NCBI GenBank assembly: GCA_951406725.2
Contig: OX597820.1
Location: 116,126,001-116,190,000, forward strand
Direction of reading: 5' to 3'
Length of the DNA stretch: 64,000 nucleotides
From: Octopus vulgaris
Taxonomy: Eukaryota
Shown: positions 1 to 64,000 of the stretch, in pieces
Position numbering within the stretch: position 1 is the stretch's first letter
Layout of the letters: every line of letters starts with the position of its first letter
The notes under the pieces: model-generated
What the model was told of the DNA's origin: nothing
Database searches by the model: none
What the model saw: only the letters and a program-made list of their open reading frames with translations
Program-made: the position numbers and the translations under genes

Positions 1-94
1 GTGGCTTCTTTTGGTGGATTTTGGGAAAATATTGATTGATATTACTTCCTTAACTCCTTGCAGATTTTGAGGTTTAATGTAAGCTTTTGGGTTT

Positions 95-470
95 GTGGTG
101 TTAAATAGAGCACAAGAGGGCCCCTGTGTTATCCACCCACTACAAAAATTGAACTCAAGACATATAACAACATTACGACACTACTACTTTACCTCAATCA
201 GTTCAGCTCTCCTTGATATTATACCAAAATACATCAAAACAGAAACAGGTCCTATAAAATTCAAAAGTTCTCTGGACAAATTTCTCCAAAATATCCCGAA
301 CCAACCTCCTTCATCCGGTTATGTCACCAACAATAATAACTCTTTGCTAGAGTGGGCCATGATGTCCCAGATGTGATTGAGGTGTGAATCACGATCTAAA
401 AGACTTCACCAGGTGGTGCTATTAAGTTTTAGACGTGGCCTGAAACCTGTCTAAGTTATCTAAGCTATCG
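95..470 (+). mobile_element. LINE ORF2 C-terminal/3' UTR fragment (CR1/L2/Jockey-group-like)
   Basis: ORF 95-376 ends ...KFKSSLDKFLQNIPNQP, like the FK..LD.FL motif at the end of LINE ORF2; short (ctaagttat)-type tail at about 450-468. Confidence 0.6.
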
Positions 471-694
471 CATTTTTGCATTCGGCTTGTAAGATTTTTG
501 TGTGTGTGTGTGTGTGTGTACCACCACTTGACAACCGGTGTTGGTTTGTTTACACCCGTAAATTAGCTGTTCGGTTACTGGGGGTGGGGGTCGTTTTATT
601 CAACTACACTCCAATGTGGTGCCCCAGCATGGCCGCAGTCCAATGACTGAAACAAGTAAAAATGTAATTAAAAAAAGAAAGTAAATTGCACATA

Positions 695-1111
695 GGCGCA
701 GGAGTGGCTGTGTGGTAAGTAGCTTGCTAACCAACCACATGGTTCTGGGTTCAGTCCCACTGCGTGGCATCTTGGGCAAGTGTCTTCTGCTATAGCCCCG
801 GGCCGACCAATGCCTTGTGAGTGGATTTAGTAGACGGAAACTGAAAGAAGCCTGTCGTATCTATGTATATATATATATGTGTGTGTATATGTTTGTGTGT
901 CTGTGTTTGTCCCCCTAGCATTGCTTGGCAACCGATGCTGGTGTGTTTACGTCCCCGTTACTTAGCGGTTCGGCAAAAAAAGAGACCGATAGAATAAGTA
1001 CTGGGCTTACAAAAGAATAAGTCCCGGGGTCGATTTGCTCGATTAAAGGCGGTGCTCCAGCATGGCCGCAGTCAAATGACTGAAACAAGTAAAAGAGTTA
1101 AGAGTAAGAGT
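695..1111 (+). mobile_element. tRNA-derived SINE, family A (full length)
   Basis: Pol III A box TGGCTGTGTGG, B box GGTTCAGTCCC, internal (TA)/(TG) microsatellite, (AAGAGTA)n tail; more than 12 near-identical copies in the window. Confidence 0.9.
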
Positions 1112-1724
1112 ATATATATATATATATATATGTGTATCTTGCAATTTCCCTATCCATATTCAACATGTAGAATTCTTTTCCTTTTGGGTTAAAATGTTTT
1201 GAAACGTATCGTTACGACTCTCTCTCCCCTTATTCTCCCACTCCCCCTCCTCCTCCTCTTGTCGTTTTTTGTCTCTTAACGTCGCCTCCTCCCCACTCGA
1301 CTCTTGTCTTCTCTTTCATGCTGTCCTTGTTTTGTTCTCTTTTACTACTTGACTGACAACTTAATGTCTCCCACCTCATTCCCTCTCATTTCTGCCTAAC
1401 AATAACAAGCCCTGATCTTTCCCATTCCCTCTGGCTTTGTTGAGGTTTATTGTCTTCGTTTCTTTCACTTTTACCTCGCGCCATTTCTTGCCTTCGTTTC
1501 AAAATTATTAAAAGAAAAAAGAAAAGAAATATACGAAGAAGGAATTCTACCACCATCTCTTTAAACAACTGTCTCTCTTAGGTTTTGCCCCACTACATAT
1601 ATATTGTTACGTCTATATATACATTATTGTTGTATTGTTTGGATGTGTACTATGTGTTATGTGAGTGTATATATGTACTGTGTATGTGTGTGTGTGTGTA
1701 TTATTTAGTCTCAAATCAATACTG

Positions 1725-1930
1725 ATCGAGTAAGCGTAGCCGTATTTCGTTTACCGCTACGTTCTGAGTTCAAATCCCGCCGACGACGATTTTGCCTTTC
1801 ATCCTTTCGGGGTCGATAAATTAAGTACCAGTTACGCACTGGAGTCGATGTAATCGACTTAGTCCGTTTGTCTGTCCTAGTTTGTACCCTCTGTGTCTGG
1901 CCCCTTGTGAGTAATAGAGAAACAAATAGT
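1725..1930 (+). mobile_element. SINE family B (5'-truncated)
   Basis: B-box-like GAGTTCAAATCCC, then core TTTGCCTTTCATCCTTTCGGGGTCGATAAATTAAGTACCAG shared by many copies. Confidence 0.75.
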
Positions 1931-2403
1931 GGTCGAGTAAACCGGTGACCAAAAGCGTTCCAGATGTGGCCATTTCGTTTTTTTCTCTTTTGTGTCTATA
2001 TCGCCTTTTCTATGACTGTGGGTGATAATTCGAAAGATTTGGCTGCCATTTCTAGCATGTGGAGCAACCATATAAAACTTCATCTATACTTGTTCTGGTT
2101 TGGCCCAAACAGTTTGAGATTATGATGACTTCAAAAATAGAATAAAGATTTCAATTTCCTCTCTTCTTTTTGTCTCTATGCCTACCGCTTTCTGGTTTTG
2201 TTTTCAAACTATCAACTAACAGTGCTCAGTAGTGACTGCTTTGCTAAACAACTTACATATGTATTAATCATACCAGAGATTAAAAACATATTTTAGTCTC
2301 TTAACACTAATTAAAATTTTATTTTTTTGTGAAATATTTTAGATGGAAATGCACTTTGAAAAGCTTTGTAAAATGAAGAAAAAGTTTAATAAAATAAATA
2401 TAT

Positions 2404-2762
2404 AGGCACAGGAGTGGCTGTGTGGTAAGTAGCTTGCTTACCAACCACATGGTTCCAGGTTCAGTCCCACTGCGTGGCACCTCAGGCAAGTGTCTTCTAC
2501 TATAGCGTCGGGCCAACCAAAACCTTGTGAGTGGATTTGGTAGACGGAAACTGAAAGAAGCCCATCATATATATGTATGTATGTATGTGTGTTTGTCCTC
2601 CAACCGCTTGACAACCGATGCTGGTGTGTTTACATCCCCATAATCTAGCAGTTTGGCAAAGATAAATTAAGTACTAGGCTTACAAAGAATAAGTCCTCGG
2701 GTTGATTTCTTCGACTAAAGGCAGCATGGCAGCAGTCAAATGACTGAAACAAGTAAAAGAGT
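2404..2762 (+). mobile_element. SINE family A
   Basis: Same head, body and tail as 695-1111 with an internal deletion. Confidence 0.85.
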
Positions 2763-2892
2763 ATATAATGAATTAATTTTTGAATGTGTTTAAATTGGAG
2801 TAGTAGAAAATAAAAATAAAATTGTAGTACAAAAACAGGATCATAGTATTTTAAAGTAAACACATAAGACTTCATGTAAATTTTTTTATATA

Positions 2893-3300
2893 TTCTTTTA
2901 CTCTTTTACTTGTTTCAGTCATTTGACTGCGGCCATGCTGGAGCACTGCCTTTAGTCGAGCAAATCGACCCCGGGACTTATTCTTTGTAAGCCCAGTACT
3001 TATTCTATCGGTCTCTTTTGCCGATCCGCTAAGTGAAGGGGACGTAAACACACCAGCATCGGTTGTCAAGCAATGCTAGGGGGACAAACACAGACACACA
3101 AACATATACACACGCATACATATACATATATATATACATAGATACGACAGGCTTCTTTCAGTTTCCGTCTACCAAATCCACTCACAAGGCATTGGTCGGC
3201 CCGAGGCTATAGCAGAAGACACTTGCCCAAGATGCCACGCAGTGGGTCTGAACCCGGAACCATGTGGTTGGTTGGCAAGCTACTTACCACACAGCCACTC
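2893..3300 (-). mobile_element. SINE family A
   Basis: Reverse complement of 695-1111. Confidence 0.9.
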
Positions 3301-3384
3301 ATATGTGCAGTGTAAAAAAAAAATCCAGATACATGTATGATATCAGAAAAATATTAAAAAATCTATAATGGTGTCTTTAACTGG

Positions 3385-3760
3385 CTTAATTAAATTCAGA
3401 ATTGAGTTTTTTAACATGATGGGTCCACTTCTTTCTGCAATGTAGGACACTTTGACTCATCATTGAAATTTATCTTTGTTATGTCTTTTCTATAAGTATT
3501 TCCATGGTCATTGCTCTGATGAACTTTCTGGTCTAGAAAACCTTGTCAAGACCTTTAAATGTGTCAGCGCTTCTCTGCTTGTTTCTCTGTTGATCTTCCT
3601 GTTACTCATCTCCAGTCTTTTTTATTCTAACGACCTCTTTTCTCAAACTGCTGCTCTCTGGAACTCATTACTATCATCTTGTTTTCGTCTGGTCTCTAGT
3701 ATCCAGTCTTTTAAGCTTTCTGTCAATTGACATCCTTTGAATTTATGGGTGCCTTCTTTT
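3385..3760 (+). mobile_element. LINE 3' fragment (L2/Crack/CR1-group-like)
   Basis: LFYKYFHGHCSDELSGL...TAALWNSL...IQSFKLSVN; second copy at 7440-7930 on the opposite strand. Confidence 0.65.
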
Positions 3761-4482
3761 TTTCTTCTTTGTTGTCCTTTATGCTGCAGTGACCTCAAAA
3801 CCTGTTTGGGACAAAACTATAAAAAAGAAAAAAAAAAATCTAACATAGAGGATAGCAAATTTTTAGAGAAGGATACAGTTGATCACTTTAATCTCTAAAC
3901 TTGAATAATAGTTATTTGACTAACACTTGAAGACTGAAAAACAAGATTTGAACTCAGATTGTAAAGAGACGTAAGTAAATACCACAAGGCATTTTTGTCT
4001 ATGACTGTACTGGCTCTATCTTTAAAATAACAACAACAATATTTATAACCCTTTCTATTATAGGTACAAGACCCGAAATTTGGGGGTAAGGGCTACATGG
4101 AATCCCAGTACACGACTGATACTCATTTTATCAACTCTGAATGGACGGAAGGCAATGTTGACCTCAGCAGAATTTGAACTCTGCATGGATGAAATGGCAC
4201 CAAGCGTTTTGTCTGGCATGCTAACGATTCTGCCAGCTTGCCACCTTAATAGTTTTTTCTGCTATAGGCACGAAGCCTCACATTTTGGGGTAAGGGAGTA
4301 GTCGGTTACATTGACCCCAGGACTCAACTGGTACATATTTTATCAACCCTGGAAAGATGAGAGGCAGAATTTGATCTCAGAACTTGCAGATGAAATGCCT
4401 CTAAGCATTTTGCTCAACATGCTAATGATTCTTCCAGCTCGCTACCCATTGCCACCTTGATAATAACAATGGATTCAAATTT

Positions 4483-4660
4483 TCGTTTAACGTCCGCTTT
4501 CCATGCTAGCATGTGTTGGATGATTTTGACTGAGGACTGGCGAACCAGATGGCTGCACCAGGCTCCAATCTTGATCTGGCAGAGTTTCTACAGCTGGATG
4601 CCCTTCCTAACGCCAACCACTCTGAGAGTGTAGTGGGTGCTTTTTACGTGCTACCTGCAC
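4483..4660 (-). mobile_element. Short retroposon family C (GGCGTTAGGAAGGGCATCCAGC core)
   Basis: Matches the family C copies at 21155, 28193, 29930, 41268 and 42426. Confidence 0.75.
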
Positions 4661-5265
4661 GTAAAATGCTATTATTTCCAACTTTGTTGACTTCAAGTTC
4701 TACAGTTAACAAATTACTTAACATTTCTTGAAATTTTTAAATTCTTATGATGCAATAGCAAAAAGTAATTAGAGAGTGACAAACCTTTGTGGTTCCCAGT
4801 GTATTAGTACCTAAAATGAGAAGTGAATTGATAAAGTACTCACGAGGATTACTCTTTCATTAGACACATGACGCAGTTTTATCTAATCTGTTATCTTATT
4901 AGTTAGATTTGTTTCATTGTTAATAGATCAACAGGACAAGTGTTTATAGAAATACTATTAAAGCTTCCACTAGTAATAATGATTTCTTTTGCCTTGACAT
5001 CAATTATTTTCTTTGTGTTAGAGGAACAGTCATAGATGATTGATTCGTTTCCTACTCGTTACAAAATTGTTTGAAAAGCAAGAGATTAATGAGTGCACAA
5101 GATCCTGAATGTTGATTCCTGATTGGGAGTCTTAAACTCTCTTCAAGCCCAATATGTAGTGTTGTTTTGATGGTAACAGTGATGAAATTTAATTATACTT
5201 TACACTGCACAACATATTATATAGACACTAGTAGAAACACTGCCCTTCAAGTGGTTTTTTTGTTA

Positions 5266-5828
5266 TACGAGGGTGAGTCAAAAAGTAAAGCCGTTTTGTT
5301 TAGGACAGGTATAATTATTACCAACACAGGGACATGTATCATACACCAAAATAAAGCTGGTCCTCTGTGGATCACATCCCTACTTCTCAACATAGTCACC
5401 ATTTCTCTCAATAGCAATGTTCCACCTTCGAATGAGAGCATGTATCCCTGCCCCGTAAAATTCTGTTGACTGTTCTTTGAGCCACTTCTTCACTACCTCC
5501 ACACTCACCAGATTTAGTGCCTTCAGACTATCATCTCTTCACCACCACAAAAGAGGGTTTGAGAGGCAAACATTATTCCAGTAACGAGGGAGTGAAAACT
5601 CTAGTGAAGAAGTGGCTCAAAGAACAGTCAACAGAATTTTACGGGGCAGGGATACATGCTCTCATTCGAAGGTGGAACATTGCTATTGAGAGAAACGGTG
5701 ACTATGTAGAGAAGTAGGGATGTGATCCACAGAGGACCAGCTTCACTTTGATGTAGGATACATGTTCCTGTGTTGGTAATTATACCCGTCCTAAACAAAA
5801 TGTCATTACTTTTTGACTCACTCCCATA
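5266..5828. mobile_element. Mariner-derived fold-back MITE
   Basis: TIR TACGAGGGTGAGTCAAAAAGTAA next to TA; arms about 5266-5490 and 5605-5828 are inverted copies; centre encodes HSPDLVPSDYHLF...WLKEQSTEFYGAGIHALIRRWNIAIERNGDYVEK, the mariner transposase C-terminus (YSPDLAPSDYHLF motif). Confidence 0.9.
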
Positions 5829-6722
5829 ATATATTGAATTGAAAAATTCTGATGTGGAAACAAATAACATGGTATGTATGTTGTGTTATTGTATTGTAAT
5901 CAATATGTTAAACAAAATAGATGTTTACAATAAACACAAAGTTGATGATGTTGGCAGAGAAATTACCGAAGGCTTTTGTTATTCAGAGGACCATGTTTTA
6001 CACATTTGTTTATAACTTTAAATACAAAAAATTCTATAATTTTGATTTGATAAATACATAGAGAATAAAAATTTTCACAAATATTCTCAAAGTAAAAGTT
6101 ACATACTCATAACTAATTAATAAGCAGCTTTCTTTGTTATAGTAGAGGTAAAATTTTAAATATAAGTATTTCCATTAATTTCTTTTTAATGATTTTAAAA
6201 TTATATTGACAAAACTAAGAGGTTTGTTTTGGGAAGAGAGTGAAGTTGAAATCTTAATTTAAACTTTACTTGAATTAAATATATATAAAACATTCAAAAC
6301 CTTGTGAGTGGATTTGGTAGACAGAAACTGAAAAGAAGCTTGTCATGTGTGTGTGTGTTTTCCTTCTATTGCTTAATTACAAGTGTTGGTTTGTTTACAT
6401 CCCAGTAATTTAGTGGATCAGCAAAAGAGACTGTCAGAACATGAGGCTTAAAAACTAAGCATTAGGTTTGGTTTGTTTGACTAAAACTCTTCAAAGCCAT
6501 GTCCTGTAATGGTTGTAGTCTAATGGCTGAAACAAGTAAAAGTTAAAAATCATAAAACAACTGCTTTGGCAACATTTTTACCTTAGGAGTTTATAGTTTT
6601 TGCCTTACCTTGATGACAAAAACCTTTCACCAAATCACATTGGAAACTAATTTTTCTTAATTTCATCCTTATTGTATAAATGTCTAAATACATCATCACA
6701 TTTCATTTAGCTTCAGATAGAC

Positions 6723-6724
<2 letters not shown>

Positions 6725-6795
<71 letters not shown>
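6725..6795. repeat. (TA)n microsatellite
   Basis: Direct reading. Confidence 0.95.
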
Positions 6796-6797
<2 letters not shown>

Positions 6798-6879
6798 ATA
6801 TAATTAAAATGAAAAAAAAAACGACAATGGTACATTCAAAGTATTAATGAGACGCTCAGAGAAGAAAAGAAAGAGTGGT

Positions 6880-6916
6880 TGTTTTACGTTTTGAGCAATA
6901 CACTCCTTTAGAAACA
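6880..6916 (-). ncRNA. Degenerate minimal hammerhead ribozyme relic
   Basis: Minus strand TGTTT CTAAAG GAGT-gtatt-GCTC AAAA CG TA AAACA: stems I and II pair, but the CUGANGA and GAAA cores are mutated. Confidence 0.4.
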
Positions 6917-7439
6917 GGAGACATAGAAAAGTCTAAAAGAAAAGGAAGAAGGAGGACAAAAAAATCACCAACAGTCCACATGTTACATTTAGGAATGACT
7001 GGAAGTAGATGGACAAAGAGAAAGTGCTTCCTGGGACAGGGGAGTGTGAAGAATGGTTGGTATCTGTGTGTATGTGTGGAGGTGTGTGTGTATAAGGTAG
7101 TATGTGTGTGTGTGACAGTAACTGAGTGCGTGTGGTAGCATGTGTGTGCGTGGTGGTAACTGTGTGTGTGTGGTATTAACTGTTTACATGTGTTTATGTG
7201 AGTGATCTGTGTGTTCTGTTAATGTCATAGTGAGAGGTCAGCAGCTATGGTGACAGGTGTATGTATGGGTGGCTGTGTGTTTTTGCACATTTGCGTAGAT
7301 GGGATGGTCAGTACTAGTTGGGGCAGTAGAAGGGTGTTTGAGAGACAGTCTGAAGGGTGTGTGTAGATTTTTTCCTAAACAAAGCTAGAGGCTACTGATG
7401 TGTAAAGGACTAGGAAGAGGGAAAAGAAGAGGTCTATTA

Positions 7440-7930
7440 ATTCATAAGACATCAACTGAGAGACAGCTTAAAGGACTGGAATATTAGAGAGCAGAGGAAA
7501 AGAAGATGATAGTAATGAGTTCCAAAGAGCAGAAGTTTGAGGAAAGAAGTTGTTAGAATAAACGGATATATGACTAACAGGAAGATCAACAGAGAAATGA
7601 TGCACCTGGGAAGAGAAGTGGGTAATGCATTTAAAAGTTTCAACCGAAGGAATTAGTCCAGAAAGTTCATCAGAGCAATGACCATGGAAATCCTTAGAGC
7701 AAAGACACAACAATGATACATTTCAGTAATGAGTCAAAGGGTCCAACATTGTAGAAAGAAGAGGACCCATCATGTTAAAAATTTGAATCTGAATTTTATC
7801 AAACCAGTTAAGGTAATCTGAGTGGGCACCAGTCCAAAGATGTCAGCAATATTCTATGCAAGGTCAAATGGTGGCCTTATAGAGATAAAAGATACTCCCA
7901 GGTGAAAGAAATTTGCAATCACATAAGAGT
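7440..7930 (-). mobile_element. LINE 3' fragment, same family as 3385-3760
   Basis: DFHGHCSDELSGLIP...TSALWNSL in ORF 7468-7713. Confidence 0.65.
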
Positions 7931-9035
7931 GATCCAATCTACTTGGCAGGTAATATGGTAATTAATTGAATAATTAGCACAATAAATTACATTCTTTGAT
8001 GCTTGTTGTCATGTTCTATTAACCTTAGTTCCTGGTTATCAAAGTAAACACTGTGTTTTGTACAAAGGGGACTGTTTATATAGCATTGACACCTTAATCA
8101 GTAAATATGGGACTCAAGTAAAGCAGGCCTTAGAAAAATTTAAGAAACAACTCAAAACCACAATGGTTCAGTCCCTGACCATGTGATCTTATTTACTTGG
8201 ATTTTAACCCCAAACAGCCGTCAGAACAAAACTGAGTTTATTTACCTTAATAAATTATGTTGTGTAGGGTAATGTATAATTGGTATTTTGGAGGCTAATG
8301 AGTTAATGTAGTTTTATCATTTAAGTTTTGTGTTATCCAGTTTATGATTTTTGCTCAACTTCAAGTCAATGACCTTTGTTGTGTATATGCACTTGGACTT
8401 GATGCAACCAGAATCAATATGCTTTAGAATTGTTTTCAGCAAACACACACACACTCTCTCAGATGTATGTACATGTGTGTATGTGCATGTGCGTGCATGT
8501 CTGAATCTGTTTTGTCTGGCAGATATACGAATAAAATATAAGACTTTATTTTTTATCAAGACTTAAATAAAATTGAAATAGAGCCATATAGATAATCAAT
8601 TTAAATTATTATTATTTTTTTTACTTCAAAAGTAAGTTTAAGATAAAAAAAAAATTATGTTACAGAAATAGAAATGATTAAAATATATATATATATATAC
8701 ATATATACTTTATATTGTAGGCTTCAGATTTTCTCTAATTCCAAAGATCTTTAAATAGCCAAGGTAAGTTTAAATTTAAAATTAGTTCTCTTAATTTCTT
8801 GCAGTATTTTTTGATTTTAATCTTACTCTGTATTATTGTTTTCTTGCTTCTTGTTTGCCCCACTGTTAAGTCTGGTTGAGTTGTTAAGATTGTTGGACCT
8901 GTGAACTGATGGCAGTTCATGTATAACCAATACACAAGTTAACTGTAGAGGCCTATATGTTGCTATTTGAGCTCAAACCACACCTGCCATCTTTGAAAAG
9001 GAAAGACATGTTGGACAATTTAGTCCTCGATATAT

Positions 9036-9440
9036 ACTCTTTACTCTTTACTCTTTTACTTGTTTCAGTCATTTGACTGCGACCATGCTGGAGCACCGCC
9101 TTTAATCGAGCAACTCGACCCCGGGACTTATTCTTTTTGTAAGCCCAGTACTTATTCTATCGGTCTCTTTTGCCGAACCGCTAAGTAACGGGGACATAAA
9201 CACACCAGCATCGGTTGTCAAGCAATGCTAGAGGGACAGACACAGACACACACACATACATATATATACATATATACGACAGGCTTCTTACAGTTTCCGT
9301 CTACCAAATCCACTCACAAGGCTCTTGTTGGCCCGAAGCTATAGTAGAAGACATTTGCCCAAGATGCCATGAAGTGGGACTGAACCCGGAACCATGTGGT
9401 TGGTTAGCAAGCTACTTACCACACAGCCACTCCTGTGCCT
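9036..9440 (-). mobile_element. SINE family A
   Basis: Full-length reverse copy. Confidence 0.9.
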
Positions 9441-9852
9441 AACGTTTACTATTCAGACAGAATTTGTTGGAACAGATTTCCTATGGCTGGATGCCCTTCC
9501 TGTCGCCAACCTTTACCTGTTTCCAAGCAAAGTAATATTTCTTATGGCCAGACATGTTTTTCATGAAACACTGGAAACAAACAACACTGCTTGATGATGT
9601 TTATTTACAGCCATCACATAATATCAAAACAAAGGTGCATACACACAGACACACACACACAAGCACCTCATGTGCACGCATGCACACGCATACATGATGA
9701 GCCTCTTTCAGTTTTTATCAACCAACTTTATTCACAAAGTTTTGGTCAACCTGGTGCTGTCATAGAATACACTTACCCAAGGTGCTGTGCAGTGGGACTG
9801 AACCCAAGATCACACAATTGGGTAACAAGCTTCTCAACCACACAGCCATGCC

Positions 9853-10057
9853 TACTCTTTACTCTTTTTACTCTTTTACTTGTTTCAGTCATTTGACTGC
9901 AGCCATGCTGGAGCACCGCCTTTAGTCGAGCAAATCGACCCCGGGACTTATTCTTTGTAAGCCCAGTGCTTATTCTATCGGTCTCTTTGTAACAGGGACG
10001 TAAACACACCAGCATCGGTTGTCAAGCAATGCTAGGGGGGCAAACACAGACACATAA

Positions 10058-10094
<37 letters not shown>

Positions 10095-10252
10095 CGGCAG
10101 GCTTCTTTCAGTTTCCGTCTACCAAATCCACTCACAAGGCATTGGTCGGCCCAGGGCTATAGCAAAAGACACTTGCCCAAGATGCCACACAGTGGGACTG
10201 AACCCGAAACCATGTAGTTGGTAAGCAAGCTACTTACCACACAGCCACTCCT
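9853..10252 (-). mobile_element. SINE family A
   Basis: Near full-length reverse copy. Confidence 0.9.
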
Positions 10253-10761
10253 ACACCCACTTTATTAATACAGCTTCCTACGATAAGAACTGTTAAAATT
10301 AACGAGTATTTCGTTAGTTTATATCACAAGGTTCAAGTCTTACTTTATCCCCCCCCTCCCGCAGGAATCCATTTTGGTGTGTTCCGTCACCGAACATTCT
10401 ATGGAGATATTCTGTTCAAAGGCTGGCTCTCTTCCGCGTGCATCATTAACAAACCAAATATTGTATCATTGTTTTATATACTATTCAAGGTGTGTGTGGA
10501 TGTTCAGGAATTGTTCTCAAAGCTTCTACTGATTCCCTGATATGATGAAATCAATATAGTTCATATTTTTCATTTGTTGAAAGTCATTAAGAGATGATTA
10601 CTGGAAATATATAATTAAGGAGGAGTTGCAAAGAAAATTGGCCGTGTCATAGAAAGTTTCCCTCTTTTATAATCTCTCTCTCTCTCTCACACACACACAT
10701 ACATGTGTATTTGTGTGTGCGTGTACATGCATATATATATTATATATATATATATATATAT

Positions 10762-11101
10762 ACATGGTTCCGGGTTCAGTCCCACTGCGTGGCATCTTGG
10801 GCAAGTGTCTTCTGCTATAGCCCTGGGCCGACCAATGCCTTGTGAGTGGATTTGGTAGATGGAAACTGAAAGAAGCCTGTCATATATATGTATATGTATG
10901 TGTGTGTTTGTGTTTGTCTCCCTGGCATTGCTTGACAACCGATGCTGGTGTGTTTACGTCCCCGTCACTTAGCGGTTCGGCAAAAGAGACCGATAGAATA
11001 AGTACTGGGCTTACAAAGAATAAGTCCCAGGGTCGAATTGCTCGACTAAAGGCGGTGCTCCAGCATGGCCGCAGTCAAATGACTGAAACAAGTAAAAGAG
11101 A
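10762..11101 (+). mobile_element. SINE family A (5'-truncated)
   Basis: Starts at the B box; full tail present. Confidence 0.85.
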
Positions 11102-11586
11102 AAAAGAGAGAAAGAAAATATTTATATATACTTTTGCCAAATCATGATGGACCAAATATCTTATATCAATATCTAATATCAACATCTAATTTTCAATATC
11201 TAACATCAATATCTCATTCACTTGGCCATTGCTACATGGATGTACACACACACACACACACACACACATTCTTATTGGCTTTTCTGCCCCTTTTCTCCAT
11301 CCTGGCGTCGTTGGGGAAGAGTTTACAATACATCTGCCTTCATTGAACCTCAGTCCTGCTTCATATCTTCTGACTGCTTTTTTTCTGGAATTGTCTTTGA
11401 TCTGCCTTGACTTTGGATCTTTAGCTAATAATTATAATGAGCTTAATTTTATAATTATGATGGATATGATATAAAAAATTTTTTAAAAAACCTTTTGAAA
11501 TGAATTTCATTTTCAGATTTTCTGCTTTGATATCATTCTCTGAAAACAGTTGATTTATTGATTTGAAATCTGAAATTTTAAAAAAA

Positions 11587-11587
<1 letters not shown>

Positions 11588-11623
<36 letters not shown>

Positions 11624-11704
11624 CTATTTAAGAAAAAGGTAAAAAAGCAATAACTCCAGTCAATGTTCCTCCTGTGTCATTATTATTATTATTATTATTA
11701 TTAA

Positions 11705-11759
<55 letters not shown>

Positions 11760-11822
11760 ATTATTATTATTATTATTATTATCATCTTATTATTATTATT
11801 ATCATTATTATTATTATTATTA
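11588..11822. repeat. (AAT)n and (ATT)n microsatellites
   Basis: Direct reading. Confidence 0.9.
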
Positions 11823-12599
11823 AAAAGGTAGTAAGCTGGCAGAATCATTGGCATGCCAGGCAAAATGCTTACCAGCATTACATTCTGAGTTCAAATTCTG
11901 CTGAGGTCAACTTTGCCTTTCATCCTTTCAAAGTCAATAAAATAGGTACCATTTGCATACTGGGGGTTGATGTAACCGATTATGTCTCTCCCCACAAATT
12001 TCAGGCCTTGTGCTTATAACAGAAAGGATTATTATTATTATTATTATTATTAGTAGTAGTAGTAGTAGTATCCTGATGCTCACGCCCTCCTACTCCCTTC
12101 AGCACCCCTCTACCTCCTTTAGCTCAACCATCAATGTTAATCCTCTGCCCCTTACCCATCACTCCCGTCATCCACCCTTCAGCCTTACCCAATCTTTACA
12201 GTTTTTGCCTACCTCCTCTCTTCCATTTCCCCATCTCTCACTCCTCCCTATATCCTTTGCAACCACCCCCGACTTACCCACACTCATCTTGTACTTTGGG
12301 AAGTCACCTGGATGCCTCATCACCCTGATTTATGTTTATCTTTTTGCAGCCCCTACTCTGCATTCTCATCCTCATTTCTAAATTTGAGTAGCCATGTGTC
12401 TCCTCAACAACAAGACCCTGCTTACCCACCCACCTCCTCACCCGCAGCCTTTAATCCTTCATTTCCGTGCATAAAGCTGTCTACCACCACCATCACCACC
12501 AACACCTTATGGCAACCCCACTAGTGCAAGTGATATATATAAAAAAAAAAAAGCACCCAGTACATTCTGTAAAGTGGTTGGCATTAAGAAAGGCATCAT

Positions 12600-13125
12600 C
12601 ACCATCATCATCATTGTTTAACGTCTGCTTTCCATGCTGGCATGGGTTGGACAGTTTGGCTGAAAAGCGCTAAGCCGGGGGACTTCACCAGGTTCTGATC
12701 TGATTTCGCAAGTTTTCTACGGTTGGATGCTCTTCCTAATGCCAACCACTCCAAGAGCGTAGTGGGTGTCTTTTACGCGCCACTGGCACAGGGGCCAATC
12801 ACCTGACACTGGCATTGGCCATGACTACAGTCTCAACTTGGCTTGACAGGTCAACACAAGCACAGCACATCGCCAAAGAGCTTAGTAACCTGTCACTGCC
12901 TCCATGAAGCCCAATGCTTGAACGCTGCTTTTTACATGCAACCGGCACAGGTGCCAGTCAGACCGCACCGGCATCAACCACAATTACGATTTCCCTCAGT
13001 TCGACAGGTTTCCTCAAGCACAGATTATTGCCCAGTGATTGAAGGGTGCTTTCAACGGGCCAGTTATGCGACACTTGCATCAGCCGCAACTATGATCTCA
13101 CTTGGCTTGATGCTCTCACTTAAGC
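12600..13125 (-). mobile_element. Short retroposon family C with long 5' extension
   Basis: (CAT)n tail, family C core, repeated GCTTTTTACGTGCCAC-like motifs; similar extension at 22525-22965. Confidence 0.7.
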
Positions 13126-13249
13126 CATAAAAAAAAACAAAAAATACCATGTCAAATGCATTCTTTGGATCCATTGAATCCTATCAAACCATCCAACACC
13201 AAACCATCCAGCATAGAAAACAAATGTTAGATGATGATGAAACAACTCT

Positions 13250-13629
13250 CTCTTTTACTCTTCTACTTGTTTCAGTCATTTGACTGTGGCCATGCTGGAG
13301 CACCGCCATTAGTCGAGCAAATCAACCCCGGGACTTATTCTTCGGAAGCCCAGTACTTATTCTATCGGTATCTGTTGCCGAACCGCTAAGTGACGGGGAC
13401 ATAAACACACCAGCATCGGTTGTCAAGCAATGCTAGGGGGACAAACACAGACACACAAGCACACATATATATACATATATACGACATGCTTCTTTCAGTT
13501 TCCGTCTACCAAATCCACTCACAAGGCATTGGTTGGCCCGGGGCTATAGCAGAAGACACTTACCCAAGATGCCACGCAGTGGGACTGAACCCGGAACCAT
13601 GTGGTTGGTAAGCAAGCTACTTACCACAC
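13250..13629 (-). mobile_element. SINE family A
   Basis: Reverse copy lacking the extreme 5' end. Confidence 0.85.
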
Positions 13630-14381
13630 GTATTTTTATGCAATTTATTTCAAGTCTAATTGATGCTAATTGCACAACTAAGCCAAAAGATTCTGATTTC
13701 CATCAATTCTAATTTTCCTTGATGTGTGAATATTTACTTCAACGAATTTCATCTCTGTATATCATTTGATGACAAATGAATACTTTCCAAAATGACCTAC
13801 TTCCTTCCCTCACTTAGTGTACAGTTAGGAAGCTATCATGATATAATCTCAACAAGATTCAATCTTCCTTCTCTTTTCTATAGTATATCTTTATCTATAT
13901 TAGTGTGTTAGTATAGTTTATTTTATAAATATTGAACAGCCTGAAATATCTTTGATGAAAAAGCTACTGCTTCAATCTGTTATTGTCTAAATACTGTAGA
14001 AGTCACACCCTTAATTACTGTAGAAGTCATACCCCTTATTAAATGTTGGTGCAAAATCGCCCCCCCCCCCCCTCATCTTGAAACTTGATGTCAGCTTTGA
14101 TCTGTTTAAAAGTCACACCCCAGTTTTTTCAGTTAAAAATCATGTCTAAAATAGTGTGATTCATACACAAGTAAACACAGCATATAATTTGTTTCATTTT
14201 GTGATATTATTGATAAACAACAGAAATATTCCAAATGTTTTATTTTCATCTAGTAATCTTTTTCTACTACTTTTTACTATAATTATTATTACTACTATTT
14301 TATCTACTTTTCAGATGGATTTAATCAAGATATTGTTTCCATGGCTTGATTGAAGCTTTGGAAACATGTAAGTCCTGCCCT

Positions 14382-14850
14382 ATGCAACTAACATGTGTGT
14401 GGAAAAAAGCTGACCTCATTATCAAGGCTAATGGAGCATAAAAGAGTCCACACAGGTGAACGCCCTTATGTTTGCCAGGTCTGCCAGAAAAGGTTCACAC
14501 AGAAGGCTCATCTGGTCATCCATAAGCGTACACACACAGGAGAGAAACCGTACGCCTGTCATATTTGCCACAAGCGATTTGCCCAGTCGTCGCATCTGAA
14601 TAACCACAAGCGCATCCACACGGGGGAGAAACCTTACTTTTGTAATGTGTGCAACTTAGGCTTTAGTCGGAAACAGAGACTGGAGTTACATGTACTACAA
14701 CATGCACAGCAGAAGAGTGCAAACAGTCAACCAATAAACAATAACGATGATGTAAACAGTACGAACAGTAATGATAACAAATCTGTTGCATTTACGTCGG
14801 AAGCTGAAGCTGCGTACCAGCGTCCTCTATTAGATTCTACACAGTCACAG
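14382..14850 (+). CDS. C2H2 zinc-finger transcription factor (Ikaros/Hunchback-like), exon with four N-terminal fingers; start uncertain because of an apparent frameshift near 14395
   Basis: CGKKLTSLSRLMEHKRVH-TGERP-YVCQVC..H-TGEKP-YACHIC..H-TGEKP-YFCNVC..H; donor CAG/GTTTGT after 14850 (phase 0); upstream acceptor TTTTCAG at 14314; candidate ATGs at 14382 (out of frame as assembled) and 14431. Confidence 0.85.
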
Positions 14851-15760
14851 GTTTGTTATTGTCCTTCTATCATGTTTCTTGTGTCGATCTCCGAAATTTT
14901 TTCACTTCTTCTATTTGAAATGTTTTTGTCAAATAGACACAGGCATGGCTGTGAGGTTTAGAAGCTTGCTTCTGAACCACTTGATTCAGGGTTCAGTCTC
15001 ATTGTGCAACACATGTGACCCTGGGCTGATCAAAACCTTGTGAGTGGATTTGGTTGACTCAAACTGAAAGAAGCCCATCGTGTGTGTGTGTGCGTGCATG
15101 CATAAATGTGTGTGTGTGTTGGTATCTCTTTGCCTTGACATTGTGTGATTATTGTAAATGAGTTTCACTGTTATACAAGTGGTGTCCTTCCCTTCTAACT
15201 TCTGTGAAAACATGTCCAACTATAGGGAAAAATTACTTTACTTGGAGACAAGGGAGGGTTGGTAACAGGAAGGGCAACCAAATTCTTTCTGACCTAAGCT
15301 TAGAAATGTGGACATTAAAACGATGATGATGATCGTTAAATTTTGATCTCTTTTAACATTTGAAGGTTTAATTATTGCATAAGATGTCCTGCTACCTAGG
15401 TTTGTTATTGACTAATTAATATAAGTATTTAAAAGGAGTTATAGCAAACTTAATATTGGACGGAATAAAGTTAAATGCCTTTGACTTTTCCTAGCCAAAG
15501 GGTTTTTATTTGACCCAGTATTGCTATGCTTTAATTTACAACTTTGTTTTGAGTTCCATGGTTAAAATATTGTTTTAATTTATTGAGGTTTTGATAAAAA
15601 AAAAATGTTTCTAACTTAAAACAAATTTTTAACCAGAGACTAAATGTCTGTTGTTCAAAACGTGGACATCTTAAGACTAAAAACAAACAGTCTACTAAAA
15701 AAGACAAAGTTTTAATAACGCAGCATTTATAAAACAGTTATATAACAGTATAACAATTAT

Positions 15761-15918
15761 AGGCATAGGAGTGGCTGTGTGGTAAGTAGCTTGCTTACCA
15801 ACCACATGGTCCTGGGTTCAGTCCCACTGCATGGCACCTTGGGCAAGTGTCTTCTACTATAGTCTTGGGCTGACCAAAGCCTTGTGAGTGGATTTGGTAA
15901 ACAGAAACTGAAAGAAGC

Positions 15919-15957
<39 letters not shown>

Positions 15958-16140
15958 CTGTGTTTGTCCCCCCCAACATCGTTTGACAACCAATGCTGGT
16001 GTGTTTACGTCCCCATAACTTAGCAGTTCAGCAAAAGAGACTGATAGAATAAGTACTAGGCTTACAAAGAATAAGTCCTGGGGTCGATTTGCTCGACTAA
16101 AGGTGGTGCTCCAGCATGGCCACAGTCAAGTAAAAGAGTA
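15761..16140 (+). mobile_element. SINE family A (intronic)
   Basis: Full head and body. Confidence 0.85.
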
Positions 16141-16799
16141 TGATAATTGATAATTTTTGCTTCAGTCACATTTTCCATTTGCTCAATTCAATTAAAGCTT
16201 AAACATTGATACATTTTATTGCATGTACATAGTTGCCATTTAGAAATTTCTCTATCTTTAAGTGTCATCTGTTCTCAGCAGGTTGAATATCAAAGATATT
16301 CAACCATTCGAGAGGTGTAAGATTCATGACTTACTTTGGGTGAAGTTATGGGACACCGTTGATCCTTCCACTATTGCCCTTAGGCTGACCAAAGCTTTGT
16401 GAGTGAATTTAGTAGATGGAAACTGAAAGGAATTGTGTGTGTGTGTACCCTTATCTAGACATCACATGATGGTTGTAAATGAGCCTCATTGTTATACAAG
16501 CAGTGTAATTAATTTCCAGTCTATTGTGAAAACATCTGGCCTTGCAGAAATATTACCTTGCTTGGAAGCAGGTGGTGTTTGGTAACAGGAAGGGCATCCA
16601 GTTGTAGAAAATCTGCCTCAACAAATTAGTTCTGTCTCACCCATGCAAGCAAGGAAAATAGAATATTAAATGATGATGATTATAATGACAACGGCTGCTG
16701 CTGCTATTAATATCTTCTTTTAATTTTGTTTCTATTTCTTGCCAAGTGTCTCCCCAACACCTAGGGCAAAGAAACTCATTGTATACAGTGGTAAGCCAT

Positions 16800-17175
16800 T
16801 AAGATAAGCACACCAAATTGTTTATTTACAAAGTCATGTGACAGAAAAAAAGGGAAGAAAGACAGGAAAGAAAAAGAAAAAATGAAAAATAGAAAACAAA
16901 ATAAGGGGGAAAAAGGAAAAAAAAATTCCCAGTGACAATGTTCTTCTCAATATGTGTGACGTAGCAGTTAAGGCAATCTTTTGCACTCCCTGCATGGATG
17001 GTAAGCCAGGGATCATCTTCAAATAATTTTCAGTTCCTTTTTCAATCATTCCATCATTCCAAGTGCTCTTGCAATCTCTGGTATTGTAACCGTCTTGAGA
17101 TGCCACATCTTTTCGATTTCAATCAGCAAATCTTTATATTTTCTGAGCTTACCAAATACTTTTGTTGAGATATAA
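16800..17175 (-). mobile_element. Non-LTR retrotransposon 3' fragment, restriction-like endonuclease type (R4/Dong-like)
   Basis: Frameshifted KYKDLLIEIEKMWHLKTVTIP..ALGM and IPGLPSMQGVQKIALTATSHILRRTLS. Confidence 0.75.
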
Positions 17176-17515
17176 TTGTTGCTGAGACCTCCTTTGGTCA
17201 TAACTGACCGTGGGATTGCGCCTAGAAAGTTACCCGGGCACAAGTCCGGGCAAGGTTGTTTATGGAAGACCAGCAGTTGCCCATGCACACCAACGTCCCC
17301 TTTCCATGCCACAAGTGTTATGCAAGGGATAAGCAACAGCAGATACAGCTTGGCACCTGTGACGTCGCAACACATTTCTACAGCTGAGTGAACTGGAGCA
17401 ACGTGAAATAAAGTGTCTTGCTCATGAACACAACACGCAGTCCGGTTTCTGATTCGAACTCACAACCTCACGATCATAAGCTCGACGCTCTAACCACTGA
17501 GCCATGCTCCTTCAC
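17176..17515 (-). mobile_element. tRNA-derived SINE, family D
   Basis: Minus strand TGGCTCAGTGG A box and GAGTTCGAATC B box; homologous copy at 47485-47830. Confidence 0.8.
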
Positions 17516-17844
17516 AGATATAATTATTATTATTATTATTATTATGACGATAACAGTGATGATGATCACCACCACCACCACCACCATCATCATTATCATG
17601 ATCATCATCATCATGATTATTATTATTTGGCTTTGAGAACTCGGTCATCAAGATATGCAAATAACATTACTGATTTTAAATTAAAATAATAAACATAAAA
17701 GGGAATTACTTTTAAGACAGGGTAAAATCAACATGGCTTGGGAATGGGGGATGTTGGTATATGAGCGTGGATATTTAATGACATTAATATTTCCTTTGGT
17801 TAGCTTCTATCACATTTTAATTGTGTTTTAATCTTTTATTCTAG

Positions 17845-18789
17845 GCTCAAATATCTGCAGGTATTGGTGATGCTGGGATACAGACTATGAACTTTTCACA
17901 CCGACGTAAGCCAGCATTTGTCACCCGTGTAAGTAACGAAGAATATGAAATTATGCAAAACAATTTTGAATCTCAAACAGCTCCAGACCAAGATGATGGA
18001 GGTTTCTCTTTGTCAAGTCTAACTTCAGCTCATCATTCCTCGTTAATGAAGTCAGAACCAAAAGACTTTGATGAATTTGAAGCAATTACTCATGAACTAG
18101 AAGCAATTGCTCATCCAAATATTAACCAAGTCATGAGCTCAGAAAATCTAATGGTCCGCCAGGTGGATCCCCTTGATCAAGATGAGAATGACCAACCCAA
18201 ATCTCTAGAAGATTCTCTAGTCATACACCTCGATGGCACAACTCATTCAGAAGTACTCCGTGATGTGCATTCCAGTACTGAGCCTGATGTTGGCGTTATG
18301 TGTGCAGTGAGCACAACAGACATGCACCATGCTCAAGCGGGAGATGATGGTGATAGCATAACAAGTGAAAGCAACAATTCAAACTGTGAGCAAAGCTTAA
18401 CAAGCCGTGCTCCGAAAAGATCAATTCTTGGTCACCATTCAGTTAAAACATCTAAGTCACTCAATTCCCAAACACATCTTAACAGACACCGATCATTACT
18501 TCCCAACAGAACTACATCAGTGTCGACAAGTTGTTCTTCATCTTATGCACGGATTAACACCCGAGTGTGTCTGGTGGACTTCTCCACTGATGAGCTCATC
18601 ACTCACCTCATGTCTCGTGATGATGTCTATCGGTGCGACTTCTGCTGTTTGCTATTCCAAGATGCAGCAATGTATCATCTTCATCGAAGCATGCATGACA
18701 AAATGGACTGTCGTTGTTGTAATATCTGTGGCAAGCTTTCTAAAGACAAGCATGACTTCATTGCACATTTCCTTACTGAACATAAGTAA
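17845..18789 (+). CDS. Zinc-finger gene, terminal coding exon with two C-terminal dimerisation-type fingers
   Basis: Acceptor TTTTATTCTAG at 17844, phase 0 and in frame with ORF 17887-18789; C-terminus YRCDFCCLLFQDAAMYHLHRSMH...CNICGKLSKDKHDFIAHFLTEH matches the Ikaros/Hunchback dimerisation finger pattern; AATAAA at about 19244 and 19277. Confidence 0.9.
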   Translation, partial: AQISAGIGDAGIQTMNFSHRRKPAFVTRVSNEEYEIMQNNFESQTAPDQDDGGFSLSSLTSAHHSSLMKSEPKDFDEFEAITHELEAIAHPNINQVMSSENLMVRQVDPLDQDENDQPKSLEDSLVIHLDGTTHSEVLRDVHSSTEPDVGVMCAVSTTDMHHAQAGDDGDSITSESNNSNCEQSLTSRAPKRSILGHHSVKTSKSLNSQTHLNRHRSLLPNRTTSVSTSCSSSYARINTRVCLVDFSTDELITHLMSRDDVYRCDFCCLLFQDAAMYHLHRSMHDKMDCRCCNICGKLSKDKHDFIAHFLTEHK

Positions 18790-21154
18790 GAGATCATTTC
18801 TGTCAATCATTTCATCAAGAATGGCATCACCAATCATGTTCAGAATCATTTGTATCTGTATATTCATGTTTCCAATAGTTTTCCAAATCTAAATTCAGGA
18901 TTTCTAAAATTAAAACAATACTTTTTTTTTTTAAATTTAATATCCTCTCTCTCTCTTATTTCAAATCTAATAGAAATTTGTTTGATTTTTCAATGTCTGT
19001 ATTTGTAAGGTCGTTTATCTTTATGAAGTCTTCTATATGTATTATACATGTCTGTTTTCTCCTGATGCAGGGGATGAAATAACAGAGTGGATGAGGAATA
19101 TCAGCTCTTGGGTGATAAGTCTTGTATAATACACAGGCCTTGTTATTAATGATAGACAAGTGTTGTATCCAAGGAAAAATTTGCTTCTTGTGTGCTAGAA
19201 AACCAGGGTTAAAAAACCCCCTATGAATAGTGTTTAAGAAGGGAATAAAGTGACTGATATGATATACACTGTCTAAATAAATATGTTTGAATTTATAACA
19301 ACTTATTGTCTGAGAGCAGATGATTTTGAAAATGATAAATCAGAGAACTATCCATCATAGATCTTAAGTTTAGTTATCATAAAATGGGAACAAACAGAGA
19401 ATTTTTTGTTTTGGTATATATTTTTATAAATTCATGTGTTCATGAACATACATACACACACAATCTAATTTACACAAACACACACACTTCAAGTTTAAAA
19501 ATTACAAATGTCACTTAGTGACTCACCTCAATTTAGTTTCTCACTAAATACCTTACATTTATTCTTGTTTAAGTGCTTCAATATTTTTATCTTTTTTTGT
19601 TGTTGTTGATACAAAGGAAGATAATGCAAAAAATTTTTCAAAAATTTTGTGATTTTTCTTCTGAAAATTGTTAGGTAATGAAAACATGAAACTTTATAGT
19701 CTGTGGTATCAGCTAGAGAATCCACCTTGCAAAATTTTAAGACCCAAAAGAGTTGACTGCCTCAGTTAAAAATGATTCCAGCTGTGACTCCTAGGAACTC
19801 GTACCACTGTCCTGGGAATTCACTGAGACTCATATTGTTTTATACACCAATTATATTGTTGGTAACTTTTCAGTCATAATTATTGAAACAAATAATTTAT
19901 TTTGAGGTAACGCAACCACTTGCTGTGTTACAAAGCAAACATAAATGTATTTTTTTAAATATAAATTTTAATGTCACAAGATATTCTAGCACATTCAAGT
20001 TACCTTGTTTGTGACAAGCTATTTTCTTCTGAAGGTGGCAGGGTATTTTTTTTTCAAATTATGAAAACATAAGAATAAGGATAAATATTTACTTATATTC
20101 CTTACATTATACTGCATGATACATAAAATAATTGTTTCACATTTTGTGATCAGGGTGTTCCTCAATAACTGACCGACCATATTAACTCCATATACAGAGA
20201 GAAGTGATGTTCATGCTTTTCTCATAGGCATACATAGAGTAAATCAAATAACCACAGCTAAGAATCAAACATGGATCGTATTCTTGGTTTTACCAAGAGC
20301 TAACTACTTATGTTACACCATGTGGCATATAAATGCATACTGAGTACATTACTCTTTGTTTCTCACAAAAGCTACATGGTAACTGACCTCAGCTCTAATC
20401 CCTTTGCTTGTTCCTTCTTACCCCCAGAACATCAGCCCTTTGGAATCCCCTATCCACTCATATTTTTTTCCTACAGTTATTGACTTAGAGATATTCAAGC
20501 TTAACATTAATTGTCCCGAATCTCACTGGTGTCAGAGAGCCTGCAAAGGTCTTTGGCCCATCCCTTACTCTTAATTAAACCATTAGAAAGAGAAAAATGG
20601 TAACATGGGGGTTTGGTTCCCTACAAAAACGAATCTTCTCCATGCCATTCCTAAAGGGGATGAAGGATAGATCCATTGACAAGGATAGATCCATTGAAGG
20701 ATAGATCCATTCCATCATCATGTATTCTTTTAATACATCTCTACCTTTTCCTGCAGAGAATATACTCATCTGCACCATTTGTCAGGATCAGGCACCTTCA
20801 TGTTTTTACTATTTACTGGTAGATTTGGTAAATCCATATAGAAAAATATATAGACATGCATCACGATAATGTTTACACATGCAATAGTCAGTGCACTGTG
20901 GGTGGTTGCAATAAAAGCAGAACCTTCAACTAATCACTGACCTGGGTTATCTTAGATCAATTCACGATAACCATAACATGGCTCAATTGAAAATACTCTG
21001 CTCTCCCAGATCAATAATGCATGCATCAGTGATAAACAAAGCTATATGTACCAATATTAGATATGGCTAGTTCATTGCTTATTTGACCTTTGAAAATTAC
21101 TTTGGTCATAATGCTTTATAAGCAGGAAATAATGCTTGTTGTAACTATTGGTGC

Positions 21155-21695
21155 CATCATTATCATCGTTTAACGTCCATTTTCCATGCTGGCATGGGTT
21201 GGACGCTTTGACTGAGGTCTAGTGAGCCAGTGACTGTACCAAGCTCCAATCTGATCTGGCAATGTTTCTACAGCTGGATGCCCTTCCTAACGCCAACCAC
21301 TCTAAGAGTGTAGTGGGTGCTTTTTACGTGCCACTGACACAGGAGCCAGTCAGGCGGGCCTGGCATTGATCATGTTCAGGTGGTGCATTTTACGTGCCAC
21401 CAGCACGGGAGCCAATCAGGCGGACCTGGTATCGATCATGTTTGGATGGTGCTTTTTACGTGCCACAAGCATGGGAGCCAGTCTTGGGGTACTGGTAACA
21501 GCCATGTTTGGTTGGTCCTTTTTACATGCTACCAGCATGGGAGTCAGTCAGGTGCACCTGGCATGGACCACATTCAGATTGTGCTTTTTACGTGCCACCA
21601 GCATGGGAGCCAGTCTGGGGGTACTGGCATCGGCCACATTCTGTTGGTGCTTTTTATGTGCCACTGGCACGGGAGCCAGTCAGGTGGACCTTGCT
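21155..21695 (-). mobile_element. Short retroposon family C with about six 60-bp tandem units at its 5' end
   Basis: Core 21155-21320; units GGTGCTTTTTACGTGCCACCAGCACGGGAGCCAGTC... recur every 60 bp from about 21317 to 21690. Confidence 0.8.
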
Positions 21696-21754
21696 ATACA
21701 AAATCTTAACTCCAGAAAGTAAGAGTTATGAAGTTTTAATATAAGAGAGTAGGT

Positions 21755-22190
21755 AGGCGGCGAGCTGGCAGAATTGTTAGCACACTGGACAAAATGCTTA
21801 GAGGCATTGCGTCCGTCTTTAGATTCTGAGTTCAAATTCTACCAAAGTTGACTTTGCCTTTCATCCTTTCGGGGTCAATAAAACTAAGTACCAGTGGAAT
21901 ACTGGGGACCAATGTTATCAACTTGCCCTCTTTCTTGAACTTGCTGATCTTGTGCCAAAATTTGAAACCAGTATTAGAAAGGCAGTGAGCTGACAGAATC
22001 ATGAGCACACCAGGCAAATCACTTAGCAGTATTCTGTCTATCTTTATGTTCTGAGTTCAAATTCTGCTGAGGTTGACTCTGCCTTTTATCCTTTGAGAGT
22101 TGATGAAAAAAGTACCTGTCAAACACTGGGGTCATTGTAATCAACTTATCCCCGCCAACCCTGAAGTTGCTGGCCTAGTGCCAATATTAG
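21755..22190 (+). mobile_element. SINE family B, two tandem copies
   Basis: GGCGGCGAGCTGGCAGAA head and family B core, present twice. Confidence 0.75.
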
Positions 22191-23654
22191 ATAGTAGTAG
22201 CGGTTATAAAGTTAGGATAAGGGGATCTCTACTGTTTCCATTCCATGAACTATTTTCATTCCTTGATGTGATGGGTAATAAAGGTAACATATTCTACTTC
22301 ATATATGAGGTACCTACTGCCGTCCATGAAATATAGGCTGTCCACCCAGTTTACAAGCTCGCAAGAACATGATGATTTCCTCACATTTAGGCAGTTGGCA
22401 TAATATTGGAGCAACTGTTTTCACAAATGAATACCAAAGCTACTGCTAACCACTAGTCAATTAAAGATCCAAAGTTACTAATCTGGCAAATTGAAGTATA
22501 CATGCTTTGCCCTAGAACAACACATCATCATCATCCTCATCATCATCATCATCATCATTTAGTGTCCATTGTCCATGCTGGCATGGGTTGGATGGTTTGA
22601 CCAGGGCTGGTAAGCTGGAAGGCTACACCAGATCCCAGTCTAACTTGGCATGATTTCTATGGCTGGATGCCCTTCCTAATGCCAACTACTCCAAGAGTGT
22701 AATGGGTGCTTTTTTTGTGCCATTTGTGTGACACTGATATCTACCACGGCTGCGATATTTACTTGGCTTGATGGGTCTTCTTCTCAAGCACGACATAATG
22801 CCAAAGGTCTTGGTTGTTGCCTCCGTGAGGCCCAACACTCAGAAGGAACTTTTCATGTGCCACTTTGCCTCCATGAGGCCCAATGCCCGAAAGGTGCTTT
22901 TTACATGCCACCAGCACAGGTGCCAGTTATGTGATATCAGCATCAGCCACGCCTACGATTTCACAATGATTTAATAAAGTCTAATTGATTTAATAAAGTC
23001 TAATTGATGAAGATGAACAAATTCTAAGTTTTCTATTTGAGTGCTGAAATATAATTTTACAAATTTACCGAACTTGTTTCTTTATACTTTGATAATAATT
23101 TGAAAGCATAGCTGTATGGTTAAAAAGTCTGCTTCATAATCATGTGGTTTCAAGTTCAATTCCTCTGTATGGTATCTTGGACAGTTGTCTTCTACTACAG
23201 CTGTATAATATGTATGTGTGCATAGTTACCTGCATGGTTTTATATTGGCACCTGTTGAGCAGTGAAGTGTGTTTATGTCTTGCATAAACAAAGTTTAGCA
23301 CCTTGACCATTTGATACAGGAAAATGTGGAGTTAAGTACTTAAGTTAAAAAATTAGGGTTGGTGTTTGGAAGGATGTCCAGACATTAGCCTCATACCAGC
23401 ATGGAAAATATGGATGTATAAATGGTGATGTTTAATATTTAAAATCTGGTTATTGATGTATAATTGTATGGAAGTCCTGCTTCATTTTTATTAATTTAGG
23501 TGGGCTTTTTTCCTTTATTTTTATTGGCTTGAGACACACGAGGGTTCTGAAGTTAAGATGTTAAAGTTGGACTAGGTACCTATGACTATTTAGTTTGATA
23601 TTTGATACTCCCTTTATTGATGGATTGATAAAATAAGTCTTATTAATTTTCTCG

Positions 23655-24355
23655 GGTCCAGTTAGTGAGCTGGCAGAACCTTTAGCAGACTGGACCAAAT
23701 GCTTAGCAGCATTTCTTCTGAATCTTCATGATCTGAGTTCAAATTCCACGGAGGTTGACTTTTACCTTCTATCCTTTCAAGTTTGATAAAAGAAAGTACC
23801 AGTGAAGTACTGGGGTCAATGAAATTGACTGTCCCCTTCCCTCCAAATTTCAGGCCTTGTGCTTCTAGTAGAAGGGCTCGTTATTTGTTGTTAAGGGTGG
23901 CGAGCTGGCAGAATTATTAGCATGCTGGGCAAAGTGCTTAGCGATATTTCGTCTGTCTTTATGTTCTGAGTTCAAATTCCGCCAAGGTTGACTTTGCCTT
24001 TCATCCTTTTGGGGGTCAATAAATTAAGTACCAGTTATGTACTGTGGTCGATCTAATCGACTGCCCTCCCTTCCCCAAAACTTCGGGCTTTGTGCCTAAA
24101 GTAGAAAGGATTATTATTGTTGTTATTAAGGTAGAAAGCAGGCAAAATTGGTAACACACGAGATAAAAATGCTTAGCGGCATTTCTTTCAGCTTTACATT
24201 CTGAGTTCAAATTCCACTGAGGTTGGTTTGCCCTTCATCCTTTCAGGATTAATAAGAAAGTACCAGCCAAATACACTTGGGTGGGGTCTATGTAATAAGG
24301 TACCCCCCCCTCACTTCCCTTTCAAAATTGGTGGCATTGTGCCATAATTAGAAAG
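23655..24355 (+). mobile_element. SINE family B, three head-to-tail copies
   Basis: Head and core recur at about 23660, 23895 and 24130. Confidence 0.75.
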
Positions 24356-24691
24356 TATTTATTAGCAGGGTTTAGCAAGTTAGAAGAGTATTTATCTCAG
24401 TCTCGGTTTTGATATTCTTAACGGTTTCCAACTAATCTTCTCCCTAAACATTCCAACAAAAAAAAAAAAGTGAACTCAAATTTGCAGACTGATTGATTCA
24501 CTCTTTAACTCTTTAGCATTTAAACCAACCACATGACACCCAAATATTTTACCTATTTTAATGTTCAAACCAGCCAGATCCAGCCTCTCACACTTACCCT
24601 ACAATGTCATTCTAAAAATAATCACATCGTCAAAATCTTGAAGCTATGACATAATACACGATTAATTCCAAACTGTGAATAAATAAGCATT

Positions 24692-25057
24692 AATAAATCT
24701 CCTAACGAGATGTAAACAGTAACCGCTCGACAACGTAAAGTGTACTAGTCATTTGAATGTGGCTAGCCACTGGGGGTGGGTGTTACTGAAGCTTATAGCC
24801 CCGGAGATCATCGTCTCCAGCTGGCTTTAGACACACTTTCTGTGCTCTTCTGATATTCGCAAAGGGAGGTCATCCCCTCTCAAAAGCCTAAGTGATACAT
24901 GCGGACTATAGTTTCGAGGTATTTGCCTCTCGTCAACGTAGAGTACAGAAAGTGAGTCTAAAGCCAGCTGAAGACGATGATCTCCTGGGGCTATAAGCTT
25001 CAGTAACACCCACCCCCAGTGGCTAGCCACATTCAGATGGCTAGTACACTTTACGTT
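24692..25057. mobile_element. Penelope-like fold-back element nested in a TTAA-type MITE (24505-25112)
   Basis: Inverted arms about 24730-24846 and 24942-25057; flanking duplication GTGAATAAATAAGCATTA / GTGAATAAGTAAGTGTTA; hammerhead motif in the spacer; relatives at 43069 and 54045. Confidence 0.7.
24900..24940 (-). ncRNA. Minimal type-I hammerhead ribozyme (UUGACGA core)
   Basis: Minus strand TACG TTGACGA GAGG-caaata-CCTC GAAA CTATAG TC CGCA; palindromic stem III, GUC site, one mismatch in stem I. Confidence 0.7.
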
Positions 25058-26659
25058 GTGAATAAGTAAGTGTTACATTTAACCGAGTAATCAGAATTAC
25101 TAAAAGAGTTATAACAGGTTTTTGAATTTGATTTATTGTTCTTTATATTAATTTGAATCCTGCTGATTTATGTATTCAATGTCGGTACTGATCAAGTTGT
25201 CTGAATGATTGCAATTAGTTTTTATTATTATGGCAGACTCGTTAGCGTGCCGGGCATAATGCTTGGCGACATTTTGTCTGTCTTAACATTCTGATTTCAA
25301 ATGCTGCTGGGGTTGACTTTGCTTTTCGTCCTTTTGGGGTTGGTAAAGTAAGCACTGGGGTTGAAGAAATTGGTTTACCCACTCCCTGACCCCTGAACTT
25401 GCTGGCCTTGTGCAAAAATTTGAAATTATTATTATTTTTTTTTTTTTTCAAGCATTTGTTTTTCTTTGTAAATTCCTTCAGAAGCTGAACTTTTTGTGAC
25501 TTATCCTTACATAATTTGTTATTATTATTATTATTATTTGATTAAGGCCCACTATTTTTACCCCTTCAACCCATCAATTGCACTCCCCTTTTGTGCTCCT
25601 TTTTCAGAACCACTGCATTAAAAAGTGTCAACAATTTCATATCTGAACTATGACCACAGCCTTATTGATGAATGAATCACTGATATTGCAGAAACATCTC
25701 TTACAATGATTTTTAAAGACTTTTTTTTTTCTAAAACCCATTTTGTCATTTCTCAATAATACTCTAAACATATTCGATGCCATCTTTCATAGTTTGGTTC
25801 TGTTTTATTGAACCACTTTCAAACTGTGAAGAAGCATTTTTCTTTTCTTTTTTTTTTCTCTTTCTTCATTTGGTGAGTATTCTTAACGGGTACTTTTCAA
25901 AAACTAAAGAAACTCACCCCATACTGACTGGATGGACACACAAACACCCAAGCTTTCTGTCTCACTTAAATTCCATTAAATTCTATATTACTGTTACCTA
26001 GTTTCTCTTCCATTTCTTTCTCAATTTCTATTGTTTTGTTTTCTCTATATAACATTCCGTCCATGATATTTTTTTTCTCTGTCAGCAGTTTCTCAGCCTT
26101 CAAAGTGAACATATCATTTAAAAAAATCATTTTTGTACATCTTTTTATTTTCATTTCATTTTTCTACCATAGTCTTTATTTTGTTGTCAACCTTATTTTT
26201 TTCAATAATATTGTGAGTGGATTTGATAGATGGAAACTGAAAGAAGCCTGTTGTATCTCGCCCTACATGTGTGTGGACTTGTTTTGACATCACATGACAG
26301 TTGTAAATGAGTGCCTTACAAGTGGTGTCATTCCTTTACTTCTTTTAGTCATTGGACCGTGGCCATGCTGGGGCTGCAGTCCAATTACTAAAACAGATAA
26401 AAGGTATATCGGAGAAAGGTTAATCTAAAGCTATTTCTGATTGAAAACATTAAATTTTAAAAGATAACTTTTAAAATCTAATAACATACGACAATCTGTT
26501 TTTTGTACATTATTACTGTTATCAGATTATATTTCAGAATCAAGAGTTTTGTTTTCATTAGAACTCATAAATGGATGAGTGCCAAACTACATGATACCCT
26601 CAGCAAGTTTCTTCAGCTGTAGACTTGGGTTGACCAATACTTTTTGAGTGAAAATTAGC

Positions 26660-26968
26660 AGGCGTAGGAGTGGCTGTGTGGTAAGTAGCTTGCTTATGAA
26701 CCACATGGTTGCTGGTTCAGTCCCACTGCATGGCACCTTAGGCAAGTGTCTTCTAGTATAGCCTCAGGCCAACCAAAGCCCCTGTGAGTGGATTTGGTAG
26801 ACAGAAACTGAAAGAAGCCCATCGTATATATGTGTGTATATATATATGTATGTGTTTGTCCCCCCCAACATCACTTGACAACCGATGCTGGTGTCTTTAC
26901 GTCCCCGTAACTTAGCAGTTAAGCAAAAGAGACCAATAGAATAAGTACTAGGCTTACAAAGTATAAGT
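26660..26968 (+). mobile_element. SINE family A (3'-truncated)
   Basis: A and B boxes plus body. Confidence 0.8.
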
Positions 26969-27504
26969 ACAAGAGTAGATGAAGACTGCAGCAGCTCATT
27001 GTATATATATATGTGTGTGTGTGTGTATATATATATATATCATCATGATCATAGTTTAATTTCCATCTTCCATGCTAGCATGGGTGGGATAGTACCACAA
27101 GAGCCGGTCAGGCCGAAGCCTGCACCAGACTTCTGTGACTGTTTTGGCAGGATTTTTACAAGTGGATGCCCTTCCTAACACCAACCACTCAGCAGAGTGG
27201 ACTTAGTACTTTTTATGTGGCACAAGCACAGGTGAGGATATGTGTGTGTAAATACTTAAAAATAAATGTTATTAAATGCTTAAAAAGCAAAGAACATTGA
27301 CTGATTGAAGGGTCTAATGCCCAATACAAGAGCTGTGTCTAAATGTGTGTTTGCACAAACTCACACACATACAAGGCTATATATTAAAAGCAGTAACTCC
27401 TGGATAATCACTGAAGTTAAACAAAATTGAAACCTAGTAAGTGCTTAGATGGATAACCACTGGGGAAACGTAGGTGCTGTAAGCATCACTGAAACACTGG
27501 CATA

Positions 27505-27978
27505 ATAATAATAATAATAATGAAATTATTGTATACAGTGCTCAGGTGCACCACAACTTGTCAAAAGTGCATATAAAGTATATGCAGTAATGTACAAATG
27601 TTTGGGGAGTGAACAGTGTATGAGTCAGATACATGCTTGCGTGTGTATGGAGGGAGAAAATCAGGTGTAGTGTTGGCAAATCTCAGAAAGCATGGAAGTT
27701 TTGAAGGATGCAGTGCTCCGACAACTAACAACTGATGCCGGCAGTTTGTTCCATGCTTCAGCAACTCAGCGTGAAAAATGTTTCCTAAAGTCATGGGAGC
27801 TGTGCTGTTTTCTGACTTTGTAAATATGTCCACGGGTGGAGTTTGTAAGATGGTTGATAATTTTATGGGTGTCTGCCAAGTCAGCTGCCAGACGTCGGAG
27901 TTTCAATGTGTCCATGCCCAGGGAAGTAAGGCGTTCAGAATATGGCAAATGCCTGATGGAGGGTATTCTGGATGCGTG
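27505..27978 (-). mobile_element. CR1-type LINE 3' fragment
   Basis: PYSERLTSLGMDTLKLRRLAADLADTHKIINH..TRGHIYKVRKQ..RKHF; (ATT)n tail. Confidence 0.85.
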
Positions 27979-28192
27979 TTAAAGAAATTCCTTTCCTAAC
28001 CATGTGGTTTTGGGTTACAAACCTAGCTGGAGCAAAGCATGGTTGAAATTGAGATCTTGGGGAGAATGCAACTCCTTAATTTGTACACTATAAATAAGTA
28101 TGATATTTGGGACAATAGAAATCTGCAAGACCTGAAGATTAAAAGGATGATGATCAAAACAAGATGTTACCAAGCAGATGGTCAAAATCAAC

Positions 28193-28660
28193 TCATCATC
28201 GTCGTCGTTTAACGTCCGCTTTCCATGCTAGCATGGGTTGGACGATTTGACTGAGGACTGGCAAACCAGATGGCTGCACCAGGCTCCAATCTTGATTTGG
28301 CAGAGTTTCTACAGCTGGATGCCCTTCCTAACGCCAACCACTCCAAGAATGTAGTGGGTGCTTTTACGTGCCACTGGCACGAGGGCCAGTCAGGCGTTAC
28401 TGGCAGCGGTCACGGAAAATCGTGTTTTTTTTTTTTTATGTGTCACCTGCACACTGGTACAAGTGCCAGTAAGGCAATGCTGGTAATGATCACGTTCGAA
28501 TGGTGCTTTTTACGTGCCACCGGCACGAACGCCAGTCAGCTGCTCTGGCAACGCTCACGCTCGGATGGTGCTCTTAGTGCTCCACTAGCACGGATGCCAG
28601 TCATCGAATTTTATTTCGGTTCTGATTTCACTTGCCTCAACAGGTCTTTGCAAGCAGAGT
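28193..28660 (-). mobile_element. Short retroposon family C with degenerate 5' tandem units
   Basis: Core plus 3-4 GGTGCTTTTTACGTGCCAC-anchored units. Confidence 0.75.
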
Positions 28661-28748
28661 CCAATGAAGGGAAAATTAAAAAAAGGAAATAGAAACACAT
28701 ACAAGAATGCAAGCTTCCTGGAATACATGAATGAATAAGTGCACACAT

Positions 28749-29137
28749 ACTCTTTTACTTGTTTCAGTCATTTGACTGCGGCCATGCTGGAGCACCGCCT
28801 TTAGTCGAGCAAATCGACCCCGGGACTTATTCTTTGTAAGCCCAGTACTTATTCTATCGGTCTCTTTTACCGAACCGCTAGGACGTAAACACACCAGCAT
28901 CGGTTGTCAAGCAATGCTAGGGGGACAAACACAGACACACAAACACACACACACATATATATATACATATATACGACAGGCTTCTTTCAGTTTCCGTCTA
29001 CCAAATCCACTCACAAGGCATTGGTCGGCCCGGGGCTATAGCAGAAGACACTTGCCCAAGATGCCACGCAGTGGGACTGAACCCGGAACCATGTGGCTGG
29101 TTAGCAAGCTACTTACCACACAGCCACTCCTGCGCCT
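28749..29137 (-). mobile_element. SINE family A
   Basis: Full-length reverse copy. Confidence 0.9.
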
Positions 29138-29402
29138 ATGTATGTATAAATCTGAAAACGTGAGAGTAGATGTGTGTAAAAATTTGACTCGGTGGGTTAT
29201 TGGACAATACGAAAACATGAAGGATTGGTCAGTATACAAAGCATTTCTAAAAATTATTTCTTAATTTTTATTAGGTTTATTAGCATGAAAATACATAGTA
29301 ATTAGATTCAAATGCTATATACAAGTTAATCTACATTTCTTAAAAATATTTATTAACCAAACATTTTTGTTGATTTCTTCTTAGTGGTTTCATCATTTGT
29401 CT

Positions 29403-29491
29403 TCAAACTCGTATTGGCACTTCTGAACCAACAGTTTGATATTCAGTGTTGTAGAACTTAGGAACTGTCATGAGGGATGATAGGCTCGCTT
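29403..29491 (-). CDS. SAXO3: SAXO3-like gene, terminal coding exon
   Basis: Acceptor TTTTTCCAG, phase 1; (K)ASLSSLMTVPKFYNTEYQTVGSEVPIRV*; AATAAA on minus strand at 29349-29354. Name is from recalled similarity to vertebrate SAXO3, not from a search. Confidence 0.75.
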
Positions 29492-29601
29492 CTGGAAAAA
29501 CAAAATGAAAAGTCTGATAAATCTCAAGGAACTTTCCTCTCCCTCTCTCGCTCACTCAATATTTCTTTCATTAATTGTTAAACTAAATAAATGATATTTT
29601 A

Positions 29602-29835
29602 AGGCGGCGAGCTGGCAGAAACGTTAGCACACCGGGCGAAATGCTCAGCGGTATTTCGTCTGCTGCTACGTTCTGAGTTCAAATTCCGCCGAGGTCGACT
29701 TTGCCTTTCATCCTTTCGGGGTCAATAAATTAAGTACCAGTTACGCACTGGGGTCGATACAATCGACTTAATCCGTTTGTCTGTCCTTGTTTGTCTTCTC
29801 TGTGTTTAGCCTCTTGTGGGTAGTAAAGAAATAGA
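29602..29835 (+). mobile_element. SINE family B (full length; core resembles the Meta-SINE domain)
   Basis: GGCGGCGAGCTGGCAGAAACGTTAGCAC...GAGTTCAAATTCC...GAGGTCGACTTTGCCTTTCATCCTTTCGGGGTC. Confidence 0.8.
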
Positions 29836-29929
29836 TATTTGATTATACACAGTATCTACTTTTATCTTGTTTTGGTAATTGGAGTGGTGGTTGTGCTGGG
29901 CTTACTCTCTTGAAGGGTTTTAATCAAAG

Positions 29930-30135
29930 AGTGCCAGTGGCACGTAAAAAGCACCAACCGATCATGGCCGCTGCCAACCTCTGGAGTGGTTGGCATTAGG
30001 AAGGGCATCCAGCTGTAGAAACACTGCCAGATCAGACTGGAGCCTGGTGCAGCCTCCTGGCTTCCCAGAACCTGGTCGAACCGTCCAACCCATGCTAGCA
30101 CAGAAAACGGACATTAAACGATGATGATGATGATG
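29930..30135 (+). mobile_element. Short retroposon family C
   Basis: GTGCCAGTGGCACGTAAAAAGCACC head, core, (GAT)n tail. Confidence 0.8.
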
Positions 30136-30819
30136 AAACAGGCCCCAGGGCTTATATTTTAAGTTTGGCATTTATTCTATCGGTCTCTGGTGCTGAACTG
30201 CTAAGTTATGGAGATGAAAACAAATCAACACTGAGTGTCAAGGAGTAGGCAGCACTAGGAGTTCTCTACACAACTTGGGTGGAAAAAATATCACAAAAGG
30301 ATTCTGATTGAAAGGATTAGTAATATTATCTTTTGCCAAAAGATATCCAAATATGAACATTTATATCATTATCATCATCATCATCATCGTTTTAATGTCC
30401 ACTTTTCTATGCTTGCATGGGTTTGACAGAGTTCATTGAAGCAGATCTTCGATAGCTGAATGCCCTTCTTGACACCAACCCTTACCTGTTTCCAAGCAAG
30501 GTAACATTTCCCCATGGCCTGACATGGTTTTCATGGCAGACTGGAAATAAACAGCTTCGTTTGCATGATAATGGTACTTATTTACCAACTATCATAGAAC
30601 GAGTTGACAAGGGTGCACACACACACACATGATGGGTATCTTTCAGTTTCTGGATACCAAATCTACTCACAAAGCTTTAGTTGGTTAAGGCTATAGTAGA
30701 AGGCATTTACCTAAGGTACGACACAGAACAAAATTCAAGATCAAACTCTTGTACTTATGCAGGAATATATACACATTATTTACAATTGACGGATATTTGT
30801 CCTCATCTTGTTTGTTGTT

Positions 30820-30865
30820 AACACAATGTTTCAGCTGATATACCCTCCAGCCTTCATCAGGTGTC
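30820..30865 (-). ncRNA. Minimal type-I hammerhead ribozyme (left arm)
   Basis: GACAC CTGATGA a GGCTG-gagggtatat-CAGCT GAAA CA TT GTGTT; stem III carries a CpG-type G>A change. Confidence 0.65.
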
Positions 30866-30932
30866 TTGGGGAAATTTTGAACCTGGGTTCTCATTCCTAA
30901 GATATTTTTCAATGCTATTATTATTATTATTA

Positions 30933-30966
<34 letters not shown>

Positions 30967-31204
30967 AGTCACTGCCTGGAATCAAGCTACTAACCCCAAG
31001 ATTCCGAGTTTGATCACAGGCAGTGACCTGAATAATAATAATAATAATGATAATAGTAATAATCATAATAATAATAAGAAGAAGAAGAACAACAACAACG
31101 ACGATGATGATGATGATAATAATAATAATAACAATAATGATAATAATAATAATAACATCGAAAAATACCTTACGAATGAGAACCCAGGTTTTAAATTTCC
31201 CCAA

Positions 31205-31250
31205 GACACCTGATGAAGGCTGGAGGGTATAACAGCTGAAACGTTGTGTT
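31205..31250 (+). ncRNA. Minimal type-I hammerhead ribozyme (right arm)
   Basis: GACAC CTGATGA a GGCTG-gagggtataa-CAGCT GAAA CG TT GTGTT; loopless palindromic stem III (ACGT); predicted cleavage after 31245. Confidence 0.8.
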
Positions 31251-31439
31251 AACAACAAACAAGATGAGGACAAATATCCGTCAAATGTAAATAATTCCTC
31301 ATCTCTTAAATATAGAACTGTATGAATATATACATTTTCCCCTAAATTCCATCCAAAAGGCATTAGTTGACCAGAGTCTGTGATTGTGAAGCAAGCTTTC
31401 TACCCACAAACTCATACCTGCATTTATAACCATATGACC

Positions 31440-31997
31440 ATAGGGGACAAACAAGGAAAGGCAAAGTCGACCTTCAAATTCTGCCAAGGTCGACTTTGCC
31501 TTTCATCCTTTCGGGGTCGATAAATTAAGTACCAGTTACGCACTGGGGTCGATGTAATCGACTTAATCCGTTTGTGTGTCCTTGTTTGTCCCCTCTATGT
31601 TTAGCCCTTTGTGGGTAGTAAAGAAATAGGTATTTCATCTGCTGTTACGTTCTGAGTTCAAATTCAGCCAAGGTTGACTTTGCCTTTCATCATTTCGGAG
31701 TCGATAAATTAAGTACCAGTTACTCACTAGGGTTGATGTAATCAACTTAATCCCTTTGTCTGTCCTTGTTTGTCCCCTCTGTGTTTAGCCCTTTGTAGGC
31801 AGTAAAGAAATAGGTATTTCATCTGCAATTACATTCTGAGTTCAAATTCCGCCGAGGTCGACTTTGCCTTTCATCATTTCGGGGTTGATTAAATAAGTAC
31901 CAGTTACTCACTGGGGTTGATGTAATCAACTTAATCCCTTTGTCTGTCCTTGTTTGTCCCCTCTATGTTTATCCCCTTGTGGGCAATAAAGAAATAT
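31440..31997 (+). repeat. Three tandem units of about 183 bp of SINE family B, preceded by a short inverted piece
   Basis: TTCAAATTC..C.AGGT.GACTTTGCC recurs at about 31473, 31657 and 31841. Confidence 0.85.
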
Positions 31998-32119
31998 ATA
32001 ACCCTATGACCTGGTTATCCAAAACAAAATCTTCATGACCATGTCACTTTGACAAATCTATGAGTTATTAGTTTTTATATAATAAATACAGGCGAAAAAT
32101 GAGAATATATTTTACTTAC

Positions 32120-32220
32120 TTGGTAATGTATATGGTGTCTCTACTGTAGTGTAATAGATATATTTTTGGTTCAAATGTGATGGCCTTTCGTAGAGCCCTT
32201 GGTACTCAGAAAGATGGCCC
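32120..32220 (-). CDS. SAXO3: SAXO3-like gene, internal exon
   Basis: Acceptor TTTTTTCAG, donor AA/GTAAGT; 101 nt, phase 2 in and 1 out; GHLSEYQGLYERPSHLNQKYIYYTTVETPYTLP. Confidence 0.8.
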
Positions 32221-32847
32221 CTGAAAAAACATTTGCAGAAAATTATATTTATGTTTATGGTGTAATCCAATGAGAGTTGTTTCACCTGATGGAAATAGCA
32301 GCTAAGTCTTTCTTGAGGACAAATACATTGGACTTTATAGTTTTTAGGTGTGTTATGTTTGAAAATAGTGAGATGGTCATGGTGGGATCTCACAATAGTA
32401 TATAATTATTCATCTTCATGGTACTGCACACACACACACACACATCACCATATATGGCAGGCTTCTTGCAGTTTCCATCTACTGAAACAACTCATAAGGC
32501 ATTGGTCAGCTGTAATAGAAGACACTTGCCCGAGGTGCTGTACAGTGGGACTGAACCCAAGATGACATGATTGGGAAGTAAACTTCTCAACCATGTCTGC
32601 AACTACAGCCATACCTGTGTGTGACTGGTATTTATTTCAGTGATGCCTAAAATGAATAATATTTATAACTCGCAATAGGATTTCATGTCTAGGGAGACGG
32701 ACAGAAAACGATAAATGGGGTGGTGGTCATGGTGGAGACACATGTTGATTTATGATGTTCTAAGTTTGTGTTTTTTCCATCTTCAAATTGTGTATTTTGA
32801 AAGAATTTGTCTCATTGATTGTTTTCTCTCTAAGTTTTACCAACTGA

Positions 32848-33155
32848 ATCACCATCATCACCACCATTATCATCGCTATTATTCATTGCCATCATCATCG
32901 CCATTCACCATTGTCATCATCGTTGTCATCATCATCATCACCATCATCATCACCATTATTCATCGCCATTATCATTGCCATCATCGTTGTCATCATCATC
33001 ATCACCATCATCACCACCATCACCACCACCATCATCATCGCAATCATCATCGCAATCATCATCATCATCATCATCGTTGTCATCATCATCACCACAACCA
33101 CAACCACCACCACCACCATCGTTGTCGTTGTCGTCATCATCATCATCATCTTCAT
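32848..33155. repeat. Degenerate (CAT/CAC)n microsatellite, expanded tail of a family C copy
   Basis: Direct reading; runs into the TTTAACATCTGTTTTCCATGCTGGCATGG family C end. Confidence 0.9.
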
Positions 33156-33263
33156 TTAACATCTGTTTTCCATGCTGGCATGGCTTAGATGCTTTGACAG
33201 GAACTGGTAAGGCTGGAGACCACGCCAGGTTCCATCATCTGTTTTGGCATGGTTTCTCCTTCC

Positions 33264-33492
33264 TTAACCCTTTTGTTACCAACCTGGCTGAAACCGGCTG
33301 TGGAGCTGTAGTACAAATGTCTTGTTTTCATGAGTTTTGAATTGAAATCTTCCACTAAACCTTAGTCACAATTTATGTTCCTAACACTAGCTGAATGATA
33401 ACTAAGTTATTTTACAAAAGTCTTTGTTATATTTAAAGTAATTGAAAGAAATACAGAGCATCTCAGAATAAATACAGTAACGAAAGGGTTAA
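33264..33492. mobile_element. piggyBac-type MITE
   Basis: TTAA-CCCTTT..TTAC / GTAACGAAAGGG-TTAA ends; inserted into a family C copy. Confidence 0.85.
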
Positions 33493-34210
33493 TGCCAAAC
33501 ACTTTACAGCTGTACTGAGTGCTTTTCGTGCAGCACCAACACCGGTGCTTTTTACGTGTCACCAATCGACTTAATTTCTACTTGCAAATGAAATATTAAT
33601 TATATTGTAATGATTTGTACTTTGATGTGGTACGACCCACATAGTGCTGTTTGACACATTAGAAACGACCAACTTTTTCAGCCTCCAATTCTGACACATT
33701 GCAAGTGCTGTTGTTTAACCCCAGGTCAGTCCTGATTGAGCAGACTCATGATCAAAGCATTCTAGTGCCATGACTACCCTATCTTATTTTCTTTTCAGAC
33801 TTCATAATTCAATGCATTCATTATGTTTTAAGACTGCATAGTGTAACTTGATGGAGATTTGGTTGCTATTTCTAGCAGGTTGGTAAGTGACATATGGTAT
33901 GATATCGTTTTGTGATTTCTTTTTCAATATTAAAGTAATGTGAAATGATAATGGTGTTGTCAAGCGATGGTGGTGGGTAGACAAACACACAAATATACAT
34001 ATACACACACACACACACACACACATACATACATATATATATATATATATACGATGGGCTTTCAGTTTCCATCTGCCAAATTCACTCACAAGGCTTTGGT
34101 CAGCCCAAAGCTATAGTAGAAGACACTTGCCCAAGGTGCCCCGCAGTGGGTCTGAACCCTGAACTATGTGGTTGGAAAGCAAGTTTCTTACTACACAGCC
34201 ACTTCTGCAC

Positions 34211-34264
<54 letters not shown>

Positions 34265-34667
34265 ATTAGTAACAAAAGCAGTGTTAATATAAAAAGATAA
34301 CATTTATTCCCACTTAAAAGTGGATGTTGTGTCAAAACACACAATCCTGCAACAGTTACCACAAGAGAATATCTCACACTGGCTTTTGGTGCATATAAGC
34401 ACTCTTGTTTTTGTCACTAGCAGAGAGATAACTCATTCACCATCGTCACTGCTCAGACTACCAACTCACATGATTTTGGCCTTTCCTGGCCTTGTCAATG
34501 GTAGACACTCAGATGCTGGAGACAGCAGTGATATCTCTGCTAGCAATATACATAGAATCTCAGTGCCTAAACAGGCTCTGGTGCCACAAGTAGCCAGTGG
34601 GATTATTAAAACATAATTATTAATGACAGAAGCTGTATTGATACCAAAAGGTGATATTTATCTCTGC

Positions 34668-34895
34668 TTAACCCTTTCGTTACCAACCCGGCTGAAACCG
34701 GCTCTGACTCTGAGTAAAAATATCTTGTTTTCATAAGTTTATAATTAAAATCTGCCATCAAACCTTAGTCACAATTTATATTCCTAACATTAGCTGAATG
34801 ATAACTAAGTTATTTTACTAAATTCTTTGTTATATTTAAAGTAATTGAAAGAAACACAGAGCTTCTCAAAATAAATACAGTAACGAAAGGGTTAA
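34668..34895. mobile_element. piggyBac-type MITE
   Basis: Perfect TTAA-CCCTTTCGTTAC / GTAACGAAAGGG-TTAA ends. Confidence 0.9.
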
Positions 34896-34999
34896 AAGTG
34901 CCCTAAGGAGCATACAGTGGGGCTGAACCACATGTTTGGGTAGCAAACTTCTCAATGACGCACCCACAGCTGTATCACTTACATATTTCAAAATTTAAT

Positions 35000-35235
35000 A
35001 ATAACAAAGGGTAAAATTAATTAATTAAGAAGTAATCAATAATTTCACCAAGTAGAATCCGGTATGAAAAAAGGACCATTTCATGGTAAACTTAAGTAAT
35101 ACTAAATAATTAGGGTTCAGCAAAGATTTGCTTTACCCCATACCGAAGTTTGCTTTACCACATACCTGGCTGCTATTTCTAAACTTCGGTATGTGGTAAA
35201 GCAAATCTTTGCTGAACCCTAATTATTTAGTATTT
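35000..35235. mobile_element. Short fold-back fragment related to the 48120-48690 element
   Basis: Arms about 35098-35170 and 35181-35234 are inverted; shares GGCTGCTATTTCTAA..TTCGGTATGTGG with 48514-48546. Confidence 0.6.
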
Positions 35236-35467
35236 CAAAATTTAGGTAGATTTAGTAAAACATCCAACCTTTTCTTTATTAAGCAGGTGGTTAGAACATT
35301 ACTTAGAAAAGTTTCACAAACATAATTACGATGGAATGTTTTAATTTAGATGTGAATTATTTAAGACAGAAACATTTGTATGTTGGGCCCAGGTTGGTGT
35401 TGAAAGGATTGAACAAGAAAGAAGCTTATAAAAATGACTAAGAAACTGATATGAAAAAGTTACTAAC

Positions 35468-35623
35468 TTATGTGGAACGGTGGTAATATATTTTGGAAGT
35501 CTTGGAATACTTGTGCGGTTTTTAAACAGTGCTACATCTTGCATTGGAGGCTTTTTATACACGAGCTTTAAGGAATTGTCATCAGCGGGAGTCTTGGGAC
35601 ACAGGGAGTTGTGTGGATAAAAC
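35468..35623 (-). CDS. SAXO3: SAXO3-like gene, internal exon
   Basis: Acceptor TTCTTTTGTAG, donor AA/GTTAGT; 156 nt, phase 2-2; FYPHNSLCPKTPADDNSLKLVYKKPPMQDVALFKNRTSIPRLPKYITTVPH, joining to give VPHKGHLSEYQ. Confidence 0.8.
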
Positions 35624-36239
35624 CTACAAAAGAAGAAAGAATCAATAAATAAAACAAAAATCATTACAACCTGTGGTGTGTGCACAATTTGAATATAAAG
35701 GCACCTACCTTCTCTTCCTCGTGATGGAGACCCTTCTGTGGTAACTATTCCTTCGACACAGCCCCGACCCGAACACTAAAGATAGCAGCTGCTCACCCAA
35801 ACCCTTAGCGACCGTCCTCACACGTCTTGTCACCTGGATGACCCACGTTGGAGAGGCCCAATTCACCGCTGCCTGTGCACGCCTGACAGCTGCCCCTTCC
35901 AGTTGCCCCAGCTTCTGGTCAACGCACCCAGCTGCTGACATCCAGCTGCTGACGTCATCCCACACAACCAAATCTAAAAGAATTACAAAAAGGAAGATAA
36001 AAAAGAAGTCATCTTTACTCTTTATCTTTTCCTTGTCTCAGACATTGGACAGCAACCAGGCTGAGGCTTGCTCTTGAAGGTTTTAATTGAATAGCTCAAC
36101 CCTAATGCAATCATCTCATTTGCTGCAGTGTTAAGTTAGATGGAAGTAAACAATCCAAGATCTGTTGGCAAGTGGTGATGGTCGTGGGAGACAAACATAA
36201 ACATGAAGGACTCTCCCGTTGGTTTCGAAATATGAGGAT

Positions 36240-36645
36240 CTGACAACCTACACTTTCTTTGTCTGTCATAAAGGCTTATGTCGAATGTGAAATTTGAACC
36301 CCACCAACAATTTGCAAAGAAGCCTGCAGATGTTGCAAGCATGAAGATTAGGGGTCAGTGCCGGTGGTATGCTTGCAGCCGCTTTTCACCTTTGTAGTGC
36401 ACCCATAAGCCTGTTAATGCTGGTTGAAACAAAGTCTCTTATACCATTTCGACATGACAATCTCAATTCTATTCACTCCAAGGCTGTGTGCTCAAAGGTG
36501 CTGTGAGCTATATTGACTGCTAAGAGGTTACTCTTCAGCTTGTCCTCATGGCTGAGCCATGGTTGACCAACATTCTTGTGCCCGCTATCAAGGTGGCTGT
36601 ACATGAAGACTTTGGGTATTCTTTTGTCACTCATTCTGATAATAC
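36240..36645 (-). mobile_element. RTE-clade LINE 3' fragment
   Basis: IIRMSDKRIPKVFMYSHLDSGHKNVGQPWLSHEDKLKSNL, typical of the RTE ORF C-terminus. Confidence 0.8.
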
Positions 36646-36707
36646 AAACATAAAGATACATCTTGTTCATATACATACATAGATACATTCATATATACAT
36701 ACGTATA

Positions 36708-36905
36708 AACATTATTTACATTTGACAGATATTTGTCCTCATCTTGTTTGTTGTTAACACAATGTTTTGGCTGATATACACTCCAGCCTTCATCAGGTGT
36801 CTTGGGGAGATTTTGAACCTGGGTTCTCATTCCTAAGGTATTTTTCGATGTCGTTGTTGTTGTTATTATCATTATTATTCAGGTCACTGCTTGGAATCGA
36901 ACTCA

Positions 36906-36956
<51 letters not shown>

Positions 36957-37066
36957 TAATAATAATAACAATAACATCAAAAAATACCTTAGGAATGAGA
37001 ACCAGGTTTGAAATTTCCCTAAGACACCCGATGAAGGCTTGAGGGTATATCAGCTGAAACGTTGTA
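36708..37066. mobile_element. Penelope-like fold-back element, same family as 30774-31323
   Basis: Inverted arms around an (AAT)n core; decayed hammerheads at 36756-36801 (-; GAAA>AAAA) and 37023-37065 (+; CCGATGA, truncated stem I). Confidence 0.75.
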
Positions 37067-37874
37067 AGGTCTAGTTTTATTTTAATTTTACAAGGAAAAG
37101 TTGACAGTAATTTCAAAGATTCAGCATAGTTGTCTTTGTCAGTCTGATAATAGTGACTGAGCCCAAATGTCAAAGTTACTGTCAACCATTTCTTTGTAAA
37201 TAAATAAAAGATGGCTGTCAACTTGTGAGATGAGTACAACCATAGCTGACTAAATAAAATGCCTCTTGGCATTACATGTTGTGAGAACAACAATGGTTCT
37301 TGAATCCTGCCAGCAACTTATAGAACTTGCTGCAGGTTTGACATTCATACCGATTCTTTTGAATTCCTGGTTCTTCTGGATCATTCTGATGACTTTCTCT
37401 GTGCCCTCTCAGGTGACAAGGTAAACCTGAGCAACTTATACACATTTAAACCTTGTGAAAACTGACCTCACCTGCGCTTGTGCCACGTGAAAAGCCCTCG
37501 GTCCACTCTGCTGGGTGGTTGGTGTTAGGAAGGGCATGCAGCCATAAAAACCTTGCCAAAACAGACACAAAAGTTTGGTGCAGGCTTCTGTTAAACCGTC
37601 CAACCCATGCCAGCATGGAAGGCAGATGTTAAACGATGATGATGATATATACATGCATGCATACATATCTACCTGCCTACCTATCTACTTAACAAAATAC
37701 ATAGGTACATACATATATGTGTGTACATATATGCACACCATGCATACATATATGTGTATATACATACATATTTATGAAAGTGTGTATATATGTGTACATA
37801 TCTCTACATGCATGCACATACACACACATACATGCAGATAAACACAAAGTCTTGTAACTTGATTTGCCAAACAT

Positions 37875-38250
37875 AGGATGAGGATAAAAAGGTTAAAGCC
37901 AGTTTCCATGGGATGAGGATAAAATGGTTAAAGCCATTTTCTGTGGGATAAATATAAAAAGATTAAAGCCAGATTCTGTGAGATAAGGATAAATTGGTTA
38001 AAACCAGTTTCTGTGGGATAAGAATAAAACAGTTAAACCAGTTTCCCAGTTTCTGTGGAATAAGGATAAAACAGTTAAAAACCCGTTTCTGTGGGATAAG
38101 GATAAAAACGGTTAAAACCAGTTTCTGTGGGATAAGGATAAAACGGTTAAAACCAGTTTCTGTGGGATAAGAATAAAACAGTTAAAACCAGTTTCTGTGG
38201 GATAAGGATAAAACGGTTAAAACCAGTTTCTGTGGGATAAGAATAAAACA
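37875..38250. repeat. 35-bp minisatellite, about 10-11 copies
   Basis: GTGGGATAAGGATAAAACGGTTAAAACCAGTTTCT recurs at 38127, 38162, 38197, 38232 and upstream. Confidence 0.9.
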
Positions 38251-38559
38251 TTTTTACCACCTGAGTGGACTAGAGCATTGTGAAATAAAGTGTTTTGCTC
38301 AAGAAAGCAACATGTCACCTCGGCCAGGAACTGAAACCACATTCTTATGATCATGAGCCTAACATCCTAACCACTAAGCCACTTGCCAAACACAGATGCA
38401 TAAAATAAGTACCAAAGTTAAAAATAAGTAATTACTAATATTGATATAATTTACTAACTCCTTCCATGGCATTGCTCCAGCATGACCAAAGCCAGTATGA
38501 GAATAAAAGAAAAGATTATCTGTATAATCTATATCATGGTTAGAAGTTCATAAACTTAC

Positions 38560-38720
38560 ATATCAGTAGTATTTTTATTTCTTTTCAGAGTGTCAGGTTT
38601 GAAAGCATGGTGTGTCATTTGGTAAGTTGTTGCATTTGGATTTAGAAGATTAAAAACTCCTTTATCTTGGGGAATGAACTCATAAAGACTTTTTTGCTCC
38701 AGACCAGCGGGATGACCAAT
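38560..38720 (-). CDS. SAXO3: SAXO3-like gene, internal exon (absent from the ORF track)
   Basis: Acceptor ATGCTTTCAG, donor AT/GTAAGT; 161 nt, phase 0 in and 2 out; IGHPAGLEQKSLYEFIPQDKGVFNLLNPNATTYQMTHHAFKPDTLKRNKNTTD. Confidence 0.8.
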
Positions 38721-38799
38721 CTGAAAGCATAGAAGGAAGATTCAACATTAATTAATTTTATGCAGTATTTCGTGTTTGTACCACATAAAAAACATCAGT

Positions 38800-41268
38800 G
38801 ATAGTTCCACGTAAAAAGCACCTGTGCTGGTGCCACATAAAAGGCACCTGTGATGGTGCCATCTAAAAAGCACCTGTGGTGGTGCCAAATAAAAAGCACC
38901 TGTGCTGGTACCATGTAAAAAACACCTGTGTTGCCCCCCCCCCCCCCAAAAGCACCTGTGCTGGTTCCACATAAAAAGCACCTGTGCTGGTTCCACATAA
39001 AAAGCACCTGTGCTGGTTCCACATAAAAAGCACCTGTGCTGGTTCCACATAAAAAGCACCTGTGCTGGTAGCACATAAAAAGCACCTGTGCTGGTAGCAC
39101 ATAAAAAGCACCTGTGCTGGTTCCACATAAAAAGCACCTGTGCTGGTAGCACATAAAAAGCACCTGTGCTGGTTCCACATAAAAAGCACCTGTGCTGGTT
39201 CCACATAAAAAGCACCTGTGCTGGTGCCACGTAAAAAGCACCTGTGCTGGTAGCACATAAAAAGCACCTGTGCTGGTTCCACATAAAAAGCACCTGTGCT
39301 GGTAGCACATAAAAAGCACCTGTGCTGGTAGCACATAAAAAGCACCTGTGCTGGTTCCACATAAAAAGCACCTGTGCTGGTAGCACATAAAAAGCACCTG
39401 TGCTGGTTCCACATAAATAGCACCTGTGCTGGTAGCACATAAAAAGCACCTGTGCTGGTAGCACATAAAAAGCACCTGTGCTGGTTCCACATAAAAAGCA
39501 CCTGTGCTGGTAGCACATAAAAAGCACCTGTGCTGGTTCCACATAAAAGCACCTGTGCTGGTAGCACATAAAAAGCACCTGTGCTGGTTCCACATAAAAA
39601 GCACCTGTGCTGGTAGCACATCCAAAAGCACCTGTGCTGGTAGCACATAAAAAGCACCTGTGCTGGTTCCACATAAAAAGCACCTGTGCTGGTAGCACAT
39701 AAAAAGCACCTGTGCTGGTTAGCATAAAAAGCACCTGTGCTGGTTCCACATAAAAAGCACCTGTGCTGGTAGCACATAAAAAGCACCTGTGCTGGTTCCA
39801 CATAAAAAGCACCTGTGCTGGTAGCACATAAAAAGCACCTGTGCTGGTAGCACATAAAAAGCACCTGTGCTGGTGCCACGTAAAAAGCACCTGTGCTGGT
39901 AGCACATAAAAAGCACCTGTGCTGGTTCCACATAAAAAGCACCTGTGCTGGTAGCACATAAAAAGCACCTGTGCTGGTGGCACATAAAAAGCACCTGTGC
40001 TGGTGGCACATAAAAAGCACCTGTGCTGGTAGCACATAAAAAGCACCTGTGCTGGTTCCACATAAAAAGCACCTGTGCTGGTAGCACATAAAAAGCACCT
40101 GTGCTGGTAGCACATAAAAAGCACCTGTGCTGGTTCCACATAAAAAGCACCTGTGCTGGTAGCACATAAAAAGCACCTGTGCTGGTTCCACATAAAAAGC
40201 ACCTGTGCTGGTAGCACATAAAAAGCACCTGTGCTGGTAGCACATAAAAAGCACCTGTGCTGGTAGCACATAAAAAGCACCTGTGCTGGTAGCACATAAA
40301 AAGCACCTGTGCTGGTTCCACATAAAAAGCACCTGTGCTGGTAGCACATAAAAAGCACCTGTGCTGGTTCCACATAAAAAGCACCTGTGCTGGTAGCACA
40401 TAAAAAGCACCTGTGCTGGTAGCACATAAAAAGCACCTGTGCTGGTTCCACATAAAAAGCACCTGTGCTGGTAGCACATAAAAAGCACCTGTGCTGGTTC
40501 CACATAAAAAGCACCTGTGCTGGTTCCACATAAAAAGCACCTGTGCTGGTGCCACTTAAAAAGCACCTGTGCTGGTTCCACATAAAAAGCACCTGTGCTG
40601 GTTCCACATAAAAAGCACCTGTGCTGGTAGCACATAAAAAGCACCTGTGCTGGTTCCACATAAAAAGCACCTGTGCTGGTTCCACATAAAAAGCACCTGT
40701 GCTGGTAGCACATAAAAAGCACCTGTGCTGGTTCCACATAAAAAGCACCTGTGCTGGTTCCACATAAAAAGCACCTGTGCTGGTGCCACGTAAAAAGCAC
40801 CTGTGCTGGTAACACATAAAAAGCACCTGTGCTGGTTCCACATAAAAAGCACCTGTGCTGGTGCCACGTAAAAAGCACCTGTGCTGGTAGCACATAAAAA
40901 GCACCTGTGCTGGTAGCACATAAAAAGCACCTGTGCTGGTAGCACGTAAAAAGCACCTGTGCTGGTACCACGTAAAAAGCACCTGTGCTGGTTCCACATA
41001 AAAAGCACCTGTGCTGGTTCCACATAAAAAGCACCTGTGCTGGTTCCACATAAAAAGCACCTGTGGTGGTTCCACATAAAAAGCACCTGTGCTGGTAGCA
41101 CATAAAAGCACATGCGCTGGTGCCATGTAAAAAGCACCTGTGCTGGTACCACGTAAAAAGCACCTGTGCTGGTACCACGTAAAAAGCACCTGTGCTGGTA
41201 GCACATAAAAGCACATGCGCTGGTGCCATGTAAAAAGCACCTGTGCTGGTACCATGTAAAAAACACCT
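38800..41268. repeat. 26-bp minisatellite, roughly 95 copies
   Basis: Unit GCACCTGTGCTGGT(TC/AG)CACATAAAAA; explains the 835-aa and 879-aa periodic ORFs (26-aa period = 3 units). Confidence 0.97.
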
Positions 41269-41450
41269 ACTACTCACTGTAAAGTGGTTGGCATGAGGAA
41301 GTGCATCCAGTTGTAGAAATCTTGCCAAAACAGACAATTGGTGCCTGGTGTAGTTCTCTGGATTGCCAGCTCCTGCCAAACCATCCAACCTATGCCAGCA
41401 TGGAGAACAGATGTTAAATGATGATGATGATGATGATGATGACGGTGATG
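41268..41450 (+). mobile_element. Short retroposon family C core directly after the 26-bp array
   Basis: AGTGGTTGGCATGAGGAAGTGCATCCAGTTGTAGAAA...CCAGCATGGAGAACAGATGTTAAA(TGA)n. Confidence 0.8.
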
Positions 41451-41767
41451 ATTTCACTCCAAAAGTTTGCAAATAGTGATGAATGGATTTTGAAAAATGC
41501 AACTGATTGACTGATTAACCGCATGATTAACCAAACAATTGATATAATCAATTGGTTAAGTAGTTAACCAATTGACAAATAATAAAGAAGTGAAATATAA
41601 CCAGTGCATGTGTTTGTTAATGACATAATGACTCTTCTGAAACCCAGTAAAAGTAATGACAGACTATTTGAAATGTGAAGCTGTTTGGTAGTGCATCATG
41701 AGCTGTTAAAGTAGATGTTAATCTTTGAGAAAGTTAAAGAAAACTGAGATGTGATAATTAATTAGAC

Positions 41768-41996
41768 TTAACCCTTTCATTACCGTATTTATTTTGAGAT
41801 GCTCTGTGTTCCTTTCAATTATTTTAAATATAACAAAGAATTTAGTAACATAACTTAGTCATCATTAAGCTAGCGTTGGGAACATAACTTGGGACTAAGT
41901 TTTGGTGGAAGATTTTAATTCAAAACTTATGAAAACAAAACATTTGTACTACAGATCCACAGCCGGTTTCAGCCGGGTTGGTAACGAAAGGGTTAA
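41768..41996. mobile_element. piggyBac-type MITE (opposite orientation to 34668)
   Basis: TTAA-CCCTTTC / GAAAGGG-TTAA ends; a further copy at 44101-44322. Confidence 0.85.
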
Positions 41997-42425
41997 GGCA
42001 TAAGCGGATATTTGTAGTAGATATAACGAAAACATGTAATGCATTATATCATAACATCTTATGAAGTATAGTGGATGGGAACTTCCAGACATCATTAGCA
42101 TCATTATCATCATTGGAGTATACAGGGTACTTTTTATATAGCACCAGTACCTACAGGGTCACCAAGTACTTTGCAAATCAAAAAATTCCTTGACTGGAAG
42201 GTGGGAGATTGCAAATGACTAATGTACAAATGTATTCTGGGAGTTAAGGGTTGAGGACAAGACATTAAAAATTCAGCGCATAAATATTTATGACATGTAT
42301 GGAAGAAATATATTGCTAAATTTGGAGTAAATGCATGAAAGAAATAGTTGAGTAGGGAGAAGTAGTAAGTCAAATAAGCTGAGTCAGGGTGATAGGTGGG
42401 AAGCGGTAGTTGTTATTCTTATTTC

Positions 42426-42660
42426 TTCATCATCATCATCATCATCATCATTGTTTAACGTCCGCTTTCCATGCTAGCATGGGTTGGACGATTTGACTCC
42501 AATCTGGTCTGGCAGAGTTTCTACAGCTGGATGCCCTTCCTAATGTCAACCACTCCGAGAGTGTAGTGGGTGCTTTTACGTGCCACTGGCACGAGGGCCA
42601 GTCAGGTGGTACTGGCAACGGCCACGCTCAAATGGTGTTTTTTATGTGCCACCTGCACAT
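42426..42660 (-). mobile_element. Short retroposon family C
   Basis: (CAT)n tail, core and two head units. Confidence 0.8.
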
Positions 42661-43068
42661 TAAAAGTTTGTTATTGTTTCTAAATTCTAACCAGCTTGGA
42701 TAAGTTTATCTGTTTAGTTTTACAAAAGGGTTCATGAAAGAACAAAGATATCATAAGATTGAGAGGACCCTTAGGTTTTGTCTTCACAAACTCAATTCAG
42801 TCTTTAGAGACATCAGAAGATGGCAATGAGCTCTTTAACTTTACATGATGCAAAAAAACATAAGTATTTTAAGTTTATTAAATGTTTCTTTTATTTCTGT
42901 ATTGTTTTACCTTCATTTTATTTCATTCCTGCTTGAATATATCCCTAATTTATTTCAATGAAATGAAGTATTACCTTTCGATTTTGGATTTGGTTTGCAA
43001 GATTCTTTATACCAGTTTGTGTGTTATTTTAGGAAAATGAAAATAAGAAATCAGAAATATTAAATTTC

Positions 43069-43380
43069 TAAATCTCTTGTAGAGACATGTACGGTGGTGG
43101 GGCGATAGAATGGTTGTATACTGTCAATCTAACACGAATGTGACAGTAGGGGGGGGGGGTACACCACCACTGTTTAGCCCTAGGAAGCATCGACGCCTCC
43201 TGATGGCTTTGACACATTTTTCCTGTGTCCTTATATACATTTACAAAGGGGAGACAAATACCCCCAGCCGCCCGGGCTGCATCTAGGGACACGTGTTTCA
43301 GGATGATTGTCCTTCGTCGGCCTAGAGTAGCAGACACCGGTCAGCTGACGATATCTGTCTCGACTCGTAATGTATATATC
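43069..43380 (-). mobile_element. Solo Penelope-like pseudo-LTR element with hammerhead
   Basis: 8-bp direct repeat TAAATTTC at 43061-43068 and 43381-43388; hairpin series homologous to the 24.7-kb and 54.1-kb elements. Confidence 0.7.
43283..43325 (-). ncRNA. Minimal type-I hammerhead ribozyme (CCGACGA core)
   Basis: Minus strand CTAGG CCGACGA AGGA-caatca-TCCT GAAA CACGTG TC CCTAG; all three stems perfect, GUC site, U4>C. Confidence 0.8.
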
Positions 43381-43800
43381 TAAATTTCAGTGAAGTCTAT
43401 TCACTGATTATCAAAATAAGAAAAAAAGTGGAAATTTTACCGGTGAGTATGTTACATCATAAGGCACAAAAAGAAAATGACTCTCCCCAAAATACAACAA
43501 AAGTATTAACTATTCCAAGCATAAAACAACAGCTCATGCCCCAATGTCATGATAAAATGCATTAGATATACTTTGTAAAGTAGTTGTTTTAGGAAAGGCA
43601 TCTTTCCATAAGAATAATGCCAATATATATGTTGTATGTGCAATACATGGCCCCTTAACTCCACCTAGTGCGACTGCAACTCTGAATAACAACTAACTCT
43701 GACCGTAAGGACCTGCCCTGTTCATGAAGAGTGGATGTAAAATGATAATGGTGATGATAAAAAAGAATGGCTTTGACGGAGACTGCTTAAAAGGCCTTAC

Positions 43801-43968
43801 CCTTGAAGGACCATATGTTAAATGGTCATGGAGTAGAAAGGGTCGTTTTTTGAAGATATCATCAAATGCGTAACTATATCTTATTCCATCCGGGTTGCTG
43901 AATTCTTCTTGAGTCTCACTCATTTCATATTTCATTGTTAAAGGTCTTCTCCATCCTCCAGCACCAAG
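43801..43968 (-). CDS. SAXO3: SAXO3-like gene, internal exon
   Basis: Acceptor TTCCTTTAAAG, donor AGG/GTAAGG; 168 nt, phase 0-0; LGAGGWRRPLTMKYEMSETQEEFSNPDGIRYSYAFDDIFKKRPFLLHDHLTYGPSR. Confidence 0.85.
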
Positions 43969-44775
43969 CTTTAAAGGAATATTCAAATAAATATGACATT
44001 TAATTGAACACAACATACAGTATTAGATGCACTTTTTTTCCAAAAAATGTCTATAAAGACCCACCTTATCTTATATGCAAAGTTGGACCTCCCATAAGAC
44101 CTCCCTTTTGTTACTGTATTTATTTTGAGATTCTCTGTGTTTCTTGCAATTAATTTTAAATATAACAAAGAATTAAGTAAAACAAATTAGTTATCATTCA
44201 GCGAGTGTTAGGAACATAAATTGTGACTAAAGTTTGATGGAAGATTTTAATTCAAAATTTATGAAAACAAGACATTTGTACTGCAGAGCCGGTTTCAGTC
44301 AGGTGGGTATCAAAAGGGTTAATGCACTAAAAACATTGTTTCTTGAATATGTGCTGCTGGAATTCGGGGCTGGTAGGTGCCTAATATTCTAGTGCATCTT
44401 TTAACATTGAAGAGTTACATCATCACTTTTCGAAATACAATCCATGGTGTCTGATTATATTGTGAGTTTTCTCTTGTAAATCAATTTTTGTGAATCCGTG
44501 GATAGATTAAGAATTCATGTTGTTTATGAATATGAATTCTGTTGTGGAACCAATGCATCCCAGACAGCATAAATAAGCTACCGAAAATGGCAAAATTTTG
44601 TTGATAATTTTGGTGCATACTTTGGTTGACTGCATTGCTTTTTGTTGAGATAAAGTAAAATAAACTTTCAGTTCAAAATTGGACATTTCTTTCTTAATGA
44701 CCTGATATAACAGTATATTTTGTTGAATTTTCAAGAAAATGCTTAAATACCAACATTTTTTTTGTATACAAGATA

Positions 44776-44932
44776 AGGAGTGGCTGTGTGGTAAGTAGCT
44801 TGTTTACCAACCACATGGTTCCGTGTTCAGTCTCACTGCGTGGAACCTTGGGCAAGTGTCTTCTACTATAGCCTTGGGTCAACCAAAGCCTTGTGAGTGG
44901 ATTTGGTAGACGGAAACTGAAAGAAGCCCGTC

Positions 44933-44973
<41 letters not shown>

Positions 44974-45193
44974 TGTGTGTGTTTGTGTGTCTGTGTTTGT
45001 CCCCCTAGCATTGCTTGACAACCAATGTTGGTGTGTTTATGTCCCTGTTACTTAGCGGTTCGGCGAAAGAGACCGATAGAATAAGTACTGGGCTTACAAA
45101 AGAATAAGTCCCAGGGTCGAGTTGCTCGATTAAAGGCAGTGCTCCAGCATGGCCACAGTCAAATGACTGAAACTAATAAAAGAGTAAAAGAGT
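44776..45193 (+). mobile_element. SINE family A
   Basis: Full-length copy. Confidence 0.9.
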
Positions 45194-45795
45194 AATTCCA
45201 TATTTAGAAATAAGCATATCATTGTTTTTTCTCATTGTTTTAATTTTTTTTGTAATGTTCGCTTTTCTCTGCTTACATGGGCCACATGGACTTTATTGGG
45301 GCAGATTTTCTCTGGCCGGGATGCCCTTCCTGTCACCATCCCTCACCTGTTTCCAAACAAGGTAATATATCTCTTCGTGGTCAGGCATGTTTTAGCCGTA
45401 TTCTGGAAATGAATGGCATTCATTTACAACAATCCCATGGTGTCAAGACAAGGAAACACAAACATGTGGACCCCACCCCATGTATGTATTAGTGTCAGGC
45501 TTCTCTTTCAGTCTTGAGGTTTTGGCTGGTTTGCGGCTACAGTAGAAAACACTTGCCCAAGGTGTCATGCAGTGGAACTGAACTTGAAATCATGTAATTG
45601 GGAAGCCGGCCTGTTTACATAAGCACATCTGTTTCCAAAATATGTCCATTGAATGGATGATCTTATGCCAAATATCTTCTGAGATTGTATTTTACATTCT
45701 TATGCAGCGTGTGTGTGTGGAGGGGAGGGGGTCAATAAAGAAAACAAATATCTGTAATATATGCTAATGTCAATTCCGTTAACCCTACTCGCTCA

Positions 45796-46025
45796 TGGCG
45801 GTGAGCTGGCAGAAACGTTAGCACACTGGGCAAAATGCTTTGTGGTATTTCGTCTGCCGCTGCGGTCTGAGTTCAAATTCCGCCGAGGTCGACTTTGCCT
45901 TTCATCCATTCGGGGTCGATAAATTAAGTACCAGTTACGCACAGGGGTCGATGCAATCGACTTAATCCGTTTGTCTGTCCTTGTTTGTCCCCTCTATGTT
46001 TAGCCCCTTGTGGACAACAAAGAAA
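45796..46025 (+). mobile_element. SINE family B
   Basis: Full-length copy like 29602-29835. Confidence 0.8.
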
Positions 46026-46168
46026 AAAACTCTACTCACTCACTTTTACTTAATAACCTTTTACTTAAAGAATCAATCATTCAATTTTAAATACATTTGT
46101 TATTTAATAAAATAAAAAAAAAGAATAAACGGAGATGAAATGTTGACAGGAATAAAATCAATACAAAC

Positions 46169-46357
46169 CTTTTCTGAGAGGTCTTTTATGAATTTAGTGT
46201 TGTTTAAAGATGGTGCTCTCAGATAGGCTGGATGAAGATAATCTTGGGAGATAAATTTTTCATTATGAACAATTCCTGTTGTCGTAGGATGTGTGTTGCT
46301 TCTGATTATCATGTCTGGCAACATTAAGCCCGGAGGAAGAGGATTAGTTATGCTTGC
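46169..46357 (-). CDS. SAXO3: SAXO3-like gene, most 5' confidently placed coding exon
   Basis: Acceptor TCTCTCTTAAG, donor AAG/GTTTGT; 189 nt, phase 0-0; ASITNPLPPGLMLPDMIIRSNTHPTTTGIVHNEKFISQDYLHPAYLRAPSLNNTKFIKDLSEK. Confidence 0.8.
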
Positions 46358-46749
46358 CTTAAGAGAGATATACAATAGATTATTAATTTATGCATGGTTC
46401 TTGACATAATTAAAATCAACAAATAGTTTTTTAAAATTTATTTTTAATATGAAGTCATGACAACATGTACATACAAAAATGGCAAAGAGGATAAAATAAT
46501 AGACAAACCACATCCACATTTTGTCAATAAATATAGCAAATATGTGATGCAACTCTATATGGCTTCACATTGCTGTTAAAAAGAGTTTGTGTTGCAGAAA
46601 TATACAATCCTAACAGATAAATGTAATGTTTTCCTTTGTGTTATGAAATACTGAGCTAAGATCTAAGTTTATCTAGATCATCATTTTATACAGTGACATC
46701 ATATACAGTAACATGCATGCATGCATTTATACATACCTACATACATACA

Positions 46750-47330
46750 GGTGTTAACACTGAAGATATCACCCACATCATAAGCAGTTATCTGAAAATG
46801 TCATCACGGTATTATCTACCGATGAGACATGATGTTGTAGCTAGAACACAGTATAATGAGATCTATCGAAAGGATAACCCCAAAAACAAAGAAATAAGAA
46901 CCCACAGTATGGTAGAAGCCGTAGCCACTCATAATCAAAAGGAATACTGGTGGAATGTCCCGTGAAGACCTCAATAAAATGTAAGCACAACATACCTGAT
47001 ATAATGATTAGGGATAGAGAAGAGAAATTGTGTACAGTTGTGGAAATTAGCTTCCCAGTGGGTGTTAACATAAAGCTGAAGATCAGTGAAAAAGAGAAAA
47101 CCTATGCTGAACTTTTGAGAAATTTGCAGCTACTCTATCAAGATTACAAGTTCAGGTTTATACCTGTAATTATTGGGGCCCTGGGATGTGTAATACACCG
47201 CTTAAATACTAATCTTGAGAAATTAGGCTTCTCAAAACTAGAGAGGAGAAAGCTAATTCAAAGACTTACAGATCCAATCCATCACAAGAACGGTAAAAAT
47301 CTGTAAAAAAACTTTCCAGAAGTTGAACCT
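46750..47330 (+). mobile_element. R4/Dong-like non-LTR retrotransposon 3' fragment
   Basis: EDITHIISS...RHDVVA and KHNIPDIMIRD..CTVVEISFP..YAELL..IPVIIGALG (PD..E restriction-like endonuclease), frameshifted. Confidence 0.85.
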
Positions 47331-47484
47331 GAACTTTGGTTACATGTTCTGTTTCACAGTACATATATACATTCTATACATACATACATATTGATGTGAG
47401 GGGGTGCTGAAAAGTTCCTGGCTTTGGGTAAAAGAAAATACAGAAGTTCATTATGATTTTATTCAACAGATTCCCTTCACTATG

Positions 47485-47830
47485 AAGGTGCATGGCACAG
47501 TGGTCAAATCATTAGGCTCACAATCATGAGACAGTGAGTTCGATTCCTGGATGGAGCTGTGTGTTGTATCCTAGAGCAAGACACTTTATTTCACGTTGCT
47601 TCAGTTTACTCAGCTGTATGAATGAGTTGTGATGTTACTGGTACCAAGCCGTATTGGATCCTTTGCCTTTCCCTTGAATAACATTGGTGACATGGAGAGG
47701 GGAGGCTCGTAGCCATGGGCGACTGCTGGTCTTCCATAAACAACCTTGCCCAGACTTGTGCCTCAGAGGGGAACTTTTCTAGGAGTAACCCCATGGCCAT
47801 TCATGACTGAAGGGTTTTTCTTACTCTTTA
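47485..47830 (+). mobile_element. tRNA-derived SINE, family D
   Basis: TGGCACAGTGG and GAGTTCGATTCC boxes; homologous to 17176-17515. Confidence 0.8.
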
Positions 47831-48119
47831 CCCTATTCCCTCCTCAGATTCACACACTTATTGCAGCGGCCCTTCAGTTTTCCAAAGCCCTGTTAGAGAA
47901 CTCGAAAGGCTGCACCTCCAGCCTGACCTTTTGGGATACCCTTAAAGCCAGAACACCTTCAGCATCCCCTTGTGTGTATGTGTGTGTATGTTAGTATCAA
48001 TCTAAAAGAATGAGCGTTCAACAATGGCATTGGTGGATAAATAATGGTGATGATGACTACAATGATGATGATGATAGTGTTGGTGGAGATGATGATGGCG
48101 TTGATAAAGAGGATGTTGA

Positions 48120-48690
48120 CGAAAATATTAGAAATAGCAGCCAAATTGATCACTATTTCTCCTCCTAATAAAAAAGTCTCCACAAACAAACAGAATTTGT
48201 AACCCATATTTTGGAGGGAGATATGAATTCGCATGTCTATATAAATGTAGGGATGCTAGTAGTCTGTTAGATCGTTCGATGTCGCTGGTCGAGCTGGTGT
48301 AACAGGTGAGTTTTTTTCCCTAGCATTTCTAGATTTATAGGAAATATTATATTGACAAGGAAATGAGCCTTCGGTTCTAATCCAGAAACAATTCGTCTAT
48401 AATTAATCCATAGGCTGGGATTTCGTTATTTTCTTTCTTTTTACCATATACGGGTTACAAATTCTGTTTGTTTGAGGAGACTTTTTTATTAGTAGAAGAA
48501 ATAGTGATCAATTTGGCTGCTATTTCTAATATTTTCGGTATGTGGTTTTGAGCAACTTGTTGCAATTAACGCTTTATCATAATTAATATAATTCTTACCA
48601 AATATGGTCTTTTCCATACTGATAAATCTACTAGGTGAAATTTATTAATTTTATTAAATTAATTATATTTCACCCTTTTTTGTATATTAC
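48120..48690 (+). mobile_element. Penelope-like element with partial 5' inversion
   Basis: Arms about 48120-48210 and 48445-48537 are inverted; spacer has a TATA box (about 48238), donor CAG/GTGAGT (48303-48311) and a hammerhead-like fold. Confidence 0.65.
48346..48403 (+). ncRNA. Hammerhead-like motif with U3:A8 core variant
   Basis: ATTATA TTGACAA GGA-(19 nt with hairpin)-TCC a GAAA C-aattc-G TC TATAAT; 6-bp stem I, GUC site after 48397. Confidence 0.55.
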
Positions 48691-48928
48691 ATATATATAT
48701 ATACATATATATACATATACACATATATATATATATATATATACATATAATACAGAATAAGAAAATGGAGGAATAGATTTCTTTCAATCATCAACTTCCA
48801 GATAATACCAATTCATATGATTTATTAACTAATTATTTAGATTAAATAGGAACATCCAAATCCAACAGAATAAGACAATATACATCAATAAGTAAGATTA
48901 TACCATAAGAATAATACATATAAAATGT

Positions 48929-49056
48929 ATCTTACAGCTGTTTCAGCCTGTAGATAAGAGTATCTCATTATGCCCATATTAGTCAGATGTATTGAGGTAA
49001 TATTCAGTTAAAAATGAGTTACTTATATATATATATCTCAAGGCCTCGTCAGAGAT
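48929..49056 (-). ncRNA. Type-I hammerhead ribozyme with extended stem II (left arm)
   Basis: ATCT CTGACGA GGCCT-(91 nt)-AGGCT GAAA CAGCTG TA AGAT. Confidence 0.8.
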
Positions 49057-49793
49057 TATAAAGTACAATTATAAAGATATAAAATGCAAATATGAATATT
49101 AAACAAGGTACACATATACAAGAATATGCATATATACATACATATAAGTGTATATACACCTACATATACATATATATAAGTATATACATAATAATATACA
49201 TACACATAAGGTTACAGTTAATCAGATCTATATACTGGAATATACATATATATCCACATTAAAGTGTACATATACAAAGTCCAAAGTTCATTGTATTACA
49301 TTACTAAAAACTATTAATATTATTATTATTATTATTAATAATACCAATAAAGGAATATGTGCATTCTGCTATTCACAATACATAGTAGATGGAAAATACC
49401 ACATAAAATATAGTATAATATAATATTGTGACATTTTATATTGTTTTGCATTATTTTATTTTATTGAATTAATTTACTGGCATCTCCCATATGCATCTGT
49501 CTATATATTATGTTACACTATATTATATATTGTATATTTAATATAATATATTTATTATGTTGTGTTACACTGTATTCACTTTGGACTTTGTATATGTACA
49601 CTTTCATGTGGATATATATATGCATATTCCAGTATATAGATCTGATTAACTGTAACCTTATGTGTATGTATATTATTATGTATATACTTATATATATGTA
49701 GGTGTATATACACTTATATGTATATGTATATATGCATATTCTTGTATATGTGTACCTTGTTTAATATTCGTATCTTTATAATTGTACTTTATA

Positions 49794-49921
49794 ATCTCTG
49801 ATGAGGCCTTGAGATATATATATATAAGTAACTCATTTTTAACTGCATATTACCTCAATACATGTGACTAATATGGGCATAATGAGATACTCTTATCTAC
49901 AGGCTGAAACAGCTGTAAGAT
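49794..49921 (+). ncRNA. Type-I hammerhead ribozyme with extended stem II (right arm)
   Basis: ATCT CTGATGA GGCCT-(91 nt)-AGGCT GAAA CAGCTG TA AGAT; predicted GUA cleavage after 49917. Confidence 0.8.
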
Positions 49922-50654
49922 CCATTTTATATATATTATTCTTATGGTATTATCTTAGTTATTGATGTATATTGTTTTATTCTGTCTTATTCTGTTGGAT
50001 TTGGATGTTCCTATTTAATCTAAATAATTAGTTAATAAATCATATGAATTGGTATTATCTGGAAGTTGATGATTGAAAGAAATCTATTCCTCCATTTTCT
50101 TATTTTGTATTATGAATTTGAGGTAAAACATTTTACCTTCACCCATATAATACAATAAATGAATTAATTGCATTGCAATTCTTAGCATTTATGTATTAGC
50201 CTTTCTGGGTACTTTACTGGCAATATATTGGATAAATGATATCCCATAGTGGGTTACACTCATAACCCCTATCTCACTTTGTACTTTATATACATATATA
50301 TATATATATTATGTAATACCAGCAGAAAACCTCCAGAAGGACAGTGTTTCTGCTAGTTTGTGTATATTGGAATGAAACTCGAAAGGAAAAAAGTTGTATA
50401 TGATTGTGATATGATAAATAGATATATGTAGCAATTTTCACAAATATTTTTAAAGCATCTCAAAGAAAAACTTCGTAATTTATTTTAAAATAAAGCAATT
50501 GAATAGAGGTGGTACAAGGAGAGGAAGGGAGAAAGAGAGAGAGAGAGAGAGAGTTGTAAGGAAAGAAACTGAAATAGAGTGTGCGAGTAAAGATGAAAAG
50601 TAGTAAAGGAAATAACAAGGAAGAAATGCAAATGAAGTGTGTGTGTGTGTGTGT

Positions 50655-50700
<46 letters not shown>

Positions 50701-51041
50701 AGGCAAAGAGAAGGCAATAAGATGTTAAAAAACATTGACTGCTTTGCAATGTAAGATGTACAAAAAACATTATCTTGCAGTAAATTAAAATTAGTTTTCT
50801 AATTGAATCATGTAGTTGAAATCCTCATTAATTTAAGATCCTCGAAAGCCATGCATTGATAAAAATAAAATTGGAATTCTTAAGAATTTTCTAGACAGTG
50901 TAGACTTTAATAATTGCTTTCTTTCAGGAAAAGTTATAAATTCATAACCAATTAATAAGTAGCTTTCTTTATTATACTATTGATGTATAATATATGTATA
51001 TCCCCTTTCCTCAAGTCTGTGTGTATTTATATACATACATA

Positions 51042-51077
<36 letters not shown>

Positions 51078-51082
<5 letters not shown>

Positions 51083-51356
51083 TCATCATCGTTTAAAATC
51101 CGCTTTCCATGAAACATACTGGACGGTTCAACTGGGGTCTCAAGCTCAGATGATGCACAGGCCAGTCAGATCTGGCAGTGTTTCTACAGCTGGATGCCCT
51201 TCCTAACGCCAAGGCACTCTGAGAGTGTAGTGGGTGATTTAATGTGCCACCGACACAGGTGCCAGACGAGAAATATAAAACGCTCGGATGGTGTTTATGT
51301 GCCACCGACACAGGTGCCAGACGAGTGGCAGACGGCACGCTCGGATGGTGTTTTTA

Positions 51357-51362
<6 letters not shown>
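51078..51362 (-). mobile_element. Short retroposon family C with head repeats of about 55-60 bp
   Basis: Core plus duplicated ATGTGCCACCGACACAGGTGCCAGACGAG units. Confidence 0.7.
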
Positions 51363-51408
<46 letters not shown>

Positions 51409-51726
51409 CATACAGAAACTAAACTCTCTTTCACTCCCTTTTCTTGTAGGTGTGCTGAAAACCCCAAACCAACACCGCAAGACAGTGGCACTCATTCTCC
51501 ACCTGGGGATCTGTCAATCACGTTCTACATAAGCTTACCCACAAGACACAAATGCTAAACTAGTGTAAAGTTGTTTCCTTTTCTTCAAAGAAAGAACTTT
51601 GCACTCCTCAAACTCTTTTGTTCTTGCAGTGTATGCCCAATGTTAAGATAAAGTCAAGACTGCTATGCTTGTGTGAGAATGCATGAGACTAGCAAAACAA
51701 GTAATGGGGTCTCCAGGTCTTGCAGT

Positions 51727-51931
51727 ACTCTTACTCTTTGACTCTTTTACTTGTTTCAGTCATTTGACTGCGGCCATGCTGGAGCACCACCTTTAATCGA
51801 GCAACTCGACCCCGGGACTTATTCTTTTGTAAGCCCAGTACTTATTCTATCAGTCTCTTTTGCCGAACCGCTAAGTAACAGGGACATGAACACACCAGCA
51901 TCGGTTGTCAATGCTAGGGGGACAAACACAG

Positions 51932-51968
<37 letters not shown>

Positions 51969-52139
51969 CATATATACGACGGGCTTCTTTCAGTTTCCGT
52001 CTACCAAATCCACTCACAAGGCTTTGGTCGGCCCGAGGCTATAGTAGAAGATACTTGCCCAAGGTGCTACGCAGTAGGACTGAACCTGGAACCATGTGGT
52101 TGGTAAACAAGCTACTTACCACATAGCCACTCCTGCGCC
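51727..52139 (-). mobile_element. SINE family A
   Basis: Full-length reverse copy. Confidence 0.9.
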
Positions 52140-54044
52140 TTGTAACTTTGTATATGTCCAGGCCATAAAACATCATACCAGATGCTTACTTGAGATCATG
52201 TCTTCAAGTCCAGTATGACAGTTATGTTGTCACCTGCACCAGATGCTTTGGTCAGCCAGCAACCACCAACTTTGAAACGAGAGAGGAAGGTTATTTATTT
52301 CTTCCATGTCACATGTGAATGAAATGCAAACATGCTACTAAGCAGACTCAAGAGGGCGATTGGTAACATGTAACCCAGTGCAGTCTGTTGCACAGTTGGG
52401 TCATCAGTGACTAAGTTGGTAACATTAATGAAGAAATTGATTTTCGGACATCCTGTAGGATGGGAAAAAAAGACCTGTCAAAGGGTTGATGAACTGAAAG
52501 GAATCAATGGTCATCCAAATATGTTTACATATTCACATTAAACATGTGTATATATGTGGTTAGCAACACGTTCGCATTTAATCGTCCCTCCCTTTTGCTC
52601 TCTCTCTCTCTCTTTCTCTCACACATAATGAGTGGGTGAGTGGCTGTGTTTGTGTATGTGAGAATGAGTGTGTATGCGTATACGTGCCATAGATTAAAAT
52701 CCCAGTGAAAGTGTTGCCAAAATCAAGTTGAGACAGTTTCGCATTGAAAGGCGTGTCGAAAGAAGCAGTGGTTCCAGGTACAACAATGAAAGAGCTCAAA
52801 ATATATTTTGGCCCAGCAGGGGGCAGAAAAAAAAGTATTTTTGCTCTCGGGCATTGAGAAATCTTGCTACACCACTATTTGTCTTTTATATCCCTGGAGT
52901 CACTAACACAATATAAGTAGTAATATGAACGTATCTGGTACTGCATTAAAATAAACCGAAATCTTACGTGTCAAGGTATACTCACTTGGAAGTTAGTATC
53001 TGGAAAATATATGCCTGGATGGTATCGTGTTGCAATTCCTGTAGATGTAAGATGTAAGTCATTTCTGCGTGAGGCTTGTACTGGTTGAAACATCGTAGCC
53101 ATGATGTGAAGAGAAGCTTTCTTTATTGCCGAAATACAAAACAATGAATTAGGAAGTGCTGAAATAAAGCAACTAAACTGAGTGAAGTTGACAGTCTGTT
53201 TATATAAGGGAGATTACTCTTATTGCATAGTTACCACTTATGATCCGGCCGTTCGATTTTTTAGGGCAGTTTCTCATACAAACAAATTAAATAGATAAAT
53301 AAGAGATGGATTTGACAAAAATCATATGTTTTGATCTTTTTTTTACAGTATTGAATTTATAAATGAGCCAGCGGCTTCAGCCGTGTATTCAACATACCTG
53401 AAGAATAACATTTGAAGTAATATTAGTTGAACCAACACTACCTAAATTTGAACTCTCATATTATTACGTAATTATGACAGTCGCTTTAATATCACAAGAC
53501 ATGACCTGTCTACCACTTTGACACTTTAACGGCGACAATAATCATACCTTATTTTAATAATACTTTTTATCTATACAATGATAAATAAAAGACTAGAGGC
53601 ATTTTTTAAAGTAAAAATAAAGCTGCATGAAAAAGATAGCCAAGAAACAAACCGAAGCAAAGGCCATTTTCTTCTGTCATAGTTCAACATTTATCATGGC
53701 ACCAGCAGAGAAGCTGAAAGAACTTTTTATCTACTATATGCACAAGGTTTGAAATTTTGGGGAAGTGGGCAGTCGATTACACTAATCCCATAGCTCATCG
53801 GGTATTTGCTTTATCGACTACGAAAGGATGAACGGCAAAGTCGACCTGAGCAGTGTATATATTCTCTATACCAGAGATTCTCAAACTTTTTGGACCACCG
53901 CCCCCGTCATGGCCATATAATACCTTCAGCGCCCCACCCCTATTTTGATGTATAAATAAATATTTTATATTTTACTAATTTATATATTCTATGAACCATT
54001 TGATATTTAATATAATATTATATAAGTTGTGTACAATACTATAA

Positions 54045-54320
54045 TAATGTAAAGTATACTAGCCATCTCAATATGGCTAACCACTAAGGGTGGGTGTTAC
54101 TGTAGCTTGTAGCCACAGGAGATCATCGTCTCCAGCTGGCTTTAGGCACATTTTCTGTGCCCTTATGGTATTTGCCTAAAGCCAGCTGGAGACGATGATC
54201 TCCTGGGGCTACAAGCTACAGTAACACCCACCCTTAGTGGATAGCCATATTGAGATGGTTAGTATACCTCACATTGTCGTGCAGTTACTGTTTACATCTC
54301 GTTCAGAGATCTATTATTAC
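54045..54320. mobile_element. Penelope-like fold-back, same family as 24692-25057, truncated before the hammerhead; lies inside a hAT-like MITE starting at about 53872
   Basis: Arms about 54045-54149 and 54173-54276 are inverted; one-sided tail GTTTACATCTCGTTCAGAGATCTATT matches the 24.7-kb end; host starts CAGAGATTCTCAAACTTTTT. Confidence 0.7.
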
Positions 54321-54366
54321 TGTAATAATATTATCATAAATTCATAGCGTCCCCCAATCCACTGCG

Positions 54367-54686
54367 TTCTTCTTCTTCTTAGCTGAGATGGCGAAAACGA
54401 AAGGATGTCGGATTAAATACCTTGCAATATTTCACTTAGTGTATAGCATATGTTCTCAAAGTGGGCGCTACCGTCCCCCGGTGGGCGTTAAGACGGTCCA
54501 GATGGGCGCTGGTGCTTAAGGGAGCGGTATAGAAAAAGCACCAGCGCCCATCTGGACCGTCTTAACGCCCACCGGGGGACGGTAGCGCCCACTTTGAGAA
54601 CATATGCTATACACTAAGTGAAATATTGCAAGGTATTTAATCCGACATCCTTTCGTTTTCGCCATCTCAGCTAAGAAGAAGAAGAA
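54367..54686. repeat. Apparently perfect 151-bp inverted repeat with 18-nt spacer
   Basis: 54367-54517 is the reverse complement of 54536-54686; no mismatch seen by eye. Confidence 0.92.
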
Positions 54687-54857
54687 GAAGGTAAACCTGT
54701 GTGGTTGCAAGACGGCTAAGAAGCCCTTTTACAACCATATGGTTTCGGGTTCAGTCCCACTGCGCGGCACCTTGAGCAAGTATCTTTTGCTATAGCCCCG
54801 AGTCGACCGATGTTTTGGGAGTAAATTTGGTAGACGGAAACTGTGTGGAAGCCCATC

Positions 54858-54926
<69 letters not shown>

Positions 54927-56656
54927 GAGTTGGGCGTAAGTCCGTTAATCCATTAATCGTTAATTAGCGAAGTTAACATTTTCAGTAACGATCTAAATTT
55001 TAGTTGGCTTTGAAAATCATTATCGGACTAATTGATTTAAGTTACTTTTAGCTTTCGTTAACTCAAGTCCGTTAACCCCAAAATTTCATAAAAAAACAGT
55101 AAACGTTTAAAAGTTTCTACCATTTTCAGATTGTCTTAGCATATTCAATATTGTACGCATCATTCTTTCAACCTCGATATAACGCCATTTATTATTACAA
55201 ATAACTTGAAATAAAATCCACACCCTTGTTGCTAGCAAAGGTAGCGGGAAAATTCTTTGTCCTGTCAAAAGGGAACAGTGTTTGATATGTTTCCACTTGT
55301 TCCTTGACCTCGTTAAGGTGGATGTCAACAGAGAAAATATTGACTTCCATAAAGTCGAAAAAATAAATGGAAGGAAAATGTTGGTAAATATTTCGGTGTG
55401 AACGCAAATAGCTGTTATGTGGTAGCAGGGCATGCTATAAATAGAAGCCAAATCTATCCTTTTCTGGAAAAAGGAGTCCTTTACGCGTGATTTCAGTGTC
55501 ACATTCGTTGAAAGCATGCAAAATAACCTAGAAAAGAAAAAAGAGACCCGCGAAGCAAACCTCCCTTGGTGAGAAACTTCGAGGTCCCCACCACCTCTCC
55601 GACCTTTCTTTTCAGGAAAAAGTGGCTGGCGGCGCATTTGGCGGTCAGATACATCGAATGCACCCCCCCCCCCCAAAAAAAACTGTGGAAAAAATTATTC
55701 CACTCCAAGGTACGAAATATTTGGCGAAAGAATAAAATCTTGTACCGATTTTACCTGTATTTTAATTAATTCAAATTAATGCATCTCATCTTGAAAAGTG
55801 GAAAAAAGTTTTGTCGCATAGTTTTAATAAGAAATCAAACAGGTAAGATGTATTAAAAATTTCAATTTTAGTGTTTATCCATAATGTTTTATACATGTTA
55901 ATTAAATTTACCTGCCCATAAAAATCAAATTTATTCGGCAAGATCAGCTAAAGTTTCATAACTATAAACCAGTGGTATATAAAGCATCCACTGACAAAAT
56001 TTCTCTATGTAAAAAATTTACAAAGTTACAAAAAAAATATTGTGGATAGCCCTCTTGAACCTGAATAATTCAAAATAATGTGAACAAATAAGCATTACAT
56101 TTGACAGATATATGAACACTAAAGATGTTTTTAGGTGGTTTTTCTTACACACACACCCATAACACGGCCTCGGTCGATTGGGACTACAAGTGTGTTACTT
56201 TGACATCCTCATTCCATGAAATTTGTTTATGGGGAGAAAAATATTGAAAAATATCAATATATGTGTGAGTGAGAAAGAAACGAGGTGGGAGGCTTTGGGA
56301 TGTGCTAGAAACAACAGTCAGATCTCCCTTAAATGACACATTTTCCTCTGAAATTATTAAATTTTTAAAAAACCGAAAATGCTTCTCTCACAGGTTTTAA
56401 GTGCATACTAAAAAAAAAAAAACATTTCGGATTGGGGTGGGAGTGAAGAAAAAATTTTCAAACTTTTTTCTTTTTTTTCGTGAAAGATGCCTCTCATCAT
56501 TCTGAAGACTTTGGTGAAAAACATCGCAAAATCATTGGTTGTCAAGTGGTGATGGTGGTGGTGATGATGGGGATGGGGAGGAACAAACACTGACACAAAG
56601 ACACATACATAGATACATGAATATGTGCACACACACACACACGTGTATATGTGCCA

Positions 56657-56697
56657 CTGATGAGAACCCAATAAGGTTCGAAAATCGATTAAAGTTG
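56657..56697 (+). ncRNA. Hammerhead core lacking the 5' strand of stem I
   Basis: CTGATGA GAACC-caataa-GGTTC GAAA ATCGAT TA; core and stems II/III intact, flanks do not pair. Confidence 0.6.
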
Positions 56698-56764
56698 TTC
56701 ATCATTTTTTCAGTCTGCGGAGAAATGGCTAAAAATTTGCCGTTTATAATTATACCATATATAT

Positions 56765-56980
56765 CTTTTACTCTTTTACTTGTTTCAGTCATTTGACTGC
56801 GGCCATGCTGGAGCACCGCCTTTAATCGAGCAACTCGACCCCGGGACTTATTCTTTTGTAAGCCCAGTACTTATTCTATCGGTCTCTTTTGCCGAACCGC
56901 TAAGTAACGGGGACATAAACACACCAGCATCGGTTGTCAAGCAATGCTAGGGGACAAACACAGACACACAAACACACACA

Positions 56981-57024
<44 letters not shown>

Positions 57025-57350
57025 TACGACGGGCTTCTTTCAGTTTCCGTCTACCAAATCCACTCAGAAGGCTTTGGTCGGCCCGAGGCTATAGTAGAGC
57101 TGCCCAGGGTGCCACGCAGTGGGACTGAACCCGGAACCATGTGGTTGGTAGACAAGCTACTTAGCACACAGCCACTCCTATATATATATACGACGGGCTT
57201 CTTTCAGTTTCCGCCTACCAAATCCACTCACAAGGCTTCGATCGATCCGAGGTTATAATAGAAGACATTTGCCCAAGGTGCTACGATGTGGGACTGAACC
57301 CGGAACCATGTAGTTGGGAAGCATGCTTCTTACCACACAGCTGCACCTCC
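56765..57350 (-). mobile_element. SINE family A, full copy plus adjacent 5' half copy
   Basis: Copies at 56765-57179 and 57190-57350. Confidence 0.85.
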
Positions 57351-57914
57351 GCTTGAGTTTCCATGGAGAGAGAGAGAGAGATAGAAAGAGAGAGGGAGAG
57401 AGAAAGAAAGATAGAGGGAGATAGAAAGAGAGAGGGAGAGAGAAAGAGAGGAGAGAGAGTGAGAGAGAGAGAAGGAAAGTAACTAAAAGCGGTCTTCCCA
57501 GTGCAGCGTCACTATGGCCGAATCGTTAGTCCACCGGGCACGTCCGTCTTAACGTCCTCAGTTCAAATGCTGCCGAGATCGACTTTGCCTTTCATTCTTT
57601 CAGGGTCGATAAAATAGTACCAGTTAAGGTACTGGAGTCGATGTAATCGACTTACCCCCTCCTTCCAAAATTGCTGGTCTTGTTTCAGAATGTCAAACTG
57701 ATATTATATTATTAGTGATGAGTGAAGTGGGAAGCTCAAACACTACCCTAGACGGTACAAACCCCGATGTTTTTATTAGAATGAAAGTATTACGGAGATG
57801 TACTTGCATAGCAAGTGACCTGATCTGAGATCGCGTGCTGGAAGGTGTTTATAAACCATTTAAGAAACACACAAAAACCGTTAGATTCACTTCAACATTT
57901 AAATTTAAATTTAA

Positions 57915-58309
57915 CTAGCAGTATCGCCCGGCGTTGCTCGGGTTTGTAAGGGAAATAACTATATAAGCATTTTTAGAGATGTAAAGTATAATAGCCATCT
58001 CAATATGGCTAACCACAAAGGGGGTGTTACTGTAGCTTTTTACGTTCTGAGATTTAATAATAAATTTTTAGAGAGTTACTTCCCTTATATATGCCAAAAA
58101 TGCATTAAAAAATGGGAAAAATTTATGGTAAATTTTTTTAAAAGTCGTAGACTCATCGTAGACGCACGCTAATACCCAGAAGGGCTCGATATAAATCATG
58201 ACTATAAGATACCCGGTTTTGGTTAAACTGCACCGCAAAATGTGGGAGTAGTTAGGAATCTAAATCGTAGGAGACAGACAGCACACAACCTCACTTTTAT
58301 ATATAAAGA
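57915..58309 (-). mobile_element. Non-autonomous Helitron, copy 1
   Basis: Minus strand 5' TC ... subterminal hairpin CCCGAGCAACGCCGGG ... CTAG 3'. Confidence 0.85.
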
Positions 58310-58826
58310 CTAGCAGTATCGGCCGGCGTTGCTCGGGTTTGTAAGGGAAATAACTATATAAGCATTTTTAGAGAGTTACTTCTTTTATAGATGCCAATTC
58401 GGGCTTTCTTAGCCATTTCTGTTTTGGTGTCTTCAAGCCATGAAGTCGTTGTTCTAAAAGAACGCTGGTCTCCTTGACAACGCATTACGACGTTGATTTC
58501 CTTAAACTCCCTTCCCCACAGCTTCACGAGGGAGGGAAGAAGGGGGAGAAGCAAACACAGGTGCAGGTGTTTGAGTGTGGACGCCAACTCCGCCGCCATC
58601 GACACACGAAAAATTATGCATTAAAATGGAATAAAAAATGATGTTAAATTATTTTTAAAATCGTAGACTCATCGTAGACGCGCGCTAATAGCCAGACGGG
58701 CTCGATATGAATCACGACTATAAAATACCCGAATTTGGTTAAACTGCACCGCAAAATGTGGGAGGAGTTAGGAATCTAAATCGTAGGAGACAGACACTCA
58801 CACAACTACAGTTTTATATATATAGA
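58310..58826 (-). mobile_element. Non-autonomous Helitron, copy 2 (head-to-tail with copy 1)
   Basis: 5' TCTATATATATAAAACTGTAG ... hairpin ... CTAG; the pair sits between A and T with no TSD. Confidence 0.85.
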
Positions 58827-58877
58827 TTTGTCAAAATATTTTCGTCGCTTTGAGACCGCGACCTGTTCACTGACAAA
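58827..58877 (-). ncRNA. Hammerhead-like motif with G3:C8 core (left arm)
   Basis: Reverse complement of 58895-58945, differing only in the stem II loop. Confidence 0.6.
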
Positions 58878-58894
58878 TTCCGTGCTGCCGGAAT

Positions 58895-58945
58895 TTTGTC
58901 AGTGAACAGGTCGCGGTCTGAAAGCGACGAAAATATTTTGACAAA
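58895..58945 (+). ncRNA. Hammerhead-like motif with G3:C8 core (right arm)
   Basis: TTTGTCA GTGAACA g GTCGC-ggtctgaaa-GCGAC GAAA ATAT TT TGACAAA; 7-bp stem I, 5-bp stem II, palindromic stem III. Confidence 0.62.
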
Positions 58946-59103
58946 TTAAATTTAAATTTATATGTTGAAGTGAATCTAACGGTTTTTGTGTGTTTCTTAA
59001 ATGGCTTATAAACACCTTCCACGCTGCAACGAAAGTATTGTTGTGGAGAAATGAGAAGCTGCGAGTAGACTTCACACCCTAGTCACAACTCACTGCAGCC
59101 TAT

Positions 59104-59262
59104 TGCAGGCATGGACATCTTTTTTGGGAGAAGCGGGCCACATGAAACATGGATCATCATCAAGCGGGCCGCTCTATTAAAAAAAAAAATTGGAGGTAAT
59201 TTTCCGTTACGCGTGCTCTTCAGAAAATCCCGCGGGCCGCAATTTGCCCATAGTTGGCCAGT
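59104..59262. mobile_element. hAT-like MITE
   Basis: CAGGCATGGACA... / ...TTGCCCATAGTTG ends with internal GCGGGCCGC motifs; relative at 61826-62598. Confidence 0.55.
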
Positions 59263-59264
59263 TG

Positions 59265-59341
59265 TGTGTATGTGAGAAAAAGAGAGGAGAGAGAAAAGGG
59301 GAAAAGAGAGAGGTTAGAGGAAGACAGGGAGAGAGTGTGTG

Positions 59342-59383
<42 letters not shown>

Positions 59384-59665
59384 TGCGTGTGTGTGTGAGA
59401 GTGAGTGTGTATGAGTGAAAAAGAGAGTGAGTGTGTGTGTGTGTATGAGAGAAAAAGAGAGAGTGTGTGTGTACGAGAGGGTGAGGGTGTGTGTGTGTGA
59501 GAGAGAGAACGAGAGTGTGTATGAGAGAGTGAGTGTGTGTGTGTGTATGAGAGAAAAAGAGAGTGTGTGTGTATGAGAGAGTGAGTGTGTGTGTGTGTAT
59601 GAGAGAGAACGAGAGAGAGTGTGTGTATGAGAGAGTGAGGGAGAGAGAGAGAGAGAGAAAGAGAG
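59265..59665. repeat. (GA)/(GT) compound microsatellite
   Basis: Direct reading. Confidence 0.9.
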
Positions 59666-60227
59666 AAAATTAAAGGCTCGACACTAATAGGATGAATGGC
59701 AAAGCTGACCTGGACTTCATTCTGAACTCAGAATGAATATACATTTGTCAAAAAGTGCTTTTTATTGTCGACAAAAGGCAAATAAAAATAAAACTCCGAT
59801 GTCTCTGACCAAAGTGGAAATCTCCCATAAAAAGATACTCGTTTCCAGTTACCAAAGCAACCAAGTAAGAAAGTTCGCGTCCATCCTTGTTTTTTCTTTT
59901 TTCCCCCCCATCATCATAATGTCGAAAATGAATATAATTGTATATTTCTGAGATGAGGAAATTATATTATGTACACTGTTTAGATTAATCGTACAAATGC
60001 AAACAGTTTACATATCGAAGTCTCGTATTAAATGTAACATTTTTGCAGCTAAACATCCCAGAGGCTCTTCTCTACATAACCATGTCCCGCTTCCAACTCT
60101 CTTGTCTCACAACTTAAGAAAAAGGATGGATTTCTTTTATTGAAATTTAATATAAATGCCTTTCAGATGGCGCAGATTAAGATTATATCGGATTTTAAAG
60201 TAAAAAAAAAAATGATTCTAGTGAGCG

Positions 60228-60635
60228 CACACGCTTACACACACACACGTACGCACGCACACTCACACACACACACAATACATACATACACACACACGCA
60301 CGCACACAATACACATACACACAATACATACATACACAAACATACACACACACGCACATGCACGCACGCACACTCACACACACAATACACATACACACAC
60401 ACAATACATACATACACACACACACAAACATACACACACACACAAACATACACATGCACGCACGCACACATGCACACTCACACACAATACACATACACAC
60501 ACACAATACATACATACATACACACACAAACATACACACACATACATGCACGCACGCACATGCACGCACACACACACACATGCACGTACGCACACGCGCG
60601 CACACACATGCACACTCACACACACACACATGCAT
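60228..60635. repeat. (CA)-rich low-complexity repeat
   Basis: Direct reading. Confidence 0.9.
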
Positions 60636-60921
60636 GTCAGTATGTATGTTCGTGCAACCGCCAATTTGTTTTTCTCTTTTTTTTATTATGTTAGATTCCG
60701 ATGTTTTAAGTGTTATCTACAACATCTGAAAATTACTTGTAGAAAGTTTAATTAAAACATATCCATTTTTCTGAAAGTTATGAGGAAACAAAGTCGGTGT
60801 GTGTGCGTGTGTGTGTGTGTGTGTGTGGGCAAGGTACATTTGCATCGGTATACTCAACCCAAATGTACTGTTTAAATTGAGTTGGGAATTTGATCTTTCA
60901 ACAATTGATTTCAATCGAAAG

Positions 60922-61440
60922 ATGTATGTGTATATGTATGTATGTATGAATGTATGTATGAGTGTATGTGTATGTGTATGTATGTATGAATGTATGTATG
61001 TTTGTATGTATGTATGAGTGTATGTTTATGTATGTATGTATGTATATATGTATGTATGAATGTATGTATGTATGTATGAATGTATGTGTATGTATGTATG
61101 TATGTATGAATGTATGTATGTATGTGTGTGTATGTATGTGTGTATGAATGTATGTATGTATGTATGTTTGTATGAATGTATGTATGTATGAATGTATGTA
61201 TGTATGTATGTATGTTGTATGTTTGTATGAATGTATGTATGTATGTATATATGTATGTATGTATGTATGTATCTATGTACGTATGTATGTATGTATGTAT
61301 GAGTGTATGTATGTCTGTATGTGTATGTATGTGTATGTATGTATGTATGTGTGTGTGTATGTATGTATGTATGTATGAATGTATGTATGTATGTATGAAT
61401 GTATGTATGTATGTAATTATGTATGTATGTATGTATGCAT
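60922..61440. repeat. (TATG)n microsatellite
   Basis: Direct reading. Confidence 0.95.
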
Positions 61441-61929
61441 GCAATGTTCATACACACACAAGACAGATGAAAGATTTACGTATATACACAACCATATGTC
61501 TATACGTTTATATGCTATAATCTCCATAGAGATCTCAAAAAGATGTAGAGATAAATGGTTTTGGAAAATAAATCTCAATCTTTAATTTGTCCATGAATCT
61601 GCAATGAATCCCAATCCTTGTTATCTCTTTTCCATAGCTTCATATCTTCCAAGAAGCCATTCATACCTTTATCTTTGCCATCTTGTACTGCAGAACATGA
61701 AGCCTTATTCAAAGCTAGGTTTTCTTTGAACGTCTGATTTTAAGGATGATATTTCAATCTTAAAATGTCTGATGATGTCATTCCTTGCAGAAATATAGAA
61801 AGACTGTACCCTGTGTTACTCTAAAACAGGAACGGGCAACCATTTTCGAGAAGCGGGCCGCATGAGGTATGACTTATCATCAGGCGGGCCGCACTATTTA
61901 AAAAACTAACAATTCAAGGTAATTACCCA

Positions 61930-62440
61930 AAAGTGGAAAAGCGCAGGAAAGTATACTTCCAGAAGGAGGGAAAAGGATATAAAACCAGGCCTACAAATGA
62001 AATATACGAGATAGACGAAAGATGGAAGGGATACTGGGAGGTGGCCACGGATTTGGAAAGACTAGTAATATATCTACTAATAGAAACGACAAAAAGACCA
62101 GAATTAGTCCTATGGGGCAGAGAATAGGAATTTTGCTAGAACTGACAGTGCCATGGGAAGAGAACATCGGCAATGCAGAGGAATTGAAGGAGAAGAGGTA
62201 TGAAGAACTAATCGAAGAGTGCAGAGAACAGGGATGGAATGTCGAGTATTACCACCTGGCAGTGGGGTCAATGGGTTTCCTTGAAAGAAAAATGACAACG
62301 CTATTCAAAAGATTTGTCTTTTCTAGCCCCGAGCTGCGTAAACTAATAAGGAGAGTACAGGAGGCGGTCGAAAAAAGCCAGCTTCTATATATGGCTGAAG
62401 CGGGAAGACCAAAAATGGCTTGAAAGCCATAACAGCACTA
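61930..62440 (+). mobile_element. HERO/NeSL-like non-LTR retrotransposon 3' fragment inside a hAT-like MITE
   Basis: TTKRPELVLW / ILLELTVPWEENI..AEELKEKRYEELIEECREQGW...VGSMGF, a restriction-like endonuclease signature, frameshifted. Confidence 0.8.
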
Positions 62441-62912
62441 GGTGAGACGCTGAAGAAACGGGAAACCATTTCCGAGAAGCGGGGCGCACTTATCATCAGG
62501 CGGGCCGCACTATTTAAAAAAAAAAAAAATTCAAGGTAATTTTTTGTTTGGTGTGCCACACAGAAAGTCACTTGGGCCGCAATTTGCTCATTAACTGCTC
62601 TAAAATATAGCGGACACTGCTTTCATAAACCAAACAAATGAAGAATAAATTACAATTTTTGTCCACTCCCAGACTTTATTTTCCCCACAACTTCCTGAAA
62701 AATATATAATTTATATGAATTTTTCTACTAATTCGTTTCAGATGGTGTAAATTATGATAATGTCGGAATTTGATGGGAAATAAAGAAAAAAAAACAACAA
62801 AAAAAACTCGTGTGTGTGTGGAATGAGATTGGATAATTCACACATCTCGACTTTGTTTCCTCATGCGTTTTGATGATATATGTGAATTATCCGTCCCTCA
62901 CTCACTTGATCA

Positions 62913-63023
62913 ATGTATGTATGTATGTATGTATGTATGTATGTATGTATGTATGTATGTATGTATGTATGTATGTATATATATATATATATGTATGTAT
63001 GTATGTATATATATGTATGTATG

Positions 63024-63070
<47 letters not shown>

Positions 63071-63083
63071 ATATATGTATGTA

Positions 63084-63143
<60 letters not shown>

Positions 63144-63161
63144 GTATGTATATATATATAT
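62913..63161. repeat. (TATG)n/(TA)n microsatellite
   Basis: Direct reading. Confidence 0.95.
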
Positions 63162-63479
63162 CTTCACATTAAGTTCGAATAGAAAATTTTATCGATGGTA
63201 TCCATTCTTCTGAAAGTTACAAAGGAACGAAGTCGGTGGGGAAGTTATGCCGGTTAAATGAGGGTAGATGCAGGCGTACTTATTCGTCACCTGCATTAAT
63301 TTATCAGGTTATAAGGTAACTGACGAACGAATGCTTTTGCTCCGGGAAACTGGGATGTGTCTAATATGCCCGTGTCTTAGAATAACCATCAAATACAGTA
63401 GCTCTAACACTTCGATAATTTTTGTCCATTTCTCGATCCACATTTAAAAATTTTTTTTTAATAATATATAATATATTTG

Positions 63480-63840
63480 CAGATCAACTTTGCCGTTCAT
63501 CCTTTCGGGGTCGATAGAGTAAAGTACCTATTTCTTTATTACCCACAAGGGGCTAAACACAGAGGGGACAAACAAGGACAGACATAGGTATTAAGTCGAT
63601 TACATCGACCCCAGTGCGTAACTGGTATTTAATTTATCGACCCCGAAAGGAGGAAAGGCAAAGTGGACCTCGGCGGAATTCGAACTCACAAGGTAACGGC
63701 AGCCGAAATACTGCTAAGCATTTCGCCCGACGTGCTAACGATTCTGCCAGCTCGCCAAAGTACCAGATGAGCTGTAGGGTCGAGGTACTCGACTGGCTCC
63801 CTCCGCCATAATTCCACTCCGTGTGCTTATAGCAGAAAGA
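63480..63840. mobile_element. SINE family B (-, 63526-63757) nested in an older + strand family B copy
   Basis: AAAGTACC is duplicated at 63521-63528 and 63757-63764 around the reverse copy. Confidence 0.7.
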
Positions 63841-64000
63841 ATATATTCTTTACAATTCTGATGTTATTCTATCTTCTTTGCTTAGATCGTTAATGCCTTT
63901 GAGTAAGGCTTATGTCTATCCCTTAATCTGATTTCTCTTCATGCAAAGGCTTCTTATACATATCTCTTAACCAAGACATTCCGTAAAAATTCAGTGTAAA

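What the first reader, a model, noticed from the sequence alone, without database searches (positions are those of the whole stretch)
24692..59030. Many hammerhead-bearing, ORF-less fold-back retroelements (Penelope-like pseudo-LTR derivatives)
Seen: at least six sequence-distinct non-coding elements (24.7/43.1/54.1 kb; 30.8/36.7 kb; 48.1 kb; 48.7 kb; 56.7 kb; 57.8 kb). Most have asymmetric inverted arms and 8-18 bp flanking direct repeats. Each family carries a type-I hammerhead topology: stem I, 7-nt core, stem II, GAAA, tiny usually palindromic stem III (ACGT, CACGTG, CTATAG, CAGCTG, ATCGAT, ATAT), then UH. In two-armed copies the ribozymes point outward. Known: minimal hammerheads with palindromic stem III that cleave as dimers mark Penelope-like elements and retrozymes. 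Inference: these are non-autonomous Penelope-type or retrozyme-like elements mobilised in trans; no RT/GIY-YIG ORF is in the window. About 13 motifs in 64 kb would imply a very large ribozyme load if this density is typical.
Basis: partly seen in the sequence, partly recalled or inferred. Interest (0 to 1): 0.85.

Follow-up and report, generated by a model that had tools for sequence, protein, structure and literature searches.

The report
Penelope-type insertions carrying hammerhead motifs
This stretch of likely octopus DNA holds twelve hammerhead (self-cutting RNA) motifs, half of them damaged, in seven families of short repeats that were likely pasted in by Penelope-type retrotransposon enzymes; this is a known kind of system, but one family likely runs on a tRNA-type promoter and another has a swapped pair in the ribozyme core.

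Summary
The observation mostly holds. The window has 12 hammerhead-homologous sites in seven repeat families; 6 pass a strict type-I descriptor (0.55 expected per shuffle). The 54.1-kb copy has no hammerhead, and the 43.1- and 56.7-kb copies have one arm. All seven families are abundant in the genome. Across 156 loci of six families, 83 are head-to-head pairs facing outward and none face inward. Of the 65 pairs with both ends classed, 60 join one long and one short 3' end, and 54 of 83 have a target-site repeat (control 15%). That is the Penelope-like element (PLE) 'tail' signature. The families are not one kind. The 48.7-50.3-kb family is the end repeat of a coding Hydra-clade PLE, so it is not a non-autonomous family. 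Four are 300-560-nt tandem retrozyme-like units. One has a tRNA-like head (a likely PLE-dependent SINE). One has a fixed G3:C8 core. A 400-kb sample suggests about 10^5 intact-looking motifs per genome, similar to axolotl or Schistosoma. Fold-back copies are predicted to bury their ribozymes in long hairpins. Cleavage is untested. The scan noted the SINE, the G3:C8 family and a similar retrozyme before on other DNA of this genome.

The parts
24686..25059 (.). F1a insert: long arm on - strand (24940-24686; hammerhead core at 24936, U3.G8 core TTGACGA, stem III CTATAG) joined head-to-head to a short arm without hammerhead (24945-25059); 14-nt flanking repeat. Retrozyme-like family, unit about 356 nt.
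30772..31321 (.). F2 insert: two arms head-to-head, short end left, long end right; intact hammerhead at 31210+ (C3:G8, stem III ACGT), damaged one at 30860-; partial tRNA-like head (anticodon and B-box part) at 30986-31041; (AAT)n linkers; 11-nt flanking repeat
36709..37065 (.). F2 insert, decayed: left hammerhead 36796- has lost GAAA; right one 37028+ has a C4 core and is cut off just after the cleavage site; no flanking repeat
43052..43420 (-). F1b single unit (about 360 nt, tandem elsewhere) with hammerhead at 43320-43288, core CCGACGA (U4C fixed in the family), stem III CACGTG; long end; 11-nt flanking repeat
48120..48690 (.). F3 insert: long arm on + strand (48208-48690, hammerhead core at 48352, U3:A8 core TTGACAA, stem III mismatched in this copy) plus a 90-nt inverted piece; unit about 555 nt, tandem elsewhere
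48747..50287 (.). F4 insert: 1.5-kb palindrome of two 5'-truncated copies (3' UTR plus pseudo-LTR) of a Hydra-clade PLE; hammerheads at 49052- and 49798+ with a 90-nt loop II; short end left (+321), long end right (+493); in a (TA)n target
54046..54316 (.). F1a-related head-to-head insert made only of sequence 3' of the hammerhead; no ribozyme motif; 12-nt flanking repeat
56653..56760 (+). F5 single arm truncated at the core; core 56657 CTGATGA, stem III ATCGAT, stem I lost in this copy; unit about 306-309 nt, tandem elsewhere
57791..59029 (.). F6 insert: head-to-head arms with G3:C8 hammerheads at 58870- and 58902+ (core GTGAACA, stem III ATAT); long end left, short end right; 12-nt flanking repeat
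57915..58826 (-). Two tandem Helitron-like copies (TC...CTAG, inserted between A and T) that split the left F6 arm; not part of the hammerhead element
   Evidence: sequence ends shown; the Helitron label is from recalled end rules, not from a library search

Best explanation
These are insertion products of seven short RNA families that carry type-I hammerhead motifs and were likely copied into the genome by Penelope-like element (PLE) reverse transcriptase/GIY-YIG endonuclease proteins. Shown: every family is multicopy; six of seven have two preferred 3' ends; inverted pairs always face outward and nearly always join one long and one short end inside a target-site repeat; one family (F4) is the pseudo-LTR of a coding Hydra-clade PLE. 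Inferred: the PLE protein nicks both strands of AT-rich DNA about 10-13 nt apart. Each nick primes cDNA synthesis at one of two internal start sites on the RNA (30-60 nt apart in F1a, F1b, F2 and F6; about 105 in F3; about 170 in F4). The two cDNAs are joined at their far ends, which gives a head-to-head palindrome with one tailed arm. The templates differ. F4 uses the mRNA of a coding PLE. F1a, F1b, F3 and F5 use tandem or circular 300-560-nt retrozyme-like RNAs in trans. F2 likely uses a polymerase III transcript with a tRNA-like head. F6 uses an RNA whose 5' end is fixed about 24 nt before the core, either a non-coding unit or the 5' end of a PLE mRNA whose ORF was not found. The ribozyme is likely used in the tandem source loci (dimer cleavage, perhaps circles), not in the dispersed copies, which decay and, when two-armed, are predicted to fold into long hairpins.
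For: Two 3' ends in F1a (+206 and about +250), F1b (+209/+263), F2 (about +88/+120), F3 (+238/+344), F4 (+319/+493) and F6 (about +125/+183). Of 156 de-duplicated loci, 83 are outward pairs and 0 inward; of 65 pairs with both ends classed, 60 are long+short, 3 long+long, 2 short+short (p about 2e-13 against one half). Flanking repeat of 8 nt or more in 54 of 83 (random pairs 15%); non-simple repeats 44 of 83 (control 7.7%). The same layout (inverted pLTR, optional 31-bp tail, 8-10-bp TSD) is described for Adineta Pen2a (PMC3846280, passages) and PLEs in general (PMC8557442, passages). The tail equals the gap between two internal RT start sites, and both target strands are cut and extended in vitro (PMC11167929). 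F4 at G000:C4:98.38 Mb is pLTR-ORF-pLTR, 88-93% identical to the window arms, and its long end runs on towards the ORF start. The ORF family matches Neptune-type RT/GIY-YIG ORFs of this genome by profile comparison (probability 99.1, E 5e-19) and has the RWK, DKT and CxCX5C motifs that PMC8557442 gives for Hydra. PLE ORFs are plentiful here: 4,788, 23,008 and 10,083 first-look candidates for three queries. Tandem units: and a young array of about eight 359-nt units with the same head-to-head layout in the unbiased sample. F2 head: A- and B-box-like motifs at tRNA spacing; 21 of 25 loci hold a head match; none of the 150 best F2 matches lies in a frame over 179 aa. Stems I and II differ in sequence between families but pair in each, and the 3:8 pair is C:G, G:C, U:A or U.G by family.
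Against: A coding partner was found for 1 of 7 families. For the other six, none of the 155 PLE-ORF loci screened (80, 45, 30) had them in a pLTR position; the hits there looked like separate insertions. F5 shows only one clear 3' end and no inverted pair in 25 loci. 18 of 83 pairs have an end that fits neither class, and 29 of 83 have no flanking repeat of 8 nt or more. The loci are best BLAST hits, not a random draw, and the F6 query was itself a palindrome centre. The tRNA origin of the F2 head is weak by formal tests: ARAGORN 0 of 25 loci, Rfam tRNA 11.8 bits, E 4.2. Pfam finds no RT or GIY-YIG in the F4 ORF itself. Core positions are conserved about as well as flanks among copies (0.965-0.992 against 0.946-0.985), so there is no clear sign of selection on dispersed copies. 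F1a (U3.G8 in 25 of 29) and F1b (C4 in 34 of 36) spread with non-consensus cores, and cleavage was not needed for PLE insertion in vitro (PMC11167929). No cleavage, RNA ends or circles were shown here.
Confidence: 0.85

Rival explanations
1. All seven families are simply the pseudo-LTRs of coding PLEs; the short copies are abortive cis products of internal priming near the 5' end of full-length mRNAs, and no non-autonomous family or SINE is needed.
For: True for F4. F2 has an open frame from before the hammerhead to the long end (52 codons), as in PLEs where the pLTR and tail hold the first codons (PMC3846280). F6 has a fixed 5' end and a short ATG-started frame through its tail (sequence). 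An earlier scan note (e1-8669850) reads F2 this way.
Against: In F1a, F1b, F3 and F5 the tail runs straight into the next unit's upstream part with no ORF. For F2, 0 of 150 best matches lie in a frame over 179 aa, and a search for longer proteins with this start found only three, two of them host gene models with the repeat at the front and one unnamed 156-aa product. Rare full-length parents could be missed by these capped searches.
Confidence: 0.3
2. The inverted copies are DNA transposons (MITE or foldback type) and the hammerheads are passengers.
For: Long inverted arms and 9-13-nt flanking repeats also occur in Mutator/foldback elements (own knowledge). F6 has a near-fixed centre and was two-armed in 20 of 20 loci, though the query selected for that.
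Against: Ends are asymmetric in 60 of 65 pairs; centres vary from copy to copy in F1a, F1b, F3 and F4; 73 of 156 loci are single or tandem; repeat lengths vary; F4 belongs to an RT-coding element.
Confidence: 0.04
3. The RNAs are copied by ordinary LINE proteins (RTE, R4/Dong, CR1, L1/Tx1), and the palindromes come from twin priming.
For: LINEs are abundant and recently active in Octopus vulgaris (PMC13282606); restriction-like endonuclease fragments lie in the window. F2 has a SINE-like head and an (AAT)n stretch.
Against: LINE twin priming uses the RNA 3' tail plus a variable internal site (own knowledge); here both ends are fixed internal sites. The (AAT)n stretch of F2 is internal, not terminal. 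The hammerhead type and the tail match PLEs.
Confidence: 0.06
4. The insertion route is PLE-type, but the hammerheads in these families are no longer catalytic; the fold is kept as a binding site for the PLE protein or is simply inherited.
For: Fixed non-consensus cores in F1a and F1b; full-length F2 and F6 arms run through the cleavage site to a fixed 5' end, so their templates were uncut; PLE insertion in vitro does not need cleavage (PMC11167929); 8 of 9 Xenopus retrozyme dimers did not cleave in vitro (bioRxiv 10.64898/2026.07.22.740005).
Against: The 3:8 pair is kept by compensatory change (G:C in F6, 42 of 50 arms exact; U:A in F3, 33 of 35), which fits selection on the catalytic core. 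This rival is compatible with the best explanation and concerns only the role of the ribozyme.
Confidence: 0.35

Closest known systems
Endonuclease-bearing Penelope-like elements and their pLTR hammerheads (Cervera and de la Pena 2014, PMC4209133; Arkhipova et al. 2013, PMC3846280; Craig et al. 2021, PMC8557442; PAc, PMC11167929)
   Same: Minimal type-I hammerheads with palindromic stem III; most motifs single; pairs 100-700 bp apart on opposite strands (reported in S. mansoni); U3:A8 variant (reported); head-to-head inverted copy, optional tail on one arm, 8-10-bp TSD, AT-rich targets. F4 has the Hydra-clade motifs and (TA)n targets.
   Different: Those papers call the tail optional; here it is on exactly one arm in 60 of 65 pairs. 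The F4 tail is about 170 nt, not 30-40. A fixed natural G3:C8 core (F6) was not in the passages read; PMC11167929 has it only as an engineered partial rescue.
Animal non-LTR retrozymes (Cervera and de la Pena 2020, PMC7229834; Li, Clavereau and Pollet 2026, bioRxiv 10.64898/2026.07.22.740005)
   Same: Non-coding tandem units of 300-360 nt (F3 is 555) with a type-I hammerhead; mussel units are 350-390 bp; PLEs are the proposed helper.
   Different: Those papers infer the PLE helper from co-occurrence and pLTR similarity. Here the units carry the PLE insertion footprint itself. Circles and cleavage were shown for theirs, not for these; F1a and F1b have altered cores.
Schistosoma Sm-alpha / Sj-alpha SINE-like elements (PMC2770079 and PMC6765202, passages)
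   Same: tRNA-related, polymerase III-type promoter together with a hammerhead in a high-copy short repeat (F2).
   Different: Sm-alpha works as tandem repeats in which the promoter lies 3' of the cut, and its helper is not named as a PLE in the passages read. F2 is a dispersed unit with the head at the 5' end and PLE-type ends.

Membership tests
EN+ Penelope-like element (F4) | ORF with PLE RT and C-terminal GIY-YIG between direct pLTRs | tested here: met
   pLTR-ORF-pLTR at L194, broken by frameshifts and stops; intact 955-aa relative; profile match to RT/GIY-YIG ORFs, probability 99.1; no direct Pfam hit
Hydra clade PLE (F4) | RWK, DKT, CxCX5C linker, CxxC and CxH, (TA)n targets | tested here: met
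   motifs against PMC8557442; targets; no tree was built
EN+ Penelope-like element (F1a, F1b, F2, F3, F5, F6) | ORF with PLE RT and GIY-YIG linked to the repeat | tested here: inconclusive
   not found in 155 PLE-ORF loci or in 150 best F2 matches; searches are capped at the best hits
PLE-type insertion | head-to-head inverted copy, tail on one arm, TSD | tested here: met
   six families; F5 not met (no inverted pair in 25 loci)
Minimal type-I hammerhead | core, stems I and II, GAAA, palindromic stem III, UH | tested here: met
   6 window copies pass the descriptor; family majorities keep the fold; F1a has U3.G8 and F1b has C4
Minimal type-I hammerhead | self-cleavage as a dimer or with protein help | not testable with these tools
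   needs bench assay
Non-LTR retrozyme (F1a, F1b, F3, F5) | non-coding tandem unit of a few hundred nt with a hammerhead in each unit | tested here: met
   tandem or partial tandem copies; F3 (555 nt) is above the 150-450-bp range in PMC7229834
Non-LTR retrozyme (F1a, F1b, F3, F5) | accumulates as circular RNA | not testable with these tools
   only contig runs were offered, and only for F6
tRNA-derived SINE (F2) | tRNA-related head with A and B boxes at the 5' end | tested here: inconclusive
   boxes and spacing visible, 5' ends of full arms stop at the head; ARAGORN 0 of 25; Rfam tRNA E 4.2
tRNA-derived SINE (F2) | no coding capacity | tested here: inconclusive
   0 of 150 best matches in a long frame; a rare coding parent is not excluded
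tRNA-derived SINE (F2) | polymerase III transcription | not testable with these tools
   one reference copy has no T4 run over 260 nt, but neither has one F5 copy, so this is weak
MITE / foldback DNA transposon | symmetric terminal inverted repeats and a fixed-length TSD | tested here: not met
   60 of 65 pairs asymmetric; repeat lengths vary

The most novel reading that the evidence does not exclude
Octopus PLE enzymes support a whole class of non-coding riders, including a tRNA-promoter SINE with tens of thousands of copies (F2) and a family with a natural G3:C8 hammerhead (F6), and every two-armed insertion records one event in which each nicked target strand primes at a different one of two fixed sites on the RNA; this would explain the long-unexplained PLE tail, inverted end and second-strand synthesis, and show directly that retrozymes move by PLE proteins.
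Probability: 0.5. Interest if true: 0.7.

Novelty: new variant of a known kind. Interest (0 to 1): 0.48.

Why it matters
The general picture (PLE hammerheads, inverted pLTRs, retrozymes) is published. Three details add to it. First, the near-strict pairing of one long and one short end across six families gives a testable model for how PLEs make their inverted ends, which the papers read call unresolved. Second, retrozyme-like tandem units carry that footprint, which is more direct evidence for PLE mobilisation than co-occurrence. Third, a tRNA-headed rider of PLEs and a natural G3:C8 core were not found in the searches made, and standard descriptors and Rfam miss them. About 10^5 motifs and many long palindromes in an octopus genome also matter for repeat annotation (the curated O. 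vulgaris paper has no mention of ribozymes) and as likely sources of double-stranded RNA.

Tried and rejected
Rfam scan of the window: only microRNA-like hairpin and repeat matches below threshold, no hammerhead. Two widely spaced inverted F1a pairs (7.5 and 5.5 kb apart) were fetched as possible full-length PLEs; both hold L1/Tx1-type LINE ORFs between the arms. A Neptune-type ORF next to one F3 copy is a separate element with its own hammerhead family. Three protein searches and a GIY-YIG family search gave 155 PLE-ORF loci; only F4 was in a pLTR position. The F2 frame search and longer-protein search gave no RT. tRNA tests of the F2 head were negative or weak. Expression: no holder on record as RNA was listed for F6; four contig runs, RNA by guess only, hold hundreds of F6 pieces and list no alternative letter at core positions 3 and 8 at the 10% threshold, but cannot show ends, strand or level. 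A core-versus-flank conservation test showed no clear excess. In one search the stem II register I gave for F2 was wrong, so its stem II probability is not usable; the printed structure shows the stem. F4's hammerhead folds poorly even alone (stem I 0.08). Pairwise BLASTP of the Hydra-type against the Neptune-type ORF was not significant; the profile comparison was. A solved-structure search gave only a weak retron RT match (E 0.016). The density sample is 400 kb; a larger one was not obtained. Lunse et al. 2017 (PMC5785218) is not held and was not read. Two look-ups in earlier findings returned nothing.

Full report
Setting. The window is G000:C7:116126001-116190000 of a 2.8-Gb genome. It is likely an octopus: the F2 repeat is found in gene models named Octopus sinensis and O. 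bimaculoides. It holds exons of a zinc-finger gene at 14.4 and 17.8-18.8 kb and is otherwise repeat-rich.

Observation. A strict type-I hammerhead descriptor finds 6 sites in the window (31210+, 43320-, 49052-, 49798+, 58870-, 58902+), against 0.55 per shuffle in 40 local dinucleotide shuffles, or 0.05 with a perfect core. Family probes find 12 homologous sites in seven families, which I call F1a (24.7 kb; a hammerhead-less relative at 54.1 kb), F1b (43.1), F2 (30.8, 36.7), F3 (48.1), F4 (48.7-50.3), F5 (56.7) and F6 (57.8-59.0). The other six sites are damaged in their window copy. Rfam reports no hammerhead.

Copy number. Each family gave 1,103 to 1,933 first-look candidates in DNA searches, which are lower bounds; a translated F2 query gave 37,747. 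Forty 10-kb stretches at round coordinates on the 30 largest contigs (a fixed grid, not a random draw) held 17 strict motifs at 10 loci, 7 of them in one array, against 0 or 1 in each of 8 shuffles. That scales to about 119,000 motifs (Poisson 69,000-191,000; the array makes the true range wider) or 70,000 loci (34,000-129,000); F2 to about 56,000 arms and F6 to about 42,000. The window (6 in 64 kb) is about twice as dense as the sample. For comparison, PMC7229834 gives up to 120,000 retrozyme copies in axolotl (passages) and PMC2770079 about 38,500 hammerheads in S. mansoni (passages). The load is large but not without precedent.

Insertion anatomy. Six families have two preferred 3' ends. 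I classed 156 loci of those six families after dropping 21 loci that repeated the same insertion; F5 was left out because none of its 25 loci was an inverted pair. 83 are head-to-head pairs with 3' ends outward, none face inward, and 73 are single or tandem. In 65 pairs both ends could be classed: 60 long+short, 3 long+long, 2 short+short (p about 2e-13 against one half); 18 pairs have an end of neither class. 54 of 83 have a flanking repeat of 8 nt or more (one mismatch allowed from 10 nt), against 15% of random flank pairs; without simple TA repeats, 44 of 83 against 7.7%. The loci are top BLAST hits, and the F6 query was a palindrome centre, so the share of two-armed copies is biased; the long+short rule should not be. 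This is the PLE footprint: Adineta Pen2a has an adjacent inverted pLTR, a 31-bp tail on one arm and a 9-bp TSD (PMC3846280, passages); Craig et al. describe the same for all EN+ clades (PMC8557442, passages); and the anole element PAc cuts and extends both target strands and starts reverse transcription at two internal sites whose gap is the tail (PMC11167929, passages and the second part of the main text).

Three kinds of template. (A) F4 is the pseudo-LTR of a coding PLE. At C4:98.38 Mb two direct F4 copies flank a broken RT-endonuclease ORF; the 5' copy runs through the long end towards the ORF start and the 3' copy stops at the short end. Intact relatives of 900-990 aa exist. Pfam does not recognise them, but a profile of 39 relatives matches the Neptune-type RT/GIY-YIG ORFs of this genome (probability 99.1), and they have the RWK (RWR in the intact relative), DKT, CxCX5C, CxxC and CxH motifs given for the Hydra clade. 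The window's F4 palindrome is therefore two 5'-truncated copies, not a separate non-autonomous family. (B) In F1a, F1b, F3 and F5 the tail runs into the upstream part of the next unit: units of about 356, 360, 555 and 306-309 nt, without an ORF. A relative of F1a in the grid sample is a young array of about eight near-identical 359-nt units with canonical cores, two units on one strand ending at the short site and about six on the other ending at the long site. These match animal non-LTR retrozymes (PMC7229834, passages), for which a PLE helper has been argued from co-occurrence and pLTR similarity (bioRxiv 10.64898/2026.07.22.740005, parts 1 and 3 of 5). (C) F2 and F6 have a fixed 5' end. F2 starts with a tRNA-like segment with A- and B-box-like motifs, then (AAT)n, then the hammerhead and tail; 21 of 25 loci hold a head match. 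Formal tRNA tests are weak. An earlier scan note reads F2 as the pLTR of a coding element; I found an open frame through its tail but no long frame in the 150 best matches and no RT among longer proteins, so I favour a SINE-like rider without excluding a rare parent. F6 starts about 24 nt before the core; its parent was not found.

The ribozymes. Stems differ between families yet pair in each. The 3:8 pair is C:G in F2, F4 and F5, G:C in F6 (core exact in 42 of 50 arms), U:A in F3 (33 of 35) and U.G in F1a (25 of 29); F1b has C at position 4 in 34 of 36 (F4). U3:A8 is a known natural variant (PMC3088659, section 8; PMC4209133, parts 1 and 2 of 4). G3:C8 is a partial rescue when engineered (PMC11167929); a natural case was not seen in the listings of two searches, but Lunse et al. 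2017 could not be read and no supplements were read. Among dispersed copies the core is about as conserved as the flanks, and CpG sites decay fastest, as expected for neutral copies. Folding predicts that stem I forms in isolated F6, F2 and F1b motifs (0.79-0.98) but not in the three palindromic inserts tested (0.0), where the arms pair with each other. Full-length F2 and F6 arms run through the cleavage site, so their templates were uncut. The active ribozymes, if any, are likely in tandem source loci.

Mechanism. Shown: family structure, two ends, their pairing, flanking repeats, and one coding parent. Inferred from these and from the PAc assay: a PLE protein complex makes staggered nicks, each strand primes at a different internal site of the RNA, and the two cDNAs join at their far ends. 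The rival in PMC3846280 (self-priming on an antisense template) does not by itself predict one long and one short end, but is not excluded. Cleavage, circles and polymerase III use are untested.

Novelty. Hammerheads in PLE ends, opposite-strand pairs and retrozymes are published. Searches for hammerhead + Penelope + octopus, SINE + tRNA-derived + Penelope + hammerhead, octopus + SINE + tRNA + Penelope, hammerhead ribozymes + genome + octopus and 'SINE' + 'mobilized by Penelope' listed no paper on these families by title or abstract start; the curated O. vulgaris repeat paper has no occurrence of 'ribozyme' or 'hammerhead' (PMC13282606, part 1 of 3 and term search). The library lacks most subscription papers, and Repbase and Dfam were not available. 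Sm-alpha is a precedent for a polymerase III head with a hammerhead (PMC6765202, passages). PMC10886601 was checked (passages) and was not relevant. The labels L1/Tx1, Helitron, Neptune and Ikaros/Hunchback are from recalled motifs, not from a library call. The scan has noted F2, G3:C8 families and a 359-nt retrozyme on other DNA of this genome. Verdict: a new variant of a known kind, interest 0.48.

Noticed in passing
window 57915-58826: Two tandem Helitron-like copies (TC...CTAG on the minus strand, A/T site) inside F6; the first carries a 60-nt piece of the F1a end (57981-58040).
   Followed up: partly
L002 (G000:C7:124229111-124232227): Same F6 insert with a related Helitron-like insert and the same downstream flank as window 58.8-59.2 kb, 8 Mb away: looks like a segmental duplication.
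   Followed up: no
window 54367-54686: Perfect palindrome with 151-nt arms around an 18-nt centre; no hammerhead seen; a young element, a recent inversion-duplication or an assembly artefact.
   Followed up: no
window 14392-14961 and 17845-18789: C2H2 zinc-finger exons; the second ends in a paired finger that resembles the Ikaros/Hunchback C-terminus (recalled).
   Followed up: partly
window about 37275-37400, minus strand: Short frame ending in a C2H2-like finger and a stop; if it is a last exon, the 36.7-kb F2 copy lies at or just past its 3' UTR.
   Followed up: no
window 17046-17459, 46660-47306, 62001-62423: Fragments of restriction-like-endonuclease LINE ORFs (by motif; no Pfam hit over threshold).
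   Followed up: partly
window 38800-41300: 26-nt tandem satellite, at least 83 overlapping registers.
   Followed up: no
L279 (G000:C1:20002100-20004770): Young head-to-head array of 359-nt units with canonical hammerheads; two letter variants alternate between units, which may record a dimeric template. Good candidate for cleavage and circle tests.
   Followed up: partly
L352, L358, L359, L278: Whole coding PLEs also occur as head-to-head pairs, with ORFs of 800-980 aa still open on one or both arms; many look young.
   Followed up: partly
P0002, P0004: Octopus gene models (a cysteine-rich membrane protein and a dystrobrevin isoform) begin with the translated F2 repeat: exonisation or annotation artefact.
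   Followed up: no
L232, L240, L265, L269, L274, L277, L280, L287, L289, L299: At least eight further hammerhead families not present in the window, some with U3:A8 or C4 cores or long loop II.
   Followed up: no

Follow-up and report, generated by a model that had tools for sequence, protein, structure and literature searches.

The closest described relatives of the motif considered here are the minimal hammerhead ribozymes of Penelope-like elements (PLEs). In the parts covered here of the paper by Cervera and de la Pena (2014; PMC4209133), these have a type I layout, an extra nucleotide at 9/10.1, a G10.1-C11.1 pair, an AU-rich flank and a palindromic helix III that implies dimers, and pairs of motifs are found on opposite strands. 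Counted by eye, 53 of the 56 PLE motifs listed there have C3:G8, two have U3:A8, one has U3:G8 and none has G3:C8; U17 occurs in 24 of them, the cleavage triplet UUU in one (from Crassostrea), and the extra nucleotide, H in the consensus, is G in one. Such minimal motifs show low activity. Natural hammerheads with U3:A8 are described, in the sections covered, for the Cercyon PLEs of Schistosoma (PMC4209133) and by Perreault et al. (2011; PMC3088659). They resemble the present case in that covariation at 3:8 became fixed in repeat families and was missed by the first descriptor.

The reversed pair, G3:C8, is known as a laboratory mutant. According to the sections covered of PMC11167929 (where Martick and Scott 2006 is cited), the double change C3G/G8C partly restores cleavage in the hammerhead of the Anolis PAc PLE, which needs the element's protein, and insertion by the Anolis PLE tested did not need cleavage in vitro. 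An earlier note on the DNA described below had stated that the double swap keeps partial activity, and for this hammerhead that is what was found. One published search treated a change of C3 or G8 as disqualifying (PMC3088659), and a search of PLEs started from a cuganga descriptor, looser cores also being tried (PMC8557442), as far as the portions covered describe them. We found no report of a natural G3:C8 hammerhead in those parts of the literature that our search covered; Lunse et al. (2017), on dimeric PLE hammerheads, lies outside that scope and could list such a variant.

Here the core of the Anolis mutant is found as a natural, genome-wide sequence. The stretch analysed, referred to below as the window, is 64 kb of DNA from Octopus vulgaris with about 38% GC, rich in microsatellites and with few real ORFs. 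We assign a probability of about 0.68 to the reading that it contains a G3:C8 minimal type I hammerhead which is the family form of a high-copy repeat, likely a PLE pseudo-LTR, and for which weak cutting after U17 is predicted in the parent RNA, likely only when aided by a dimer or a protein.

Architecture of the motif

The right-hand copy of the motif occupies 58895-58945 on the forward strand. Its stem I has 7 bp (58895-58901/58939-58945) and leads into the core GUGAACA (58902-58908), in which G3 is at 58902 and C8 at 58907. An extra G at 58909 (position 9.1) separates the core from stem II, which has 5 bp (58910-58914/58924-58928), is closed by G10.1-C11.1 and carries a loop II of 9 nt. The GAAA box (58929-58932) runs into the self-complementary helix III sequence AAUAUU (58932-58937; AUAU, then U16.1 at 58937, with the pair A15.1-U16.1). 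The predicted cut lies directly after U17, at 58938, the cleavage triplet being UUU. A second copy at 58827-58877 on the reverse strand mirrors the first, with G3 at 58870, C8 at 58865 and a predicted cut after 58834; the two differ at one base, in loop II. Stems I and II form the minimum-energy fold of each arm taken alone (z -2.4 and -2.5).

The letters of 58827-58945 stand as the earlier note had written them, and so does its central observation that GUGAACA departs from the CUGANGA box at exactly positions 3 and 8, which holds in both arms; in both, the 3:8 pair is the Watson-Crick-compatible G3:C8. The motif is classed as a variant because it fails the literal CUGANGA test, and searches built on that box would pass over it. 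It also has all the additional elements of the consensus described for PLEs: the extra nucleotide, the G10.1-C11.1 pair, a palindromic helix III and an AU-rich 3' flank. Two features about which the note had been cautious, the UUU triplet and the extra nucleotide, have precedents in the sections covered of PMC4209133, the former in the Crassostrea motif and the latter as a feature of the PLE consensus, with the difference that the nucleotide here is G. The 3:8 pair itself sets the motif apart from the PLE motifs counted above. U3:A8 is reached by two transitions, with a purine still at 8, whereas G3:C8 takes two transversions and reverses the pair. Judged by its architecture, the motif is very probably a true hammerhead homologue, and it likely resembles the PLE minimal hammerhead in its predicted working, as a variant of that form.

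Frequency of the motif by chance

We searched the window with a descriptor that allows any Watson-Crick pair at 3:8 and that was written when the motif and the minimal form from the literature were already known to us. It matched three times in the 64 kb, namely at the two motifs of the fold-back and at a motif with canonical C3:G8 at 31210. Across 150 dinucleotide shuffles there were 13 matches with stems of at least 3 bp each (3+/3+), one at 4+/4+ and none at 5+/5+; the motif has 5/7. It thus exceeds chance, at fewer than one in 150 windows, a partly post hoc figure that is an upper-end estimate of significance, since knowledge of the motif guided the descriptor.

An Rfam scan of the window at the gathering score gave no hammerhead match, and at E<=10 the swapped motif matched generic hairpin families only. 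The canonical motif at 31210, which serves as a control, is also missed at E<=10, and a phage motif described below (L020) is likewise without an Rfam hammerhead match, so that the silence of Rfam is uninformative. The control is a C3:G8 minimal hammerhead at 31205-31250 on the forward strand, with an extra A and U17, and belongs to another repeat family. It lies near TAA microsatellites and is likely to represent another PLE family.

The repeat family

Of 24 sequencing runs on the list, four were used. Contigs from three of them (X15, X2 and X6, from three studies with three organism labels) were aligned to 58878-59117 at 80% likeness, giving 1071, 10069 and 4223 aligned contigs, respectively. 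Letters are listed from 2%; contigs drop rare variants, and diverged sister families would not align at 80%. Within these limits, no other letter reaches 2% at position 3 (58902) or 8 (58907) in any of the three sets, and the same is true of positions 3-9, 9.1 and 13-17, for which there is no variant at or above 2%. The earlier note had proposed checking on genomic copies whether G3 and C8 are the consensus of the family, and they are. G3:C8 is therefore the normal state of this repeat family, which is present in very high copy. Among the aligned contigs we saw no sister family with C3:G8 or with a single change that would speak for the compensatory change suggested in the note. The constancy of the two positions demonstrates descent from a master copy and is no evidence of selection acting on them.

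The variants that do occur within the motif comprise six CpG-type changes (1-7.5%, G12 included) and five sites of non-CpG variation. Four of the latter are in loop II (58917, 58918, 58920 and 58922); the fifth, A>G at 58941 (13-23%), converts a U-A pair of stem I to U.G and so keeps the pairing. Tolerated changes make up 42 of the 145 non-CpG substitutions that are possible, and all four of the substitution sites observed are of the tolerated kind (P 0.007); with the deletion included the figures are five of five (P 0.002), and four of the five sites fall in the loop (P 0.004), all these P values being post hoc, based on depth-weighted contigs and dependent on the assumption of uniform mutation. 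The pattern suggests that the parent lineages kept both structure and core while carrying G3:C8.

As a rough guide to abundance, and not as copy number, the summed depth over the core may be compared with that over unique flank in the two DNA-type runs: 1.9 million versus 33.8 in X2 (a ratio of 5.7 x 10^4) and 152,000 versus 4.13 in X6 (3.7 x 10^4). The fourth run, X22, consists of raw reads and unexpectedly gave none aligned to 58878-59117 from 1.9 Gb, despite bearing the species label of X1 and X15 and despite the great abundance of the family in other runs so labelled. CpG-type changes at 58913-58929 stand at 1-3% in X15, lower than the 2-7.5% of the two DNA-type runs. We presume, as a guess only, that X15 is RNA; the lower rates could mean that the expressed copies are younger or that the run comes from a different species.

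Anatomy of the locus

The sequence 58827-58945 and its reverse complement agree in 94% of 121 aligned columns. The earlier note had placed a hammerhead in both arms of a fold-back, and the motifs are indeed in both arms. The fold-back is wider than it had noted, with 57839-57914 and 58946-59021 identical at 74 of 76 positions, and it is an insertion structure of this locus, not the functional unit.

The right repeat copy (58889-59030, forward strand) consists of the motif followed by an AU-rich stretch, and homology to the family ends at about 59029-59030. The left copy, on the reverse strand, is in two pieces: a 5' piece at 58827-58888, the first letters of which match the upstream loose ends of the family, and a 3' piece at 57815-57914, made up of the 74/76 match to 58946-59021, a short deletion and then tail-like family sequence. 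By eye, from the match to the loose ends, family sequence beyond about 59029-59030 is present in the left copy and absent from the right one. The two copies meet head to head between 58888 and 58889. A 6-base duplication at 58956 is common to both arms and missing from many family contigs; the arms therefore derive from one event and are not independent evidence, as the note had cautioned.

The depth at the centre of the palindrome in X2 is 101.6, about three times that of the flank (33.8), as against more than 10^6 in the arm, and the loose ends of the family at 58889 carry other letters than the palindrome does. The fold-back is thus not the repeat unit. These results largely refute the otherwise conceivable, and now very improbable, explanation that we are dealing with a MITE-like fold-back DNA element whose subterminal hairpins are hammerhead-like by chance. 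The long, near-perfect inverted arms and the want of an Rfam hammerhead match would fit such an element, but its palindrome should then be the unit that is repeated; in addition, the chance rate is below one in 150 windows and Rfam misses the canonical motif at 31210 too.

Among the joints listed (15, of 27 in all), nine connect opposite strands, running from 58889-58894 to points spread over 58925-58994; each rests on one to three contigs, and 58889 is also the start of the homology in the reference. This pattern corresponds to the inverted, variably truncated 5' copy seen in PLEs. The PLE insertions of Craig et al. (2021), in the parts of PMC8557442 covered, are similar in being head-to-head inverted pairs of which just one copy has additional 3' sequence, and differ in that here both copies are very short and contain no coding sequence. 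We suggest that an inverted, 5'-truncated copy was placed beside the 5' end of another copy in a single insertion, which would have produced the fold-back.

Two further elements would then have entered the left copy. Both were classed as Helitron-like by their ends. The first, at 58310-58826 on the reverse strand, has the TC start and the CTAG end with its hairpin and lies between A and T just past stem I of the left motif; the second, at 57915-58309 on the same strand, is in tandem with it, belongs to the same family and has TC and CTAG ends. From their sequences these Helitron-like insertions appear to be non-autonomous, later than the ribozyme and unrelated to it. One of them entered the other at its 5' end, and parts of their interior are found again at about 24735-25054 and 54047-54274.

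With motifs on opposite strands, one transcript contains one motif and its antisense. The predicted pairing probability of the stems falls from 0.2-1.0 with one arm to 0.00 with both arms in one RNA, for which a long hairpin of about -93 kcal/mol is predicted. Transcription through the locus would accordingly be predicted to yield a long double-stranded hairpin; the copy at this locus is probably inert, because such a hairpin hides the ribozyme in read-through RNA.

Predicted cleavage in the parent element and alternative explanations

How might the motif work elsewhere? G3 and C8 would form the same tertiary Watson-Crick pair as C3 and G8 do. The helix III duplex AAUAUU is predicted at only about -0.2 kcal/mol, too weak to form alone, and so would form between two copies, as for tandem pseudo-LTRs. 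Given a PLE transcript that carries pseudo-LTRs in tandem, the AAUAUU palindromes of two motifs would be expected to join, and the cut would follow after U17. Two-strand folding run without constraints did not return the dimeric helix III, a crossed fold that the model cannot represent. The four departures from the usual form (swapped pair, extra G, UUU triplet and weak helix III) may together mean no activity. On balance, we regard real, if weak, cleavage in the parent element as having slightly better than even odds, and a PLE-type origin of the repeat as quite probable.

The most serious alternative is that the motif derives from a hammerhead but does not cleave, stems I and II having been kept as a protein-binding site or as part of an internal promoter after the core lost its activity. 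We consider this unlikely, even though the swap rescues cleavage only in part, insertion in vitro did without cleavage (in the sections covered of PMC11167929) and minimal PLE motifs are poor cleavers even when canonical (in those of PMC4209133). A dead core would be expected to drift, yet here the two changes together give back a Watson-Crick pair, and at the remaining core bases no non-CpG variant reaches 2% in the contigs. Another possibility, which we hold to be improbable, is that an active G3:C8 hammerhead resides in a short non-coding, non-autonomous element of a few hundred bases, retrozyme- or SINE-like, with no gene of its own and moved in trans by a PLE. Agreement among the loose ends fades some 11 letters upstream of 58889 and 10-20 letters downstream of 59030, as though many copies were short, the putative tail peptide has no protein match, and animal retrozymes have been argued to derive from PLEs (bioRxiv 10.64898/2026.07.22.740005, in the part covered). 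Heavy 5' truncation also predicts short copies, however, and retrozymes are tandem arrays, each unit with a canonical type I hammerhead, whereas this locus has an inverted pair of the minimal form.

An overlapping constraint would account for the swap in another way: G3 would have been fixed as part of a 3' splice site or a start-site motif at 58894-58902, and C8 would have followed to keep the pair. A pyrimidine run plus CAG at 58894-58902 on the forward strand does end exactly on G3, like a splice acceptor created by the swap, and the intron of Drosophila virilis Penelope ends at helix I (PMC4209133, as covered here). Short AG motifs are common, though, and among the contigs neither a spliced read nor a joint was observed to end at 58902, which leaves this explanation with little probability. 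We retain the reading of a G3:C8 PLE-type hammerhead, with weak, aided cleavage in the parent RNA, as the preferred one.

Significance

The PLE minimal hammerhead is already known; what appears to be new, relative to the literature searched, is natural G3:C8 as the form of a whole family. If the preferred reading is true, the natural set of 3:8 pairs (C:G, U:A and now G:C) is completed by an example in what would be tens of thousands of copies, and the tertiary pair, so far established by structures and by mutants, gains evolutionary support from an animal genome. Many genomic hammerheads may have gone uncounted, since published searches reject changes at C3 or G8 or start from cuganga. The result also bears on an open question, whether PLE hammerheads must cut efficiently: the great success of a family whose core works only partly in the laboratory suggests that weak or gated cleavage suffices.

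G3:C8 motifs outside this genome

The family pattern has no match in metagenome contigs and none in viral contigs. A single match in a prokaryote genome has C3:C8 and lacks the second half; it is taken as chance. For G3:C8 with an extra nucleotide in metagenomes, type I stems (the only type tested) are present in none of at least 120 loci listed. Viral contigs gave 29 raw pattern matches for G3:C8, 43 for G3:G8 and 66 for C3:C8, and with the first below the other two there is no excess of the swap in viruses. A loose stem filter passes one of 29, three of 43 and seven of 66, respectively. The one G3:C8 match, in the 170-kb phage contig L020, is a type I motif at about 92-161 on the reverse strand, with stems of 5/5/10 bp and located between genes; it alone among the filtered viral matches looks like a true hammerhead (20 pairs versus at most 13). 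It shares G3:C8 with the motif in the octopus window and is otherwise unrelated to it. A wider proposal can be put forward only tentatively: that one of this genome's most abundant retroelement families has spread with a working natural G3:C8 hammerhead, deliberately slow and gated by a dimer or a protein, and that hammerheads with the reversed pair form a hidden class, extending from phages to animals, which CUGANGA-based searches skip. Some Penelope-like families reported to be without hammerheads may in that case carry them.

Search for a linked gene

The repeat is likely, if not certainly, a PLE, and no RT or GIY-YIG gene linked to it was found at this locus. Pfam gave no RT or GIY-YIG domain in the 10 window ORFs examined (of 38), and the putative start of an ORF in the left tail gave nothing at E<=1 among 12 candidates. 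Two database matches of tail peptides were discarded as translations of tandem repeats. Within the portions covered, the family motifs are absent from the supplements and main texts of PMC8557442, PMC13282606 and PMC8967140, the Hydra consensi being covered only partly.

Other features of the window may be recorded. An ORF at 14395-14961 on the forward strand encodes C2H2 zinc fingers and is probably an exon. A 35-bp array extends over 37876-38248 (10.4 copies) and a 26-bp satellite over 38778-41268 (95.8 copies), the long ORFs at 38748-41502 being translations of the satellite. Two tandem copies of a repeat that we take to be SINE-like lie at 57015-57348.
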